From Myxococcota bacterium (GTDB lineage Bacteria; Myxococcota_A; UBA9160; UBA6930), in the NCBI GenBank assembly GCA_965223415.1, contig OZ245002.1:5248001-5312000 (forward strand): a stretch of 64,000 bases of DNA. Reading direction: 5' to 3'. Within the stretch, counting starts at the first letter, position 1. Each line of letters starts with the position of its first letter. The position numbers were made by a program, and so were the translations under genes. The notes beneath the pieces are model-generated. The model made no database searches and was not told the DNA's origin. It saw only the letters and a program-made list of their open reading frames with translations. This document shows, piece by piece, positions 1 to 64,000 of this stretch.

Positions 1-30
1 CCATCGCCGCCCGCCTGCAAGGAGAGCGCG

Positions 31-1206
31 ATGGACCTGCACTTCACCGAGGACCAGCTCCGCTTCCAGCGCGACGTGCGCGAGTGGATCGCCGCCAACC
101 TGGAGCGCCCCTGGAGTGCCGAGCTGCGCGATCCGAAGCACGACCCGGATTCCCTGGTCGAGGTGCGCCGGGCCTGGCAGCGCAAGCTGCACGGCGCCGG
201 CTTCCTCGGCATGGGCTGGCCCGAGGAGTGGGGCGGCCGGGGCGCCACCGAGGTGGAGAGCGCCCTCTTCGAGGCCGAGCTGGCGCGAGCCGACGCGCCG
301 GCCATCCCGAACTCCCTCGGCATCGGGCTCCTGGGCCCGGCCCTCATCCACCACGGCAGCGAGGAGCAGCGCCGCCGCTTCATCCCACCCATGCTCAGTG
401 CCGACGAGATCTGGTGTCAGGGCTTCAGCGAGCCGGGCTCCGGAAGCGACCTGGCCTCGCTTCGCACCCGCGCCGAGCCGGACGGCGACGACTACCGCAT
501 CACCGGCCAGAAGGTCTGGACCACCTTCGGCCCCTGGGCGAACTGGATCTTCGTGCTCGCCCGCACCGACCTCGAGGACCGCTACGGCGGCATCTCCTTC
601 TTCCTCGTGCCGATCGAGCAGGAGGGCGTCGAGGTGCGCGGCATCCGCCAGATCACCGGGGAGAGCGAGTTCGGCGAGGTGTTCTTCGACGGCGCCCTGG
701 CGAGGCGCGAGCACCTGGTGGGCAAGCCCGGCGAGGGCTGGCGGATCGCCATGACCGTGCTCGGCTACGAGCGCGGGGCCACGACCCTGGCCAACCCGGC
801 CCAGAACGACGGCTACCTGCGCGACCTGATCGAGGGCCTCGCCGCCCGCGGCGACCTCCCGCGCGCCGACGTGCGCGAGACCCTGGGCCGGCTCGTGGTC
901 GAGAACGAAGTGCTGCGGGCCAACGGGCTGCGCACCCTCGCCAACCTGGCCTCCGGCGCCGCGCCGGGTCCGGAATCGTCGATCGACAAGATCTTCTGGT
1001 CCGAGTACGCGAAGCGGCAATCGGACGCGGCCCTCGACCTGCTCGGGCCCCAGGCCCAGCTGCTGGCCCGATCTCCAGGCGCCCGCCCGGCCGTGGACTG
1101 GGCCTACGCCCACCTCTGGGATCGGGCCGGGACGATCTACTCGGGCTCCTCGGAGATCCAGCGCAACATCATCGCCAAGCGCGTGCTGGCGATGCCGACG
1201 AAGTAG
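31..1206 (+). CDS. acyl-CoA dehydrogenase (catalytic, FadE-type subunit)
   Basis: WCQGFSEPGSGSDLASL, GQKVWTT, LGYERG and TIYSGSSEIQRNIIA motifs; AAGGAGAG RBS. Confidence 0.93.
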   Translation: MDLHFTEDQLRFQRDVREWIAANLERPWSAELRDPKHDPDSLVEVRRAWQRKLHGAGFLGMGWPEEWGGRGATEVESALFEAELARADAPAIPNSLGIGLLGPALIHHGSEEQRRRFIPPMLSADEIWCQGFSEPGSGSDLASLRTRAEPDGDDYRITGQKVWTTFGPWANWIFVLARTDLEDRYGGISFFLVPIEQEGVEVRGIRQITGESEFGEVFFDGALARREHLVGKPGEGWRIAMTVLGYERGATTLANPAQNDGYLRDLIEGLAARGDLPRADVRETLGRLVVENEVLRANGLRTLANLASGAAPGPESSIDKIFWSEYAKRQSDAALDLLGPQAQLLARSPGARPAVDWAYAHLWDRAGTIYSGSSEIQRNIIAKRVLAMPTK

Positions 1207-1220
1207 AGGGGGGAGATCCG

Positions 1221-2300
1221 ATGCAGTTCGAGCTCGACGACGATCGCGCCCTCCTGCGCAGCTCCACCCGGGAGCTGCTCGAGGCGGAGGCCGATCTCGC
1301 GGAGAGCCGCGGTCTGATGGAGGACTCGGCGGAGGGCTACTCGAAGGCCTTCCACGCCCAGCTGGCCGAGCTGGGCTACCTGGGCCTCCTGCTCACGGAG
1401 GAGGAAGGCGGCGCCGGCATGGGCGCCGTCGGTCTGGCTGCGGTCCTGGCCGAGATGGGTCGGGTGGCCCTTCCCGGCCCCTTCCTCGAGGCGGTCCAGG
1501 CCGTGGAGCTGCTGCGCCGCTGCGAAGACGACGTCGCGCGCAGCTGGTGCCAGCGCATCGTGGCCGGTGAGGGGCTCGTGGTCTTGGCGGAGCGCGAGGC
1601 CACGGAGGGCGCCGCTCATGGGGCGCCCGAGACGACCTTCGGCGACGGCCGCGTCCGCGGGAGCAAGACCTTCGTCCCGTTCGGCGCCCAGGCGGACGCC
1701 CTGCTGGTGACCACCAGGGACGGCGTCGTGCTGGTGGAACGACCCGACGCGGGCTTCGAGGCCACCGCCCTCCCCACCCTCGACCACGCCCAACGCTTCG
1801 CAGCCATCGCCCTCGACGGGCCCGGGCTGCGGCTGGCCGGCGACACCGCCTCGGCGCTCGACGCGGCCCGGCAGGTCGGCACCCTCGGCGCGGCCGCGCA
1901 GCTCTTCGGTCTGATGGAGCGGGCCCTCGAGCTGACCCTCGCCTACACGGCGGAGCGCGAAGCTTTCGGTGCGCCGATCGCGAGCTTCCAAGCCCTGCAG
2001 CACCGGGCCGCGGACATGCTGCTGAAGACGGAGAGCTCCCGCGCGGCGGTGTTCCGCGCGGCCTGGGCCGTGGACGCGGGGCTCCCGGAGGCGGCGTACC
2101 TGGTGGCGGTGGCGAAGGCCTGGGCAGGCGACGCTGCCAGGCTCGTGTGCGGCGAAGCCATCCAGATGCACGGCGGGGTGGGTTTCACCTGGGAGTACGA
2201 TCCCCACGTGTTCTACAAGCGCGTCAAGACCCTCGAGGCCTTCCACGGCTCCACCCGGGAGCAGGTGGAGCGGGCCCTCGAGCTGGCACCCCAGGCCTAG
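1221..2300 (+). CDS. acyl-CoA dehydrogenase family protein (short partner subunit)
   Basis: C-terminal part of ORF 84..2300 from MQFELDDDR; REAFGAPIASFQALQHRAAD and IQMHGGVGFTWEYD motifs. Confidence 0.9.
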   Translation: MQFELDDDRALLRSSTRELLEAEADLAESRGLMEDSAEGYSKAFHAQLAELGYLGLLLTEEEGGAGMGAVGLAAVLAEMGRVALPGPFLEAVQAVELLRRCEDDVARSWCQRIVAGEGLVVLAEREATEGAAHGAPETTFGDGRVRGSKTFVPFGAQADALLVTTRDGVVLVERPDAGFEATALPTLDHAQRFAAIALDGPGLRLAGDTASALDAARQVGTLGAAAQLFGLMERALELTLAYTAEREAFGAPIASFQALQHRAADMLLKTESSRAAVFRAAWAVDAGLPEAAYLVAVAKAWAGDAARLVCGEAIQMHGGVGFTWEYDPHVFYKRVKTLEAFHGSTREQVERALELAPQA

Positions 2301-2686
2301 TGCAGGATCGGCCCACGGCCGCCGAGCTGCTCGAAGCGATCGCCGACCTGCTGGAGCAGCAGGTGCTCCCGGCGACCGACGGGCCCCTGCGCCATCAGGT
2401 GCGCGTCGCCGGCAACCTGTGTCGCATCCTCGAGCGCGAGGCGCGGCTGGGCGGCCCCCAGGAAGAACGCGAGATCGCCCTCCTGCGCGAGGTGATCGCC
2501 GAACCGACCGGCGCCGACGATGCGGCGAGCCTGACCGAGCAGCTCGCCCGCGCGCTGGCGGAGGACGAGGACCCGGAGCTCGAGGCGCGCGCGTGGCCCG
2601 CCCTGCTCGAGATCGTTCGCGGCAAGCTCGCGGTCGCGAAGCCGGCCCACGACGCGTGGACCTTCGAGGGGGAGATCCCGGAGTGA
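2300..2686 (+). CDS. DUF6285/LvaB-like small protein
   Basis: GTG start overlaps the preceding TAG; QDRPTAAELLEAI...HQVRVAGNL...KLAVAKP pattern; adjacent to an APH kinase. Confidence 0.75.
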   Translation: MQDRPTAAELLEAIADLLEQQVLPATDGPLRHQVRVAGNLCRILEREARLGGPQEEREIALLREVIAEPTGADDAASLTEQLARALAEDEDPELEARAWPALLEIVRGKLAVAKPAHDAWTFEGEIPE

Positions 2687-3693
2687 GCCCGGAGGACCTG
2701 GCCGCCGGACTCGCCCGGGCGCTCGGCGAGCGCTGGCAGACCCCGGTCGACGTGAAGCTGGTCGGCGTCGCCTCCGCCGGCGCGCGGCGGCGCAACGTGC
2801 TCTTCGATGCGAGCCGGGCCGGCGAGACCCTGCCGCTCGTGGCGACGATCATCCCGAGCCGCGCCATGCAGGTGATGGACATCGCGGTGGAGGCGGCGAG
2901 CCTGCGCCTCGCCTTCGAGGCGGGCATGCCGGTGCCCGAGCTCCACGGCGTGTGGGAGGACGATGCCCACGTCGGCGGGCCCTTCTTCGTGACCACGCGC
3001 ATCGAGGGCGAGACGATCCCGCGCCGCATCCTGCGCCTGGTCGAGGCGGACCCGACCCTGGGCCCGCAGCTGGCCCGCCAATGCGGCAAGGCCCTGGCCC
3101 GGCTCCACGGAGCGGACCCGGCCGCCGCCCACCCCGATCTCGCGCGGCCCGCCGCCGGCAGCGACCCCATCGCCCAGGCCCTCCTCGGGTTGGAAGCCCT
3201 CGTCCGCGAGCTCCTCCAGCCGTCGCCGAGCTTCTCCCTGGGCCTGCGTTGGCTCGAGCGCCACGCGCCGCCGCCCCCTGCCGCGCCGACCCTCGTCCAC
3301 GGCGATTTCCGCAACGGCAACCTGATCGTCGCGCCCGATGGCCTGCGGGCAGCCCTCGACTGGGAGTTGACCCATCTCGGCGACCCGATGCGCGATCCCG
3401 CCTGGCTCTGCCAGCGCATGTGGCGCTTCCGGAACGACGCCCTCGAGGTCGGGGGCTTCGGCGACCGCGCGTCGCTTCGGGAAGGCTACGAGGCGGCGGG
3501 TGGCACCTGGCGGGACGACGCCTTCCACTGGTGGAAGGTCCACGGCACCCTCAGCTGGGGCCTGGGTCTAGCGAGCCAGGCGAAGGCGCACCTGGACGGC
3601 AGCGTGCCCTCCATCATCATGGCCGCCAGCGGCCGCCGGGTGGCAGAGCTCGAGTACGACCTGCTGATGCTGATCCAGCGAGACTACCGTTAG
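2683..3693 (+). CDS. APH/choline-kinase-like phosphotransferase (LvaA/ACAD10-kinase-like)
   Basis: LVHGDFRNGNL and LDWELTHLGDPMRD motifs; GTGA overlap with upstream gene. Confidence 0.9.
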   Translation: MSPEDLAAGLARALGERWQTPVDVKLVGVASAGARRRNVLFDASRAGETLPLVATIIPSRAMQVMDIAVEAASLRLAFEAGMPVPELHGVWEDDAHVGGPFFVTTRIEGETIPRRILRLVEADPTLGPQLARQCGKALARLHGADPAAAHPDLARPAAGSDPIAQALLGLEALVRELLQPSPSFSLGLRWLERHAPPPPAAPTLVHGDFRNGNLIVAPDGLRAALDWELTHLGDPMRDPAWLCQRMWRFRNDALEVGGFGDRASLREGYEAAGGTWRDDAFHWWKVHGTLSWGLGLASQAKAHLDGSVPSIIMAASGRRVAELEYDLLMLIQRDYR

Positions 3694-4559
3694 GCGGGCG
3701 CGGTCCGCCGGGGCTGCGTCCCCCGCGCCTGCGCCAGCACCCGGCGCGCGGCCTCGGCGCAGCGCTGCGCCGCCTCGCCCGGGGGAAGCGCGTGGAGCTC
3801 CTTCGAGAACACCTCCACGCCGATCGGCGCGTCGGCACCGATCCGGTCGAGGCTGCGGATCACGTTGGCGATCGGGATGTCGCCCTCGCCGGGGAGCCGC
3901 CGCGCCTCCATCGTCTCCACCAGCAGATCGTCCGCCGCGGCGCTCGGGGCGTCGTTGAGCTGCACGCCGCCCACCCGTGCGCCGGGCAGCGCCTCGAGTT
4001 GGGCGAGGTCGGAGGGCCCGCGGAACCAGTGCCAGGTATCGACCATCACCGTCCCGTTGGCACGCCCGGCCCGCCGCACGAGCTCCTGGGCCGCGGCCAC
4101 GTCGGGGATGCCCGACCAGGGGAGGAACTCGATCGTCACCAGCAGGCCGTGCTCCTTCGCCCGATCGCACACACCCGCGAAGGCCTCCGCCCCGGCATCC
4201 AGATCCAGGCTCGCGCCCAGGCCCTGGGCCAGGTTCAGCGAGCGCGCACCCAGCGCCTCGGCGATCTCGTAGAAGTCCGCCTCGACCGCGTCGGCGTACG
4301 GACCGGGGTCGACGCCCGCGGTGGCTTCCGGCGGGAGCCAGGTGAGGAGCGGATCCAGGTCGGCGACGACCAGGCCGTGATCGTCCAGCCGCGCCCGGAT
4401 CTCCGCGGCGTCGTGTCCCGCAGCCCGGGCGCCCCGCCAGTCCTGGGGCCAGACCGTGATGGCCTGGAAGCCGGCGGCCGCGGCGGCCTCGATCATTTCG
4501 ACCAGACCGGTCTGCAGGAGGCTCCCGGAGCAGAGCACGAGGTCGTCGCGGGTGAGCAT
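3690..4559 (-). CDS. sugar phosphate isomerase/epimerase (xylose isomerase-like TIM barrel)
   Basis: IEFLPW, VDTWHW, VQLND, RRLPGEGDIP and GVEVFS motifs; start taken at MLTRDD. Confidence 0.85.
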   Translation of the reverse strand: MLTRDDLVLCSGSLLQTGLVEMIEAAAAAGFQAITVWPQDWRGARAAGHDAAEIRARLDDHGLVVADLDPLLTWLPPEATAGVDPGPYADAVEADFYEIAEALGARSLNLAQGLGASLDLDAGAEAFAGVCDRAKEHGLLVTIEFLPWSGIPDVAAAQELVRRAGRANGTVMVDTWHWFRGPSDLAQLEALPGARVGGVQLNDAPSAAADDLLVETMEARRLPGEGDIPIANVIRSLDRIGADAPIGVEVFSKELHALPPGEAAQRCAEAARRVLAQARGTQPRRTAPA

Positions 4560-4587
4560 GGGCGGAGGGTATCCTCTGCCCATGCTC
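4554..4587. promoter_or_regulatory. palindromic bidirectional promoter for two leaderless divergent genes
   Basis: GAGCATGGGCGGAGG-GTAT-CCTCTGCCCATGCTC (14/15 arm match); TATCCT on + and TACCCT on - each lie 6 nt before an ATG. Confidence 0.65.
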
Positions 4588-5028
4588 GTCGGCATCCACC
4601 ACACCGCGCTCTCGACGCGGGACCTCGACCGCTTGGTCGCCTTCTACCGGGACCTGTTCGGGTTCGAGGTCGAGTTCGACTTCCCCTGGGACGAGGCCAA
4701 CGAGGCCTTCCGCACCACCCACGCCCAGCCGGAGACCCGCGGCCGCGTGGTGATGCTCCGGCACGGCGATCACCGCCTGGAGCTGTTCCAGTACGAGAAG
4801 CCGGCGCCCTGCCCCGACATCCCGAACCGCCAGAACGCGGACCTCGGCATCTGCCACTTCTCCTTCGAAGTGAAGGACATCGAGGAGGAGATGGCGCGGC
4901 TGCACGCCGCGGGCATGCCCTTCCAGAGCGGGCCGGTGGCCCAGGCGAACATCAAGAACGCCTACGGCCGGGATCCAGACGGCAACTTGATCGAGCTGAT
5001 CGAGTTCTTCGAGACCTCGGCCGGCTGA
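4582..5028 (+). CDS. VOC/glyoxalase family protein
   Basis: IHHTALSTRDLDR, LELFQY, HFSFEV and RDPDGNLIELIE motifs. Confidence 0.9.
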   Translation: MLVGIHHTALSTRDLDRLVAFYRDLFGFEVEFDFPWDEANEAFRTTHAQPETRGRVVMLRHGDHRLELFQYEKPAPCPDIPNRQNADLGICHFSFEVKDIEEEMARLHAAGMPFQSGPVAQANIKNAYGRDPDGNLIELIEFFETSAG

Positions 5029-5064
5029 CGTCACCCACCGGAGCTTCCGAAGCACCCACGGGCG

Positions 5065-5448
5065 ATGGAAACCCGAACGCTCCTGGTAGTGGACGACTCG
5101 CAGGCGGTGCGCGAGGCGCTCTGCCTGCTCCTCCGCTCCCGGGGGCTCCCGGTCCGCGCCGTCGGGACCCCGAGCGAGGGGCTGCGCGAGGCCCGCCGGC
5201 AGCGTCCGGCGGCGATCCTTGTGGGCCACAGCCCACTCGGAGGCGGCCCCCTCGGCTTCGGAGCCCGACTGCGAGCCGCACCCGAGCTCGGGGACGTGCC
5301 GGTCGTGGAGGTCGCCCGGGTCGACGAGATCGTCCGGGAGATCGCGGACGGCTGGGACCGCTGCGGCTCCGCGGCGCGGGATCTGGTCGCCCGGCTCCGT
5401 CCCTACACGGGCACCGGGCTGCTCGGCACGAGCCCTCTCGCCACGTAA
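5065..5448 (+). CDS. atypical single-domain response regulator (receiver-like)
   Basis: LLVVDDSQAVREAL N-terminus; the phospho-acceptor position reads PAAILVG. Confidence 0.6.
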   Translation: METRTLLVVDDSQAVREALCLLLRSRGLPVRAVGTPSEGLREARRQRPAAILVGHSPLGGGPLGFGARLRAAPELGDVPVVEVARVDEIVREIADGWDRCGSAARDLVARLRPYTGTGLLGTSPLAT

Positions 5449-5490
5449 CCTCCCGGGACACCCGGCATCGGATGGGCCAGGAGGAACACG

Positions 5491-5937
5491 ATGTCCGTTC
5501 GTCTCGCCCTGTCCGCCATCCTTCTGCTCGCGGCCTCTCCCGCGCTGGCGGTGGATCCCGTCTACACCGGCCGCTTCAGCTCGCTCGCGGTGAGCGGCTA
5601 CGACCCGGTCGCGTACTTCACCGAGGGCCGCCCGGTCGAGGGCACAAGCGATCACACCCTCGAATGGAACGGCGCCACCTGGCGGTTCGCCAGCGACACG
5701 AACCGCGCGGCCTTCCAGGCCGACCCGGCCGCCTACGCCCCCCAGTACGGCGGCTACTGCGCCTGGGCGGTCAGCCAGGGCAAGACCGCCTCGGCGGACC
5801 CGGAGCGCTGGAAGATCGTCGACGGCAAGCTCTACCTGAACTACAACGCGGCAATCCAAGAGCGCTGGGAGAAGGACGTCCCGGGGCACATCACGCGCGC
5901 CGACGCGAACTGGCCGGGAATCCTCGCGGGCGAATAG
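5491..5937 (+). CDS. secreted YHS-domain protein
   Basis: signal peptide, GYDPVAYF, PQYGGYCAWAV, WKIVDGKLYLNY; AGGAGG RBS. Confidence 0.9.
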   Translation: MSVRLALSAILLLAASPALAVDPVYTGRFSSLAVSGYDPVAYFTEGRPVEGTSDHTLEWNGATWRFASDTNRAAFQADPAAYAPQYGGYCAWAVSQGKTASADPERWKIVDGKLYLNYNAAIQERWEKDVPGHITRADANWPGILAGE

Positions 5938-5962
5938 GAAGACGTGGTACATGTGGCGGGGC

Positions 5963-6874
5963 ATGAGCCCCGCCGCCCCCGTGATCCTCGAAGCCGCCCT
6001 CAACGGCATGACCTCGAAGGAGAAGAACCCCCACGCTCCGCGCGAGCCCGGGGAGATCGCCCTGGACACGTTTCGCTGCCTCGACGCCGGCGCGGCCATC
6101 ATCCACGCCCACAACCGGGACATCGCGCTGACCGGCGAAGCCGCGGCGGCCGACTACCTCGAGGCCTGGCGACCGATCCTGACCGAGCGACCCGACACGC
6201 TCTGGTATCCCACCCTCGGCATCGCCCCGGACATGACCGGCATGATGGCGCACCTGGCCGTCCTCCAGGCGGAGGTGCCGCTGCGCATCGGCGCCTTCGA
6301 TCCCGGCTCGACCAACATCGGTGCTCCCGGCGCGGACGGGCTTCCGGAGGGCGGCGTCTACGGCGTCTCTTACGACGCGGTCCGCACCGGCTTCGAGACC
6401 TGCCGCACCCTCGGCCTCGGCCCGAGCCTCGGCATCTACGAGGCCGGCTCCCTGCGCACGACCCTGGCCTGGCACCGGGCCGGAAGGCTCCCCCGCGGCA
6501 CGATGGTGAAGCTCTACTTCGGTGGCGAGTACGGCCTGATGGGCACGCAGCCGGGGGCCACCTTCGGCCTGCCGCCCACCGAGCACGCGCTCCTAGCCTA
6601 CCTGGACCTCCTGGAGGGCACCGGGCTCCCCTGGTCCGTCTCGGTCTGGGGCGGCGACCTGATGCAGACCCCCATCGCCCGTCTGGCCCTGGAGCGCGGC
6701 GGCCACCTGCACGTCGGCGTGGAGGAGTTCTACTCGCCGGATCGCTCGCCTTCGAACCTCGAGCTGGTGCGGGAGGCCGCGGAGCTCGCGGGCAAGGTGG
6801 GCCGGCCCCTCGCCAGCTGCAGCGAGACGGCGGAGCTGCTCGACCTCCCCCCCGCTCGCCAGGAGGCCCCGTGA
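5963..6874 (+). CDS. BKACE (3-keto-5-aminohexanoate cleavage enzyme-like, DUF849)
   Basis: EAALNG, DAGAAIIHAHNR (HxH) and GGHLHVGVEE...SNLELV motifs. Confidence 0.88.
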   Translation: MSPAAPVILEAALNGMTSKEKNPHAPREPGEIALDTFRCLDAGAAIIHAHNRDIALTGEAAAADYLEAWRPILTERPDTLWYPTLGIAPDMTGMMAHLAVLQAEVPLRIGAFDPGSTNIGAPGADGLPEGGVYGVSYDAVRTGFETCRTLGLGPSLGIYEAGSLRTTLAWHRAGRLPRGTMVKLYFGGEYGLMGTQPGATFGLPPTEHALLAYLDLLEGTGLPWSVSVWGGDLMQTPIARLALERGGHLHVGVEEFYSPDRSPSNLELVREAAELAGKVGRPLASCSETAELLDLPPARQEAP

Positions 6875-8115
6875 CCGACGCCCCGGGCGCGCTCGCCCGC
6901 TACCGCATCTGCGACTTCACCGGCCAGCTCGCCGGCGCCGGCGCCACCAAGTGGCTGGCGGCCTTCGGCGCCGAGGTCATCCGCATCGAGGATCCGGTGC
7001 GCCAGGGCAGCTGGGACATCCTGCGCGCCATGCCGCCCTACGTCGACGAGCGCCGCGGCATGGACTTCGGCGGCGGCTTCAACAACCACAACGTGGGCAA
7101 GCGCGGCATCACCCTGAACCTGCGCACGGACAAGGGCAAGGAGCTCCTGGCCGAGATCGTCAAGCGCTCGGACGTGGTCTCCGAGAACTTCGCCGCCGGG
7201 GTGATGGAGCGCTTCGGCTTCGGCTACGAGCGGCTGAAGGAGCTGAAGCCGGACATCGTCTACGTGTCCAACTGCGGCTTCGGCCACACGGGCCCCTACG
7301 CCGCCTACAAGACCTGGGGCCCCATCGTGCAGGCCATGTCGGGCCTCACCTTCACTTCCGGCCTGCCCGACCAGCCGCCGGCCGGCTGGGGCTACTCCTA
7401 CATGGACCACACCGGCGGCTACTACATGGCGCTCGCGATCCTGCTGGCGCTGGTGCACCTGGAGCGCACCGGCGAGGGGCAGTGGGTGGACCTGTCCTGC
7501 ACCGAGGCGGGCCTCACCCTGAACGGGCCGGCGCTCCTCGACTACAGCGTGAACGGGCGCGGCTTGCGACGCGAGGGGCAGCCCCACAGCAACCGCAACG
7601 AGTGGCCGCCGATGGCGCCCCACGGCGTCTATCCATCTCGGGGCGAGGACGAGTGGGTGGCGATCGCCTGCCGGAACGAGGACGACTGGAGCGCCCTCGG
7701 CGCGGTGGTCGGCGAGAGCTGGACCGGCGAGGCGCGTTTCCGCAGCCTCGCCGCGCGTCTCGAGCACCAGGACGCCCTCGACGAGGCGATCGCCGGCTGG
7801 ACCCGCGAGCGCGACAAGGTCGACGCGGCCGAAGCCCTGCAGGCCGCCGGCGTTCCCGCCGCCGCGGTCGCCCGCCCGGCGGAGCGCATCGACCACGATC
7901 CGAACACGGCGGCCTGGGGCCTGTGGCCGACGGTGCACCACACGAAGATGGGCAACGTCCGCGTGGACGGGCTGCCAGTTCACTTCTCGCGGACGAACTG
8001 GAAGATCGAACGCGGCGGGCCGTGCGTGGGAGAGCACACCGACGAGGTGCTGCGCGAGCTCCTCGAGCTGTCCGACGACGAGCTGGCCCGGCTCCACGAG
8101 GAGGGCGTGGTGTGA
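6871..8115 (+). CDS. class III CoA-transferase (CaiB/BaiF), catalytic-Asp-containing subunit
   Basis: FGAEVIRIE, NVGKRGITLNL, SDVVSENF, SYMDHTGG, GEGQWVDLS. Confidence 0.92.
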   Translation: MTDAPGALARYRICDFTGQLAGAGATKWLAAFGAEVIRIEDPVRQGSWDILRAMPPYVDERRGMDFGGGFNNHNVGKRGITLNLRTDKGKELLAEIVKRSDVVSENFAAGVMERFGFGYERLKELKPDIVYVSNCGFGHTGPYAAYKTWGPIVQAMSGLTFTSGLPDQPPAGWGYSYMDHTGGYYMALAILLALVHLERTGEGQWVDLSCTEAGLTLNGPALLDYSVNGRGLRREGQPHSNRNEWPPMAPHGVYPSRGEDEWVAIACRNEDDWSALGAVVGESWTGEARFRSLAARLEHQDALDEAIAGWTRERDKVDAAEALQAAGVPAAAVARPAERIDHDPNTAAWGLWPTVHHTKMGNVRVDGLPVHFSRTNWKIERGGPCVGEHTDEVLRELLELSDDELARLHEEGVV

Positions 8116-9344
8116 GCGTGCTCCAGGGTGTTCGGGTGGTCGAGCTGGCGAGCGAGCGCAGCGGCCTGGCCGGCAAGCTGCTGGCCGACATGGGGGCGGA
8201 CGTGGTGCTGGTAGAGCCGCCGGAGGGCGACCCCTCCCGCGGCCATCCGCCGTTCGTCGGCGATCGGCCGGATCCCGAGCAGAGCCTCTTCTTCTGGAGC
8301 CTCCACACCAGCAAGCGCGGCGTCACCCTCGACCTGGAGGATGCGGAGGGGCGTGCGCGCCTCGTCCGGCTCGTCGACGCCGCCGAGCTGGTGATCGAGA
8401 GCGAGCCGCCGGGACGCCTCGCCAGTTTGGGACTCGACGGCGCCCGCGCCTGCGAGCAGCGGCCCGAGCTGATTTGGGCCTCGATCACGCCCTTCGGCGG
8501 CCAGGGGCCGCGGCGCGACGAGCAGAGCACCGATCTCACCGTCCTGGCAGCGGGCGGACCCGTCTGGAGCTGTGGCTATGACGATCACCGCCTTCCGCCG
8601 ATCCGCGGGGGCGGGAACCAGGGCTACAACATCGCGTGTCACTACGCCGTGCTCTCCCTGCTCACGGCCTACCTGCACCGCCTCGCCACCGGCGAGGGGC
8701 AGTCCCTGGACGTGAACATGCACGCCGCCGCCAACGTGACGACGGAGATGGCGTCCTACCACTGGCTCATCCAGCAGGGGACGGTGCAGCGGCAGACCGG
8801 GCGCCACGCCATGGAGGTGCCCACCCTCGACACCCAGATCCGCTGCGCCGACGGCCGCTATGTCACGACCGGCGTGCCACCGCGCACCCCGAAGGAGTTC
8901 CGGCACCTGCACGAGTGGGTCGTGGAGCTCGGGATCCAGGACGACTTCCCGGAGGCGGTCTTCCTCGAGATGGGCGCCAAGCGGGACGGGATCGACCTCT
9001 CGCTGATCGGCCAGGACGACGAGATCACGGCCATCTTCGGCGCCGGCCGCGAGGCCATGAACGCCATCGCCTCGCGGGTCTCGGCCTACGAGTTCTTCCG
9101 CGGCGCCCAGGAGCGGGGCATGGCCGTGGGCGTGGTCTACGCGCCGGAGGAAGCCTTCGACGACGAGCACTTCCGGGCCCGCGGCTTCGCTGTGGAGCTG
9201 GAGCATCCGCGGCTCGGCCGCCGCGTGACCTATCCCGGGGCACCCTACCGCTTCGAGAAGTCGCCCTGGACACTCCGACGACCGGCGCCGGCCCTGGGCG
9301 AGCACAACGAGGAGGTATTCGCCGAGCTCGAGGCGCCGGCGTAG
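8112..9344 (+). CDS. class III CoA-transferase, second subunit
   Basis: GKLLADMGADVVLVEPPEGD, SKRGVTLDL, GEGQSLDV, APALGEHNEE. Confidence 0.9.
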   Translation: MSVLQGVRVVELASERSGLAGKLLADMGADVVLVEPPEGDPSRGHPPFVGDRPDPEQSLFFWSLHTSKRGVTLDLEDAEGRARLVRLVDAAELVIESEPPGRLASLGLDGARACEQRPELIWASITPFGGQGPRRDEQSTDLTVLAAGGPVWSCGYDDHRLPPIRGGGNQGYNIACHYAVLSLLTAYLHRLATGEGQSLDVNMHAAANVTTEMASYHWLIQQGTVQRQTGRHAMEVPTLDTQIRCADGRYVTTGVPPRTPKEFRHLHEWVVELGIQDDFPEAVFLEMGAKRDGIDLSLIGQDDEITAIFGAGREAMNAIASRVSAYEFFRGAQERGMAVGVVYAPEEAFDDEHFRARGFAVELEHPRLGRRVTYPGAPYRFEKSPWTLRRPAPALGEHNEEVFAELEAPA

Positions 9345-9348
9345 GGGA

Positions 9349-10638
9349 TCAGCTGACGCCGACGTAGCGGAGCGCCACCTCCGTGAGCTCGTCGACGAGT
9401 ACCTCCGGTCGCATGTCGGCGGTGAGTCCGAACAGAGCGGGCCGGTCGATCGAGGTCCGGAGCGCCGCCGCAATCGTGGCCATGGCCCGGAAGAAGGGCT
9501 CGTCACTACCGATGTGGCAGGCCAGCGTGGGCTCGATGCGAATCGCGAGCGCCCGGATCCGGGCCGCCACGGCGAAGTCGAGGTCGCGATGGCGCCGTAG
9601 CAATGCGTCGTCGGACCGCTCCTCCAGGCGAAGCGTGCGCACCGTACCGCCCCAACGACGCCAGCCGTCGGCGTAGAGCTCGATCGCCTCGCGGACCATT
9701 GCCCCGAGGCTGCGGCCCTCCCAGCGCTCCCACACCGCGCGCTCCTCGATCCAGGCCACGCTCTCCCGATGGACTCGGTCCAGGCAGGCGTGGAGCAGGC
9801 CGCGGAGATCCTCGAAGTGGAGCCTGATGGTCTCCGCGTCGACCTGGGCCAGCTCGGCGATCTCCTCCATGCGAATCGACGCGAGGCCTCGCCCGTCGAA
9901 GACCCGCTCGGCGGCATCGAGGATGCGCTGTCGGGTGGCGGCGCTCATGCGATCGGTGCGGGCCCTCGTCGAAGACGGCAGAGCCGGCGCTTCCCTGCGC
10001 GGCTCCGGCGAGCATCCCACGGCGCGGAGCAGCAGGTCGCTCAAGGTGTCGACCAGCTCGTCCGTACCCGCCTCGTCGTCCGGCGCGTGGCGGATCATCT
10101 CCGGCGCCGCCGCCACGACCAGGCGTAGCACCGACTCCACCTCGCCCTCGCGAGGGGACAGGCCGTGCCGCTCGAGCTGGCGGTGGACGAAGCTCCGTAG
10201 CAGATCCATCCGGCGGGCCTGAAAGCGCTCCTCCCGCAGCCGGATGCTCTCGGAGCCGTGGGTCGCGGCGTGGAAGGTGTGTTCGAGCCCACCGTGCTCG
10301 CGGGCCGCCACCACCATCACCCGCACACCGTCGCGAGCAATGCGATCGAGGGAGAGGTCGGCCTGCGCCAGGGCCTCCACCACGCTCGTCACGTGGGCCA
10401 GACGCTCGTCGCAGAAATCCTGGTGCAGGTGGTCCACCAGGACCTCCTTGCTCGCGAAGCGGGCGAACAGGCTGCTCAGCGACACCCTGGCCGTCTCGGC
10501 GATCTCCCGGAGAGAGACGTCGCGCACCTCGCGCTCCGACAGGAGGCCCCGGGCCGCCTGGAGGATGCGCTCCAGGCTACGGCGGCTTCGTTCCTGCTTC
10601 GGCGGCCGGAGGCCCCGGTGTGCTGCGAGCTCGGGCAT
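9349..10638 (-). CDS. TetR/AcrR family regulator with two tandem TetR modules
   Basis: two HTHs: RILQAARGLL...SLREIAETARVSLSSLFARFASKE and RILDAAERVF...RMEEIAELAQVDAETIRLHFEDL. Confidence 0.85.
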   Translation of the reverse strand: MPELAAHRGLRPPKQERSRRSLERILQAARGLLSEREVRDVSLREIAETARVSLSSLFARFASKEVLVDHLHQDFCDERLAHVTSVVEALAQADLSLDRIARDGVRVMVVAAREHGGLEHTFHAATHGSESIRLREERFQARRMDLLRSFVHRQLERHGLSPREGEVESVLRLVVAAAPEMIRHAPDDEAGTDELVDTLSDLLLRAVGCSPEPRREAPALPSSTRARTDRMSAATRQRILDAAERVFDGRGLASIRMEEIAELAQVDAETIRLHFEDLRGLLHACLDRVHRESVAWIEERAVWERWEGRSLGAMVREAIELYADGWRRWGGTVRTLRLEERSDDALLRRHRDLDFAVAARIRALAIRIEPTLACHIGSDEPFFRAMATIAAALRTSIDRPALFGLTADMRPEVLVDELTEVALRYVGVS

Positions 10639-10728
10639 CGGTCCCCCGCGCGTGAATCGATCCGATCCAAACGCCGGAAACCGGAACGTTCAAGCCACTT
10701 CGCGTCCGCCCCCTGGGAGGAGCGTGGC

Positions 10729-14199
<3,471 letters not shown>

Positions 14200-14254
14200 G
14201 GTGGAGCATCGGGAGGGTTCGCGTCAACTCGCACCTAGCATCGGCGGCGGCGCG

Positions 14255-14331
14255 TGGTGACCCAGGCAGGATTCGAACCTGCGACCCCCAGCTTCGGAGG
14301 CTGGTGCTCTATCCAGCTGAGCTACTGGGCC
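14255..14331 (-). tRNA. tRNA-Arg(CCG)
   Basis: cloverleaf GGCCCAG...CCAGC-CTCCGAA-GCTGG...GGTTCGAATCC...CTGGGTC-ACCA, 77 nt with encoded CCA. Confidence 0.97.
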
Positions 14332-14385
14332 ACGCGAGGGAGCGGAGCCTACCGGAATCGGCCCCCTGTCGCGAACCGGGGGCCT

Positions 14386-14781
14386 TCAGCGGACTCCGAT
14401 CTCCTCGGTGCCGTGACGCGCGCCCCAGCTCTGGACGATCCCGTCCGGATCGAAGAGGACCAGAAGCGTGTCGTCCCGCTGCTCGTTGCGGGTGAAGGAG
14501 AAGAGGGTCAGGTTGGTGAAGACCGGCTCTTCCAGCTCCAGCGCGTCGACGTTCCGGCGTACGAAGCGGTAGAGGAAGGCGTCGCCGTCGTGCTGACGGA
14601 CGATCCGGTCCGGCGGTCCCAGGACCTGGAGGACCTGGGCCTTGGTGGTGACGCCCGCGGAGAGCACCTGGTCGGGAACGGCGCGCAGCGGCGTCCCGCG
14701 GTAGACGCGGGTGATGCTGCAGCCGACGCCGGCGGAGAGCAAGAGGCCCGCGACGAGGGCGAACAGAAGCGGTCGCCTCAT
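14386..14781 (-). CDS. lipoprotein, BamE/SmpA-OmlA-like domain
   Basis: lipobox-like GVGC; GVTTKAQVLQVLGPPD; LLVLFDPDGIV. Confidence 0.7.
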   Translation of the reverse strand: MRRPLLFALVAGLLLSAGVGCSITRVYRGTPLRAVPDQVLSAGVTTKAQVLQVLGPPDRIVRQHDGDAFLYRFVRRNVDALELEEPVFTNLTLFSFTRNEQRDDTLLVLFDPDGIVQSWGARHGTEEIGVR

Positions 14782-15188
14782 TCACGCACCCGGCTCTCGC
14801 GGAAGCCGTGGTACTTCACGACGTCCGCGTCGTCGAAGAAGACCACGAGCAGGTCCGAATCGGACCGGATCTCCAGCATGTTGAAGAAGATCGTCACGAC
14901 GCCGGAGAGGCGGGCCTCGTGGGCCTCCCAGGCCAGGATGTCCGAGAACTGGCGCGGCGCGGCGCCGCCCAGATCGTTCTCCTCGGCCAGGATCAGCTCC
15001 TCGAGCAGCGAGGCATCGGAGAAGTTGGCCGGCGGGCCGAACCAGTCCAGGAGCTCGGCCCTGGTCGTGATGCCGGCGCGGATCTCCCCCACCTGGGCCG
15101 AGTCGAGCCGCGTGCCCTCGGAGTAGGTCCCGATGGCACAGCCGGTCAGCAGGCAGAGCGCTGCGAGGAGCGCCCCCGAGATGCGCAT
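14778..15188 (-). CDS. lipoprotein, BamE/SmpA-OmlA-like domain
   Basis: LTGC lipobox; GITTRAELLDWFGPP; LLVVFFDDADVV; start at MRISGALL. Confidence 0.7.
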   Translation of the reverse strand: MRISGALLAALCLLTGCAIGTYSEGTRLDSAQVGEIRAGITTRAELLDWFGPPANFSDASLLEELILAEENDLGGAAPRQFSDILAWEAHEARLSGVVTIFFNMLEIRSDSDLLVVFFDDADVVKYHGFRESRVRE

Positions 15189-15259
15189 GGTGAATCCCCC
15201 GGGCCGCAGCCTAGCCCAGATCCGGGCCGCTATGTTCGCCGCCCACCACAGGACCCAGC

Positions 15260-16609
15260 ATGGAACACGCCAGCTCCGGCCTCGACGCTCTCGGCATCGC
15301 GTGGCGCCTCGGCGCCACCCTCTTCTTCGTCGCACTGAACGGCTTCTTCGTGGCCGCCGAGTTCGCGCTGGTCAAGGTGCGCTCGGGCCGCATCGACCAG
15401 CTCGCCGGCCAGGGCCGCGCCGGCGCGCGGGCCGTCCAACACATCCTCGGCCACCTGGACCGCTACCTCTCCTCCTGCCAGCTGGGCATCACCCTGGCGA
15501 GCCTGATCCTCGGCGCTCTGGGCGAGCCCGCGGTCTCCGTGTTGATCCTCGCCGCCGCGGCCGGGATGGGCATCGGCGTGGACAGCGAGGCCGCCTGGCT
15601 GCCCTTCGTCTCCATCGGTCTGGCCTTCGCGGTGATCACCGCCCTGCACATGACCGTGGGGGAGCAGGCGCCGAAGATGTGGGCGCTTCGCCGTGCCGAA
15701 TCGACGGCGATCCAGACGAGCTACGCGCTCCGGGCCTTCACCTTCGCCTTCGGCCCCTTCATCACCGCCATCAACGCCATCTCGAACTGGATGCTCCGGC
15801 TGGCCGGCCTTCCGCCGGACGCCGGCCACGAGGCCTCCCACACCGCCGAGGAGATCCGCAGCATCCTCTCCCTCTCGGCCAGCGCCGGGGCCATCTCGGA
15901 GCGCGAGTACGAGCTCACGGCCAACGTCTTCCGCATGATCGAGCTCGAGGTGCGCCACATCGTCGTACCCCGCATCGACGTCGAGTACCTCTCCCTCGAG
16001 AAGCCGCCCGAGGAGAACCTGCGGCGCCTACGCGAAATGCGACACAGCCGCATGCCGCTCTGCGAGGTGGCGCTCGACACGGTCGTCGGCTTCGTCCACG
16101 CCAAGGACGTCCTGGATCGCACCCTCACCGGCGAGACGCCGGACCTTTCCGCCATCGCCCGCCCCGCGGTCTTCGTGCCCGACACCATGTCCGTGTCCGA
16201 CTTCCTGCTCGAGCTGCAGGGCCAGCGGGCCCACTGCGCCGTGGTGGTCGACGAGCGCGGCACCGCCCTGGGCCTGGCCTTCCGGGAGGACGCCCTGGAG
16301 GAGATCGTGGGGCCCCTGGGCGACGAGTTCGACGAGGACGAGCTGGGCCTCGTGGATCTCGGCGACGGCCGCTTCGAGCTCTCGGGCCGCCTCGCCCTGC
16401 CGGAGGCGTGCGACCGCCTCGGCGTCGCCCTCTCTCCGGAGGAGGAAGAAGCCGAGGACACGATCGGTGGGCACGTCACCGCCCGGCTCGGCCGGCTGCC
16501 GCGCAAGGGTGACACGGCGGAGGTGGGGGACTTCCGGGCCACCGTGGTCGAGGTGAGCCGCCGCCGCATCCAGCGCCTGCTCATGGAACGCACCGCGGAA
16601 GCGGATTGA
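15260..16609 (+). CDS. hemolysin-family/CNNM (DUF21-CBS-CorC) membrane protein
   Basis: NGFFVAAEFALVKVR, QLGITLASL, GEQAPK, HSRMP, VVVDERG, EDALEEIVG, DTIGG. Confidence 0.93.
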   Translation: MEHASSGLDALGIAWRLGATLFFVALNGFFVAAEFALVKVRSGRIDQLAGQGRAGARAVQHILGHLDRYLSSCQLGITLASLILGALGEPAVSVLILAAAAGMGIGVDSEAAWLPFVSIGLAFAVITALHMTVGEQAPKMWALRRAESTAIQTSYALRAFTFAFGPFITAINAISNWMLRLAGLPPDAGHEASHTAEEIRSILSLSASAGAISEREYELTANVFRMIELEVRHIVVPRIDVEYLSLEKPPEENLRRLREMRHSRMPLCEVALDTVVGFVHAKDVLDRTLTGETPDLSAIARPAVFVPDTMSVSDFLLELQGQRAHCAVVVDERGTALGLAFREDALEEIVGPLGDEFDEDELGLVDLGDGRFELSGRLALPEACDRLGVALSPEEEEAEDTIGGHVTARLGRLPRKGDTAEVGDFRATVVEVSRRRIQRLLMERTAEAD

Positions 16610-16631
16610 CGCGCCTCCGGACGCGACCGGA

Positions 16632-17804
16632 TCAGCGCCTGCGGCGCTTGCGCCTCTTCCCCTTCTTCTTGGGAAGGGCGTACGGCGAGCTGAGCTCGCT
16701 GGCCACCTGGTTGCCGCTGCCGTCGTAGGCCTGGAGGAGGAAGCGGAGACGGCTCTTGCGTTTTCGGCTGCCGACGTTCGGCACGGTCCAATTGTGGCGG
16801 CCGTCGCCGTCGGCGGCGGAAAGGACGTGCCAGGCAGTCTTCTTCCAGCGACCGCTCTTCCGGCGTTCGATGCGGAAGAGCAGGTCCACGCTCGCCACGT
16901 CGGCGGTCCCCTGCCAGGTGAAGGTGGTCGCTGTGTTCGGAACGAGGGTTCCCGCGGGCGGCGCGGTGAGCGACACGCTGCTGGTCGGCACCGGCGGCGT
17001 GACGGGCGGCGGCGGCTGGGGCGGCGGCGGCGCCACGCTCGCCGTGTAGGCGGCGATCTGGGTGCGGCCGTGCTGGAGCGTGTGCACGGCGTCGGCCCCG
17101 TTCACCGGATCGTTGCGGTCGACGCCGCAGGGCAGGCCGTTGCAGGTGAGATTCGGACTCGAGAAGAGCGAGACCCTCGGCGCGCCGAAGGCCTGGGCGT
17201 AGGCCATCACCGTGGCGAAGCGGTTGTCGACCCCGTGCCCGAGCGCCCAAGGGAAGGTCCCGCCGCTCCCGTCCTGCCGGCGGGAGTGGGTGAGGCCCAT
17301 GTTGTGGCCGAGCTCGTGGGGGAGCACCACGTCCGAGCAGTCGATGGAAACGTGGCTGTAGCCGTAGCGACGCGAACGCGAGAAGTTGCCATTCGCCAAG
17401 TAGCCACCCACCCAGGCGACGCCGCACACGCCGTCGCCCACGTAGGGCCGCAGGAGCACCACCAGGTCCGCCCCGACCTGGCTCCGCTGGGCGTCGACGC
17501 CCTGGAAGACGCCCTGGTTCATCGTCACCTGGTCGAGGGCCGCATCGGAGCTGATCGTGTCGCTGACCGCGACCTCCTCGCGGTGAACGACCCGCAGGCG
17601 CAGGCCCGCCTCGCTGAGCCGATAGGCGTCGTTGGCGACGTTCACCACGTGGTTCACCCGGGTGTCCACGCCGCTGCCGTAGCGGGCCGTCACGCCCGGC
17701 GAGTAGAGCACGAGCAGGTCGATGGTCACCGGCGTCGGCTCCACCGCCTGGACGGCCGGACCGGCCACGAGGATCGCCAGGAGGACCAGCAGGCCACGCG
17801 TCAT
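16632..17804 (-). CDS. secreted M12/reprolysin-like zinc metalloprotease
   Basis: signal peptide, TIDLLVLYS, GADLVVL, CGVAW, HELGHNMGLTH, Met-turn TVMAY, Pro-rich linker, C-terminal beta domain. Confidence 0.88.
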   Translation of the reverse strand: MTRGLLVLLAILVAGPAVQAVEPTPVTIDLLVLYSPGVTARYGSGVDTRVNHVVNVANDAYRLSEAGLRLRVVHREEVAVSDTISSDAALDQVTMNQGVFQGVDAQRSQVGADLVVLLRPYVGDGVCGVAWVGGYLANGNFSRSRRYGYSHVSIDCSDVVLPHELGHNMGLTHSRRQDGSGGTFPWALGHGVDNRFATVMAYAQAFGAPRVSLFSSPNLTCNGLPCGVDRNDPVNGADAVHTLQHGRTQIAAYTASVAPPPPQPPPPVTPPVPTSSVSLTAPPAGTLVPNTATTFTWQGTADVASVDLLFRIERRKSGRWKKTAWHVLSAADGDGRHNWTVPNVGSRKRKSRLRFLLQAYDGSGNQVASELSSPYALPKKKGKRRKRRRR

Positions 17805-18493
17805 CCCGACACCTCCGGCGGCACCCGCTCGTCCGTGCGCGTCGGATCCACCAGCACCTGTTCGAGATCGTCGTAGAACACGGCCGCGGCACCGCCAACC
17901 CCTTCCACGAGGAAGCGGCCCTGGGCGGTGGCCACCTGGGCGAAGAGCGCGCGCTCGCCGAGGGTGAGGGTGAGGGCGTACTCGTCGTCGCTTCCGTCCA
18001 TCACCGCGCCCACGCCCCGGTCGCCGTTGGCGTGCTCGTTCACCCAGGACACGGTGCCCTCGACCTCGCCGATCCCAGGCAGCGGGATCGTGAAGTTGTC
18101 GCCGACCTCCAGGGCCAGGATCGCCTCCGGGTCGAGGCGCAGGCCGAACCGGGCAGGCCGGTAGTCGCCCACCGGGTGGTCGAAGAGGAAGGAGGCGCCC
18201 TCGTCGAGCTGCCACAGGCTGGGCAGCGGGCCGAGCTCGGGCGGGAGGGCCGCGAGCAGCGCCGGGGGCGCGCCTGCGGCGGGCTCACGCCGATCCGAGG
18301 GGGGCTCCCGCGTCGGCTCGTCGGGATCGGCGGCGACCCGCCCCTCGGAGGAACGCGATGCGGCGCCCTCGCGCGCGCCGGAGGCAGATGCCCCGGAAGC
18401 CGCGCTCTCCGGGCTCAGGGACGGCCGCTGGCCGGCCGCCAGGGCCAAGCCGACACCCAGGATCAGGGCCATCAGCCACCACGCCCGCGTCAA
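17801..18493 (-). CDS. membrane-anchored putative protease prodomain/chaperone (CpaB-like)
   Basis: GGAGG 6 nt before a TTG start; N-terminal hydrophobic helix, low-complexity linker, beta-rich domain; ATGA overlap with the M12 protease. Confidence 0.6.
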   Translation of the reverse strand: MTRAWWLMALILGVGLALAAGQRPSLSPESAASGASASGAREGAASRSSEGRVAADPDEPTREPPSDRREPAAGAPPALLAALPPELGPLPSLWQLDEGASFLFDHPVGDYRPARFGLRLDPEAILALEVGDNFTIPLPGIGEVEGTVSWVNEHANGDRGVGAVMDGSDDEYALTLTLGERALFAQVATAQGRFLVEGVGGAAAVFYDDLEQVLVDPTRTDERVPPEVSG

Positions 18494-18617
18494 TCCGCAC
18501 CTCCCTGGGGAACCTCCAGGAGCATCGGGAAGTGGAGCGACCCGGGACGTGAGCCAGGGCACTTTCTGCCCCGATTCGGCCTCCGATGGACCCGAGACCT
18601 CACCGCAAGGAGTCTCC

Positions 18618-19061
18618 ATGCGTCTTTCCCGCCCCACCCGGATCCTGCTCGTCGTGAGCCTCTCTTTCTGCCTCCTGGCTCCCAGCCTCGCCATGGCCAA
18701 GAAGAGCAAGAAGGCTCGCCGCCGCGCGGCCGCTGCGGCCCAGCACGGCATCGGCCCCGGGGGTGTGCCCGCCATGCGGGACATGCTGCTCGGCCGCATC
18801 CAGGAGCTCGACACCACGGTCCTGCTCCTCGACGCGCGGGTCACCGACCTCGAGATGCGCCTCCAGGCCCTCGAGGGCTTGGCCACCGACGACGACATGG
18901 ACGGCTTCAGCGAGAACCAGGGCGATTGCGACGACACGATGGCCGGCGTCTACCCCGGAGCCCCCGAGGATCCGGCCAACGGCATCGACGACGACTGTGA
19001 CGGCCTGATCGACGAGGCCGCGCCGGCGCCGGGCACGGGCACGGGCACGCCGACCCCTTAG
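18618..19061 (+). CDS. secreted coiled-coil protein with a MopE-like putative metal-binding repeat
   Basis: signal peptide; DDDMDGFSENQGDCDD...VYPGAPEDPANGIDDDCDGLIDE; AAGGAG RBS. Confidence 0.8.
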   Translation: MRLSRPTRILLVVSLSFCLLAPSLAMAKKSKKARRRAAAAAQHGIGPGGVPAMRDMLLGRIQELDTTVLLLDARVTDLEMRLQALEGLATDDDMDGFSENQGDCDDTMAGVYPGAPEDPANGIDDDCDGLIDEAAPAPGTGTGTPTP

Positions 19062-19141
19062 GTCGCCTCCCCCCCGGTGAATGCACGGGGCGGTCGCCGC
19101 GTCGGATCCCGTGGGCCACGGCCCACTCGAAGGGAGCTTCC

Positions 19142-19360
19142 ATGCGCACGCAACGAGCCCGAACCCTCCTCCTCGCGACCCTCCTGGCCGGCAGCGTCGG
19201 CCTGATGGGGTGCCACCATCTCGTGCACCATCCCGGTCACCGCGGACATGGCCACGGGCACGGCAAGCACCACGGCAAGCACCACAAGAAACACCACGGG
19301 CATCACGGGAAGCACGGCGGCGGTCACCACCACGGTGGCGGCCACCACCACGGCAAGTAG
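19142..19360 (+). CDS. small His/Gly/Lys-rich lipoprotein
   Basis: LMGC lipobox; 23 His in the 49-aa mature part; AAGGGAG RBS; GC-ending codons. Confidence 0.75.
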   Translation: MRTQRARTLLLATLLAGSVGLMGCHHLVHHPGHRGHGHGHGKHHGKHHKKHHGHHGKHGGGHHHGGGHHHGK

Positions 19361-19574
19361 CGGAGTGGCGCCTTCCGTCCGTCCCGCGTCCAGGCCGCCG
19401 CGGCGAGAGCGCGCAGGGCGTCGGTCTCCGAGAGCACGCCGACCAGCCTCCCCCGCCCGTGGACCACCGGCGGGCAGCGACCCGCCCGTCGCCGTTTCGC
19501 CGCCGACGGTCGAGGCGAATTGCCTCACTGATTCCCGCGCACTGGGGTGCGATACTCCGCAACGGAGGAACCCC

Positions 19575-21284
19575 ATGGCCGAGATCACCGGCGGCGAGCT
19601 GCTCGCTCGCTGCCTCGCCGCCGAGAACGTCCGCTTCGTGTTCGGGCTGCCGTGCCCGGAGATCGATCCGCTGCTCGCGTCGCTCGAGGCCCATGGCATC
19701 CGCCACGTCCCGCTGCGCCACGAGGCTGCGGGCGCCCACATGGCCGAGGGGGTCTACAAGACGACCGGCGCGGCCTCGGTCGTGCTCGGCAACCCGGGGC
19801 CCGGCTCGGCGAACCTGCTGCCGGGCGTGATCACCGCCCGCCACGAGGGCGTGCCGATGATCGCCCTCACCTCCCAGCACCGCCTCGGCCTCGTCTACCC
19901 CTCGCCCCCCTCCACCTTCCAGGGCCAGGACCAGCTCGACGCCTTCGGCCCCAGCGTGAAGTGGGGCGGCCCGATCCTCGAGTGGGCGCGCATCCCGGAG
20001 GTGACGCGGCTCGCCTTCCGCGAGATGTGGAGCGGCCGGCCCGGGCCGGTGCAGCTCGAGATCCCCGCTCCCGTCCTGTACGCGACCGGCGAGGAGGCCA
20101 GCACACCGGTCTGGGCGCCGGGGCAGTACCGGGCGGAGCCGCCCCAGGCCTCGGAATCCCAGCTCGAGCAGGTCGCCGGGCTCCTCGCAGCCGCCGAACG
20201 ACCCTTCGTGCTGGCCGGCTCCGGTGTCGACCGCGCCGGCGCCAACGCGGCGCTGCTGCGCCTCGTCGAGCTGCTCGATTGCCCCGTGCTCACCACCATG
20301 GCCGGCCGCGCCGTCGTCCCCCGCGACCACGGCCACGCCTTCTACCCCTACAGCAGCGCCGCCGACCGGGTGCGTCGCGAAGCCGACGTGGTGCTCGTGG
20401 TGGGCTCGCGGCTCGGCAACCTCGACCTGCCCTACGACAAGTACTGGGGCGACCCGGCCCGCCAGCAGATCGTGCAGATCGACGTGGACCCGCTCCACAT
20501 CGGCGTCACCCGCCCGGTGACCCTCGGCGTCGTCGGCGACGCGGCGCAGACCCTGGACGGGCTCGTGCGCGTGCTCGAGAAGCGGGGCGTGCAGCGCCAG
20601 GGCGCCGGCGACCTCACCCGCTACCGGGAGACCGAGGACGCCTGGTGGCAGGAGCAGCTCGCGGGCGTCGACGCCTGGAAGGAGGGCGGCCTGCATCCCG
20701 CCCACGCCATGCGCGCCATCGGCGAGGTGTTCGGCGGCGAGGCCATCTACGCCACCGACGGCGGCAACACCTCGCTGTGGGCCCACTGGCTGCTGCCCTC
20801 GACTCGCCCCCGCTCCTACCTGAACATCCTCGAGCTCGGCATGCTCGGCACCGGCATCCCCTCGGCGATCGGCGCCAAGCTGGCCAACCCGGAGCGCGAG
20901 GTCGTCTGCACGACCGGCGACGGCGCCGCCGGCTTCAACATGATGGAGATGCAGTCCGCCGCCCGGGAGGGCCTGAAGCTCACCACCATCGTCTTCGCCG
21001 AGGGCTCCTGGTCGATGGAGGAGCCGAACGAGCGCCTCACCTGGGGCAAGACCTTCGGCACCGACCAGGGCACGATCCGCTGGGACGTGGTGGGCGAGGG
21101 CCTCGGCTGCCGCGGCTACTACGTCGACTCGCTCGAAGGCCTGCGTCCCGCACTGGAAGCCGCCCGGGACGGCGACGGCCCCGCCGTCGTGTGCCTGCGC
21201 ACGAGCCGCGAGGCGAACCTGGCGACGCCGGGGGATCCGGCGATGCGCTTCGTGGAGGTGTATCAGGGGCCGATGGGCGGCTGA
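19575..21284 (+). CDS. thiamine pyrophosphate-dependent enzyme (ALS/HACL-like)
   Basis: VFGLP, RHEAAGAHMAEG, GPGSANL, GRPGPVQLEIP, TGDGAAGF; GGAGG RBS. Confidence 0.9.
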   Translation: MAEITGGELLARCLAAENVRFVFGLPCPEIDPLLASLEAHGIRHVPLRHEAAGAHMAEGVYKTTGAASVVLGNPGPGSANLLPGVITARHEGVPMIALTSQHRLGLVYPSPPSTFQGQDQLDAFGPSVKWGGPILEWARIPEVTRLAFREMWSGRPGPVQLEIPAPVLYATGEEASTPVWAPGQYRAEPPQASESQLEQVAGLLAAAERPFVLAGSGVDRAGANAALLRLVELLDCPVLTTMAGRAVVPRDHGHAFYPYSSAADRVRREADVVLVVGSRLGNLDLPYDKYWGDPARQQIVQIDVDPLHIGVTRPVTLGVVGDAAQTLDGLVRVLEKRGVQRQGAGDLTRYRETEDAWWQEQLAGVDAWKEGGLHPAHAMRAIGEVFGGEAIYATDGGNTSLWAHWLLPSTRPRSYLNILELGMLGTGIPSAIGAKLANPEREVVCTTGDGAAGFNMMEMQSAAREGLKLTTIVFAEGSWSMEEPNERLTWGKTFGTDQGTIRWDVVGEGLGCRGYYVDSLEGLRPALEAARDGDGPAVVCLRTSREANLATPGDPAMRFVEVYQGPMGG

Positions 21285-21844
21285 GCCGGAGACGGCCCGC
21301 GGGCGGGCCTAGCATGGCGGGCGTGCTCCCCACGCGCCCCGCAACGCGCCAGCTCTCCGCCTGCTCTGGGCTCGCCGCCCCGCTCCCGATCGGCGCCGGC
21401 GAAGACGCGCTCCCGGATGCGGTCGTCGCCGAGCGGACGCCGCGCGCCGCTCCGAGTCTTCCCCTCCCCGCAACGTGGGCCGGTGCAAGTCCCGCGGCTA
21501 CCCGCCTCGCTGGCACGTAGAATGACGCCATGGCCCCGGGCCCGGCGGACCGCTGATGGCGCTCCATGGCGCCAGGCCATGCCCCGGACATCCCTTCCGG
21601 CTCGACTTGGGCGGCCTCCGGGACCCTCTTCGATCGCTGGGGAGCCGAAGAGAGAAGATGGATTCCGTCCCACTGGCCCCTGCACGCCTGCGCAGCCAAG
21701 GCGATCGGTGGGCAGGTCGACAGGGGAGCGCTTCCTCGAGCCAGTGCCCAGCGGCTGACCTCGAGACGGAGTTCCCGGGGGCCACGCTCGCCCCACGAGA
21801 CAGGGCATGACCCTCGCCGCGTGGGCTAGAGATCGCGGCCACTC

Positions 21845-21921
21845 TGGTGGGGCGTACTGGACTCGAACCAGTGACCTCCGCGGTGTGAACACGGCGCTCT
21901 AGCCAACTGAGCTAACGCCCC
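21845..21921 (-). tRNA. tRNA-Val(CAC)
   Basis: GGGGCGT...CCGTG-TTCACAC-CGCGG...GGTTCGAGTCC...ACGCCCC-ACCA, 77 nt. Confidence 0.97.
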
Positions 21922-21950
21922 GGGAGGGCCAAGGCCCTGCGGGTCGAGGG

Positions 21951-21979
21951 GTTTTAGGCGAGGGACCGGGGCGATGCAA
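21951..21979 (-). promoter_or_regulatory. sigma70-like promoter for tRNA-Val
   Basis: TTGCAT-17 nt-TAAAAC on the minus strand. Confidence 0.5.
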
Positions 21980-22020
21980 GAACGGCCCGAGCGCGGCCGG
22001 GGCCTCGGCAGCGCCCGCGC

Positions 22021-22383
22021 TCAGCGAGGCGGCGGCCCCATCGGGATCACCTCGCGCACCTCCACCGGGCCGATCTCGGCGTGGGGGCACTGCTTCGCGA
22101 TCTCGATGGCCTGGGCCCGGTCCTCGGCCTCGATCATGAAGAAGCCGGCGATCATCTCCTTCGTCTCGGCGAAGGGGCCGTCGCTCACCAGGGGCTTTCG
22201 GTCCCGGATCTGGACGCGGGCTGCCTGGTCCATGCCGGTGAGGGGGTTGCCGCCGCGCATCCGGCCTTCCCGGGCCTGGGCGGCGGCGAACTCGCCCATC
22301 CGCTTCATCTCGGCCGCCTGGGCCTCCGGGCTCCCCCACTCGCGGGCGGGGTCGTCGACGACGATCAGCATGAAGAGGGGCAT
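22021..22383 (-). CDS. YciI family protein (DGPF type)
   Basis: SDGPFAETKEMIAGFFMIEA and VEVREV. Confidence 0.9.
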   Translation of the reverse strand: MPLFMLIVVDDPAREWGSPEAQAAEMKRMGEFAAAQAREGRMRGGNPLTGMDQAARVQIRDRKPLVSDGPFAETKEMIAGFFMIEAEDRAQAIEIAKQCPHAEIGPVEVREVIPMGPPPR

Positions 22384-22437
22384 CGGTGGTGGTCCTCCAC
22401 GAGCCCGACGATTCGACCCGGCGGAACCGGACGTTTC

Positions 22438-24063
<1,626 letters not shown>

Positions 24064-24080
24064 GAGCTCTCCTGTGGAGT

Positions 24081-24548
24081 CTATCGGATGGCCGGGGCAG
24101 CTTCGGCGCGGGCGTCGTCGATGCGGATCTGGTGGATGGGCACGAAGGGCGAAGGGAGCCCAGCGGGCGGGAAGTAGCCGATCTCGAGGGTCTCCTCCGG
24201 CGTCGTGGGCTCGCCCTGCCCCACCGGTGTGGCCTCGAAGCACAGGTTCACCGCCTGGACCCGGTTGCCGTCCGGGTAGGCGATCACCTGGCGGGCCGGG
24301 TCGGAGTACACGCCGATCAGCCGGCCCACGTCGATCTCGACACCGGTCTCCTCGGCGACCTCCCGGGCGGCGGCGGCCGCGACCGTCTCGCCGGCCTCGA
24401 CGTAGCCGCCGGGGAGCCCCCAGTGGCCGTTGTCGCTCCGGCGCATGAGCAGGAGCTCGCTGCCGGGACCGCCCTTCCAGACGACGGCCGAGACCGAGAG
24501 GCGGATCTCCGTCGGATCGGCGGCGAAGTACGACGTCGTGGACGTCAT
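24081..24548 (-). CDS. NUDIX hydrolase
   Basis: Nudix box [24 protein letters not shown]. Confidence 0.9.
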
Positions 24549-24695
24549 CGGCCTGGCGATCCGGGTCTTGCCGCGCACGGCTGCGCCGTGGGGGAATGCG
24601 ACGGGACCGATCGGATGTCTCTCACCCCGAAGGAGTTCGGAGGGTTGTAGCGACCGGCCCGGGGCGCCGCAATTTCGCCCGCCGGAAACGGCGTT

Positions 24696-25730
24696 TCAGA
24701 GCGCCAGGGGCGCCTCCAGCAGGCCCTCGGTCTCGCCGAAGCCCGCCATCAGGTTGAGGCACTGCACGCCCTGCCCGGACGCACCCTTCACCAGATTGTC
24801 GATCGCCGAGAGCAGCACCACGGTGCCCGCGCGCTCGTCGGCGAAGACGTTCACGTCGCAGAAGTTGCTGCCCCGAACACTCGAGAGCTGCGGGGTCTCG
24901 CCGGGCGGCAGGATCCGCACGAAGGGCTCGTCCCCGTAGGCCCCGGCCAGGACGTCCCGCGCTTCGTCCTCGCCGAGGGGCCGCGTCGTGCGCAGGTAGA
25001 CCGAGGAGATGATGCCCCGGACCGTCGGCAGGAGATGGGGCACGAAGGTCACCCGCACCTCGCTCCCGGCAGCGGCCCCGGCCTCCTGCTCGATCTCCGG
25101 CGCGTGCCGGTGGCTTGCCACGGCGTAGGCCCGGGCGTTGCCGTCGAGCTCCGCCATGAGGAAATCCGCGTCCAGCTTGCGGCCGGCGCCGGAGACGCCG
25201 GACTTGCTGTCGACGTGGACGGCGTCGGTGAGGGCCAGGCCGGCCCGCAGGAACGGGATCATGGGGATCAGGACCGAGGTGGGATAGCAGCCGGCGGCCG
25301 CCACCAGGTCAGCCCCCCGGATCGCCTCCCGGTAGAGTTCCGGCAGGCCGTAGACGCCCTGGCCGAAGAGCTCCGGAGCGCCGTGGGGGCCGTAGGTGGC
25401 CTCGTAGACGGCCTTGTCGGTGAAGCGGAAGTCTGCCGAGAGGTCGACGACCCGCACCCCGGCCTTGCGCAGGCCCGCAGCCATGGGGGCGGCGGTGGCG
25501 TGGGGCAGGCACAGGATGGCCGCGTCGGCCCGCCGGGCCAGGGCCTCCGGATCGGCGCTCTCGAAGTGGAGGTCGACCACCCCGCGCAGGGCCGGGTAGG
25601 CCTCGCCCACCGCCTCCCCCGCCCGCTGCTCGCTGGTGGCGGCGACGATCTCGCAGTGGGGATGGCGATGCAGGATGCGCAGGGATTCGAGCCCGGTGTA
25701 CCCGCTCGCTCCGACGACGGCGATCCGCAT
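24696..25730 (-). CDS. argC: N-acetyl-gamma-glutamyl-phosphate reductase
   Basis: GASGYTG, DLSADFR, GCYPT, SGVSGAG, DNLVKGASGQ. Confidence 0.97.
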   Translation of the reverse strand: MRIAVVGASGYTGLESLRILHRHPHCEIVAATSEQRAGEAVGEAYPALRGVVDLHFESADPEALARRADAAILCLPHATAAPMAAGLRKAGVRVVDLSADFRFTDKAVYEATYGPHGAPELFGQGVYGLPELYREAIRGADLVAAAGCYPTSVLIPMIPFLRAGLALTDAVHVDSKSGVSGAGRKLDADFLMAELDGNARAYAVASHRHAPEIEQEAGAAAGSEVRVTFVPHLLPTVRGIISSVYLRTTRPLGEDEARDVLAGAYGDEPFVRILPPGETPQLSSVRGSNFCDVNVFADERAGTVVLLSAIDNLVKGASGQGVQCLNLMAGFGETEGLLEAPLAL

Positions 25731-25752
25731 GGTCCTGTCTCCCTTGTGCTCC

Positions 25753-25786
25753 AAAACGAAACGGGAGGCCCGAAGGCCTCCCGTTC
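25753..25786 (-). terminator. intrinsic terminator after rplM-rpsI
   Basis: GGGAGGCC-TTCG-GGCCTCCC followed by GTTTCGTTTT on the minus strand. Confidence 0.75.
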
Positions 25787-25809
25787 GAGTGCGAACTGCT
25801 GGCGGAGGC

Positions 25810-26208
25810 CTAGCGCTTCGAGAACTGGAAACGCGCACGGGCGCCGCGCTGCCCGTACTTCTTCCGCTCGATCTTGCGCGCGTCCCGGGTGAGGAAGCCG
25901 GCCTTCTTCAGGGCGGCCCGCTGGGCCGGGTCGAGCTTCTCGAGGGCCCGGGCGATGCTGTGGCGCAGGGCGCCGGCCTGGCCGGCCACGCCGCCGCCCT
26001 TGATGCTGGCGGTGATGTCGTACTGGCCGCCGAGCCCCGTGGTGTCGAGGGGCTGGTGGATCATCTTCACCAGGCTCTCGCGCGGGAAGTACTCGCCTAT
26101 GGGCCGGCCGTTCACGATGATGTTGCCGACGCCGAGCTTCACGCGCACCCGCGCCACGGAGGTCTTGCGCCGGCCGGTGGCGGCGGCTTCGGTCTGGACT
26201 TCACTCAA
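25810..26208 (-). CDS. rpsI: 30S ribosomal protein S9
   Basis: [27 protein letters not shown]...FQFSKR. Confidence 0.98.
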
Positions 26209-26653
26209 GGACGAGCTCCTCGGGCTTCTGGGCCGCGTGGGGATGATCCGGGCCGGCGTATACCTTCAGCTTGCCGAGCATCTTCCGGCCGAGGTTGTTC
26301 TTCGGCAGCATGCCGCGCACCGCCCGGCGCACGACCCGATCGGCGTAGGGACCGGAGAGCAGCTTGTCCGCGGTGATCTCGCGCAGGCCGCCGGCCCAGC
26401 CCGAGTGGCGGTAGTAGGTCTTCGCCTCGCGCTTGCGGCCGGTGAGCTTCACCTTCTCCGCGTTGACCACGATCACGTAGTCGCCGGTATCGACGTGGGG
26501 CGTGAAGGACGGCTTGTGCTTGCCGCGCAGGATCGTCGCGACCCGGGTGGCGAGCCGGCCGAGCACCTGGTCCTCGGCGTCCACGACCAGCCAGCGCCGC
26601 TCGACCTCGGCGGACTTGGCACTGCGGGTGGCCTGGTGGGCCTGGACTCCCAT
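26201..26653 (-). CDS. rplM: 50S ribosomal protein L13
   Basis: [43 protein letters not shown]. Confidence 0.98.
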
Positions 26654-26697
26654 GGGTGCGGTCCTCTTCTTCTGGCCACACGGGTGGCGAGCGGTGT

Positions 26698-26726
26698 TCG
26701 ATAGCAAGCCGGCCCCCCAGGGTCAA
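26698..26726 (-). promoter_or_regulatory. sigma70-like promoter of rplM-rpsI
   Basis: TTGACC-17 nt-TATCGA with extended TGn. Confidence 0.55.
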
Positions 26727-26804
26727 GCGAGGGGCACCGGTAAGCCGCCGGGATCCTGAGGGATTCTCGGCTCCGGCCTCCCCTCGGAGCCGCCGGCGAC
26801 CGGC

Positions 26805-27545
26805 TCAGGCCTCTACGCGGACCAGGGTCAGGCCGCGGGCGGGAGCCGTGGGACCGGCGGCGGACCGCTCGCGGGCGACCAGCGCCGCGGCGGCCCAGCC
26901 GGGCTCCCGGCGGCCGAGGCCGATCTCGAGGAGCGTCCCGACCAGGTTGCGGACCATGTGGCGCAGGAAGCCGTCCCCCTCGGCCAGGAGGACGACCTCG
27001 CCGCCGGCGAAGCCCCGCACCTCGAGCCCACGCAGGCTCCGGACCGTGTCGGACACGCTCGAGCCCGCGGCCTGGAACGAGGCGAAGTCGTGGGTGCCCC
27101 GGAGGGAGGCGGCGCCCTCCTGCATGGCCGGAAGGTCGAGGGGCGGGGGCACGTGGTGCCAGCGGCGCGCGCGCAGGGGCGAGGCCTCCCGCCCGTTCCA
27201 GACCTGGTAGCGGTAGAGCTTCCCCCGGGCCGCGTAGCGGGGGTTCCAGCCGTCCGGCGCCGCCGCGCACGCCACCACCGCGAGGTCCGCCGGGAGCTTC
27301 GCGTTCAGGGCGCGCATCAGCGTCGGAGGATCGAGGCGGGTCGCGAAGCTCGCCGCCGCGAGCTGGCCCTCCGCGTGGACGCCGGTGTCGGTGCGCCCCG
27401 CGCCCTTCGCCACCACCGGCACGCCCGCGATCGCGGCGAGCGCGCCCTCCAGCTCCGCCTGCACCGAGCGGTGGCCGTCCGGCTGGCGCTGCCAGCCCTC
27501 GAAGTCCGTGCCGTCGTACTCCACGGTCAGGCGGAAGGTGGGCAC
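26805..27545 (-). CDS. truA: tRNA pseudouridine(38-40) synthase
   Basis: YDGTDFEGWQRQ, AGRTDTGVHA, GTHDFASF, FLRHMVRNLVG. Confidence 0.97.
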   Translation of the reverse strand: MPTFRLTVEYDGTDFEGWQRQPDGHRSVQAELEGALAAIAGVPVVAKGAGRTDTGVHAEGQLAAASFATRLDPPTLMRALNAKLPADLAVVACAAAPDGWNPRYAARGKLYRYQVWNGREASPLRARRWHHVPPPLDLPAMQEGAASLRGTHDFASFQAAGSSVSDTVRSLRGLEVRGFAGGEVVLLAEGDGFLRHMVRNLVGTLLEIGLGRREPGWAAAALVARERSAAGPTAPARGLTLVRVEA

Positions 27546-27548
27546 GGA

Positions 27549-28556
27549 TCAGGCCCCGAAGAAGCGTTGCTGCGCCAGCTCGAGACCGTTGGCGGCGGCG
27601 AGCCGAACCGGGTCGCCGGCGATCCACAGGAGCAGGCCGCGCTCAGCGGGAACGCTCGGGTCGCTCCGCACCCGGCCCACACCCACGTCGTCCGATCCCA
27701 CGCTGGTTCGGGTAGTGGGCGCGTCGCGGCGGTCGCTGACCACCACGCCGGGCGCCTTCGACAGCGCGTCCGCCGCCTCGGCGGCCGCCAGCGGTGCCTC
27801 GGTCTCCACGGCGAGCTGGATGCCGCAGCCGGCGAAGGTTGGCACGCGCAGCGCCGAAACCGAGAGCGGCGGCGGATCCCGTAGGAGGCGGGTGAGGTGC
27901 CCTTCGATCTGCGCCTCCCGGTCCGGGGCGAAGTCCACGCCCGGGGCGTCCGCCGAGGGCAGGCAGTCGAAGGCCAGGGGGCGCGGGAAGACGTCGGAGG
28001 CGTCGGGCTCCTGCTGCTGGAAGAGACCCAGGGTCTCCTGCTGGAGCGCCTCCACTCCCGAGCGCCCGGCGCTGGACGCGGACTCGAGCACGGTGGCGTG
28101 GAGCCGGACGATCCCCGCCCGCTCGCGCAGCGCCGCCAGCACCCGGGCCAGCAGCAGCACCGGGCCCGCGGGCCCCGCCACCAGGGGCTGGTCCGGGGCC
28201 CAGGCCCGGCCGCCGGGGCCAGCCAGGCCGAGGGGCACCTCGCCCCGATCGGCGAGGGCTCCCGAGAGATCGATGCAAGGCACCTCGGCGCGCAGGGCGT
28301 CGCGGATCCACTCGACGGCGGCGCCGGCCGGCGCGCACAGCCACAGCAGGTCGAGCTCGCGCAGGGGCGGCGGATCCACCTCCACCGGCAGGTCGTGGCC
28401 CAGCCACGCGACGTCCTGGCCGAGGGACGCGTCCGTCGCCAGGGGGACGAGGCGCTGGATCGGGAAGCGCCGCTCCTGGAGCAGCTCCAGCAGCTCGCGG
28501 CCGACGTGGCCCGTCGCCCCGACGACCGCGACCCGCAGCAGCTCGGCCGCGTTCAC
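27549..28556 (-). CDS. aspartate-semialdehyde dehydrogenase-like protein (Usg-type, catalytic Cys absent)
   Basis: [44 protein letters not shown]; lies between leuB and truA. Confidence 0.8.
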
Positions 28557-29641
28557 CCGGCGGGCTCCAAGTGACGCAGGACGGCGTCGCCCATGGCCCG
28601 GCAGCCGAGGGTGGGCCGCTCTTCGCCTTCCAGGACGAGATCGCCGGTGCGGTGGCCCTCGCCCAAGACGGCGGTCACGGCCGCGCGCACCTGGCCGGCC
28701 ACGTCCTCGCGCCCGAAGGTGTGCTCGAGCAGCATCGCCACGGAGAGGATCGCCGCCAGCGGGTTCGCCTCGTCTTGGCCGGCGATGTCCGGCGCCGAGC
28801 CGTGGACCGGCTCGTACAGGCCGACCCCGCCCTCGCCCAGGCTGGCCGAGGGCAGCATGCCGAGGGAGCCGGTGATCATGGCCGCCTCGTCGGACAGGAT
28901 GTCGCCGAACAGGTTGCCCGTGACCATCACGTCGAAGCGGGCCGGCTCGCGGACCAGCAGCATGGCGCAGGAGTCGACCAGCTGATGGGCGAGCTCGACG
29001 TCGTCGTAGTCCTTGGCGACCTCGTCGACGACCTCCATCCAGAGCTGGGACACCTCGAGGACGTTGGCCTTGTGCACGTGGGTCACGTGGTGGCGGCGCC
29101 GGCGGGCGGCATCGAAGGCCACGCGGGTGATGCGCTCGATCTCCACCTCGTCGTACACCATGGTGTTGCGCGCCTCGCGGCGGCCCTCGACGAGGGCGCG
29201 GCCGCGGGGCTCGCCGAAGTAGATGCCGCCGGTCAGCTCGCGCACGACCAAGAGATCGATGCCGTCCACCACCTCCGGGCGCAGGGTCGACGCGGCCGCC
29301 AGGGCTGGGAAGACGGTGGCGGGGCGTAGGTTCGCGAACAGCCCCAGCTCTTTGCGGATGCGCAGTAGGCCCTTCTCGGGGCGGGTGTCCACGGGCATCG
29401 CGTCCCACTTCGGCCCGCCCACCGCGCCGAGCAGCACCGCCCGGCTGGTGCGGGCCCGTTCGACGACCTCGTCGGCCAGGGGCGTGCCGTGGCCGTCGAT
29501 CGACGCGCCGCCGATCAGCCCCTCCGAGAGCTCGAGCTGCAGCCCGGCCCGATGCCCCGCCACCTCGAGGACGCGGACCGCCTCGCGGGTCACCTCGGGG
29601 CCGATGCCGTCGCCGGGAAGTACCAGGATCTCGTCCGTCAT
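28553..29641 (-). CDS. leuB: 3-isopropylmalate dehydrogenase
   Basis: [43 protein letters not shown]. Confidence 0.97.
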
Positions 29642-29650
29642 CTTGCTCCG

Positions 29651-31201
29651 TCAGATGCCACGGGGGGCGTCGGGCTCGCGGTGGGCCTTGTGGCCTTCGA
29701 GGCGGTTGATGGCGTTCACGTAGGCGCGGCCGCTGGCGACGATGATGTCGGTATGGGCGCCGTGGCCGATCACCCGGCGTCCGTCCTCGGTGATGGTGAC
29801 GGTCACCTCGCCCTGGGCGTCCATGCCGCCGGTGATCGCCTTCACCTGGTACTGGAGCAGCTCGGCCTTCGTGTCCGTGAGCTCGGTGATGGCCTTGAAG
29901 ACCGCGTCCACCGGGCCGTCGCCCTGGGCGGTGGCCTTGCGGGCCTCGCCGTCGACGATCAGCTCCACCGTGGCGTTGGGCGTAGCGAAGGTGCCGCTCT
30001 GGATCACCAGGTTGCCGAGCTGGAAGCGGCCGTCGTCGATCGTGACCGAATCGGCGACGATGGCCTCGAGATCCTCGTTGTAGATGGTCTTCTTCTTGTC
30101 GGCCAGGTCCTTGAAGCGCCGGAAGGCCTTCTGGAACTCCTCGTCGGCGAGCTGGTAGCCCAGCTCCCCGAGCCGCTCCCGGAACGCGTGGCGCCCCGAG
30201 TGCTTCCCCAGCACCAGCTCGTTGGAGGGCCGGCCGATCGACTGGGGCGTCATGATCTCGTAGGTGATCGCCGCCTTCAGAACGCCGTCCTGGTGGATGC
30301 CCGCCTCGTGGGCGAAGGCGTTGTCGCCGACGATCGCCTTGTTGGGCTGCACCGGGATGCCGATGATGGACGAGAGCAAGCGGCTCGTCGGGTAGATCTC
30401 GGTCGTGCGGATCCCCGTGTCGAGCCCGTCGAAGGCGTCCTTGCGCACCTTCAGCGCCATCACCACCTCTTCCATGGCGGTGTTGCCGGCCCGCTCGCCG
30501 ATGCCGTTCACCGTGCACTCCACCTGACGGGCGCCCGCTTGGATGGCCGCCAGGCTGTTCGCCGTGGCCAGCCCCAGATCGTTGTGGCAGTGCAGACTGA
30601 ACACGACGTTCTCGCTGCCCGGGACGTGCTCGCGCAGGTAGCGGATCAGCTCGTGGTACTCGACCGGCGTGGTGTAGCCCACCGTGTCCGGCACGTTCAG
30701 GGTCGTCGCGCCGGCCTTCACCGCACAGCCGAACACCTGGACGAGATAGTCCCAGTCCGAGCGCGTGGCATCCTCGGCCGAGAACTCCACGTCGTCCGTG
30801 TACCGGAGGGCCTGGCGCACGGCCCGGTCCACCTCCTCCAGCACCTGCTCCCGGCCCATCTTGAGCTTGTGCTCCAGATGGATGTCGCTGGTCGCGATGA
30901 AGGTGTGGATGCGCGGGCGCCGCGCCTTCTCGAGGGCCTCGCCGGCGCGGGCCACGTCCGCCTCGGCGGTGCGGGCGAGGCTGCAGACCGAGGTCTGCTC
31001 CAACGCCTCCGCGATCGCCCGCACGGACTGGAAATCGCCCTCGCTGGCGATCGCGAAGCCCGCCTCGATGATGTCGACGCCCAGGCGCTCGAGCTGGCGG
31101 GCGAGGGTCACCTTCTCGTTCAGGTTCATGCTGCAGCCCGGCGCCTGCTCGCCGTCGCGCAGCGTGGTGTCGAAGATCCGGATTCGTTTGTCGTCGTTCA
31201 C
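29651..31201 (-). CDS. leuA: 2-isopropylmalate synthase
   Basis: IFDTTLRDGEQAPG, HCHNDLG, GIGERAGN, AHEAGIHQDG; GTG start. Confidence 0.97.
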   Translation of the reverse strand: MNDDKRIRIFDTTLRDGEQAPGCSMNLNEKVTLARQLERLGVDIIEAGFAIASEGDFQSVRAIAEALEQTSVCSLARTAEADVARAGEALEKARRPRIHTFIATSDIHLEHKLKMGREQVLEEVDRAVRQALRYTDDVEFSAEDATRSDWDYLVQVFGCAVKAGATTLNVPDTVGYTTPVEYHELIRYLREHVPGSENVVFSLHCHNDLGLATANSLAAIQAGARQVECTVNGIGERAGNTAMEEVVMALKVRKDAFDGLDTGIRTTEIYPTSRLLSSIIGIPVQPNKAIVGDNAFAHEAGIHQDGVLKAAITYEIMTPQSIGRPSNELVLGKHSGRHAFRERLGELGYQLADEEFQKAFRRFKDLADKKKTIYNEDLEAIVADSVTIDDGRFQLGNLVIQSGTFATPNATVELIVDGEARKATAQGDGPVDAVFKAITELTDTKAELLQYQVKAITGGMDAQGEVTVTITEDGRRVIGHGAHTDIIVASGRAYVNAINRLEGHKAHREPDAPRGI

Positions 31202-31239
31202 GAGGAGATCCCTCCTGAAGGCGGCTTGTCGTCGTTCAT
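31198..31239 (-). CDS. putative 13-aa bridging mini-ORF MNDDKPPSGGISS
   Basis: GAGGAG RBS; ATG overlaps the pssA TGA and its TGA overlaps the leuA GTG; copies the leuA start (13-bp direct repeat). Confidence 0.45.
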   Translation of the reverse strand: MNDDKPPSGGISS

Positions 31240-32048
31240 GCCGACTCCTCCGGCTCCGCGGGCGGGATCTCCTCGAGGGCGCGCCCGGTCCGCCAGCGCC
31301 AGAGCCACTCGATCGGGCCCGAAGCCACATAGGCAATCCCGACCAGGAAGAAGGTGACCGACGGCTTGGAGAGGATCACCGCCAGGGCCAGCACCATCAG
31401 CACTGTCGTCCCGTAGGAGCCATTGACCCGCAGGTCCTTGAAGCTGCGGTAGGGGACCGGGCTCACCATGAGCACGCCGAGCAGCGCGATTCCCACGCCG
31501 GCCAGGGGCGCCGGCACGTCGAGGGGCAGCCCGCTCTCGCGCAGGAAACCCGCGAACCACACCGAGGCCAGCACCATCCCCGCGGCGGAAGGCGTGGCGA
31601 GGCCCTCGAAGCGCCCGCGGTATCTCTCCGGCGTCACGTTGAAGCGCGCGAGGCGCAGCGCCGCGCAGGCGGCGTAGAGGAAAGCCAGCACCCAGCCGGT
31701 CCAGCCGAGCTGCTGGAGCGCGCCGGCCTGGTAGGCGAGCATCGCCGGCGCCACCCCGAAGGAGACCGTGTCGGCGATGGAGTCGTATTCGGCGCCGAAG
31801 CGGCTGGTGGCCCTGGCCATCCGCGCGACCCGCCCGTCGAGCACGTCGAAGATCCAGGCGATGAAGATGGCGAGGGCGGCCCGATCGAGATCCCCCCGAG
31901 CGGCGAGCGTGATCGACCAGAAGCCCGCCGCCAGGTTGCCGGTGGTAAAGAGCTGGGGGAGCAGCGCGACGCCGCGGTGGGGCTCACTCGCCCCCCGGCG
32001 ACGGCGGCGGCGGCGGCGGCGTCGGACCGGAACCTCGGGCTCGCTCAT
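31236..32048 (-). CDS. pssA: CDP-diacylglycerol--serine O-phosphatidyltransferase
   Basis: LPQLFTTGNL, DVLDGRVAR...SRFGAEYDSIADTVSFG, ALRLARFN. Confidence 0.95.
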   Translation of the reverse strand: MSEPEVPVRRRRRRRRRRGASEPHRGVALLPQLFTTGNLAAGFWSITLAARGDLDRAALAIFIAWIFDVLDGRVARMARATSRFGAEYDSIADTVSFGVAPAMLAYQAGALQQLGWTGWVLAFLYAACAALRLARFNVTPERYRGRFEGLATPSAAGMVLASVWFAGFLRESGLPLDVPAPLAGVGIALLGVLMVSPVPYRSFKDLRVNGSYGTTVLMVLALAVILSKPSVTFFLVGIAYVASGPIEWLWRWRTGRALEEIPPAEPEESA

Positions 32049-32731
32049 GCGCCTTCCCCCTCGTAGGCCAGCTCGGCGATCACCGTGCTGCCGCCCCGCA
32101 CCCGCGCGCCCCGCTCCACCCGCGTCACGCTGCTGAGGGGCAGCACGACGTCCGTGCGGGAGCCGAAGCGGATCAGTCCGTAGCGTACGCCCCGCTCGAG
32201 CCACTCGCCGATCTCGGGCTGGCAGAGGATGCGCCGGGCGATCAGGCCGGTGATCTGCACCACGCCAACCCGCCGGCCGTCGGCCATCTCCAGGGTCATG
32301 GCGCAGCGGACGTTGCGGGTCTCTGCGTCCCGGTTGAAGGCCGCCAGGTAGGCATCGCCGGACCGCTCCAGGGAGACGACCCGGCCGGCCACCGGCGCAC
32401 GGTTCACGTGAACGTTGAAGACCGAGAGGAAGATGCCGATGCGCAAGGCCTTTTCGCCGCCCGGCGTTTCGATCTCCCCGACCTCGAGGACGCGCCCGTC
32501 GGCGGGTGCCACGACCCGGTGCTCGCCCTCCGGGATGTCCCGGCCCGGGTTCCGGAAGAAGGCGGCGACGAAGAGCCCCAGGCCCCCGAACAGCCCCGCC
32601 ACGAGCGCTGAGCCCGCGCCCCAGGCGAAGCCCGAGATCAGGAAGAGCGGGATCGCGAAGCGGTAGACGTCCGGCGCGAACCAGGCGGTCAGTCGCTCGT
32701 CGAAGCGCTGCGGCTCTGGCTGCGTCGTCAC
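32045..32731 (-). CDS. psd: phosphatidylserine decarboxylase (short type)
   Basis: FFRNP, APADG, IFLSVFNVHVNRAP, QITGLIARRI, self-cleavage motif RFGSRTD. Confidence 0.95.
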   Translation of the reverse strand: MTTQPEPQRFDERLTAWFAPDVYRFAIPLFLISGFAWGAGSALVAGLFGGLGLFVAAFFRNPGRDIPEGEHRVVAPADGRVLEVGEIETPGGEKALRIGIFLSVFNVHVNRAPVAGRVVSLERSGDAYLAAFNRDAETRNVRCAMTLEMADGRRVGVVQITGLIARRILCQPEIGEWLERGVRYGLIRFGSRTDVVLPLSSVTRVERGARVRGGSTVIAELAYEGEGA

Positions 32732-32732
32732 G

Positions 32733-33755
<1,023 letters not shown>

Positions 33756-33880
33756 GGGGGTGGGTTCTCCGTGGGGGCGCAGCCGGGTGGAAGGGGCTCC
33801 GCCTACGCTCTCGTGCGTCCCGCCGGCCTTCCGCCTCCGGAACGACGCGCTTACGGGTCCTGGGCCGCGCCGAAGGGGCG

Positions 33881-33909
33881 AGGCTACGAAAGCCCCGGAG
33901 GGGTGTCAA
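33881..33909 (-). promoter_or_regulatory. sigma70 promoter of the ilvC-leu operon
   Basis: TTGACA-17 nt-TAGCCT on the minus strand. Confidence 0.75.
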
Positions 33910-33935
33910 AACCGGCCTCGGAGCCAGCCCCCTGG

Positions 33936-34703
33936 TCAGACGAGGGCCTGTCCGGTGCGCTTCGCCTCGGCCTCGGCCCTGCGCAGGTAGCGGGGCAGGA
34001 GCTCGGCCGCGGACACCGCGTGGCCCGCGACAAAAGCCGCCAGGCCCAGCTCCGCGACCCGCGCGGCCCGCGCCACCACGCCGGGCAGGAGCCGCAGCGA
34101 GGGGAGGCCCGCCTCGGCCAGCCTCGACGCAGCCGGGCCCGCGTCCTCACCGACCACGATCGTCGTGTCCGCCGGGAGACGTGCCGCCAGCACCTCCGGA
34201 TCGTAGACGCTCTCCTCCACCAGCGGCTCGCCCAGGGCGTCCGCACCGGACCAGGCGCCTGCGTACAGCTCGCCGCGGCGGGCGTCGAGCAGGGCGGCCA
34301 CCGGGCCCGGCGCACCGCGGGCGGCCCGGGCCAGGGCCGCCAGGCTCGACACCGCCACGACCGGCGGGCCGCCGCCCAGGGCGAGGCCCTTGGCGGTGGC
34401 GATGCCGATGCGCAGGCCCGTGAAGGAGCCGGGCCCGGCCGAGACCGCGATGGCGTCCAGGTCGTCCGGCGTGGCGCCCGCCTCGCCGAGCACCGCGTCG
34501 ATCGTCGGCAGCAGCCGCTCCGAGTGCACCCGGGGGCCCTCGGTCGCCACCTCCGCCACGAGCCGCGGCCCGTCGGCGAGCGTCACGCCCATCACCCGCG
34601 TCGACGTCTCGATCGCGAGCAGCAAAGGGCCCTCACCGCGGGGCGGGGGGCGGTTCGAGCGGCCCGCCTCGGTGCGATGCCGCGGCCGGCCGCGCTCGGC
34701 CAT
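33936..34703 (-). CDS. tsaB: tRNA t6A biosynthesis protein TsaB
   Basis: LAIETST, HSERLLP, GPGSFTGLRIG, DARRGELY, PRYLR; exact start uncertain. Confidence 0.93.
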   Translation of the reverse strand: MAERGRPRHRTEAGRSNRPPPRGEGPLLLAIETSTRVMGVTLADGPRLVAEVATEGPRVHSERLLPTIDAVLGEAGATPDDLDAIAVSAGPGSFTGLRIGIATAKGLALGGGPPVVAVSSLAALARAARGAPGPVAALLDARRGELYAGAWSGADALGEPLVEESVYDPEVLAARLPADTTIVVGEDAGPAASRLAEAGLPSLRLLPGVVARAARVAELGLAAFVAGHAVSAAELLPRYLRRAEAEAKRTGQALV

Positions 34704-34706
34704 CGG

Positions 34707-36398
34707 CTAGAGCCCGCGCAGGAAGTCGAAGAAGGTGGACCAGTTGCGCGTGATGTCGTTCCAGAAGGCGAAGCCCATCAGCGCCACGAGCAGCACCAGG
34801 CCCACCTGCTGGACGAGCTCGCGGGTGCGCAGCGAGAGCGGCCCGCGCTTCACGCCCTCGACCAGGAAGATCAGCGCCTGGCCGCCGTCGAGGATCGGGA
34901 TCGGCAGCAGGTTCAGGATGCCGAGGTTGATGCTGATCAGCATCAGCAGCTGGAGGTAGTGGTCCCAGCCCGCTTGGAAGGCCGAGTGGCTCTGCTTGGC
35001 GATCTCGATCGGTCCACCGATGGCCTTGCGGGAGATCTCGCCGGTCACGAGCTTGCGCAGCCCCTTCAGGAAGATCGACGTCACCTCGTAGGTCATCGCC
35101 ACCGCCCGGGGGATCGAGCGGAGCGGATTGCGCAGCTGCTCCTCCTTCACCGCGCCGGGCAGCGCCGCGTTCGCTCCCTGGATGCCGATCAGGTACTCGT
35201 CGCGATCGAGGCCCTCGATCTGGGAGGGGCGCGCCTCGGGCTCGATCGCCGCACGGCGGATCTTCCCGGCGCGGGCGAACTCGATCGCGAGGCTGCGCCC
35301 GCCGCTGCCGAGCACGGTCTCCTGGAAGGTGAGGAAGCTCCCGATCGGCTGGCCGTCGACCGAGAGGATCAGGTCGCCGGCCTGGAGGCCGGCGCGAGCC
35401 GCGGGCAGCTCCGGCCGCACCGCCGCCACCAGCACGACGGCGGGCACCACGCCCAGCGCCTCGGTCCCGCCTCCCGGAACGCGGAGGTCGACCGTGGCCT
35501 CCTCGGCGTCGGGGCCCGGGCCCTTCGCGCGGGCCACCCGGATCGGCACGGCGTCGATCCCGGCCCGAGCTGCCAGCGCGCGGGCGAAGCCGGCCCAGTC
35601 TTCCACCTCCACGTCCCCGACCTGCACGACGCGATCGCCAGCCCGGAGGCCCGCCCGCTCCGCCGGCGTATCGGGCCCCGCCAGCCCGAGCAGCGCCTTC
35701 TGCCGGCGGTGCTGGACGCCGAGCCATCCGATCTCCTTGTCCTCGCGGAAGACCCGGTCGATGCCGGGCCGGGTCTCGATCGGGACGTCCGCCTGGAACG
35801 GGTCCGTGCCCGCGCGCTCGACGTCGAGCCGCACCACCTCGCCGGGGTGGGCGCGCACGTGGTCGTCGAGATCGTCCCACCAGGCCAGGGGCTCGCCGTT
35901 CAGCCCCACGATGCGGTCGCCGGGCTCGAGGCCCGCCCGCGCCGCCGGCGAGGCGGGCTCCACGGTCCCGATCACGCCGGCGGCCCGGTCGATGCCGACC
36001 CAGAGCGTGCCCATCAGCAGGAGCACGGGCAGCACCAGGTTCATCACCGGGCCGGCGAGCACGATCGCGAGCTTCTTCCACACCGGCTGGGCCGGGAGGC
36101 TGCGGGCCGGATCCCCCTGGGCCTCGGGGCTCTCCTCGTCGCCCGGGTTCTCGCCGAGCATCTTCACGAAGCCGCCCAGCGGGATCCACGCCACTACGTA
36201 CTCGGTGCCGCTGCGCGTCCACTGCATGCGGAAGCGCCCGATGCCGATCGGCGGCCCGAACCCGATCGAGAACTTGAGCACGCGCACGCCGCTGAGCTTG
36301 GCCACGATGAAGTGGCCCCACTCGTGCACGGTGATCAGCACGCCGAGCATGAGGACGAAGGCGAACAGGCCTTCGATGCCAGTGGCGATCTGGCTCAC
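34707..36398 (-). CDS. rseP: RIP metalloprotease RseP with three PDZ domains
   Basis: HEWGH, FSIGFG, IPLGGFVKM, NLLPIPILDGG; three PAxRAGL..GD repeats. Confidence 0.95.
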   Translation of the reverse strand: MSQIATGIEGLFAFVLMLGVLITVHEWGHFIVAKLSGVRVLKFSIGFGPPIGIGRFRMQWTRSGTEYVVAWIPLGGFVKMLGENPGDEESPEAQGDPARSLPAQPVWKKLAIVLAGPVMNLVLPVLLLMGTLWVGIDRAAGVIGTVEPASPAARAGLEPGDRIVGLNGEPLAWWDDLDDHVRAHPGEVVRLDVERAGTDPFQADVPIETRPGIDRVFREDKEIGWLGVQHRRQKALLGLAGPDTPAERAGLRAGDRVVQVGDVEVEDWAGFARALAARAGIDAVPIRVARAKGPGPDAEEATVDLRVPGGGTEALGVVPAVVLVAAVRPELPAARAGLQAGDLILSVDGQPIGSFLTFQETVLGSGGRSLAIEFARAGKIRRAAIEPEARPSQIEGLDRDEYLIGIQGANAALPGAVKEEQLRNPLRSIPRAVAMTYEVTSIFLKGLRKLVTGEISRKAIGGPIEIAKQSHSAFQAGWDHYLQLLMLISINLGILNLLPIPILDGGQALIFLVEGVKRGPLSLRTRELVQQVGLVLLVALMGFAFWNDITRNWSTFFDFLRGL

Positions 36399-37573
36399 GG
36401 CTGCGTCTCCTCCAGCGCGGCCCGCGCCCGATCGCGGGCCCAGGCGTCGGCGGCCAAGACGTCGGCGAGACGCTCGACCGCCTCGCCCCGATGATCGGCC
36501 AGCCAGGCGTCGAGCACGAGGCCGCCCGTCCGGGCGATGTCGGGGAACCGCAGGCCCCCCTCCAGGAAGGCGGCCACCGCCACCTCGTTGGCCGCGTTCA
36601 GCACGGCCGGAGCGGCCTCGCCCCCCGCCAGGGCCCGGAACGCCTGCTCGAGGCACGGGAAGCGCTTCGTGTCCGGGGTCTCGAAGTCGAGGCGTCCGGC
36701 GGCGGCCAGGTCGAGACGCGGCGTCGAGACCGGCAGGCGCTCGGGCCAGGAGAGCGCCAGGGCGATGGGCCCGCGCATGTCCGGCATGCCGAGCTGGGCC
36801 AGGACCGAGCCGTCAACGAACTCGACGAGGGAGTGCACGATCGACTGGGGATGCACCACGACCCGGATGCGTTCGGGCGGCACGTCGAAGAGCCAGCGGG
36901 CCTCCACCACCTCCAGGCCCTTGTTCATCAGGCTGGCGGAATCGATGGTGATCTTCGGGCCCATGTCCCAGTTGGGGTGATCGAGGGCCTGCTCCACCGT
37001 GGCGGCGGCGATCTCCGGGGCGCTCCAGGTGCGGAACGGGCCGCCGGACGCGGTGAGGATCAGGGCGTCGACGTCCTGGGGACGCTGGCCCGCGAGGGCC
37101 TGGAAGATGGCGCTGTGCTCGCTGTCCACGGGCAGGAGCTCGACGCCGGCGCGCTCCACCTCGCGGCGCACGAGGGCGCCGGCCATCACCATCACCTCCT
37201 TGTTGGCGAGGGCGACGTCACGGCCGGCGCGGATGGCGGCGAGGGTGGGCTCGAGGCCGACGGCGCCGACCAGGCCGGCGACCACCAGGTCTGCCTCGTG
37301 CTGGGCGACGGCGACCAGGCCCGCGGGCCCGACGCCGATCTCGGGCGCGGGAACCCCGGCAGCCCGGAGACGCTCGCGCAGCTCGCCGGCGCCGGCCTCC
37401 TCGGCCACGGCGACCCGCCCGGGTCGGACCCGCTGCACCTGCTCGGCCAGGGCCTCGACGTTGCGCCCGGCCCCCAGCGCCGTCACCTGGAAGCGGTCCG
37501 GGAACTCGGCGGCCACCGAGAGGGTCTGCTCGCCGATGCTCCCGGTGCTGCCGAGCACCGCGAGCCGCTTCAC
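36395..37573 (-). CDS. dxr: 1-deoxy-D-xylulose-5-phosphate reductoisomerase
   Basis: LGSTGSIG, LANKE, PVDSEHSAIFQ, HPNWDMGPKITIDSA. Confidence 0.98.
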   Translation of the reverse strand: MKRLAVLGSTGSIGEQTLSVAAEFPDRFQVTALGAGRNVEALAEQVQRVRPGRVAVAEEAGAGELRERLRAAGVPAPEIGVGPAGLVAVAQHEADLVVAGLVGAVGLEPTLAAIRAGRDVALANKEVMVMAGALVRREVERAGVELLPVDSEHSAIFQALAGQRPQDVDALILTASGGPFRTWSAPEIAAATVEQALDHPNWDMGPKITIDSASLMNKGLEVVEARWLFDVPPERIRVVVHPQSIVHSLVEFVDGSVLAQLGMPDMRGPIALALSWPERLPVSTPRLDLAAAGRLDFETPDTKRFPCLEQAFRALAGGEAAPAVLNAANEVAVAAFLEGGLRFPDIARTGGLVLDAWLADHRGEAVERLADVLAADAWARDRARAALEETQP

Positions 37574-37608
37574 GAACGCGCTCCGCGGGGAGCGGCGAAC
37601 CACCTCAC
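37570..37608 (-). CDS. putative 12-aa bridging mini-ORF (V/M)RWFAAPRGARS
   Basis: GTG overlaps the uppS TGA and TGA overlaps the dxr GTG; first 15 nt match the dxr start at 11/15. Confidence 0.35.
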   Translation of the reverse strand: MRWFAAPRGARS

Positions 37609-38345
37609 GATTCCTCGCGGACCTGCGCGCTCGTCTGGCCGAAGCGCCGCTCCCGCCCCTGGAAATCGGCGATGGCGGCCTCGAGCTGCTCGCGGCCGAA
37701 GTCCGGCCACATGCAGGCGGTGGTGTGGATCTCGGCGTAGGCGATCTGCCAGAGCAGGAAGTTCGAGACGCGCTGCTCGTCGCCGGTGCGGATCAAGAGG
37801 TCCACGTCGGGCAGGTCCGGCAGGTCGAGGTGGGCGGCGAAGGTCTTCTCGTCGAGACCGTCCGGATCGATGCGACCCGGCTCGTGCTCGCGCAGCAGGC
37901 GACGGGCCGCGTCCACGATCTCGGCCCGGCCCCCGTAGGACAGGGCGAAGACGAGCTGCAGCCCCGTGCCGTCCCGGGTGCGCTGCTTGGCGTTCTCGAG
38001 GGTGCGGCGCACGTTCGGCGGCAGCCGCTCCATCCGCCCGATGGTGCGGATGCGCGCGCCGCGCCGGATGACCTCGGGCAGGTCGAGCTCGAAGTACTCC
38101 TCCGGCAGGCGCATCAGCAGGTCCACTTCCTGCTTCGGCCGGTTCCAGTTCTCGGAGGAGAAGGCGTAGAGCGTCAGGTAGCCCACGCCCAGGTCGTCCG
38201 CCGCGCGGACCACCTTGCGCACGGCCTCGAGCCCGGCCCGGTGGCCCTCGGTACGCGGAAGCCCCTGCCGCTCGGCCCAGCGGCCGTTGCCGTCCATGAT
38301 GACGGCGACGTGATGCGGGATCCTGGGGCTGCGCGGCTCGGCCAT
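37605..38345 (-). CDS. uppS: undecaprenyl diphosphate synthase
   Basis: HVAVIMDGNGRWA, YAFSSENWNRP, SYGGR, RVSNFLLWQIAYAE. Confidence 0.97.
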   Translation of the reverse strand: MAEPRSPRIPHHVAVIMDGNGRWAERQGLPRTEGHRAGLEAVRKVVRAADDLGVGYLTLYAFSSENWNRPKQEVDLLMRLPEEYFELDLPEVIRRGARIRTIGRMERLPPNVRRTLENAKQRTRDGTGLQLVFALSYGGRAEIVDAARRLLREHEPGRIDPDGLDEKTFAAHLDLPDLPDVDLLIRTGDEQRVSNFLLWQIAYAEIHTTACMWPDFGREQLEAAIADFQGRERRFGQTSAQVREES

Positions 38346-38363
38346 GGGGTGGGTGCTCCGGGC

Positions 38364-38933
38364 TCAGACCTGGAGGATCTCCTCCTCCTTCTCCTGGGTC
38401 ATGGTGTCGATCTTGCCGATGAACTGGTCGGTCAGGTCCTGAACCGTCTTCTCGGCGCGGCGTCGATCGTCGGCGGGGACGCTGCCCTCCCCCTCCAGGT
38501 CCTTGAGCATCGAGACCGCGCTGCGGCGGGCCTCGCGCACGCCGATCTTGTGCTCCTCGGCGGTCTTCTTGATCTGCTTCACGAGTTCCTTGCGACGTTC
38601 CTCGGTAAGTGGCGGAATTGGCAAGCGAATCACCTTGCCATCGTTACTCGGCGTGAGCCCCAGGTCCGCGGCCTGGATGGCCCGCTCGACGTCTCCCAGC
38701 GAGCCCTTGTCGAAGGGCGAGACGACGATCAGCCGCGGATCTGGAGCCGAGAGCGTCGCCAGCTGGTTCAGCGGCGTGGGCGTGCCGTAGTAGTCCACCT
38801 GGACACCCTCCAGCAGCGCCGGGTTCGCCCGGCCGGTGCGGACCTTCTGGAGCTCGGCGCCGAGGCTGCGGACGGCCCGGTCCATGTCGCCCTTGGCCTC
38901 GTCCAGCACGAGGGTCACTTCTTCGTCCGCCAT
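38364..38933 (-). CDS. frr: ribosome recycling factor
   Basis: RTGRANP, YYGTPTPL, PPLTEERRKELVK. Confidence 0.98.
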   Translation of the reverse strand: MADEEVTLVLDEAKGDMDRAVRSLGAELQKVRTGRANPALLEGVQVDYYGTPTPLNQLATLSAPDPRLIVVSPFDKGSLGDVERAIQAADLGLTPSNDGKVIRLPIPPLTEERRKELVKQIKKTAEEHKIGVREARRSAVSMLKDLEGEGSVPADDRRRAEKTVQDLTDQFIGKIDTMTQEKEEEILQV

Positions 38934-38949
38934 GCCGCGCTCTCCTCTC

Positions 38950-39672
38950 CTACCGAGATCCGTCCGAGATCACCGTTCCGATGGTCTCGCCCGCCACGAC
39001 CTTCTGGATGTTGCCGGGGGCGGTCATGTCGAAGACCACGATCGGGACCGAGTTCTCCTTGCACAGGGCGATGGCCGCCTGGTCCATGAAGCCGAGCTGG
39101 CGCTGGATCACCTCGTCGAAGCTGAGCTGCTCGAAGCGCTCGGCCTTCGGGTCCTTCTCGGGATCGGCGGCGTACACGCCGTCGACCTTGGTGGCCTTGA
39201 GCAGCACGGCGGCGTGGACCTCCGCCGCGCGGAGCGCCGCCGCCGTGTCGGTGGTGAAGTAGGGGTTGCCCGTGCCGCCGGCGAAGATCACGATGCGGCC
39301 CTTCTCCAGGTGACGCATCGCGCGCCGTCGGATGTAGGGCTCGGCCATCTCCTGGATCTCGAGGGCGGACAGCACCCGCGTATCGAGGCCCAGGTGCTCG
39401 AGGGCGTCCTGGAGGGCCACGCCGTTCATGATGCTCGCCATCATGCCCATGTAGTCGGCGGTGGAGCGATCCATGCCCTCACTCGCTGCCGTCACGCCGC
39501 GGATGATGTTGCCGCCACCGATCACGATCCCGATCTGGGTGTCGAGGGCGTGGACGTCGCGGATCTCCTCGGCCAGGCCGCGCAGGACGGCGGGCTGGAT
39601 GCCGAAGCCGCTCTCTCCGGCGAGCACCTCACCGGAGAGCTTGAGCAGGATCCGCGGGTAGGCGGCGTTCAT
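38950..39672 (-). CDS. pyrH: UMP kinase
   Basis: [27 protein letters not shown]. Confidence 0.98.
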
Positions 39673-39707
39673 TCCTTGGCACCCTCTCCCGGATCGAGCC
39701 GGGTCAC
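39669..39707 (-). CDS. putative 12-aa bridging mini-ORF (V/M)[11 protein letters not shown]
   Basis: GTG overlaps the tsf TGA and TGA overlaps the pyrH ATG; its end GEGAKE* echoes the tsf end GESPTE*. Confidence 0.35.
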
Positions 39708-40573
39708 TCCGTCGGGCTCTCTCCCAGCTTGAAGCGTACGAAACCGGAGACCTTGATGGGGCTCCCCTGGGCGTCGCCGGCCTCCTTCACCAGGGCCTGG
39801 ACGCTCTGGTCCGGATCCTTCACGAAGGCCTGCTCGAGCAGGCAGACCTCGCTGTAGTACTTCCGGATCCGGCCCTCCACGATCTTCTCGATCACCTGCG
39901 GGGGCTTGCCGTCCTGCTCGGCCTGGCGGCGGAAGAGCTCGGCCTCCCGGTCCAGGAGGTCCTGGGAGACCCCGTCCCGGTCGACCGCCACGGGGCTCGG
40001 GTCGGCGGCGGCCACGTGCATGGCCAGGTCTTTGGCGAGGGCGGCCACCGGGTCGCCCGGGGCGTCGGTCTCGAGGGCCACGAGCACGCCGAGCTTGCCG
40101 CCCGCGTGGATGTAGCCTCCGACCTGGCCGGAGCCGACGGCCAGCCGGGCCGAGCGCTTCAGCTGGACGTTCTCGCCCAGGGTGCCGACGGCGGCGCCGA
40201 TCCGATCGCCGATCTTCTCTCCGTCGAGGGGGACGTCGGCCAGGGCTTCGCTGCCGGCGGCGTCCGGGTTCTCCGCGGCGGCGCCGGCGATCGCCGTGGC
40301 CAGGGCCTGGAAGTCGTCGGTCTTGGCGACGAAGTCGGTCTCGCAGCCGAGCTCCACCAGGCCGGCGACGTTGCCGGCGAGGGCCATGGCGATCGTGCCC
40401 TCCGAGGTCTCCCGGCCCGCGCGCTTGACGGCCTTGGCCAGGCCCTTCTCGCGCAGCAGCTCGATGGCCTTGTCGACATCGCCGTCGGCCTCGGCCAGGG
40501 CCTTCTTGCAGTCCATCATCCCGGCTCCGGTGCGATCCCGGAGCCCCTTCACGTCACTGGCGGAAACGGCCAC
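39704..40573 (-). CDS. tsf: elongation factor Ts
   Basis: [33 protein letters not shown] start. Confidence 0.98.
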
Positions 40574-40686
40574 TGGGGTCCTCTCCTCGATCTTGGTCGG
40601 CCCGTTGGGGCCCGGGACCGCCGGTCGGACGGGCCCTTCGGGTGGGAGCGGCCGGCGGGCGGCCGCACGTGGGTTGGGCGGGCCGG

Positions 40687-41763
40687 CTAGGCGTCCGCCT
40701 TGGGTTCGTCGGCGGCCTTGGCCTTGGCCTCGCCCCCCTCGGCGGGCGCGGCGGGCGCCGCCGGAGCAGCGGGAGCCGTCGGAGCGGCCTCGGTCTCGGC
40801 CGGAGCCGGGGCCGGGGCCTCCTCGCGGCGAGGGCGACCCATCGCCGAGTGGGCGCCGCCGGCCTGGCGGCCGCGGCGGCCTCCGGCTGGCTGCTGCTTG
40901 ATCTCCACAACGCGGCGTCCCGGAGTCGCCTCGGGCTGGGCCTCGGCACCCCGGGTCGGCTCGTCGTGAACCACCCGCTCGTTGAAGAGCTCGGCGCCCT
41001 CGAGGCAGGCGTCGGCGACCAGCTCGCAGTAGAGCTCGATCGCCCGCACGGCGTCGTCGTTGGCCGGCACCACGAAGTCGACCCCCTGCGGATCGCAATT
41101 CGTGTCGACCACCGCGACGATCGGGATCCCCAGGCGCCGGGCCTCCGAGATCGCGATGTGCTCCTTGTTGACGTCGATCACGAACATCGCGTCGGGCAGG
41201 CGGCCCATCTCGCGGATGCCGTCGAGGGACTTGCGGTACTTCGTGACCGAGCGGTTGAGACGCGAGAGCTCCTTCTTCGAGAGCTCGCCCACCTTCTCCT
41301 CGTCGGCCAGGATCTCGAGCTGCTCCTTGAAGTGCTCGATGGACTTCTTGACCGTGCGGAAGTTGGTGAGCATGCCGCCGAGCCAGCGGTTGTTCACGTA
41401 GAACTGCTGGCTTCGCTCGGCCGCACCCTTCACGGCCGGGCCTGCCTGTCGTTTGGTGCCGACCAGCAGCACCTTGCCGCCCTGGGCCACCGTCTCCCGG
41501 AGGAACTCGAGGGCACCGACCAGGTGCGGGGCGGTCTGATCGAGGTCGATGATGTGGATGCCGCCGCGCTCGCCGAAGATGAAGGGCTTCATCTTCGGGT
41601 TCCAACGGCGGGTCTGGTGGCCGAAGTGCGCACCTGCTTCCAGCAGGGAGCGGACGTTCGCCGTACGCTTCTCGCGCTCCTCGGCCGGGGCCGCGGGCTC
41701 GGCAGCGGCCGGCGGGGCGGCGACCGGGGCCTGGACGGACGGATCCGTCGGCGTCTCGGACAT
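40687..41763 (-). CDS. rpsB: 30S ribosomal protein S2 with long N- and C-terminal extensions
   Basis: LLEAGAHFGHQTRRWNPKM, RWLGGMLTNF, DTNCDP, PANDDA. Confidence 0.98.
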   Translation of the reverse strand: MSETPTDPSVQAPVAAPPAAAEPAAPAEEREKRTANVRSLLEAGAHFGHQTRRWNPKMKPFIFGERGGIHIIDLDQTAPHLVGALEFLRETVAQGGKVLLVGTKRQAGPAVKGAAERSQQFYVNNRWLGGMLTNFRTVKKSIEHFKEQLEILADEEKVGELSKKELSRLNRSVTKYRKSLDGIREMGRLPDAMFVIDVNKEHIAISEARRLGIPIVAVVDTNCDPQGVDFVVPANDDAVRAIELYCELVADACLEGAELFNERVVHDEPTRGAEAQPEATPGRRVVEIKQQPAGGRRGRQAGGAHSAMGRPRREEAPAPAPAETEAAPTAPAAPAAPAAPAEGGEAKAKAADEPKADA

Positions 41764-41865
41764 TCGGGTCTCCTTCGCGGTTGGTCCTCCGCCCCGGGCC
41801 GTGTCCTCCCCACCGCCGGCCGCAGCCGGCGGACCGCTGGGGCAGCCCGGAACGTGTGAAGTCGC
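41764..41865 (-). ncRNA. rpsB leader (t44/S2 autoregulatory leader-like)
   Basis: CACAC at the 5' end and GGAGG..AACC before the RBS, as in rpsB leaders; internal CCGCCGGC stem. Confidence 0.55.
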
Positions 41866-41888
41866 GAAGAGTTAGCAGACTCCGGAAG

Positions 41889-41961
41889 GTGAGACAAAGG
41901 GACGTTCCTTTCTGTCTCACGGCGATGCCGTGAGACAGAAAGGAACGTCCCTTTGTCTCAC
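41889..41961. repeat. perfect 73-bp nested palindrome (REP doublet/REPIN-like)
   Basis: 35-bp arm GTGAGACAAAGGGACGTTCCTTTCTGTCTCACGGC, GAT loop, exact reverse complement; each arm is itself palindromic. Confidence 0.9.
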
Positions 41962-43157
41962 GTCGTGTACTCGGCGTTGATGCGGACGTAGTCGTAGGAG
42001 AGGTCGCAGGTCCAGAAGCGGGCCTTGGCCCGGCCGGCGGCGAGGTGGATGCGGATGGCGATCTCGGGGGCACCCATGCGCCGGCCGGCCCGCTCGCGCG
42101 CCGCCTCGCCGGTGCTGGCGCCCCGCCGGAAGACCGGGACGCCGCACAGGTCGACCCGGGTCCGGGCCAGATCGAGCCGCACCTCCCCGGCCCCGACGGT
42201 CTGGAGGATGCGACCCCAGTTGGGGTCGCGGCCGAAGAGCGCGGTCTTGACCAGCATCGAGTTGGCGATGCGGCGGCCGGCGCGCTCCGCCTCGGCCGGG
42301 CTCTGGGCCCCGGTCACCTCGACGGTCACCAGCTTCGTCGCGCCTTCCCCGTCCCGGGCCAGGCCCTGAGCCAGCTCCGTGCAGAGCGTGTGCAGCCCCT
42401 CCTGCAGGCGGCGGCCCGCCGCGCCGCGGGCGCTGCGCAGGGGGCGCGCGCCGCAGGCGCCGTTGGCCAGCAGGATCGCCGTGTCGCTCGTCGACGTCTC
42501 CCCGTCGATCGTGACCCGATTGAAGGTGTCGTCGGCGACCTCGCGCCACATCCCGCGCAGGAGGTCGGGCTCGATGGCAGCGTCGGTCACCGCGAAGGCG
42601 AGCATCGTCGCCATGCGGGGCTCGAGCATCCCGGAGCCCTTCGCCATACCGGCGATGTTGACCATCGCCTCGCCGACCCGCAGGCGCCGATGGGCGACCT
42701 TGGCAACGGTGTCGGTCGTCAGGATCGCCTCCGCCGCTGCCGCCAGGCCGTCCGGATCGAGGGCGGCGGCCAGCTGCGGGATGCCGCGCTCGATCCTCCC
42801 CATCGGAAGCCGCACGCCGATCACCCCCGTGGACGCGGTGAGCACGTCGCGCGCCTCGCAGCCGACGGCCTTCGCGGCCGCCGCCGCCATCACCAACGCG
42901 TCCTGCTCGCCCCGCTCGCCCATCGCCACGTTCGCGTTGCCGGCGTTCGCGACGATGCCCCGCGCCCGGCCCCCGCGCAGGTGGCGCTTCGCGACCACCA
43001 CCGGTGCGCCGGGCACGGTCGAGCGCGTGAAGACGCCGGCGGCGGCGGCTGGACGATCGCTCACGATCAGCGCCAGGTCGCGGGCCCCATCGTCCTTGAT
43101 CCCGCAGTGCACGCCCGCGAACGCGAATCCGCGAACGCGGCGGGCTCGAGCCGCCAT
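41958..43157 (-). CDS. argJ: bifunctional ornithine acetyltransferase/N-acetylglutamate synthase
   Basis: NAGNAN, STGVIG, ILTTDT, KGSGML.PRMATML, DGETSTSD, DGEGATK, TCDLSYDYVRINAEY. Confidence 0.97.
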   Translation of the reverse strand: MAARARRVRGFAFAGVHCGIKDDGARDLALIVSDRPAAAAGVFTRSTVPGAPVVVAKRHLRGGRARGIVANAGNANVAMGERGEQDALVMAAAAAKAVGCEARDVLTASTGVIGVRLPMGRIERGIPQLAAALDPDGLAAAAEAILTTDTVAKVAHRRLRVGEAMVNIAGMAKGSGMLEPRMATMLAFAVTDAAIEPDLLRGMWREVADDTFNRVTIDGETSTSDTAILLANGACGARPLRSARGAAGRRLQEGLHTLCTELAQGLARDGEGATKLVTVEVTGAQSPAEAERAGRRIANSMLVKTALFGRDPNWGRILQTVGAGEVRLDLARTRVDLCGVPVFRRGASTGEAARERAGRRMGAPEIAIRIHLAAGRAKARFWTCDLSYDYVRINAEYTT

Positions 43158-43196
43158 CAGCTCCCTACGCGGCGGGCTCGCGGAGCCATCAGCTCC

Positions 43197-43204
<8 letters not shown>
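43141..43204. repeat. 32-bp tandem duplication of the secA stop/argJ start junction, encoding mini-ORF MAPRARRVGS (43157-43189, -)
   Basis: units match 28/32 and share an exact 18-bp GCCATCAGCTCCCTACGC. Confidence 0.85.
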
Positions 43205-45950
<2,746 letters not shown>

Positions 45951-46024
45951 CAGCGGGCACCCGGCTCCCTCGGGGGTGAGGGACGGAGGTTACGGGAGGG
46001 GTCTTGGGGGGGCCACCCGACGCA

Positions 46025-46357
46025 TCACGGGCGCGCGAACCGCAGGCGAAGCTTGCCGATCTGGATCTCGTCGCCGTCGCCAAGGACGCGGCGTTCGTGC
46101 TTCTTGCCGTTCACCAGCGTGCCGTTCGTGCTCCCCAGGTCTTCGACGAAGAAGCCGTCCGCGGCCACCCAGCCGATGGCGGCGTGGGCCCGGGAGATGG
46201 TCGGCTCGGCCAGGACCGCGTCGGCGGTGCGGCCGCGGCCGATCACGAACCAGTCGCTCTCGACCGGGATCTCGAGGCCTTCGTAGAAGCCGCGCAGGAC
46301 CGTGATCGAAGCGCCCATCGGCATCCGCCCCGCGGCCTGTGCTGCTTCCGTCGCCAT
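46025..46357 (-). CDS. FHA domain protein
   Basis: IGRG, ISRAHA, EDLGSTNGTLVNG, GDEIQIG. Confidence 0.9.
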   Translation of the reverse strand: MATEAAQAAGRMPMGASITVLRGFYEGLEIPVESDWFVIGRGRTADAVLAEPTISRAHAAIGWVAADGFFVEDLGSTNGTLVNGKKHERRVLGDGDEIQIGKLRLRFARP

Positions 46358-46447
46358 CCAGGGATCCCCATGCCCATCGGCCGCGCGGGCCAGCCCCCGG
46401 GGCCTTCATCGGAGTGGACCGGGGCGGACTTGACCGGGGCAGCCCGG

Positions 46448-48181
46448 CTACTGGCGCCGGGTGCGTCGCTTTCCCTTCGGCGAGGCACCCTGAGCGCCCT
46501 TCAGGAGCGACCGCGCGTGCTCCCGAGTCTCGTCCCCCGGCGCCTCCCCGCCGGCCATGCGGGCGACCTCCTCGACCCGCCCCTCGTCGTCCAGGGCCTC
46601 CACCCGGCTCACGGTGCGGCCGCCGGCCTGGCCCTTCGCGACCCGGAAGTGGCTTGCCGGCTGGGCGGCGATCTGGGGCAGGTGGGTGATGCACAGCACC
46701 TGGTGCTCCCGGGCCAGGGAGGCCAGCACGCCACCGACTCGCTCGGCGACCGCGCCGCCGATGCCGGCGTCGACCTCGTCGAACACCAGCACCATGCCCT
46801 GGGTCGTCTCACGCAGCACGTTCTTCAGGGCCAGGAAGATCCGCGAGAGCTCGCCGCCGGACGCGACCTTGCGCAGCGGCCGCGGCGCCTCGCCCTCGTT
46901 GGCGGAGAACAGGATCTCCGCGCTCTCCGCGCCGCTCGGGCCGCACGGCACACCCGGCTCTGGGGGCACCGGCGCGAGCGCCACCTCGACCCGCGCCTGG
47001 GCCAGGGCCAGCTCGCGCACCCCCGTCTCGGCGGCCTCGGCCAGGGCCTTGGCGGCCTTGCGGCGCGCCCGGCTGAGCTTGGCCGCACGCTTGGCGAGCT
47101 TGTCGTGGAGAGCGGCCTGCTCGCTCTCGAGCTTGCCCATGCGCTCGTCGCTGCTGCCGAGGGCCGCGAGCTCCAACGCCGCCTGCTCGCGAAAGGCCAG
47201 GATGTCCTCGACCCGCGCGCCGTACTTGCGCTTCAGCCGCTCGAGGCCCTCGATGCGCTCCTCGACGAAGGCCAGGCGGGCCGGATCCGCGTCGATCCGC
47301 CCCGTGTAGCGCTCGAGGTCCCGGGCCAGGTCGGCGAGCTCCGCGGCCGCCCCCGCCAGGCGCTCGGCGGCCTCGCCCAGCTCCGGATCCAGCTCGGACA
47401 GGGCGGCCAGGGTGCGCTGGGCCTCGGCCAGGCGATCGCCCACCGCTGCCGCCTCGCCACCGGAGGGGTCGCCGGCGAGGGCGGCGACGACACCGCTCGC
47501 CTCGCCGGCCAGGCGTTCCGCGTGCACGAGGCGCCGGTGCTCCGCTTCCAGCTCCGTAGTCTCCGCCGGGTCGAGACCGGCCTCGTCGATCTCCTTCACC
47601 TGGAAGGCGAGGAAGTCCTCGCGCCGGGCCCGCTCCTCGGCCTCGGTGCGCAGGGCCTCGAGCTCGGCCCGCCCGGCCCGCAGCTCGTGCACGCCCTCCT
47701 CCACGGCCCGGCGATCGCCCTGCAAGCCGCCGTGGTGATCGAGCAGGCGTCCCTGGGTCTCGGCCCGCAGCAGCGCCTGGGACGCGTGCTGACTCGACAC
47801 CTCGATGCGTCCCGCGAAGAGCTCGGCGAGCGTCGAGATGGGAACCAGGCGGCCGCCGACCCAGGCCCGCCCCCGCCCGTTGCGTTGGAGGCTGCGCCGT
47901 ACGATCAACGCGCCGTCCTCGTCCTCGAGTCCGCGTTCGGCGAGCGCCTCCGCGAGCTCGGGCTGGCCGCCGATCCCGAAGACCGCCTCGACCACCGCCT
48001 GGTCGGCGCCCTCGCGGATCGCCTCGCGATCGGCCCTGGCCCCGGCCAGCAGCGCGAGCGCGCCCAGCACGATCGACTTGCCGGCACCGGTCTCGCCGGT
48101 GAGCACGTTGAGCCCCGGGCCGAACTCGAGCTCCAGCGCGTCGACCAGGGCGAGCTGCTCGATGCGAAGCCGCTCGATCAA
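46448..48181 (-). CDS. recN: DNA repair protein RecN
   Basis: LTGETGAGKSI, KVASGGELSR, FDEVDAGIGG, QVLCITHLPQIA; TTG start. Confidence 0.97.
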   Translation of the reverse strand: MIERLRIEQLALVDALELEFGPGLNVLTGETGAGKSIVLGALALLAGARADREAIREGADQAVVEAVFGIGGQPELAEALAERGLEDEDGALIVRRSLQRNGRGRAWVGGRLVPISTLAELFAGRIEVSSQHASQALLRAETQGRLLDHHGGLQGDRRAVEEGVHELRAGRAELEALRTEAEERARREDFLAFQVKEIDEAGLDPAETTELEAEHRRLVHAERLAGEASGVVAALAGDPSGGEAAAVGDRLAEAQRTLAALSELDPELGEAAERLAGAAAELADLARDLERYTGRIDADPARLAFVEERIEGLERLKRKYGARVEDILAFREQAALELAALGSSDERMGKLESEQAALHDKLAKRAAKLSRARRKAAKALAEAAETGVRELALAQARVEVALAPVPPEPGVPCGPSGAESAEILFSANEGEAPRPLRKVASGGELSRIFLALKNVLRETTQGMVLVFDEVDAGIGGAVAERVGGVLASLAREHQVLCITHLPQIAAQPASHFRVAKGQAGGRTVSRVEALDDEGRVEEVARMAGGEAPGDETREHARSLLKGAQGASPKGKRRTRRQ

Positions 48182-48204
48182 GCCTCCCCCCGTTCTTCGC
48201 TCAA
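48178..48204 (-). CDS. putative 8-aa bridging mini-ORF (L/M)SEERGEA
   Basis: TTG overlaps the nadK TGA and TGA overlaps the recN TTG; AGGCTTGA(G/T)CGA repeated at a 23-bp period. Confidence 0.35.
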   Translation of the reverse strand: MSEERGEA

Positions 48205-49070
48205 GCCTTGCCCCAGCCGAGCTTGGTTCGCAGCACGTCGAAGCGGGAGCGGAAGGGCGAGACGACGAAGTGGGCCGGGTGCTCGGAGCCCTGCACCTCG
48301 ACCCGGTCGTCGGTCTCCAGGGTCACCGCCACCTGGCCGTCGAGGGTGAGATTGGCGGTGCCGTCGCGGGGGAAGACGCGGATCTCGAGACGGGAGGTGT
48401 CCGGCACCACCACCGGGCGCTGGGACAGGCCGTGTGGACAGATCGGCGTGAGCACCAGGGCGCGGGAGCCGGGCATCAGGATGGGCCCGCCCGCGGAGAG
48501 GGTGTAGGCGGTGGAGCCGGTCGGTGTGGCGACGATCAGGCCGTCGCCGCGGTAGGTCGTCACCGGCGCGCCGTCGGTCCAGGTCTCGAGGTCGATCATC
48601 CGCGAGAGATCGCTGCGGTTGATGACGGCGTCGTTCAGGGCGAGCGATTGGATCAGCACGCGCTCGCCGCGGAGGGCCCGCACCTGGAGCCGGGTGCGGG
48701 GCACGACGTCGAAGTCGCCGGCCAGCACCCGCCCGAGTACCGCATCGAGCTCTTCCGGCGCGACTTCGGCGAGGAAGCCCAGCGCGCCCTGGTTCACGCC
48801 GAGGATGGGCACGGGGCGCGAGCCGGCCTCCCGCGCCACGGCCAGGAGGGTGCCGTCGCCGCCGACGACGATCAGCAGGTCCGCCTTCTCCGCGAGGGCG
48901 GCTCGCGCCACACCCTCGCCGCCCAGCAGCTCCGCGGCCTGGGGATCGAGCAGGGCCTCGACGCCCCGGGCCGCGAGCTCCGCGAGGAGGTGCCCAGCCA
49001 CCTCCCCGGCATCGCGCGCCGCCGGTTTCAGGCACACGCCGACCGTCCGCACCGGAGAGCGGGCCGTCAT
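48201..49070 (-). CDS. nadK: NAD(+) kinase
   Basis: GGDGTLL, GVNQGALGFL, ALND, DGLIVATPTGSTAYTLSAGGP. Confidence 0.97.
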   Translation of the reverse strand: MTARSPVRTVGVCLKPAARDAGEVAGHLLAELAARGVEALLDPQAAELLGGEGVARAALAEKADLLIVVGGDGTLLAVAREAGSRPVPILGVNQGALGFLAEVAPEELDAVLGRVLAGDFDVVPRTRLQVRALRGERVLIQSLALNDAVINRSDLSRMIDLETWTDGAPVTTYRGDGLIVATPTGSTAYTLSAGGPILMPGSRALVLTPICPHGLSQRPVVVPDTSRLEIRVFPRDGTANLTLDGQVAVTLETDDRVEVQGSEHPAHFVVSPFRSRFDVLRTKLGWGKA

Positions 49071-49245
49071 CGGCTCCCTCCCGACACGGCTTCCATCCCG
49101 CGACTGCCCGACGCCACCGTCACCCGGCCTCCTGCCCGTTCGTCAGCTTCCCAAGAGTAGGGAACCCGGGCGTCGGCCCGCCTCGGCCGACGCCCGCAAT
49201 GCGGCCGACGGAACCGGCCCCGAACGCAACGGGCCGCGGGGGCTC

Positions 49246-49707
49246 CTAGCGGTAGTAGGGCGCGAGCTTGATCAGGGCCGTGCCGACAGGAGTGATCTTG
49301 GCGAAGACCGCCTCCGGGATCAGGGCCCGCCGGCCGTTCTCGGCGGCGTCGTTGCGCAGCAGCTCGATGCGCTTGAAGCGCGGAAGGGTCGCTTCCTTGC
49401 CCTCGCCGTTCGCCAGGCTCGCAGCGAGGCCACGAGAGGCGCTCGCCAGCATGCGCACGTCGTCCTTGGCCCGGTACCAGCTGGCCTGGTTGGCCGGGTC
49501 GAGGTTGTCCGGGAGCTTGGCAATGGCGTCGTCCAGGGCCGCGCAGGCGTCGGCGAGCTCCTGGGCGTAGCTGGTGAGCCGCTCCTGGTTCCAGTTGGCG
49601 ACGGGTTCATCGCCCTGGGCCCAGCCGGCGCCGGCCGCCCCCAGCAGCACGAGGCCCGCACCCAGGGCCAGGACGCTCCGCAGGTGCCTTCGCATTCCGA
49701 TGGGCAT
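49246..49707 (-). CDS. secreted hypothetical alpha-helical protein
   Basis: signal peptide ending AGWA-Q; strong GC3 bias; GGAGGAGG RBS; start uncertain. Confidence 0.7.
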   Translation of the reverse strand: MPIGMRRHLRSVLALGAGLVLLGAAGAGWAQGDEPVANWNQERLTSYAQELADACAALDDAIAKLPDNLDPANQASWYRAKDDVRMLASASRGLAASLANGEGKEATLPRFKRIELLRNDAAENGRRALIPEAVFAKITPVGTALIKLAPYYR

Positions 49708-49745
49708 CACTCCTCCTCCTCCCCTGATCCGGGGACCTCACCCTA

Positions 49746-50993
49746 TCACGGCTGCGATGTGGTGCGCAGCGACGGCTCGGCGTCCGCAGCCTGGGGACCG
49801 GGCTCGGGCTCCGCCCGGATCTCGAGGGAACGGCGGTCCCGCTGCCGCCCGCGTTCGATCTCCGCCCACATCTCGAGCTCGCGGGTCCGGCGCCGCAGGG
49901 CCTGGAGGCGCCGTTCGAGGAGAGCGCGGTCGCCGATCCCGCCGACCCGAAGCTCGACCGTCCGCTCGACGACGTCCCTTCGGCCGTCGACCCGCCTCGC
50001 CTCGACGCGCAGACGGTTGCGCCCCTCCGCCAGGCGAACGAGGCCGTCGAAGCTGCCGTCCGGAAACGTGCGCACCGCGCGAGCGGGCTCGCCGGTGGTG
50101 GCGTTGCGGATCTCCAGGCCTGCCAGCTCGACGAGATCGAGGCGACGGAGCACCGTCGCCACCTCTGCAGGCGATTCCACCCGCTGCATCCGCCCGCCGC
50201 TGCCCCGGGCCATGGCGTCGAGGGTCGCCTCGGCCTCGAGGGCACGAGGACCGATCGCGAAGGGGAACACGCGGATGCCCCGCCCGCCGGCCTCCCGGGC
50301 CGCCTGCCGGGCGTGGTAGGCGGGTCCGTCGGCGATGGGCAGGGTGGGCTTCCCGTCGGTGAGGAGCACGATGAACCGCTCACGCTCCGAGAGGGGCTGG
50401 TCGTCCGGCGCCAGGGCCGCGGTGGCGAGTCGCACCGCGCCGGCCAGGTTCGTGCCCCGCAGCCAACGGGGCGCGGCGAGCCGGATCTCGTCGAGGGCGC
50501 GACGCAGGGCCACCGGCGGGGTGCCGAGAGGCGCCACCCAGCTCGCGTCGTCGGAGAAGACGACGAGGCCCACGCGGAAGCGACGCGGATCGAGCCGCTC
50601 GATCAGGGCGGCGGTCGCCTCCAGCTCGGCGGCCAGGATCGAGTCCTCCAGGTCGAGGCCTCCTTCGAGGCGCACCGCCAGACGCGGGGGCACGTTGCCG
50701 CGCTTCTCCAGGCCGGCGAGCCACGCGGGATCGGTCCGGCCGTCGGCGCCGTCCCCGTCCAGATCGGCGCCGCTCGGATGCAGCGTGCTGTCCGAGAGGT
50801 CGAGGGCCACGACCAGGTCGAAGCCGGCGCCGCCCCGGGAGCCCGCCCGCCCCGTCACCTCGAAGAGCGCCACGTCCTGCACCCGCTCCCGGGGCGCCGG
50901 CGCCACCACCTCCAGCCAGGCGCTGCCAGCGGCGCCCGGCCCGGCGACGCCGAGCACGAGGGCACAGCCGATCAGCCGAAGCCGAGACGTCAT
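49746..50993 (-). CDS. secreted vWA (MIDAS) domain protein with Ig-like flanks
   Basis: DLSDS (DxSxS), GTNLAGA, IVLLTDGKP. Confidence 0.85.
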   Translation of the reverse strand: MTSRLRLIGCALVLGVAGPGAAGSAWLEVVAPAPRERVQDVALFEVTGRAGSRGGAGFDLVVALDLSDSTLHPSGADLDGDGADGRTDPAWLAGLEKRGNVPPRLAVRLEGGLDLEDSILAAELEATAALIERLDPRRFRVGLVVFSDDASWVAPLGTPPVALRRALDEIRLAAPRWLRGTNLAGAVRLATAALAPDDQPLSERERFIVLLTDGKPTLPIADGPAYHARQAAREAGGRGIRVFPFAIGPRALEAEATLDAMARGSGGRMQRVESPAEVATVLRRLDLVELAGLEIRNATTGEPARAVRTFPDGSFDGLVRLAEGRNRLRVEARRVDGRRDVVERTVELRVGGIGDRALLERRLQALRRRTRELEMWAEIERGRQRDRRSLEIRAEPEPGPQAADAEPSLRTTSQP

Positions 50994-51043
50994 GGCCGGC
51001 GCTACCCCCGATGGATGAAACCCTACGCGATAGAGTAGGCCCC

Positions 51044-52423
51044 ATGGGCGACGGCGACTCCCTCGATCTGTTCCCGGACGAGCGCCGCGCGCCCGAGCCC
51101 GCCGCGCGGGAGGAGCGGGGCCAGCCGGCCCGGCCCCTGGCCGAACGCATGCGACCGCGGACCCTCGACGAGGTGGTCGGGCAAGAGGCCCTGCTCGCGC
51201 CGGGAGCGCCCCTGCGCACCCTGATCGAGCGGGGCGAGCTGCCGTCCCTCCTGCTGTGGGGGCCGCCGGGAACCGGCAAGACCACCCTGGCCCGCCTGCT
51301 GGCCCGGGGCCCGGAGACCGACTTCGTCGCCCTTTCGGCGGTGGTGGCCGGCCTGAAGGACGTGCGGGCGGTGGTCGCGGACGCCGAGCGCGGCCGGCGA
51401 CTCGGCCGCCGCACGGTGCTCTTCCTCGACGAGATCCACCGCTTCAACCGGGCGCAGCAGGACGCGCTGCTCCCCCACGTCGAGGCGGGCACGATCACCC
51501 TGGTCGGTGCCACGACCGAGAACCCCTCCTTCGAGGTGATCGGCCCGCTGCTCTCCCGTACCCGCGTGTTCACCCTGCGCTCCCTCGAGGCGGGCGAGCT
51601 GGTCGATCTCCTGGAACGCGCGCTGGGCGACGAGGAGCGCGGCCTCGGCGGCAGGGGCGTGACCGCCGAGGCCGAGACGATCCGTGCCCTGGCGGACGCC
51701 GCCGGAGGCGATGCGCGACGGGCCCTGGGCATGCTGGAGACCGCCGTCGCCGTCCACGTGGCGGCGGGGAACGAGGGCGCGCTCACGCCGGAAGCCGTCC
51801 GCGATGCGGTCGGTCGACGCATGCTCCTCCACGATCGGGATCGGGAGGAGCACTACAACGTCGTCTCCGCCTTCATCAAGAGCCTCCGGGCCAGCGATCC
51901 GGATGCCTCCCTCTACTACCTGGCGCGCATGCTCGAGGGCGGCGACGACCCGCTCTTCCTGGCCCGTCGCCTGGTGATCTTCGCCTCCGAAGACGTGGGC
52001 AACGCCGATCCGGCTGCCCTGCCCCTGGCCCTGGCCGCGTATCAAACGCTCGAGCGCATCGGCCTGCCCGAGGGCCGACTCACCCTGGCCCAGGCGACCA
52101 CCTACCTGGCGACCGCACCCAAGAGCAACGCCTCGACGCTCGCCCTCGCCCGAGCCGCCGAGGCCGTGCGCACCCACGGCAACGCCCCGGTCCCCCTGCA
52201 CCTCCGGAACGCGCCCACGCCCTTCATGAAGGAGCAGGGCTACGGCGAGGGCTACCGCTACCCCCACGACGAGCCCGCCACCTTCGTCCCCGACCGCAAC
52301 CTCCCGGACGCCGTCGGCGACGCCGAGTTCTACCAGCCGACCGACCGCGGCCACGAAGCCGCCATCGCCGAGCGCCTCACCCGCTGGCGCGCCCGCCGAA
52401 CCCGACCCCGGGGACGTTCCTGA
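51044..52423 (+). CDS. rarA: replication-associated recombination protein A
   Basis: PLAERMRP, GPPGTGKTT, DEIHRFN, GATTENPSF, SAFIKSLR, PLHLRNAPT. Confidence 0.96.
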   Translation: MGDGDSLDLFPDERRAPEPAAREERGQPARPLAERMRPRTLDEVVGQEALLAPGAPLRTLIERGELPSLLLWGPPGTGKTTLARLLARGPETDFVALSAVVAGLKDVRAVVADAERGRRLGRRTVLFLDEIHRFNRAQQDALLPHVEAGTITLVGATTENPSFEVIGPLLSRTRVFTLRSLEAGELVDLLERALGDEERGLGGRGVTAEAETIRALADAAGGDARRALGMLETAVAVHVAAGNEGALTPEAVRDAVGRRMLLHDRDREEHYNVVSAFIKSLRASDPDASLYYLARMLEGGDDPLFLARRLVIFASEDVGNADPAALPLALAAYQTLERIGLPEGRLTLAQATTYLATAPKSNASTLALARAAEAVRTHGNAPVPLHLRNAPTPFMKEQGYGEGYRYPHDEPATFVPDRNLPDAVGDAEFYQPTDRGHEAAIAERLTRWRARRTRPRGRS

Positions 52424-52459
52424 ACGCAACACCGGTGTGGCGTTCGGGACGTCCCGGGT
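52405..52459. terminator. imperfect inverted repeat between convergent rarA and VOC genes
   Basis: GGGACGTTCCTGAACGCAACAC...GTGTGGCGTTCGGGACGTCCC. Confidence 0.5.
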
Positions 52460-52480
52460 GTTGTGTCTCCTGCGCCGCGA

Positions 52481-52840
52481 TCAGGCCGGGGCGTGGCAGA
52501 CGACTTCGATGTTGTGTCCGTCGGGGTCGAGGACGAAGGCACCGTAGTAGCTCGGGTGGTACTGGGGGCGGAGGCCCGGGGCACCGTTGTCGCGGCCACC
52601 GGCGGCAATGGCGGCGGCGTGGAAGGCGTCGACGGTCGCCCGGTCCGCGGCCTGGAAGGCCACGTGGACCGGGGTCGGCGGCTCACCCACCTGGATCCAG
52701 AAGAACGGCCGATCGGAGCCGAGCCCGGCTGCCGGACCGAAGTCGGCGAGCACGGTGTAGCGGATGGGGGCGAGCGCCGCGGCGTAGAACGCCTTCGAAC
52801 GCTCCATGTCCGTCACCTGGATTCCGATGTGATCGATCAT
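52481..52840 (-). CDS. VOC/glyoxalase family protein
   Basis: MIDHIGI, HVAF, GGRDNGAPGLRP.YH..YYGAFVLDPDGHNIEVV. Confidence 0.93.
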   Translation of the reverse strand: MIDHIGIQVTDMERSKAFYAAALAPIRYTVLADFGPAAGLGSDRPFFWIQVGEPPTPVHVAFQAADRATVDAFHAAAIAAGGRDNGAPGLRPQYHPSYYGAFVLDPDGHNIEVVCHAPA

Positions 52841-52900
52841 GGGAACACGGTAGCCCGTCGCCGGGCGTTCGCCGGATCGCGCCCCGCGCGCCGGCAGCCG

Positions 52901-53881
52901 ATGAGCAGCCCCATGCAGGCGCTCGACCGGCGGCGCATCTTCGAGATCCTCGACCAGGCCCGAACCGGGGATCCGGTGAGCCGCGGCTGCGATCTGGCGT
53001 TGGTCTCGCTGATCGTCCTGAACGTCGCTGCGGCGATCGCGGAGTCGATCCCAGCGGTGGGCGTCCGCTACGCCGCTGCCTTCGCCGGCTTCGAGCTGCT
53101 CTCGGTGATGGTCTTCTCGGTCGAGTACGTGCTGCGCGTGACCACCATCGTCGACGGTCCGGACCCGCGCTTCCACCACCCGCTGAAGGGGCGGCTCCGC
53201 TATATGGCGACCCCCATCGCCGTGACGGACCTCCTCGCCTTCCTCCCGTTCTACCTGACGGCGATCGTCAACATCGACCTGCGCATGCTTCGGGTGTTGC
53301 GGCTCATCCGGATCTTCAAGCTCGGACACTACTTCTCGGCGCTCGGCATCGTCCTCGATGTGATCCGCATGGAACGCCGCGCCTTCGGCGCGGCCTACTT
53401 CCTCGTCGTGCTGGGCCTCCTGGCCGCCGCGAGCGGCATCTACGTCTTCGAGCACGACGCCCAGCCCGAGGCCTTCGGCTCGATCCCTGCGGCCCTGTGG
53501 TGGGCCGTGGCCACCCTCACGACCGTCGGCTACGGCGACGTCACCCCGGTCACCCTCGGCGGGCGGGCCTTCGCGACCGCCGTGATGATGCTCGGCATCG
53601 GCGTCGTCGCGCTGCCCACGGGCATCTTCGCCTCCGGCTTCGCCCTCGAGCTCCGCAGTCGCCGCGACGAGTACGCCCGCGAGGTCCGGACGGCCATGGC
53701 CGACGGCATGATCGACAGCGAGGAACGCGCGCACCTCGAAGCGGTGCGGGAATCCCTCGCCCTGACCGAAGAGGCGATCCGTGGCCTCGAACCTCCGGAG
53801 CCCATCCCGCTCGCGACCTGCCCTCATTGCGGCGAGCTGCTGCTTGGACCGGCGAAGGACCCGACGCCTGGCGCTCCCTGA
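52901..53881 (+). CDS. voltage-gated-type potassium channel (6TM ion transporter)
   Basis: S4 LRMLRVLRLIRIFK; filter TTVGYGD; C-terminal CPHCG. Confidence 0.93.
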   Translation: MSSPMQALDRRRIFEILDQARTGDPVSRGCDLALVSLIVLNVAAAIAESIPAVGVRYAAAFAGFELLSVMVFSVEYVLRVTTIVDGPDPRFHHPLKGRLRYMATPIAVTDLLAFLPFYLTAIVNIDLRMLRVLRLIRIFKLGHYFSALGIVLDVIRMERRAFGAAYFLVVLGLLAAASGIYVFEHDAQPEAFGSIPAALWWAVATLTTVGYGDVTPVTLGGRAFATAVMMLGIGVVALPTGIFASGFALELRSRRDEYAREVRTAMADGMIDSEERAHLEAVRESLALTEEAIRGLEPPEPIPLATCPHCGELLLGPAKDPTPGAP

Positions 53882-53887
53882 CCCGCG

Positions 53888-55585
53888 CTAGCCGAAGATC
53901 TTCGCGAACGCCTGGTGCTGGGGCACGGTCCCGAGCATGACCATCTCCGCCCCTCGCAACAGCTCCGTATCGGCGGGCGGGTTCGTGACCGACCCGCCCC
54001 CCGCACGGAGGGCGATCACGTTGAGGCCCGTCCGGGCGCCGATGCCGCTCTCCGCGAGGGTCTTGCCCTCCAACGCTTCGGGCACGCCCTCGACGAAGAG
54101 ATCCGCACCCTCGCCCAGCACCACGAGCTCGCTCGCCTGGACCACCGAGAGCACGGACTTCGCCGCGAGGGAGCCATGGCTCAGCGCGAAATCCGCGCCG
54201 GCCCGGTGGATCGCCTCCAGGTTCCACTCCTCGCTCACCCGGCACACGATACGGGCGTCCGGGTTCAGCCGCCGGCAGTAGACGGCCAGGAAGACGTTCG
54301 TCGCGTCGTCGTTGGTGGTGAGCACGACCGAGGGCGTCTCGGGAAGCCCGGCCTGGGTCACCACGGCGAGGTCCGCCGCGTCACCGACCACCACCCTGTC
54401 CGCCACCTCCTCGAGGCCGTGGGCCATGGCCGGATCCTTCTCCAGGATCGTGACCTTGACGTCCCGGCGCTGAAGCGCCCGTGCCGCGGCGCCGCCGACG
54501 TTTCCCCCGCCGATCACGAGCACCGGATTCTCGTTGGCCCGGTAGATGACGAAGAGCGCGTCGAGCTCGGTGACCTGCTCCTCGGTTCCCACCACCACCG
54601 GCACGCTGTGGGGTGAGAGCACGGTGTCCGGGCCGGCCGGCACCAGCTCCCCCCGCTCCCAGACGGCGACGATGCTGAGACCGGTCAGCTCCCGAAGCCG
54701 GGTGTCGCGGATCGTTCGGCCGGGGAGCGAGGTGTTCTCGATCGGGAACTCGGCGATCACCAGGTCTTCGAAGCGGCCGATGCGATGGGCATGGGGAGTG
54801 CCGACGGTGACCCGGCTCGCCAGGTGCTCGCCGAGCTCGTGCTTGAGCGGGAGCACCTGGTTGACACCGCTCAGCTCGAGCACGTCGATGGAGTTCTCGT
54901 CCTCGGCGAGCGCGAGGATCGGCACCTCCGGCGCCACCTCCCGAACGGTGAGCGCGATGTTGCTGTTCGCGGCATCGCCCAGGTTGGCGAAGACCAGGCG
55001 GGCCCGCGCTGCCGCCACGGCCTCGTAGGTGGCCCTGGCGGAGTACTCCCCGGTCACCACCGACACGCCGTCGCCGTGAAGGGTGGCAGCGACCGAGGGA
55101 TCGGGCTCCACCACGCAGTAGGGAATCGCGTACTCCTCGAGCCTGGGAAGCAGCCCGGCCGCCAGCTCGTCGTGGCGACAGATGACCACGTGATCGCGCA
55201 TGTCCTCGGGGACCGCACGGGGCGCCTGCAGCCTCACCTGGGCTTCGAGCCAGGGTGCGTAGAAGAAGCGGATGAAGACGAAGGGCAGCACGATCAGCAG
55301 CATGACGATGCCCGAGAGCAGCACCACGATGCTGAAGCCCCGGCCGAGGTCGCTGTGGAAGGTGATGTCGCCGAAGCCCAGGGTGCTCATCACCGTGAGC
55401 GTCCAGTAGAAGCCGGTGAGCCAGGAGTGCTCCTGCCCCTCCGCCAGCATGATCACGTGGAACAGCACCGAGAATGCGGCGACGGTGGTGCCCAGCAAGA
55501 CCAGGTACTTGAGCAGCGCACTCATGTTGCGCCGCATCTCGCGCTCGCCGAGCAGATAGGTCAGCTGCGAAGGGAGGAACTTCAT
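53888..55585 (-). CDS. 2TM potassium channel with duplicated RCK (TrkA-N/C) domains
   Basis: filter STLGFGD; second RCK IGGGNVG; two TrkA-C repeats. Confidence 0.9.
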   Translation of the reverse strand: MKFLPSQLTYLLGEREMRRNMSALLKYLVLLGTTVAAFSVLFHVIMLAEGQEHSWLTGFYWTLTVMSTLGFGDITFHSDLGRGFSIVVLLSGIVMLLIVLPFVFIRFFYAPWLEAQVRLQAPRAVPEDMRDHVVICRHDELAAGLLPRLEEYAIPYCVVEPDPSVAATLHGDGVSVVTGEYSARATYEAVAAARARLVFANLGDAANSNIALTVREVAPEVPILALAEDENSIDVLELSGVNQVLPLKHELGEHLASRVTVGTPHAHRIGRFEDLVIAEFPIENTSLPGRTIRDTRLRELTGLSIVAVWERGELVPAGPDTVLSPHSVPVVVGTEEQVTELDALFVIYRANENPVLVIGGGNVGGAAARALQRRDVKVTILEKDPAMAHGLEEVADRVVVGDAADLAVVTQAGLPETPSVVLTTNDDATNVFLAVYCRRLNPDARIVCRVSEEWNLEAIHRAGADFALSHGSLAAKSVLSVVQASELVVLGEGADLFVEGVPEALEGKTLAESGIGARTGLNVIALRAGGGSVTNPPADTELLRGAEMVMLGTVPQHQAFAKIFG

Positions 55586-55625
55586 GACGGTCCCGCGGGG
55601 AGGCTACCGGTCCGGTGGGCTCCCG

Positions 55626-56249
55626 TCAGAGGCCGGCGCCGCCCTTCTGGCGGAGGATCTCTGCCTCCACCTCCGGGAGCCGATCCTTGCCGAAGTAGAG
55701 CTCCTCGCCTACGAAGAAGCTGGGCGAGCCGAAGACGCCCCGGTCGACCGCCGCCTGCGTGTTGGCCAACAGCTCCGCCTTCACGTCCGGGTCGCGGACG
55801 CCCTGGAGGATCGCCTGCGCGGGCAGTCCGGATTCGGCCAGCGCCGCTGCGATCACTTCCGGATCGTCCATCTTCTTGGGCTCCGCCCACATGTGGCGGT
55901 AGACCTCCTTCACGTAGCGCTCGAAGCAGCCCTCGCGGCCGGCGACGATGGCCCCGCGCATGATCTGGAGGGTGTTCACCGGAAAGAAGGGGTTCGGGCT
56001 GAAGGTGGTGATGCCGTGGGCGGCCAGGAAGCGCTTCGTCTCGAGGGCCTGGTAGGCGGGCTTGTTCTTGATGCCCTGGAGCGAAACCGCGGGCGACACG
56101 TTGTTCGTCGCCTTGAACACGCCCCCGAGCAGGATCGGGACGTAGCGGAAGGTCTCCCCAGTCCGCTTCTCGATCCCGGGGATGACGAGATGGCTCAAGT
56201 AGGCATTGGGGCTACCGAAGTCGAAGTGGAACTCGATCGCGACGCTCAT
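55626..56249 (-). CDS. 2-hydroxychromene-2-carboxylate isomerase/kappa-GST (DsbA family)
   Basis: FDFGSPNAYL, PILLGGVF, GVFGSPSFFV, GKDRL. Confidence 0.92.
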   Translation of the reverse strand: MSVAIEFHFDFGSPNAYLSHLVIPGIEKRTGETFRYVPILLGGVFKATNNVSPAVSLQGIKNKPAYQALETKRFLAAHGITTFSPNPFFPVNTLQIMRGAIVAGREGCFERYVKEVYRHMWAEPKKMDDPEVIAAALAESGLPAQAILQGVRDPDVKAELLANTQAAVDRGVFGSPSFFVGEELYFGKDRLPEVEAEILRQKGGAGL

Positions 56250-56259
56250 GGGATCCCCG

Positions 56260-57495
56260 CTAGGCCGCGATGCGGTAGCGCACCGGTAGGTGCTTCAAGC
56301 CGACCACGAAGCTGGACTTGATCCACTCGGGCTCCCGGACGAGCTCCCAGCCCTCGACCCGGCGTACCACTTCTCGGAGGATCGCCGACAAGGAGCGCCG
56401 GGCGAAGTGGGAGCCCATGCAGAAGTGCTCGCCGTGACCGAAGGCGACGTGGGGATTGGGTTTGCGCTCGATGTCGAAGCGGAAGGGATCGTCGAAGACG
56501 TCCTCGTCGCGGTTGGCCGAGGCGTAGAGCATCACCACGGCCTCTCCCTTCGGGATGGTCACGCCGTTCACCACCACGTCCTCGGTGGGCGTCCGCTTCA
56601 TGTAGTTCACGGGCGAGGTCCAGCGCAGGATCTCCTCGACCGCGGAGGGCACGAGGGAGGGATCGCGGCGCAGCTTCTCGAACTGCTCCGGGTGCTCCAC
56701 GAGGGCGCGCATGCCGCCGGCGAGCGCGTTCTTGGTCGTGTCGTGGCCGGCGCTGAAGACGATCAGGTAGTAGCCGAGGGTCTCGCTCGGTCCCATCGGC
56801 TGCCCGTCGATCCGGGCGTTGGCGAGGACGCTGGCCAGGTCGTCCCGGGGATGGGCGCGGCGATCCTGGATGATCGGAAGGAACAGCTCGAGGAACTCCT
56901 TGCCGAGCTGGGCGAAGTCCTCGATCTGGTTGCCGCCGCCGAGCTCCTCGTCGTCGGGAGCGAATAGACGATTGGTCAGCTCGAGGATCTTCCCCTCCTG
57001 GTCCTCGGGGACGCCGAGGGCGGTCGCCAGGATGCGCAGCGGATGCTTGACCGCGACCTCGGTCACGAGGTCCGCCTCGCCGTCCGCGTTCTGCGCCAGG
57101 GCATCGACCAGCCGGCGGGCACTGGCGTCCACGGCGGCGTCGATCCGCCTCAGGGCCCGGGGCGTGAACCAGGGGCTCGCCACCTTGCGCACCTTGCGAT
57201 GCTCCGGGGGGTCCATGGTGATCACGACCCGCATGCTGCTGAAGCCAGGGACGTCCTGCCCCACCCTCTCGGCCGGGGCCAGGGTGATCCCGGGCTCGCT
57301 CAGGAAGCGGTCCGGCCGCTTCGAGATGGAGGTGAGGTCCGCGTGCTTGGTGATGGCCCAGAACGGCTCCACCCGATCGATCTCCCAGCGCGACACCGGC
57401 GACCGCCGGCGCAGCTTCGTGAAGAGCTCGTGGGGCGGACCGCCCCGCGCGTAGAGTGCGGGGTCGAGCAGCTGGAGTCCTTCGTTCTCGGCCAT
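56260..57495 (-). CDS. cytochrome P450
   Basis: MDPPEH, AGHDTT, EILRW, heme motif FGHGEHFCMG. Confidence 0.97.
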   Translation of the reverse strand: MAENEGLQLLDPALYARGGPPHELFTKLRRRSPVSRWEIDRVEPFWAITKHADLTSISKRPDRFLSEPGITLAPAERVGQDVPGFSSMRVVITMDPPEHRKVRKVASPWFTPRALRRIDAAVDASARRLVDALAQNADGEADLVTEVAVKHPLRILATALGVPEDQEGKILELTNRLFAPDDEELGGGNQIEDFAQLGKEFLELFLPIIQDRRAHPRDDLASVLANARIDGQPMGPSETLGYYLIVFSAGHDTTKNALAGGMRALVEHPEQFEKLRRDPSLVPSAVEEILRWTSPVNYMKRTPTEDVVVNGVTIPKGEAVVMLYASANRDEDVFDDPFRFDIERKPNPHVAFGHGEHFCMGSHFARRSLSAILREVVRRVEGWELVREPEWIKSSFVVGLKHLPVRYRIAA

Positions 57496-57787
57496 GATCC
57501 TTCTTCTCCCTCTCGGCGCGCGCGGTTTGCAGCAGATTCTTCGGCACCGGCTTGCCCCGCCGCGGGACCGGGTGCTGCTCGTACTCGAAGGTCAAGTCGA
57601 GCCACTTCCCCTCCCAGAAGTCGATGCGCTCGCGCATCGGCTTGTAGAGGTACATGCGATGGCCCACGAGGCGGGTCTCCCAGTATTCGAACTCGTCCTG
57701 CTCGCGACGGTCGAAGAGCTGGACATGGAACGGGATGCCCTCGATGGTCACCCTCACCGGGATCCGGCCCCGCTTCTTCTGGCCCAC
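57496..57787 (-). CDS. hypothetical protein region (~97 codons) with no stop codon before the P450 start
   Basis: strong GC3 bias and globular, aromatic-rich sequence; the frame stays open to 56246. Confidence 0.55.
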
Positions 57788-57837
57788 GTCGGGGTAGGCT
57801 AGCCTGCTTTCTCCATCGGGTAGAGAGGAGATCGGAC

Positions 57838-58392
57838 ATGAGCGACGAGCTCGGGCCGCTGACCGGCCTGGCCGGCATCTGGGAGGGAGACAAGGGAACC
57901 GACCAGGCCCCGGACGACGACCGCGTCAGCACGGAGACGAACCGCTACCGGGAGCGCATCACCTTCGAGCCGACGGGGCTCGTGGAGAACCACGAACAGA
58001 AGCTCCAGGGCCTCCGCTACACCACCACGGCCTGGCGGATCGGGGAGGAGGAGCCCTTCCACGAGGAGCTCGGCTACTGGCTGTGGGACGCCGAGGCGAA
58101 GCAGGTACTGCGCTGCTTCATGGTGCCCCGGGGCGTCACCGTGATCGCCGGCGGGACGGCCGAAGCCGATGCCCGCAACTTCGACCTGGCCGCGGAGGTG
58201 GGCTCGGAGACCTACGGCATCTGCTCCAACCGCTTCCTCGATCGCGAGTTCAAGACCGTGCGTTACGAGCTGCATCTCGAGAAGCGCGACGCCGACACGA
58301 TCCACTACCGGGAGGACACCGTCCTGCAGATCCGCGGGAAGGACGAGCCGTTCCACCACACCGACGAGAACACGCTCACCCGGGTCGGCTAG
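57838..58392 (+). CDS. nitrobindin/FABP-like beta-barrel protein
   Basis: LGPLTGLAGIWEG, YRERITF, FHEELGYWLWD; GAGGAG RBS. Confidence 0.85.
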   Translation: MSDELGPLTGLAGIWEGDKGTDQAPDDDRVSTETNRYRERITFEPTGLVENHEQKLQGLRYTTTAWRIGEEEPFHEELGYWLWDAEAKQVLRCFMVPRGVTVIAGGTAEADARNFDLAAEVGSETYGICSNRFLDREFKTVRYELHLEKRDADTIHYREDTVLQIRGKDEPFHHTDENTLTRVG

Positions 58393-58399
58393 GCCCTAG

Positions 58400-59690
58400 C
58401 AGGCTGCGGAAAAACCCCGTGCGACGGGTCGAATCGGTTGGTACAGGCATACCGGGGGGATGGAGATGCGCGGAACCGATCGAACGCAGTCCACGATGTT
58501 CAGCTACGTGTCGCCGGAGGCGCGTGTCCCCGCCGATCATCCACTGCGCGTGACGCGGGAGATGACGAATCGCGCCCTGGTCCGGCTGGACGGGAGGTTG
58601 CGGAAGCTGTACTCGCGGACGGGTCGGCCGTCGATTCCGCCCGAGCACCTGTTGCGGGCCCTGCTGCTGCAGGTGCTCTACTCGGTGCGAAGCGAGCGGA
58701 TGCTGATGGAGCAGCTCGAGTACAACCTGCTGTTCCGCTGGTTCGTGGGGCTCGAGATGGACGACCGGGTCTGGGACGTGACGGTGTTCACGAAGAATCG
58801 GGATCGGTTGCTTCGGGGAGAGATCGCGGAGGGGTTCTTTCAGGCCGTGTTGGCGGAGGCCCGCGAGGAGGGGCTTCTGTCGGACGAGCACTTCACGGTG
58901 GACGGCACGCTGATCGAGGCATGGGCGGGGCAGAAGAGCTTTCGGCCGAAGGACGAGGACCGGGGCGGCCGCGGGGGTGGACGGAAGGCGACGGAGCGGG
59001 ACTTCCACGGTGAGCGTAGGAAGAACGACACGCACGCCTCGACGACGGACCCGGAGTCCCGGCTCTACCGCAAGGGGAAGGGGAAGGAAGCGAAGCTGTG
59101 CTTCATGGGCCACGTGGTGACGGAGAACCGGCATGGCCTGGTGGTGGCGGCCAAGACGACGCTGGCCACGGGCACGGCGGAGCGCGAGGCCTCGGTGGCG
59201 ATGGTGAAGCGGGTGCCACGCGGACGGCGATCGACGTTGGGCGGAGACAAGGGCTACGACACGGTGTCGCATGTCGAAGAGCTTCGAGAGCTGGGCGTGA
59301 CCCCGCACGTTGCGCAGAACGACAAGGGCCGCCGCAGCGCGATCGATGATCGAACGACGACGCACGTGGGCTACGAGATCAGCCAGCGCAAACGCAAGGC
59401 GATCGAGCAGGTCTTCGGCTGGGGGAAGACGGTAGGCCCGATTCGCAAGGTGAAGCATCGCGGCAAGGAGCGGGTGGGCTGGATGTTCACGTTCACCCAG
59501 GCGGCCTACAACCTTGTGAGGATGAGGAACCTGCTATGCCCCACGTAGCTTGTCGGGTCGAGTGGAGGGCCCCGTTGGCAGCGAGCCGGGCGTCAACCGG
59601 CGGCAAGGCCTCGATTCCGCGCTCCTTTCCTAGCCAAAGCGCCTCCAAGGCACCGTTCTCTGCGTACCATCGGCGTTCTTCCGCAGCCTG
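58400..59690 (+). mobile_element. IS5-family insertion sequence, 1291 bp, CTAG target duplication
   Basis: IRs CAGGCTGCGGAAAAAC and (reverse complement) CAGGCTGCGGAAGAAC; CTAG at 58396-58399 and 59691-59694. Confidence 0.93.
58466..59548 (+). CDS. IS5-family DDE transposase
   Basis: GRPSIPPE, RSERMLME, VDGTLIEA, DKGYD, IEQVFGW, AAYNL. Confidence 0.95.
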   Translation: MRGTDRTQSTMFSYVSPEARVPADHPLRVTREMTNRALVRLDGRLRKLYSRTGRPSIPPEHLLRALLLQVLYSVRSERMLMEQLEYNLLFRWFVGLEMDDRVWDVTVFTKNRDRLLRGEIAEGFFQAVLAEAREEGLLSDEHFTVDGTLIEAWAGQKSFRPKDEDRGGRGGGRKATERDFHGERRKNDTHASTTDPESRLYRKGKGKEAKLCFMGHVVTENRHGLVVAAKTTLATGTAEREASVAMVKRVPRGRRSTLGGDKGYDTVSHVEELRELGVTPHVAQNDKGRRSAIDDRTTTHVGYEISQRKRKAIEQVFGWGKTVGPIRKVKHRGKERVGWMFTFTQAAYNLVRMRNLLCPT

Positions 59691-60593
59691 CTAGCGCAGG
59701 GGCGCGGCGACCTCCTCGATGAAGCGGTCGAGGGTGGCGAGCTTGGCGGGCATCGGGCCGAGGGTGAAGTCCGGCACGATCAGCTCGTCGACCCCCGCCT
59801 CCCGGTAGGCGGCGACGATCTCCCGCACCTCGTCCGCGTTGCCGACGATGGTCGGGCGGCCGATGTCACGGCCTCGCATGTTGGCCACGAAATCGGCGTC
59901 GTCCGAGAGGAAGAGCAGCGCCACCGCCGAACGCTGGATCGCGGCGGGGTCGCGGCCTACCTCCTCGCAGTGGCGATCCAGGATCGCCATCTTCTGGCGC
60001 AGCTTCTCCACATCGCCCCAGACGTTCCACTCGTCCGCCCACTTCGCGGTGATGCGCAGGGTCACCTTCTCGCCGCCGCCACCGACGAGGAGCGGAAGCG
60101 GATCCTGGAGCGGCTTCGGCTCCAGGGAGGCGGCCTCCAGCTGGTAGTGCTTGCCGTCGAAGCTCGCACTCGTCTCCGCGTAGAGCCGCTTGATCACCTG
60201 GCAGGCCTCGTCGAGACGGGCGAGCCGCTCCGGCACCGTGTAGAAGGGCACCCCGTACTGCCGGTGCTCGTTCTCCTGCCAGCCGGCGCCCAGACCGAGC
60301 ACCGCGCGGCCGCCGCTGATGTGGTCGACGGTGGCCGCCATCTTGGCGAGCACGGCCGGGTGCCGGTAGGTGTTGCCGCTCACCAGGGTGCCGAGACGGA
60401 CGCGCGGCACCGAGGCCGCGAGCGCAGCCAGCGTGGTCCAGGATTCGGGCCAGGGCGCGCTCGTGTCGTCCCCGTCGGGCATGAAGTGGTCCGCGTACCA
60501 GAGGCCGTCCCAGCCGGTGGCCTCGGCGTGGTGCGCGATCTGCTGCACCTCCGCAAAGCCCTGGGTGGGCGCGGGCCAGACGCTGAATCGCAT
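59691..60593 (-). CDS. LLM-class (probably F420-dependent) oxidoreductase
   Basis: WYADHF, GNTYRHPAVLAKMAATVDHISGGR, GGGGEKVTLR. Confidence 0.9.
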   Translation of the reverse strand: MRFSVWPAPTQGFAEVQQIAHHAEATGWDGLWYADHFMPDGDDTSAPWPESWTTLAALAASVPRVRLGTLVSGNTYRHPAVLAKMAATVDHISGGRAVLGLGAGWQENEHRQYGVPFYTVPERLARLDEACQVIKRLYAETSASFDGKHYQLEAASLEPKPLQDPLPLLVGGGGEKVTLRITAKWADEWNVWGDVEKLRQKMAILDRHCEEVGRDPAAIQRSAVALLFLSDDADFVANMRGRDIGRPTIVGNADEVREIVAAYREAGVDELIVPDFTLGPMPAKLATLDRFIEEVAAPLR

Positions 60594-60614
60594 CGCTCTC
60601 CCCTCTCCCGGTGA

Positions 60615-61388
60615 TCAGCTCTTCTTGCGGAAGCTCTCGATGGTGCGGCGGACGTCGTCGGTGTTGAAGGACTCGGCCTCCGCGGCCAGGGCGAAGGGCG
60701 CCACCGCCTGGATCGCCCGCTGCACGTGGAGGTTGAGGGCCCGCTTCGTCTCCTCCACGGCCTGCTGGGGCTGGGCGGCCAGCCGCTCCGCCAGGGCGAC
60801 GGCGCGATCCAGCAGCTCCGCGTCGGGGACGGCGAAGTTCGCCAGGCCGAGCTCGACGCAATCCGCCGCCGGGATGCGGTCGCCCGTGAGCAGGTAGTAC
60901 TTCGCCTTCAGCAGGCTCGTGAGCAGCGGCCACAGGGCCGCGCCTCCGTCGCCGGCAACCAGGCCGAGGCTCACGTGGGTATCGGCCATGTACGTGCTCT
61001 CGGCGATGAGCACGAGGTCGCAGCTCACGGCGACGCTGCAGCCGAGCCCCACGGCGGGCCCGTTCACCGCGGCGACGACCGGCTTGGGGCAGGCCGCCAT
61101 CGCGTCGAGCAGGCGGCGGGCGCCGCGCATGGTCTCCCGCCGGTGCTGCGGGTCCTCATAGTCCCGGACGAAGCTCGGAATGTTGCCGCCGGCGCTGAAG
61201 GCCCTGCCCGCCCCGGTCAGGACGATCGTCCGCACCGACGGATCCTGGGCGAAGTGCTCCCAGATCTCGCGCAGGCCCTCGTGCATGTCGTCGGAGAACG
61301 CATTGCGCATCTCCGGGTTGTTCAGGGTGAGCACGGCGACGGGCCCGCGGTGCTCGACCTCGAGCTCCGGCACGGGTTGGTAGGGCAT
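60615..61388 (-). CDS. enoyl-CoA hydratase/isomerase family protein
   Basis: FSAGGNI, KPVVAAVNGPAVGLG, GLVAGDGG. Confidence 0.92.
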   Translation of the reverse strand: MPYQPVPELEVEHRGPVAVLTLNNPEMRNAFSDDMHEGLREIWEHFAQDPSVRTIVLTGAGRAFSAGGNIPSFVRDYEDPQHRRETMRGARRLLDAMAACPKPVVAAVNGPAVGLGCSVAVSCDLVLIAESTYMADTHVSLGLVAGDGGAALWPLLTSLLKAKYYLLTGDRIPAADCVELGLANFAVPDAELLDRAVALAERLAAQPQQAVEETKRALNLHVQRAIQAVAPFALAAEAESFNTDDVRRTIESFRKKS

Positions 61389-61434
61389 GGCCTCTCCTGG
61401 ATGACCGGAGCGAGGTTAGCTCGGGCGCCCCATC

Positions 61435-62829
61435 TCAGACGTGGAGCACCCGATCGAAGGCCGCCAGCACGGACTCGTGCATCGCCTCCGACACGGTCGG
61501 GTGGGGGAAGATCGTCTCCATGAGCTCGGCTTCGGTCGCTTCGAGGCCCATTGCGATCGCGAAGCCCTGGATCATCTCGGTCACGTCCGGGCCGACCATG
61601 TGGGCGCCCAGGAGCTCGCCGCTTCCCGCGTCGAAGACGGTCTTCACCAGGCCCTCGGCGTGGCCCGTGGCGATGGCCTTGCCGTTGCCGAGCAGGGGGA
61701 AGCGGCCCACCCGGAGCGCGCGATCGCCTTCCCCGGCCTCCGCCTCCGTGAGACCGATGCTCGCAACCTGGGGAGAGGCGTAGGTGCAGCTCGGGATCCG
61801 CTCGGTGCGGATGGGGTGCACGGACTCGCCGGCGATGTGCTCGACCACCAAGGTGCCCTCGTGGCTCGCCTTGTGGGCGAGGCAGGGCGGGCCCGCGACA
61901 TCCCCGATGGCGTAGACTCCGGGCTCCGGGGTCTCGCCGAAGCGGTCGGTGCGGAGGAAGCCCCCCTCCACCTCCACCCGCGTTCCCTCGAGGCCCAGGC
62001 CTTCGGCGTTCCCGGTGACGCCCACTGAGAGGATGGCGCGCTCGAAGACGCCCTCGACACCGCCGTCCGGCGTCTCGATCGTCGCGGCGAGGCCGCCGTC
62101 GCGGGGCTCGAGGGAGGCGAGCCGGGCCCCGGTGTGGATCACCATGCCCTCCCGCTCGAAGGCCTTGCGGGCCAGGGCCGAGATCTCCGCATCCTCTCGC
62201 GGCAGGACCTGGGGCAGCATCTCGACCACGCTGACGTCGCTGCCCAGCGCCGAGTAGAAGCTGGCGAACTCGATGCCGATCGCGCCGGAGCCGATCACCA
62301 GAAGGGACGCGGGAACCTCGGGCGGGACCATCGCCTCCCGGTAGGTCCAGATGCGCTCGCCGTCGGCCTCGATGCCCGGCAAGCCGCGCGGCCTTGCGCC
62401 CGTCGCCAGCACCACGGCGTCGCTGCGCAGCTCGCGCACGCGGCCGTCGGCGGACTCCACCGCTACGACGCCCGGAGACACGAGCCGCCCGCGACCCTCG
62501 AAGACCCGCACGCCGTTCTTCTTCATCAGGTGCGCCACGCCCCGGGAGAGCTGACTCGCCACCGAGCGCGAGCGCTTCACGAGGGCGGCCGCGTCGTAGC
62601 GCACGCCCTCGACCGCGAGACCGTACTCGGACGCCCGGCGCATCTCCCTCAGCAGGTCCGCCGTGTGCAGCAGGGACTTGGTCGGGATGCATCCCCAGTT
62701 GAGGCAGGTGCCGCCCAGGTGCTCCGCCTCGACCAGGGCGGTGGACAGGCCGAGCTGGGTGGCGCGAATCGCGGCGACGTAGCCGCCGGGCCCGCCCCCC
62801 ACGAGGACGACGTCGAAGCTCTCGGACAT
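61435..62829 (-). CDS. lpdA: dihydrolipoyl dehydrogenase (E3)
   Basis: GGGPGGY, GGTCLNWGCIPTK, GSGAIG, HPTVSE. Confidence 0.96.
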   Translation of the reverse strand: MSESFDVVLVGGGPGGYVAAIRATQLGLSTALVEAEHLGGTCLNWGCIPTKSLLHTADLLREMRRASEYGLAVEGVRYDAAALVKRSRSVASQLSRGVAHLMKKNGVRVFEGRGRLVSPGVVAVESADGRVRELRSDAVVLATGARPRGLPGIEADGERIWTYREAMVPPEVPASLLVIGSGAIGIEFASFYSALGSDVSVVEMLPQVLPREDAEISALARKAFEREGMVIHTGARLASLEPRDGGLAATIETPDGGVEGVFERAILSVGVTGNAEGLGLEGTRVEVEGGFLRTDRFGETPEPGVYAIGDVAGPPCLAHKASHEGTLVVEHIAGESVHPIRTERIPSCTYASPQVASIGLTEAEAGEGDRALRVGRFPLLGNGKAIATGHAEGLVKTVFDAGSGELLGAHMVGPDVTEMIQGFAIAMGLEATEAELMETIFPHPTVSEAMHESVLAAFDRVLHV

Positions 62830-62843
62830 GGGCCTACGCCTCT

Positions 62844-64000
62844 CTACACCAGCAGCCGGTAGGGGGCTTCCAGAAGGTCCCGAACCGTGCCGAGGAAGCG
62901 GGCGGCAGGCTCGCCGTCGAGCACCCGGTGGTCCCAGGTGAGCGAGAGGCGCAGGGTCCGGCGCCGCACGGGCCGGTCGCCCTCCCAACCCACGCCATCG
63001 GCGATCCGGTTGACCCCGAGGATCCCCGTCTGCGGGGGATTCAGGATGGGCGTGAACGAGTCGACGCCGAACATGCCGAGGGTCGAGACGGTGAATGTGC
63101 CGCCGTGCATCTCGTCGAGGCCGAGGCTGCCGTCCCGAGCCGCTCCCGCGAGGCGACTCGCCTCGCGGGCGATCGACTTGAGGTCCCGGGCGAGGGTGTC
63201 GCGGAGGACCGGAACCACGAGGCCTTCGTCGAGGGCCACGGCGATGCCGACGTGGATCTCGGGCAGGAGCTCGATCCCGCCTTCGCCCATCCTGGAGTTC
63301 ATGCGGGGATGGAGCTCGAGGGCCTTCGCCGCGGCGCGAACCACCAGGTCCGTGTAGGTGGGGCGCACGCCCTCCCGCTCCCACTCGGCGATGAGCTGCT
63401 CGCGCAGCTTCACCGCGTCATCCATCCCGACCTCCATGTCCATGGTGAGCTGGGCGGTGGTGCGCAGGCTCTGGAACATGCGCTCGCTGATGGTCTTGCG
63501 CATGCCGCGAAGCGGAATCGTCTCGCCCGCTGCGGGCCGGCCGGCCGGCGCCAGGACGGACCGTGCGGCGGGCGACGAGGCGGCCGCCTCGACGTCGTCC
63601 TTCGTGATCCGTCCGCCGGGGCCGCGGCCGGCGACGGCGGAGAGGTCCACGCCCAGCTCCTGGGCGCGGCGCTTCGCCAGGGGCGATGCCTTGATCCGAG
63701 CCGCGGGGGCCGCGGCCGGGGGAGCCCCTGAGGGCGCGGTGGCCGCCGCGGGGGGAGCCGCTGAGGACGCGGTGGCCACCGCCGCGCGGATGTCGGCCTC
63801 GACGATGCGGCCGCCCGGTCCGCGCCCCTGGATCCCTTCCAGGGCGATGCCCAGCTCCCGGGCCAGCCGGCGCGCCGCCGGCGAGGAGAGGATGCGGCCT
63901 CCGACGCCGCGTGCGGCCGGCGCCGCCGACACGGGGGACGCCGCGGCCGCCGCGCCCTCTTCCTCGGCGACCGGCATCTCGTCCGGCGAGAGCTTCTTTC
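62844..64000 (-). CDS. dihydrolipoamide acyltransferase (E2), 5' end outside window
   Basis: two E3-binding motifs (SPAARRLARELGI and SPLAKRRAQELGV), GTFTVSTLG, DHRVLDG; frame open to the window edge. Confidence 0.93.
   Translation of the reverse strand, partial: KKLSPDEMPVAEEEGAAAAASPVSAAPAARGVGGRILSSPAARRLARELGIALEGIQGRGPGGRIVEADIRAAVATASSAAPPAAATAPSGAPPAAAPAARIKASPLAKRRAQELGVDLSAVAGRGPGGRITKDDVEAAASSPAARSVLAPAGRPAAGETIPLRGMRKTISERMFQSLRTTAQLTMDMEVGMDDAVKLREQLIAEWEREGVRPTYTDLVVRAAAKALELHPRMNSRMGEGGIELLPEIHVGIAVALDEGLVVPVLRDTLARDLKSIAREASRLAGAARDGSLGLDEMHGGTFTVSTLGMFGVDSFTPILNPPQTGILGVNRIADGVGWEGDRPVRRRTLRLSLTWDHRVLDGEPAARFLGTVRDLLEAPYRLLV

Follow-up and report, generated by a model that had tools for sequence, protein, structure and literature searches.

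Along a 64,000-nt stretch of a Myxococcota genome (the window), six open reading frames of 8-18 codons close on the start codon of the next gene. This raises the question of whether such mini-ORFs derive from duplicated stop/start junctions and are retained where they form a relay that hands ribosomes from one gene to the next, as a preliminary description had proposed. On comparative sequence evidence, this interpretation appears supported.

Mini-ORFs of the window and their junctions

All six mini-ORFs are present, with periods of 38, 35, 35, 32, 23 and 53. All are on the minus strand, as are the genes that flank or follow them; the names of these genes were confirmed by NCBIfam, with profile alignments beginning at residues 1-7 of the called starts. 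The features are:

31198..31239, minus strand: pssA/leuA relay mini-ORF, 13 aa (MNDDKPPSGGISS, then stop), ATGA to GTGA, period 38
37570..37608, minus strand: uppS/dxr relay mini-ORF, 12 aa (VRWFAAPRGARS, then stop), GTGA to GTGA, period 35
39669..39707, minus strand: tsf/pyrH relay mini-ORF, 12 aa, GTGA to ATGA, period 35
43135..43202, minus strand: secA/argJ tandem duplication, 32 bp, 2.2 copies, 29/32 identical, copying the secA stop, the SD and the argJ start
43157..43189, minus strand: secA/argJ mini-ORF, 10 aa (MAPRARRVGS, then stop), period 32, closing by TGATG
48178..48204, minus strand: nadK/recN relay mini-ORF, 8 aa (LSEERGEA, then stop), TTGA to TTGA, period 23
49067..49123, minus strand: nadK leader uORF, 18 aa, ending on the nadK ATGA, period 53

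The stop/start overlaps at these mini-ORFs are of the NTGA (4 nt) or TGATG (1 nt) type. Both the upstream stop and the downstream start are overlapped in four of the six cases, while the secA/argJ and nadK-leader mini-ORFs overlap at the downstream end only. Strict relays make up 4 of the 20 window spacers of 12-65 nt compared with 65 of 1106 genome-wide (p=0.027). Logan contigs from four runs, which represent two samples of one study and are probably the source of the assembly, cross all six spacers free of indels, and contigs of three runs cross the secA/argJ duplication unaltered. No length variants at the six spacers were seen in the contigs of the four runs, such contigs being prone to drop rare variants.

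It had been claimed that each spacer is a recognisable copy of its junction. Within the genome itself, copy similarity is clear for two of the six, moderate for one and weak for three. The clearest cases are secA/argJ and pssA/leuA. The secA/argJ mini-ORF starts 7 nt past the secA TAG (43197-43199), its TGA has one A in common with the argJ ATG (43155-43157) and its peptide is a copy of the ArgJ N-terminus MAARARRV; the junction is single-copy (TAG, 6 nt, ATG) in three of four relatives, namely G003, G004 and G005. At pssA/leuA, the mini-ORF ATG lies on the pssA stop TGA (31236-31238) and its TGA on the leuA GTG (31199-31201), and the spacer contains a 13-nt exact repeat spanning the first leuA codons, so that the peptide MNDDK recurs. 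The same three relatives, out of five, have a single-copy NTGA overlap (-1) here, and G001 has a different relay of 29 nt. Copy similarity is moderate at tsf/pyrH (16/22), where all five same-genus relatives have a single-copy ATGA overlap, thus identifying a 35-nt insertion in the present genome (G000). It is weak at uppS/dxr, where G003, G004 and G005 (three of five relatives) retain one GTGA overlap, while a relay of 17 nt is found in G001 and an in-frame insert of 24 nt in G002. At both uppS/dxr and tsf/pyrH, the relatives thus provide the evidence of copying that the genome itself lacks. The dxr gene also has an alternative in-frame GTG at 37603.

Copy similarity is likewise weak at nadK/recN. 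In relatives, the relay at this junction measures 32 nt (G001) or 41 nt (G003, G004 and G005, with clearly duplicated copies), and the three lengths of 23, 32 and 41 nt are all 2 mod 3. The peptides of the three species share the first four residues only, which are copied from RecN. The nadK leader uORF sits in the 175 nt that separate nadK from the gene at 49246-49707. The uORF of G003, G004 and G005 has 8 codons, shares the SD and the position of the start and ends on the nadK GTGA, and the length gap of 30 nt keeps the two forms in phase. Copy similarity at this leader is weak, and neither it nor the relatives demonstrate a duplication origin. A further proposed duplication, of 12 bp at the start of a K+ channel gene (52901/52913), did not hold up: the 12-mers match at 5/12 positions and the site merely has two in-frame ATGs 12 nt apart.

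Spacer phase across the genome

The preliminary description had noted that all periods were 2 mod 3 and had suggested an unbiased comparison with a one-third expectation. The genome (5.83 Mb, 71% GC, 90% coding) contains 5290 called genes and 3562 co-directional pairs, 752 of which have a -4 and 136 a -1 overlap. The test set comprised 1106 co-directional spacers of 12-65 nt. Gene starts were taken from a purpose-made simple caller that is wrong at argJ, so all counts are approximate, with errors common to the controls. In 103 spacers the upstream TGA is overlapped by a start codon and the downstream start by a TGA; these are distributed over d mod 3 = 0, 1 and 2 as 13, 69 and 21, the 69 being in the closing phase that corresponds to a period of 2 mod 3 (chi-square p=2.5e-12; Fisher p=4e-5 against the CTGA control). 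Control spacers from the same caller are flat, with 34/37/27 for an upstream CTGA and 58/44/38 for an upstream TAA or TAG. The predicted bias is therefore present genome-wide, and adding TGATG-type overlaps gives 79 of 117 in phase (p=4.6e-14). Open bridging ORFs with an NTGA- or TGATG-type overlap at both ends number 75. Even the full set of co-directional spacers of 29-40 nt is distributed over the phases as 122/83/68, a three-base periodicity that we ascribe to the relay length rule. Spacers with a start on the stop and no A after it (28/43/65 over d mod 3) have an excess at d=2 mod 3, which we tentatively attribute to alternative starts in frame or to in-frame duplications and not to a second phenomenon.

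The habit of junction duplication had been regarded as a feature of this lineage. It is frequent here, but it is not special to the lineage: 1.2 Mb sampled from a genome that belongs to a different family in the same order (G031) gave 3/14/3 (p=0.0009) at about equal relay density. An SD motif lies ahead of the mini-ORF start in 45% of cases, rising to 59% where the period is 29-38; the figure is 17-20% at the equivalent site in other spacers and 62% for genuine overlap starts.

Two technical sources of the pattern were considered and rejected. Assembly or sequencing frameshifts would be needed by the hundreds genome-wide, yet the genome is 90% coding, the copies have diverged and independent contigs agree. 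An artefact of gene calling is countered by the blindness of the caller to other frames, by the flat CTGA and TAA/TAG classes and by orthology-defined starts, which show the same bias.

Junction duplication and the proposed hand-over of ribosomes

Identity between the two TGA contexts flanking relays exceeds that of permuted pairs, with means of 6.5/6.0 versus 4.9/4.7. At least 18 of 30 flank positions match in 8 of 69 relays, where 0.15 would be expected from permuted pairs. Copy similarity is clear in only some 8 to 25 of these 69; for the others, length and motifs suggest the same origin. Inserted copies match the first codons of the local gene and the last codons of the upstream gene. Relay periods range from 8 to 86 nt with a peak at 29-38 (37/82), and tandem repeats genome-wide have the same size mode of 31-38 bp. 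Repeats without a start are unbiased over 0, 1 and 2 mod 3 (stop-only 7/9/8, intergenic 13/13/11). Recent tandem repeats that include a called start codon are distributed as 2/2/10, and those that do not as 6/12/12. Multi-copy arrays occur elsewhere in the genome (38 bp x 3.4, 38 x 2.9, 23 x 3.3 and 35 x 3.2), and one array before rpmJ, 37 bp in 3.1 copies, is a counter-example with 1 mod 3.

A single-copy ancestral junction, as the first description had anticipated, was found in relatives at tsf/pyrH, uppS/dxr, pssA/leuA and secA/argJ. More generally, 23 junctions have a -1 overlap in at least two of six genomes, and the 19 distinct expansions at these ancestrally overlapping junctions divide into 16 of 2 mod 3, two of 0 and one of 1, these events being not fully independent given the kinship of the genomes. 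Two 1-mod-3 cases occur in relatives, although the mini-ORFs there end early nonetheless or are chained via TGATG. Most relays are species-specific. A 20-nt relay at genome position 119845 is kept in four species, with the SD-like core alone conserved. The species that keep this relay, the nadK/recN relay and the nadK leader uORF differ by about 23% at the DNA level. A 62-nt relay at 5054651, where relatives have CTGA or TAG spacers, looks like a chance occurrence.

We consider it probable that the spacers originated in short tandem duplications, of which they are the scars, and have passed through a phase sieve preserving the hand-over of ribosomes. Stop/start junctions, in most cases ancestral 4-nt NTGA overlaps, would be duplicated in tandem over 14-41 bp, mostly 29-38 bp. 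The upstream stop would then have a first copy of SD and start on it, and the real start would belong to the second copy. With a copy length of 2 mod 3, the TGA of the second NTGA or TGATG would be in frame with the first start, and a ribosome (re-)initiating at the first copy may read 5-13 codons, stop on the real start and re-initiate there, such that coupling survives. A copy length of 0 mod 3 would produce an N-terminal extension of the downstream gene, while 1 mod 3 would place ribosomes in the +2 frame of that gene and let them overrun the real start. Alleles of the non-closing phases would be purged because they let ribosomes cross the real start in the wrong frame. The median distance to a stop is 11 codons in the +1 frame and 287 in the +2 frame.

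It is conceivable, though in our judgement unlikely, that the spacers are harmless scars: the sieve would remove only long out-of-frame or bad N-terminal products, the mini-ORFs themselves would be of no benefit, translation of the downstream gene proceeding from its own SD, independent of the mini-ORF. Starts downstream of relays keep an SD as often as those of other genes (52% versus 49-51%), and most G000 relays are young, as relatives mostly still overlap at 8 of the 12 relays with orthologues. It should also be noted that a 2-mod-3 copy of an NTGA junction closes automatically, so exact closure is a by-product of copying and no separate evidence of relay function. However, the phase survives later length changes (23/32/41 nt at nadK/recN; 8 versus 18 codons in the leader), and the first-copy start does not decay to CTGA, spacers of that class having little closing-phase excess (37 versus 34 and 27); both observations are suggestive only.

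A role as adaptive regulators or nascent microproteins, in which mini-ORFs tune the product ratio or encode useful peptides, is rather improbable. The relays at 119845 and nadK/recN and the nadK leader uORF are indeed conserved across species, but at nadK/recN and 119845 this conservation does not extend to the peptides, and most relays are confined to one species. The earlier suggestion that such duplications seed microproteins thus found no support.

Very little speaks for a dispersed family of small mobile repeats, similar to MIRUs, inserting at start codons with its own overlapping ORF. The architecture is the same, with ORF ends overlapping both operon neighbours in the MIRU descriptions as outlined in PMC12548453 and PMC3184786, and multi-copy arrays occur. 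Yet 38 spacers of 26-41 nt compared all-against-all by blastn share just 8-16-nt junction-motif matches, 31 of the 38 occur only once in the genome by blastn, and each inserted copy matches its own local junction, which together largely refute this reading. That closed examples were simply picked from short ORFs open everywhere at 71% GC, with NTGA common, is hardly credible: the first search was admittedly biased and there is a background of relays, which the CTGA class puts at about 21 per phase for spacers with an upstream start, but the closing phase holds 69 spacers against 13 and 21 with flat controls, and the bias is repeated in G031 and with orthology-defined starts in five relatives.

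Wider implications and relation to known systems

Beyond the tandem-duplication scars considered probable above, we tentatively suggest that relay mini-ORFs could be a general, selection-maintained intercistronic element of GC-rich prokaryotes under a "2 mod 3" length law, with operons depending on the filler ORF to hand on ribosomes once the duplication has diverged. If so, the filler would retain its start, phase and SD under a drifting peptide, MIRUs would represent relay elements amplified in one lineage, and the length rule would serve as a sequence-only readout of gene pairs that need translational coupling. The rule may represent a footprint of ribosome behaviour in genome sequence, implying use of the start codons left on stops and a cost of reading through a start out of frame. 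For annotation, relay spacers should be taken neither as empty nor as mis-called starts. The overlap and the 17-, 24- and 35-nt forms at uppS/dxr constitute natural variants for gauging the reach of termination-reinitiation.

MIRUs are described, in outline, as dispersed, sequence-related and possibly mobile elements of 40-100 bp with about 40-50 copies, whose ORF ends overlap the upstream stop and the downstream start by 4 nt and are thought to maintain coupling (PMC12548453, PMC3184786). Both systems consist of short repeats between co-directional operon genes, form tandem arrays and have an ORF overlapping the flanking stop and start, at both ends in four of the six window mini-ORFs. The unit classes of MIRUs (77, 62 and 53 bp) share the 2-mod-3 length. 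In contrast to the dispersed family outlined for MIRUs, relay spacers are copies of their own junction without a family consensus, their units are mostly 29-38 bp instead of 40-100 bp and the host is a Myxococcota. The length rule suggests a local, non-mobile origin of a MIRU-like architecture. A literature search for local junction duplications with a mod-3 rule found none, the MIRU descriptions being closest. The feature had been thought undescribed, which holds for the mod-3 rule in that search, while MIRUs provide a precedent in outline.

ATGA and TGATG overlaps are known to mediate translational coupling by termination-reinitiation (Huber et al. 2019, PMC6728339), and a spacer of about 20 nt nearly abolishes coupling in E. 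coli and Haloferax (Huber et al. 2023, PMC10666635). The same overlap motifs are found at mini-ORF ends. Those studies deal with pairs of real genes, whereas here a non-conserved filler of 5-18 codons chains two overlaps and would span a spacer otherwise too long for coupling. Short uORFs that deliver ribosomes to a coupled gene, as well as synthetic bicistronic designs, are mentioned in PMC12548453 (its references 75 and 78). Similar to relays, these comprise a short ORF with its own SD that ends on the main start and whose peptide is irrelevant. They are, as presented there, 5' leaders or engineered constructs, whereas relays arise spontaneously between genes and are formed by junction duplication under a genome-wide length rule.

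Mini-ORFs in the window

The source genome is a single contig of 5,833,097 bp (71% GC), of which the window covers bases 5,248,001-5,312,000, and the closest named matches of its LeuA are from uncultured Myxococcota (72-77% identical). Between 31 and 49 kb of the window every gene lies on the minus strand. The identities of pssA, leuA, uppS, dxr, tsf, pyrH, secA, argJ, nadK and recN were confirmed by NCBIfam profiles, whose alignments begin at residues 1-7 of the starts used. The preliminary description had reported six mini-ORFs here, all of which were found in place and exactly as described.

Mini-ORFs of the window; periods in bp.
31198-31239, minus strand, pssA/leuA mini-ORF (MNDDKPPSGGISS, then stop), period 38
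37570-37608, minus strand, uppS/dxr mini-ORF, period 35
39669-39707, minus strand, tsf/pyrH mini-ORF, period 35
43157-43189, minus strand, secA/argJ mini-ORF, period 32
48178-48204, minus strand, nadK/recN mini-ORF, period 23
49067-49123, minus strand, nadK leader mini-ORF, period 53

The mini-ORF start overlaps the upstream TGA in four of the six cases; at secA/argJ it lies 7 nt past a TAG and the frame closes via TGATG. An assembly artefact is ruled out as the origin of these spacers, since each is spanned without an indel in the contigs from four public sequencing runs (two samples of one study, probably the source). For argJ, our purpose-written hexamer and RBS gene caller picks GTG 43112 (window 43112-43157) over ATG 43157; the latter, used in the preliminary description, is supported by homology, with VRGFAFAGVHCG conserved in relatives and the ArgJ profile aligned from residue 5. 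An alternative in-frame GTG for dxr at 37603, right behind the uppS stop, would add 10 residues (window 37573-37603); relatives and the Dxr profile favour the start at 37573.

That each spacer is a recognisable copy of its junction holds in part within this genome: the duplication is obvious at secA/argJ (32-bp unit, 2.2 copies, 29/32 identical) and pssA/leuA (13-nt exact repeat over the first leuA codons), moderate at tsf/pyrH (16/22) and weak at uppS/dxr, nadK/recN and the nadK leader. A 12-bp duplication proposed at the K+ channel start proved to be only two in-frame ATGs, the 12-mers matching at 5/12 positions when counted from the sequence.

Genome-wide phase of relay spacers

All six periods had been noted to be 2 mod 3, and an unbiased genome-wide test of this phase had been proposed. 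The caller predicted 5290 genes, with 90% of the genome coding; 752 of the 3562 co-directional neighbour pairs overlap by NTGA (4 nt) and 136 by TGATG (1 nt). Spacers of 12-65 nt between a stop and the next start were tested (n=1106), d=1 (mod 3) being the closing phase, i.e. period 2 mod 3. Of the 1106, 103 combine a start codon overlapping the upstream TGA with a TGA overlapping the downstream start, and they are distributed 13/69/21 across d mod 3 = 0/1/2 with 69 in the closing phase (chi-square p=2.5e-12); these counts are approximate, since the caller is wrong at argJ (secA/argJ was for that reason left out), and the control classes carry the same errors. Both controls from this caller are flat, namely spacers with C before the TGA and hence no start codon (34/37/27; Fisher p=4e-5 for relays vs this CTGA class) and those following TAA/TAG stops (58/44/38). 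Adding the TGATG forms brings the in-phase share to 79/117 (p=4.6e-14), with 75 open. Raw spacer lengths of 29/32/35/38 nt total 122, vs 83 and 68 in the next two phases. A 1.2-Mb sample of a 70% GC genome from another family of the same order gave 3/14/3 (p=0.0009; controls 9/9/6 and 10/14/10); therefore the relay phase bias is not peculiar to the source lineage.

Probable origin by local duplication

Five same-genus genomes (G001-G005, ~77% DNA identity) were compared, and the anticipated single-copy ancestral overlap was seen at tsf/pyrH (ATGA, 5/5 relatives) and, in G003, G004 and G005, at uppS/dxr (GTGA) and pssA/leuA. The same three genomes carry a single copy at secA/argJ (TAG, 6 nt, ATG) and a nadK leader uORF with the same SD and start as the source genome, 8 codons long vs 18. 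G001 has a 29-nt relay at pssA/leuA and a different, 17-nt relay at uppS/dxr, where G002 has a 24-nt in-frame insert. At nadK/recN the relay length is 41 nt in G003, G004 and G005 (plainly duplicated), compared with 32 nt (G001) and 23 nt (source genome); all three lengths are 2 mod 3. Separately, the leuA 5' end of G003 (L031) carries a 24-bp in-frame tandem duplication in its first codons (DDKHIRIF repeated), an example of a tolerated 0-mod-3 outcome.

The comparison was extended to 65 junctions in five regions, relatives' starts being set by alignment to the source N-terminus. Orthologues were present for 56/65, and at 23 junctions two or more genomes show a -1 overlap. These 23 account for 19 distinct expansions: 16 are 2 mod 3 (15 strict relays), two 0 mod 3 and one, in G001, 1 mod 3, consisting of two mini-ORFs chained via TGATG (16/19, binomial p=7e-6, kin being not fully independent). 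Of 12 source relays with orthologues, eight mostly still overlap in relatives, two are shared relays, one is mixed and one, at genome 5054651, looks like a chance product.

When the two TGAs of a relay are compared over 15+15 nt of flanking sequence, the mean match is 6.5/6.0 positions, vs 4.9/4.7 between permuted relays, and at least 18/30 matches occur in 8/69 relays vs 0.15 expected. Relay periods peak at 29-38 nt (37/82), with none at 41-53. Three-copy chains occur with NTGA (38 bp x 3.4, 38 x 2.9, 23 x 3.3, 26 x 3) and TGATG (35 x 3.2). A dispersed repeat family was rejected as a source: 38 spacers have only 8-16-nt junction motifs in common, and 31 of them occur nowhere else in the genome.

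Tandem repeats (at least 85% identity, period 18-120) were found at 150 loci. Those within genes (71) are all 0 mod 3, while repeats covering only a stop split 7/9/8, intergenic ones 13/13/11 and those with a called start 3/2/13; at co-directional junctions the split is 2/2/10 where the start is duplicated and 6/12/12 where it is not. The mutational input is therefore without mod-3 bias, which arises only where a start is copied.

In all location classes the repeat sizes peak at 31-38 bp, and no repeat is larger than 45 bp; the other-family sample (L210-L269) has none above 41 bp. Perfect or near-perfect 38-bp arrays at L150 ~10023 (genome 2732022, 3.4 copies) and L151 ~10299 (genome 3107298, 2.9 copies), each with an SD and ATGA, form chains of two 13-codon relay ORFs and are candidate sites of copy-number variation. 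Before rpmJ (L36, missed by the caller; L152 ~9587, genome 5628586, minus strand) lies a 37-bp, 3.1-copy ATGA-junction array; despite the 1-mod-3 period, every mini-ORF in it (MKVRASEGRGS, then stop) ends 1 nt ahead of the next ATG. Long minisatellites lie in uncalled or intergenic regions at genome 4526340 (38 bp x 18) and 318089 (36 bp x 14). Two dispersed multi-copy elements, probably insertion sequences, have terminal internal repeats of 23 bp and 25 bp and adjoin identical ORFs of ~1.7 kb and ~0.76 kb (first set: genome 1070359, 1259516, 1857779, 2361312, 4408943, 5390717, 5425891; second set: 1855509, 2075126 and others).

Proposed mechanism and known systems

Counted from gene starts, the median distance to the first stop is 11 codons in the +1 frame and 287 in the +2 frame. 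With a 2-mod-3 copy of NTGA, ribosomes from the first-copy start would halt on the real start; with a 1-mod-3 copy they would run far beyond it, since the +2 frame stays open. We infer that ribosomes use the first-copy starts, because phase would be irrelevant if that copy were silent. Of the mini-ORF starts, 45% have an SD in front (59% at periods 29-38); the share is 17-20% at the corresponding position of other spacers, and true overlap starts reach 62%. In published reporter work, a spacer of ~20 nt almost abolished termination-reinitiation (PMC10666635), so that a filler ORF would be the one way for a 30-nt insert to preserve coupling.

As described in PMC12548453 and PMC3184786, mycobacterial MIRUs have the same architecture as the relays, and so do ribosome-delivering short ORFs. 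Our literature search found no paper stating locally derived relays with a genome-wide length rule. Unlike both systems, the relays are locally derived, shorter and under a measurable genome-wide length rule.
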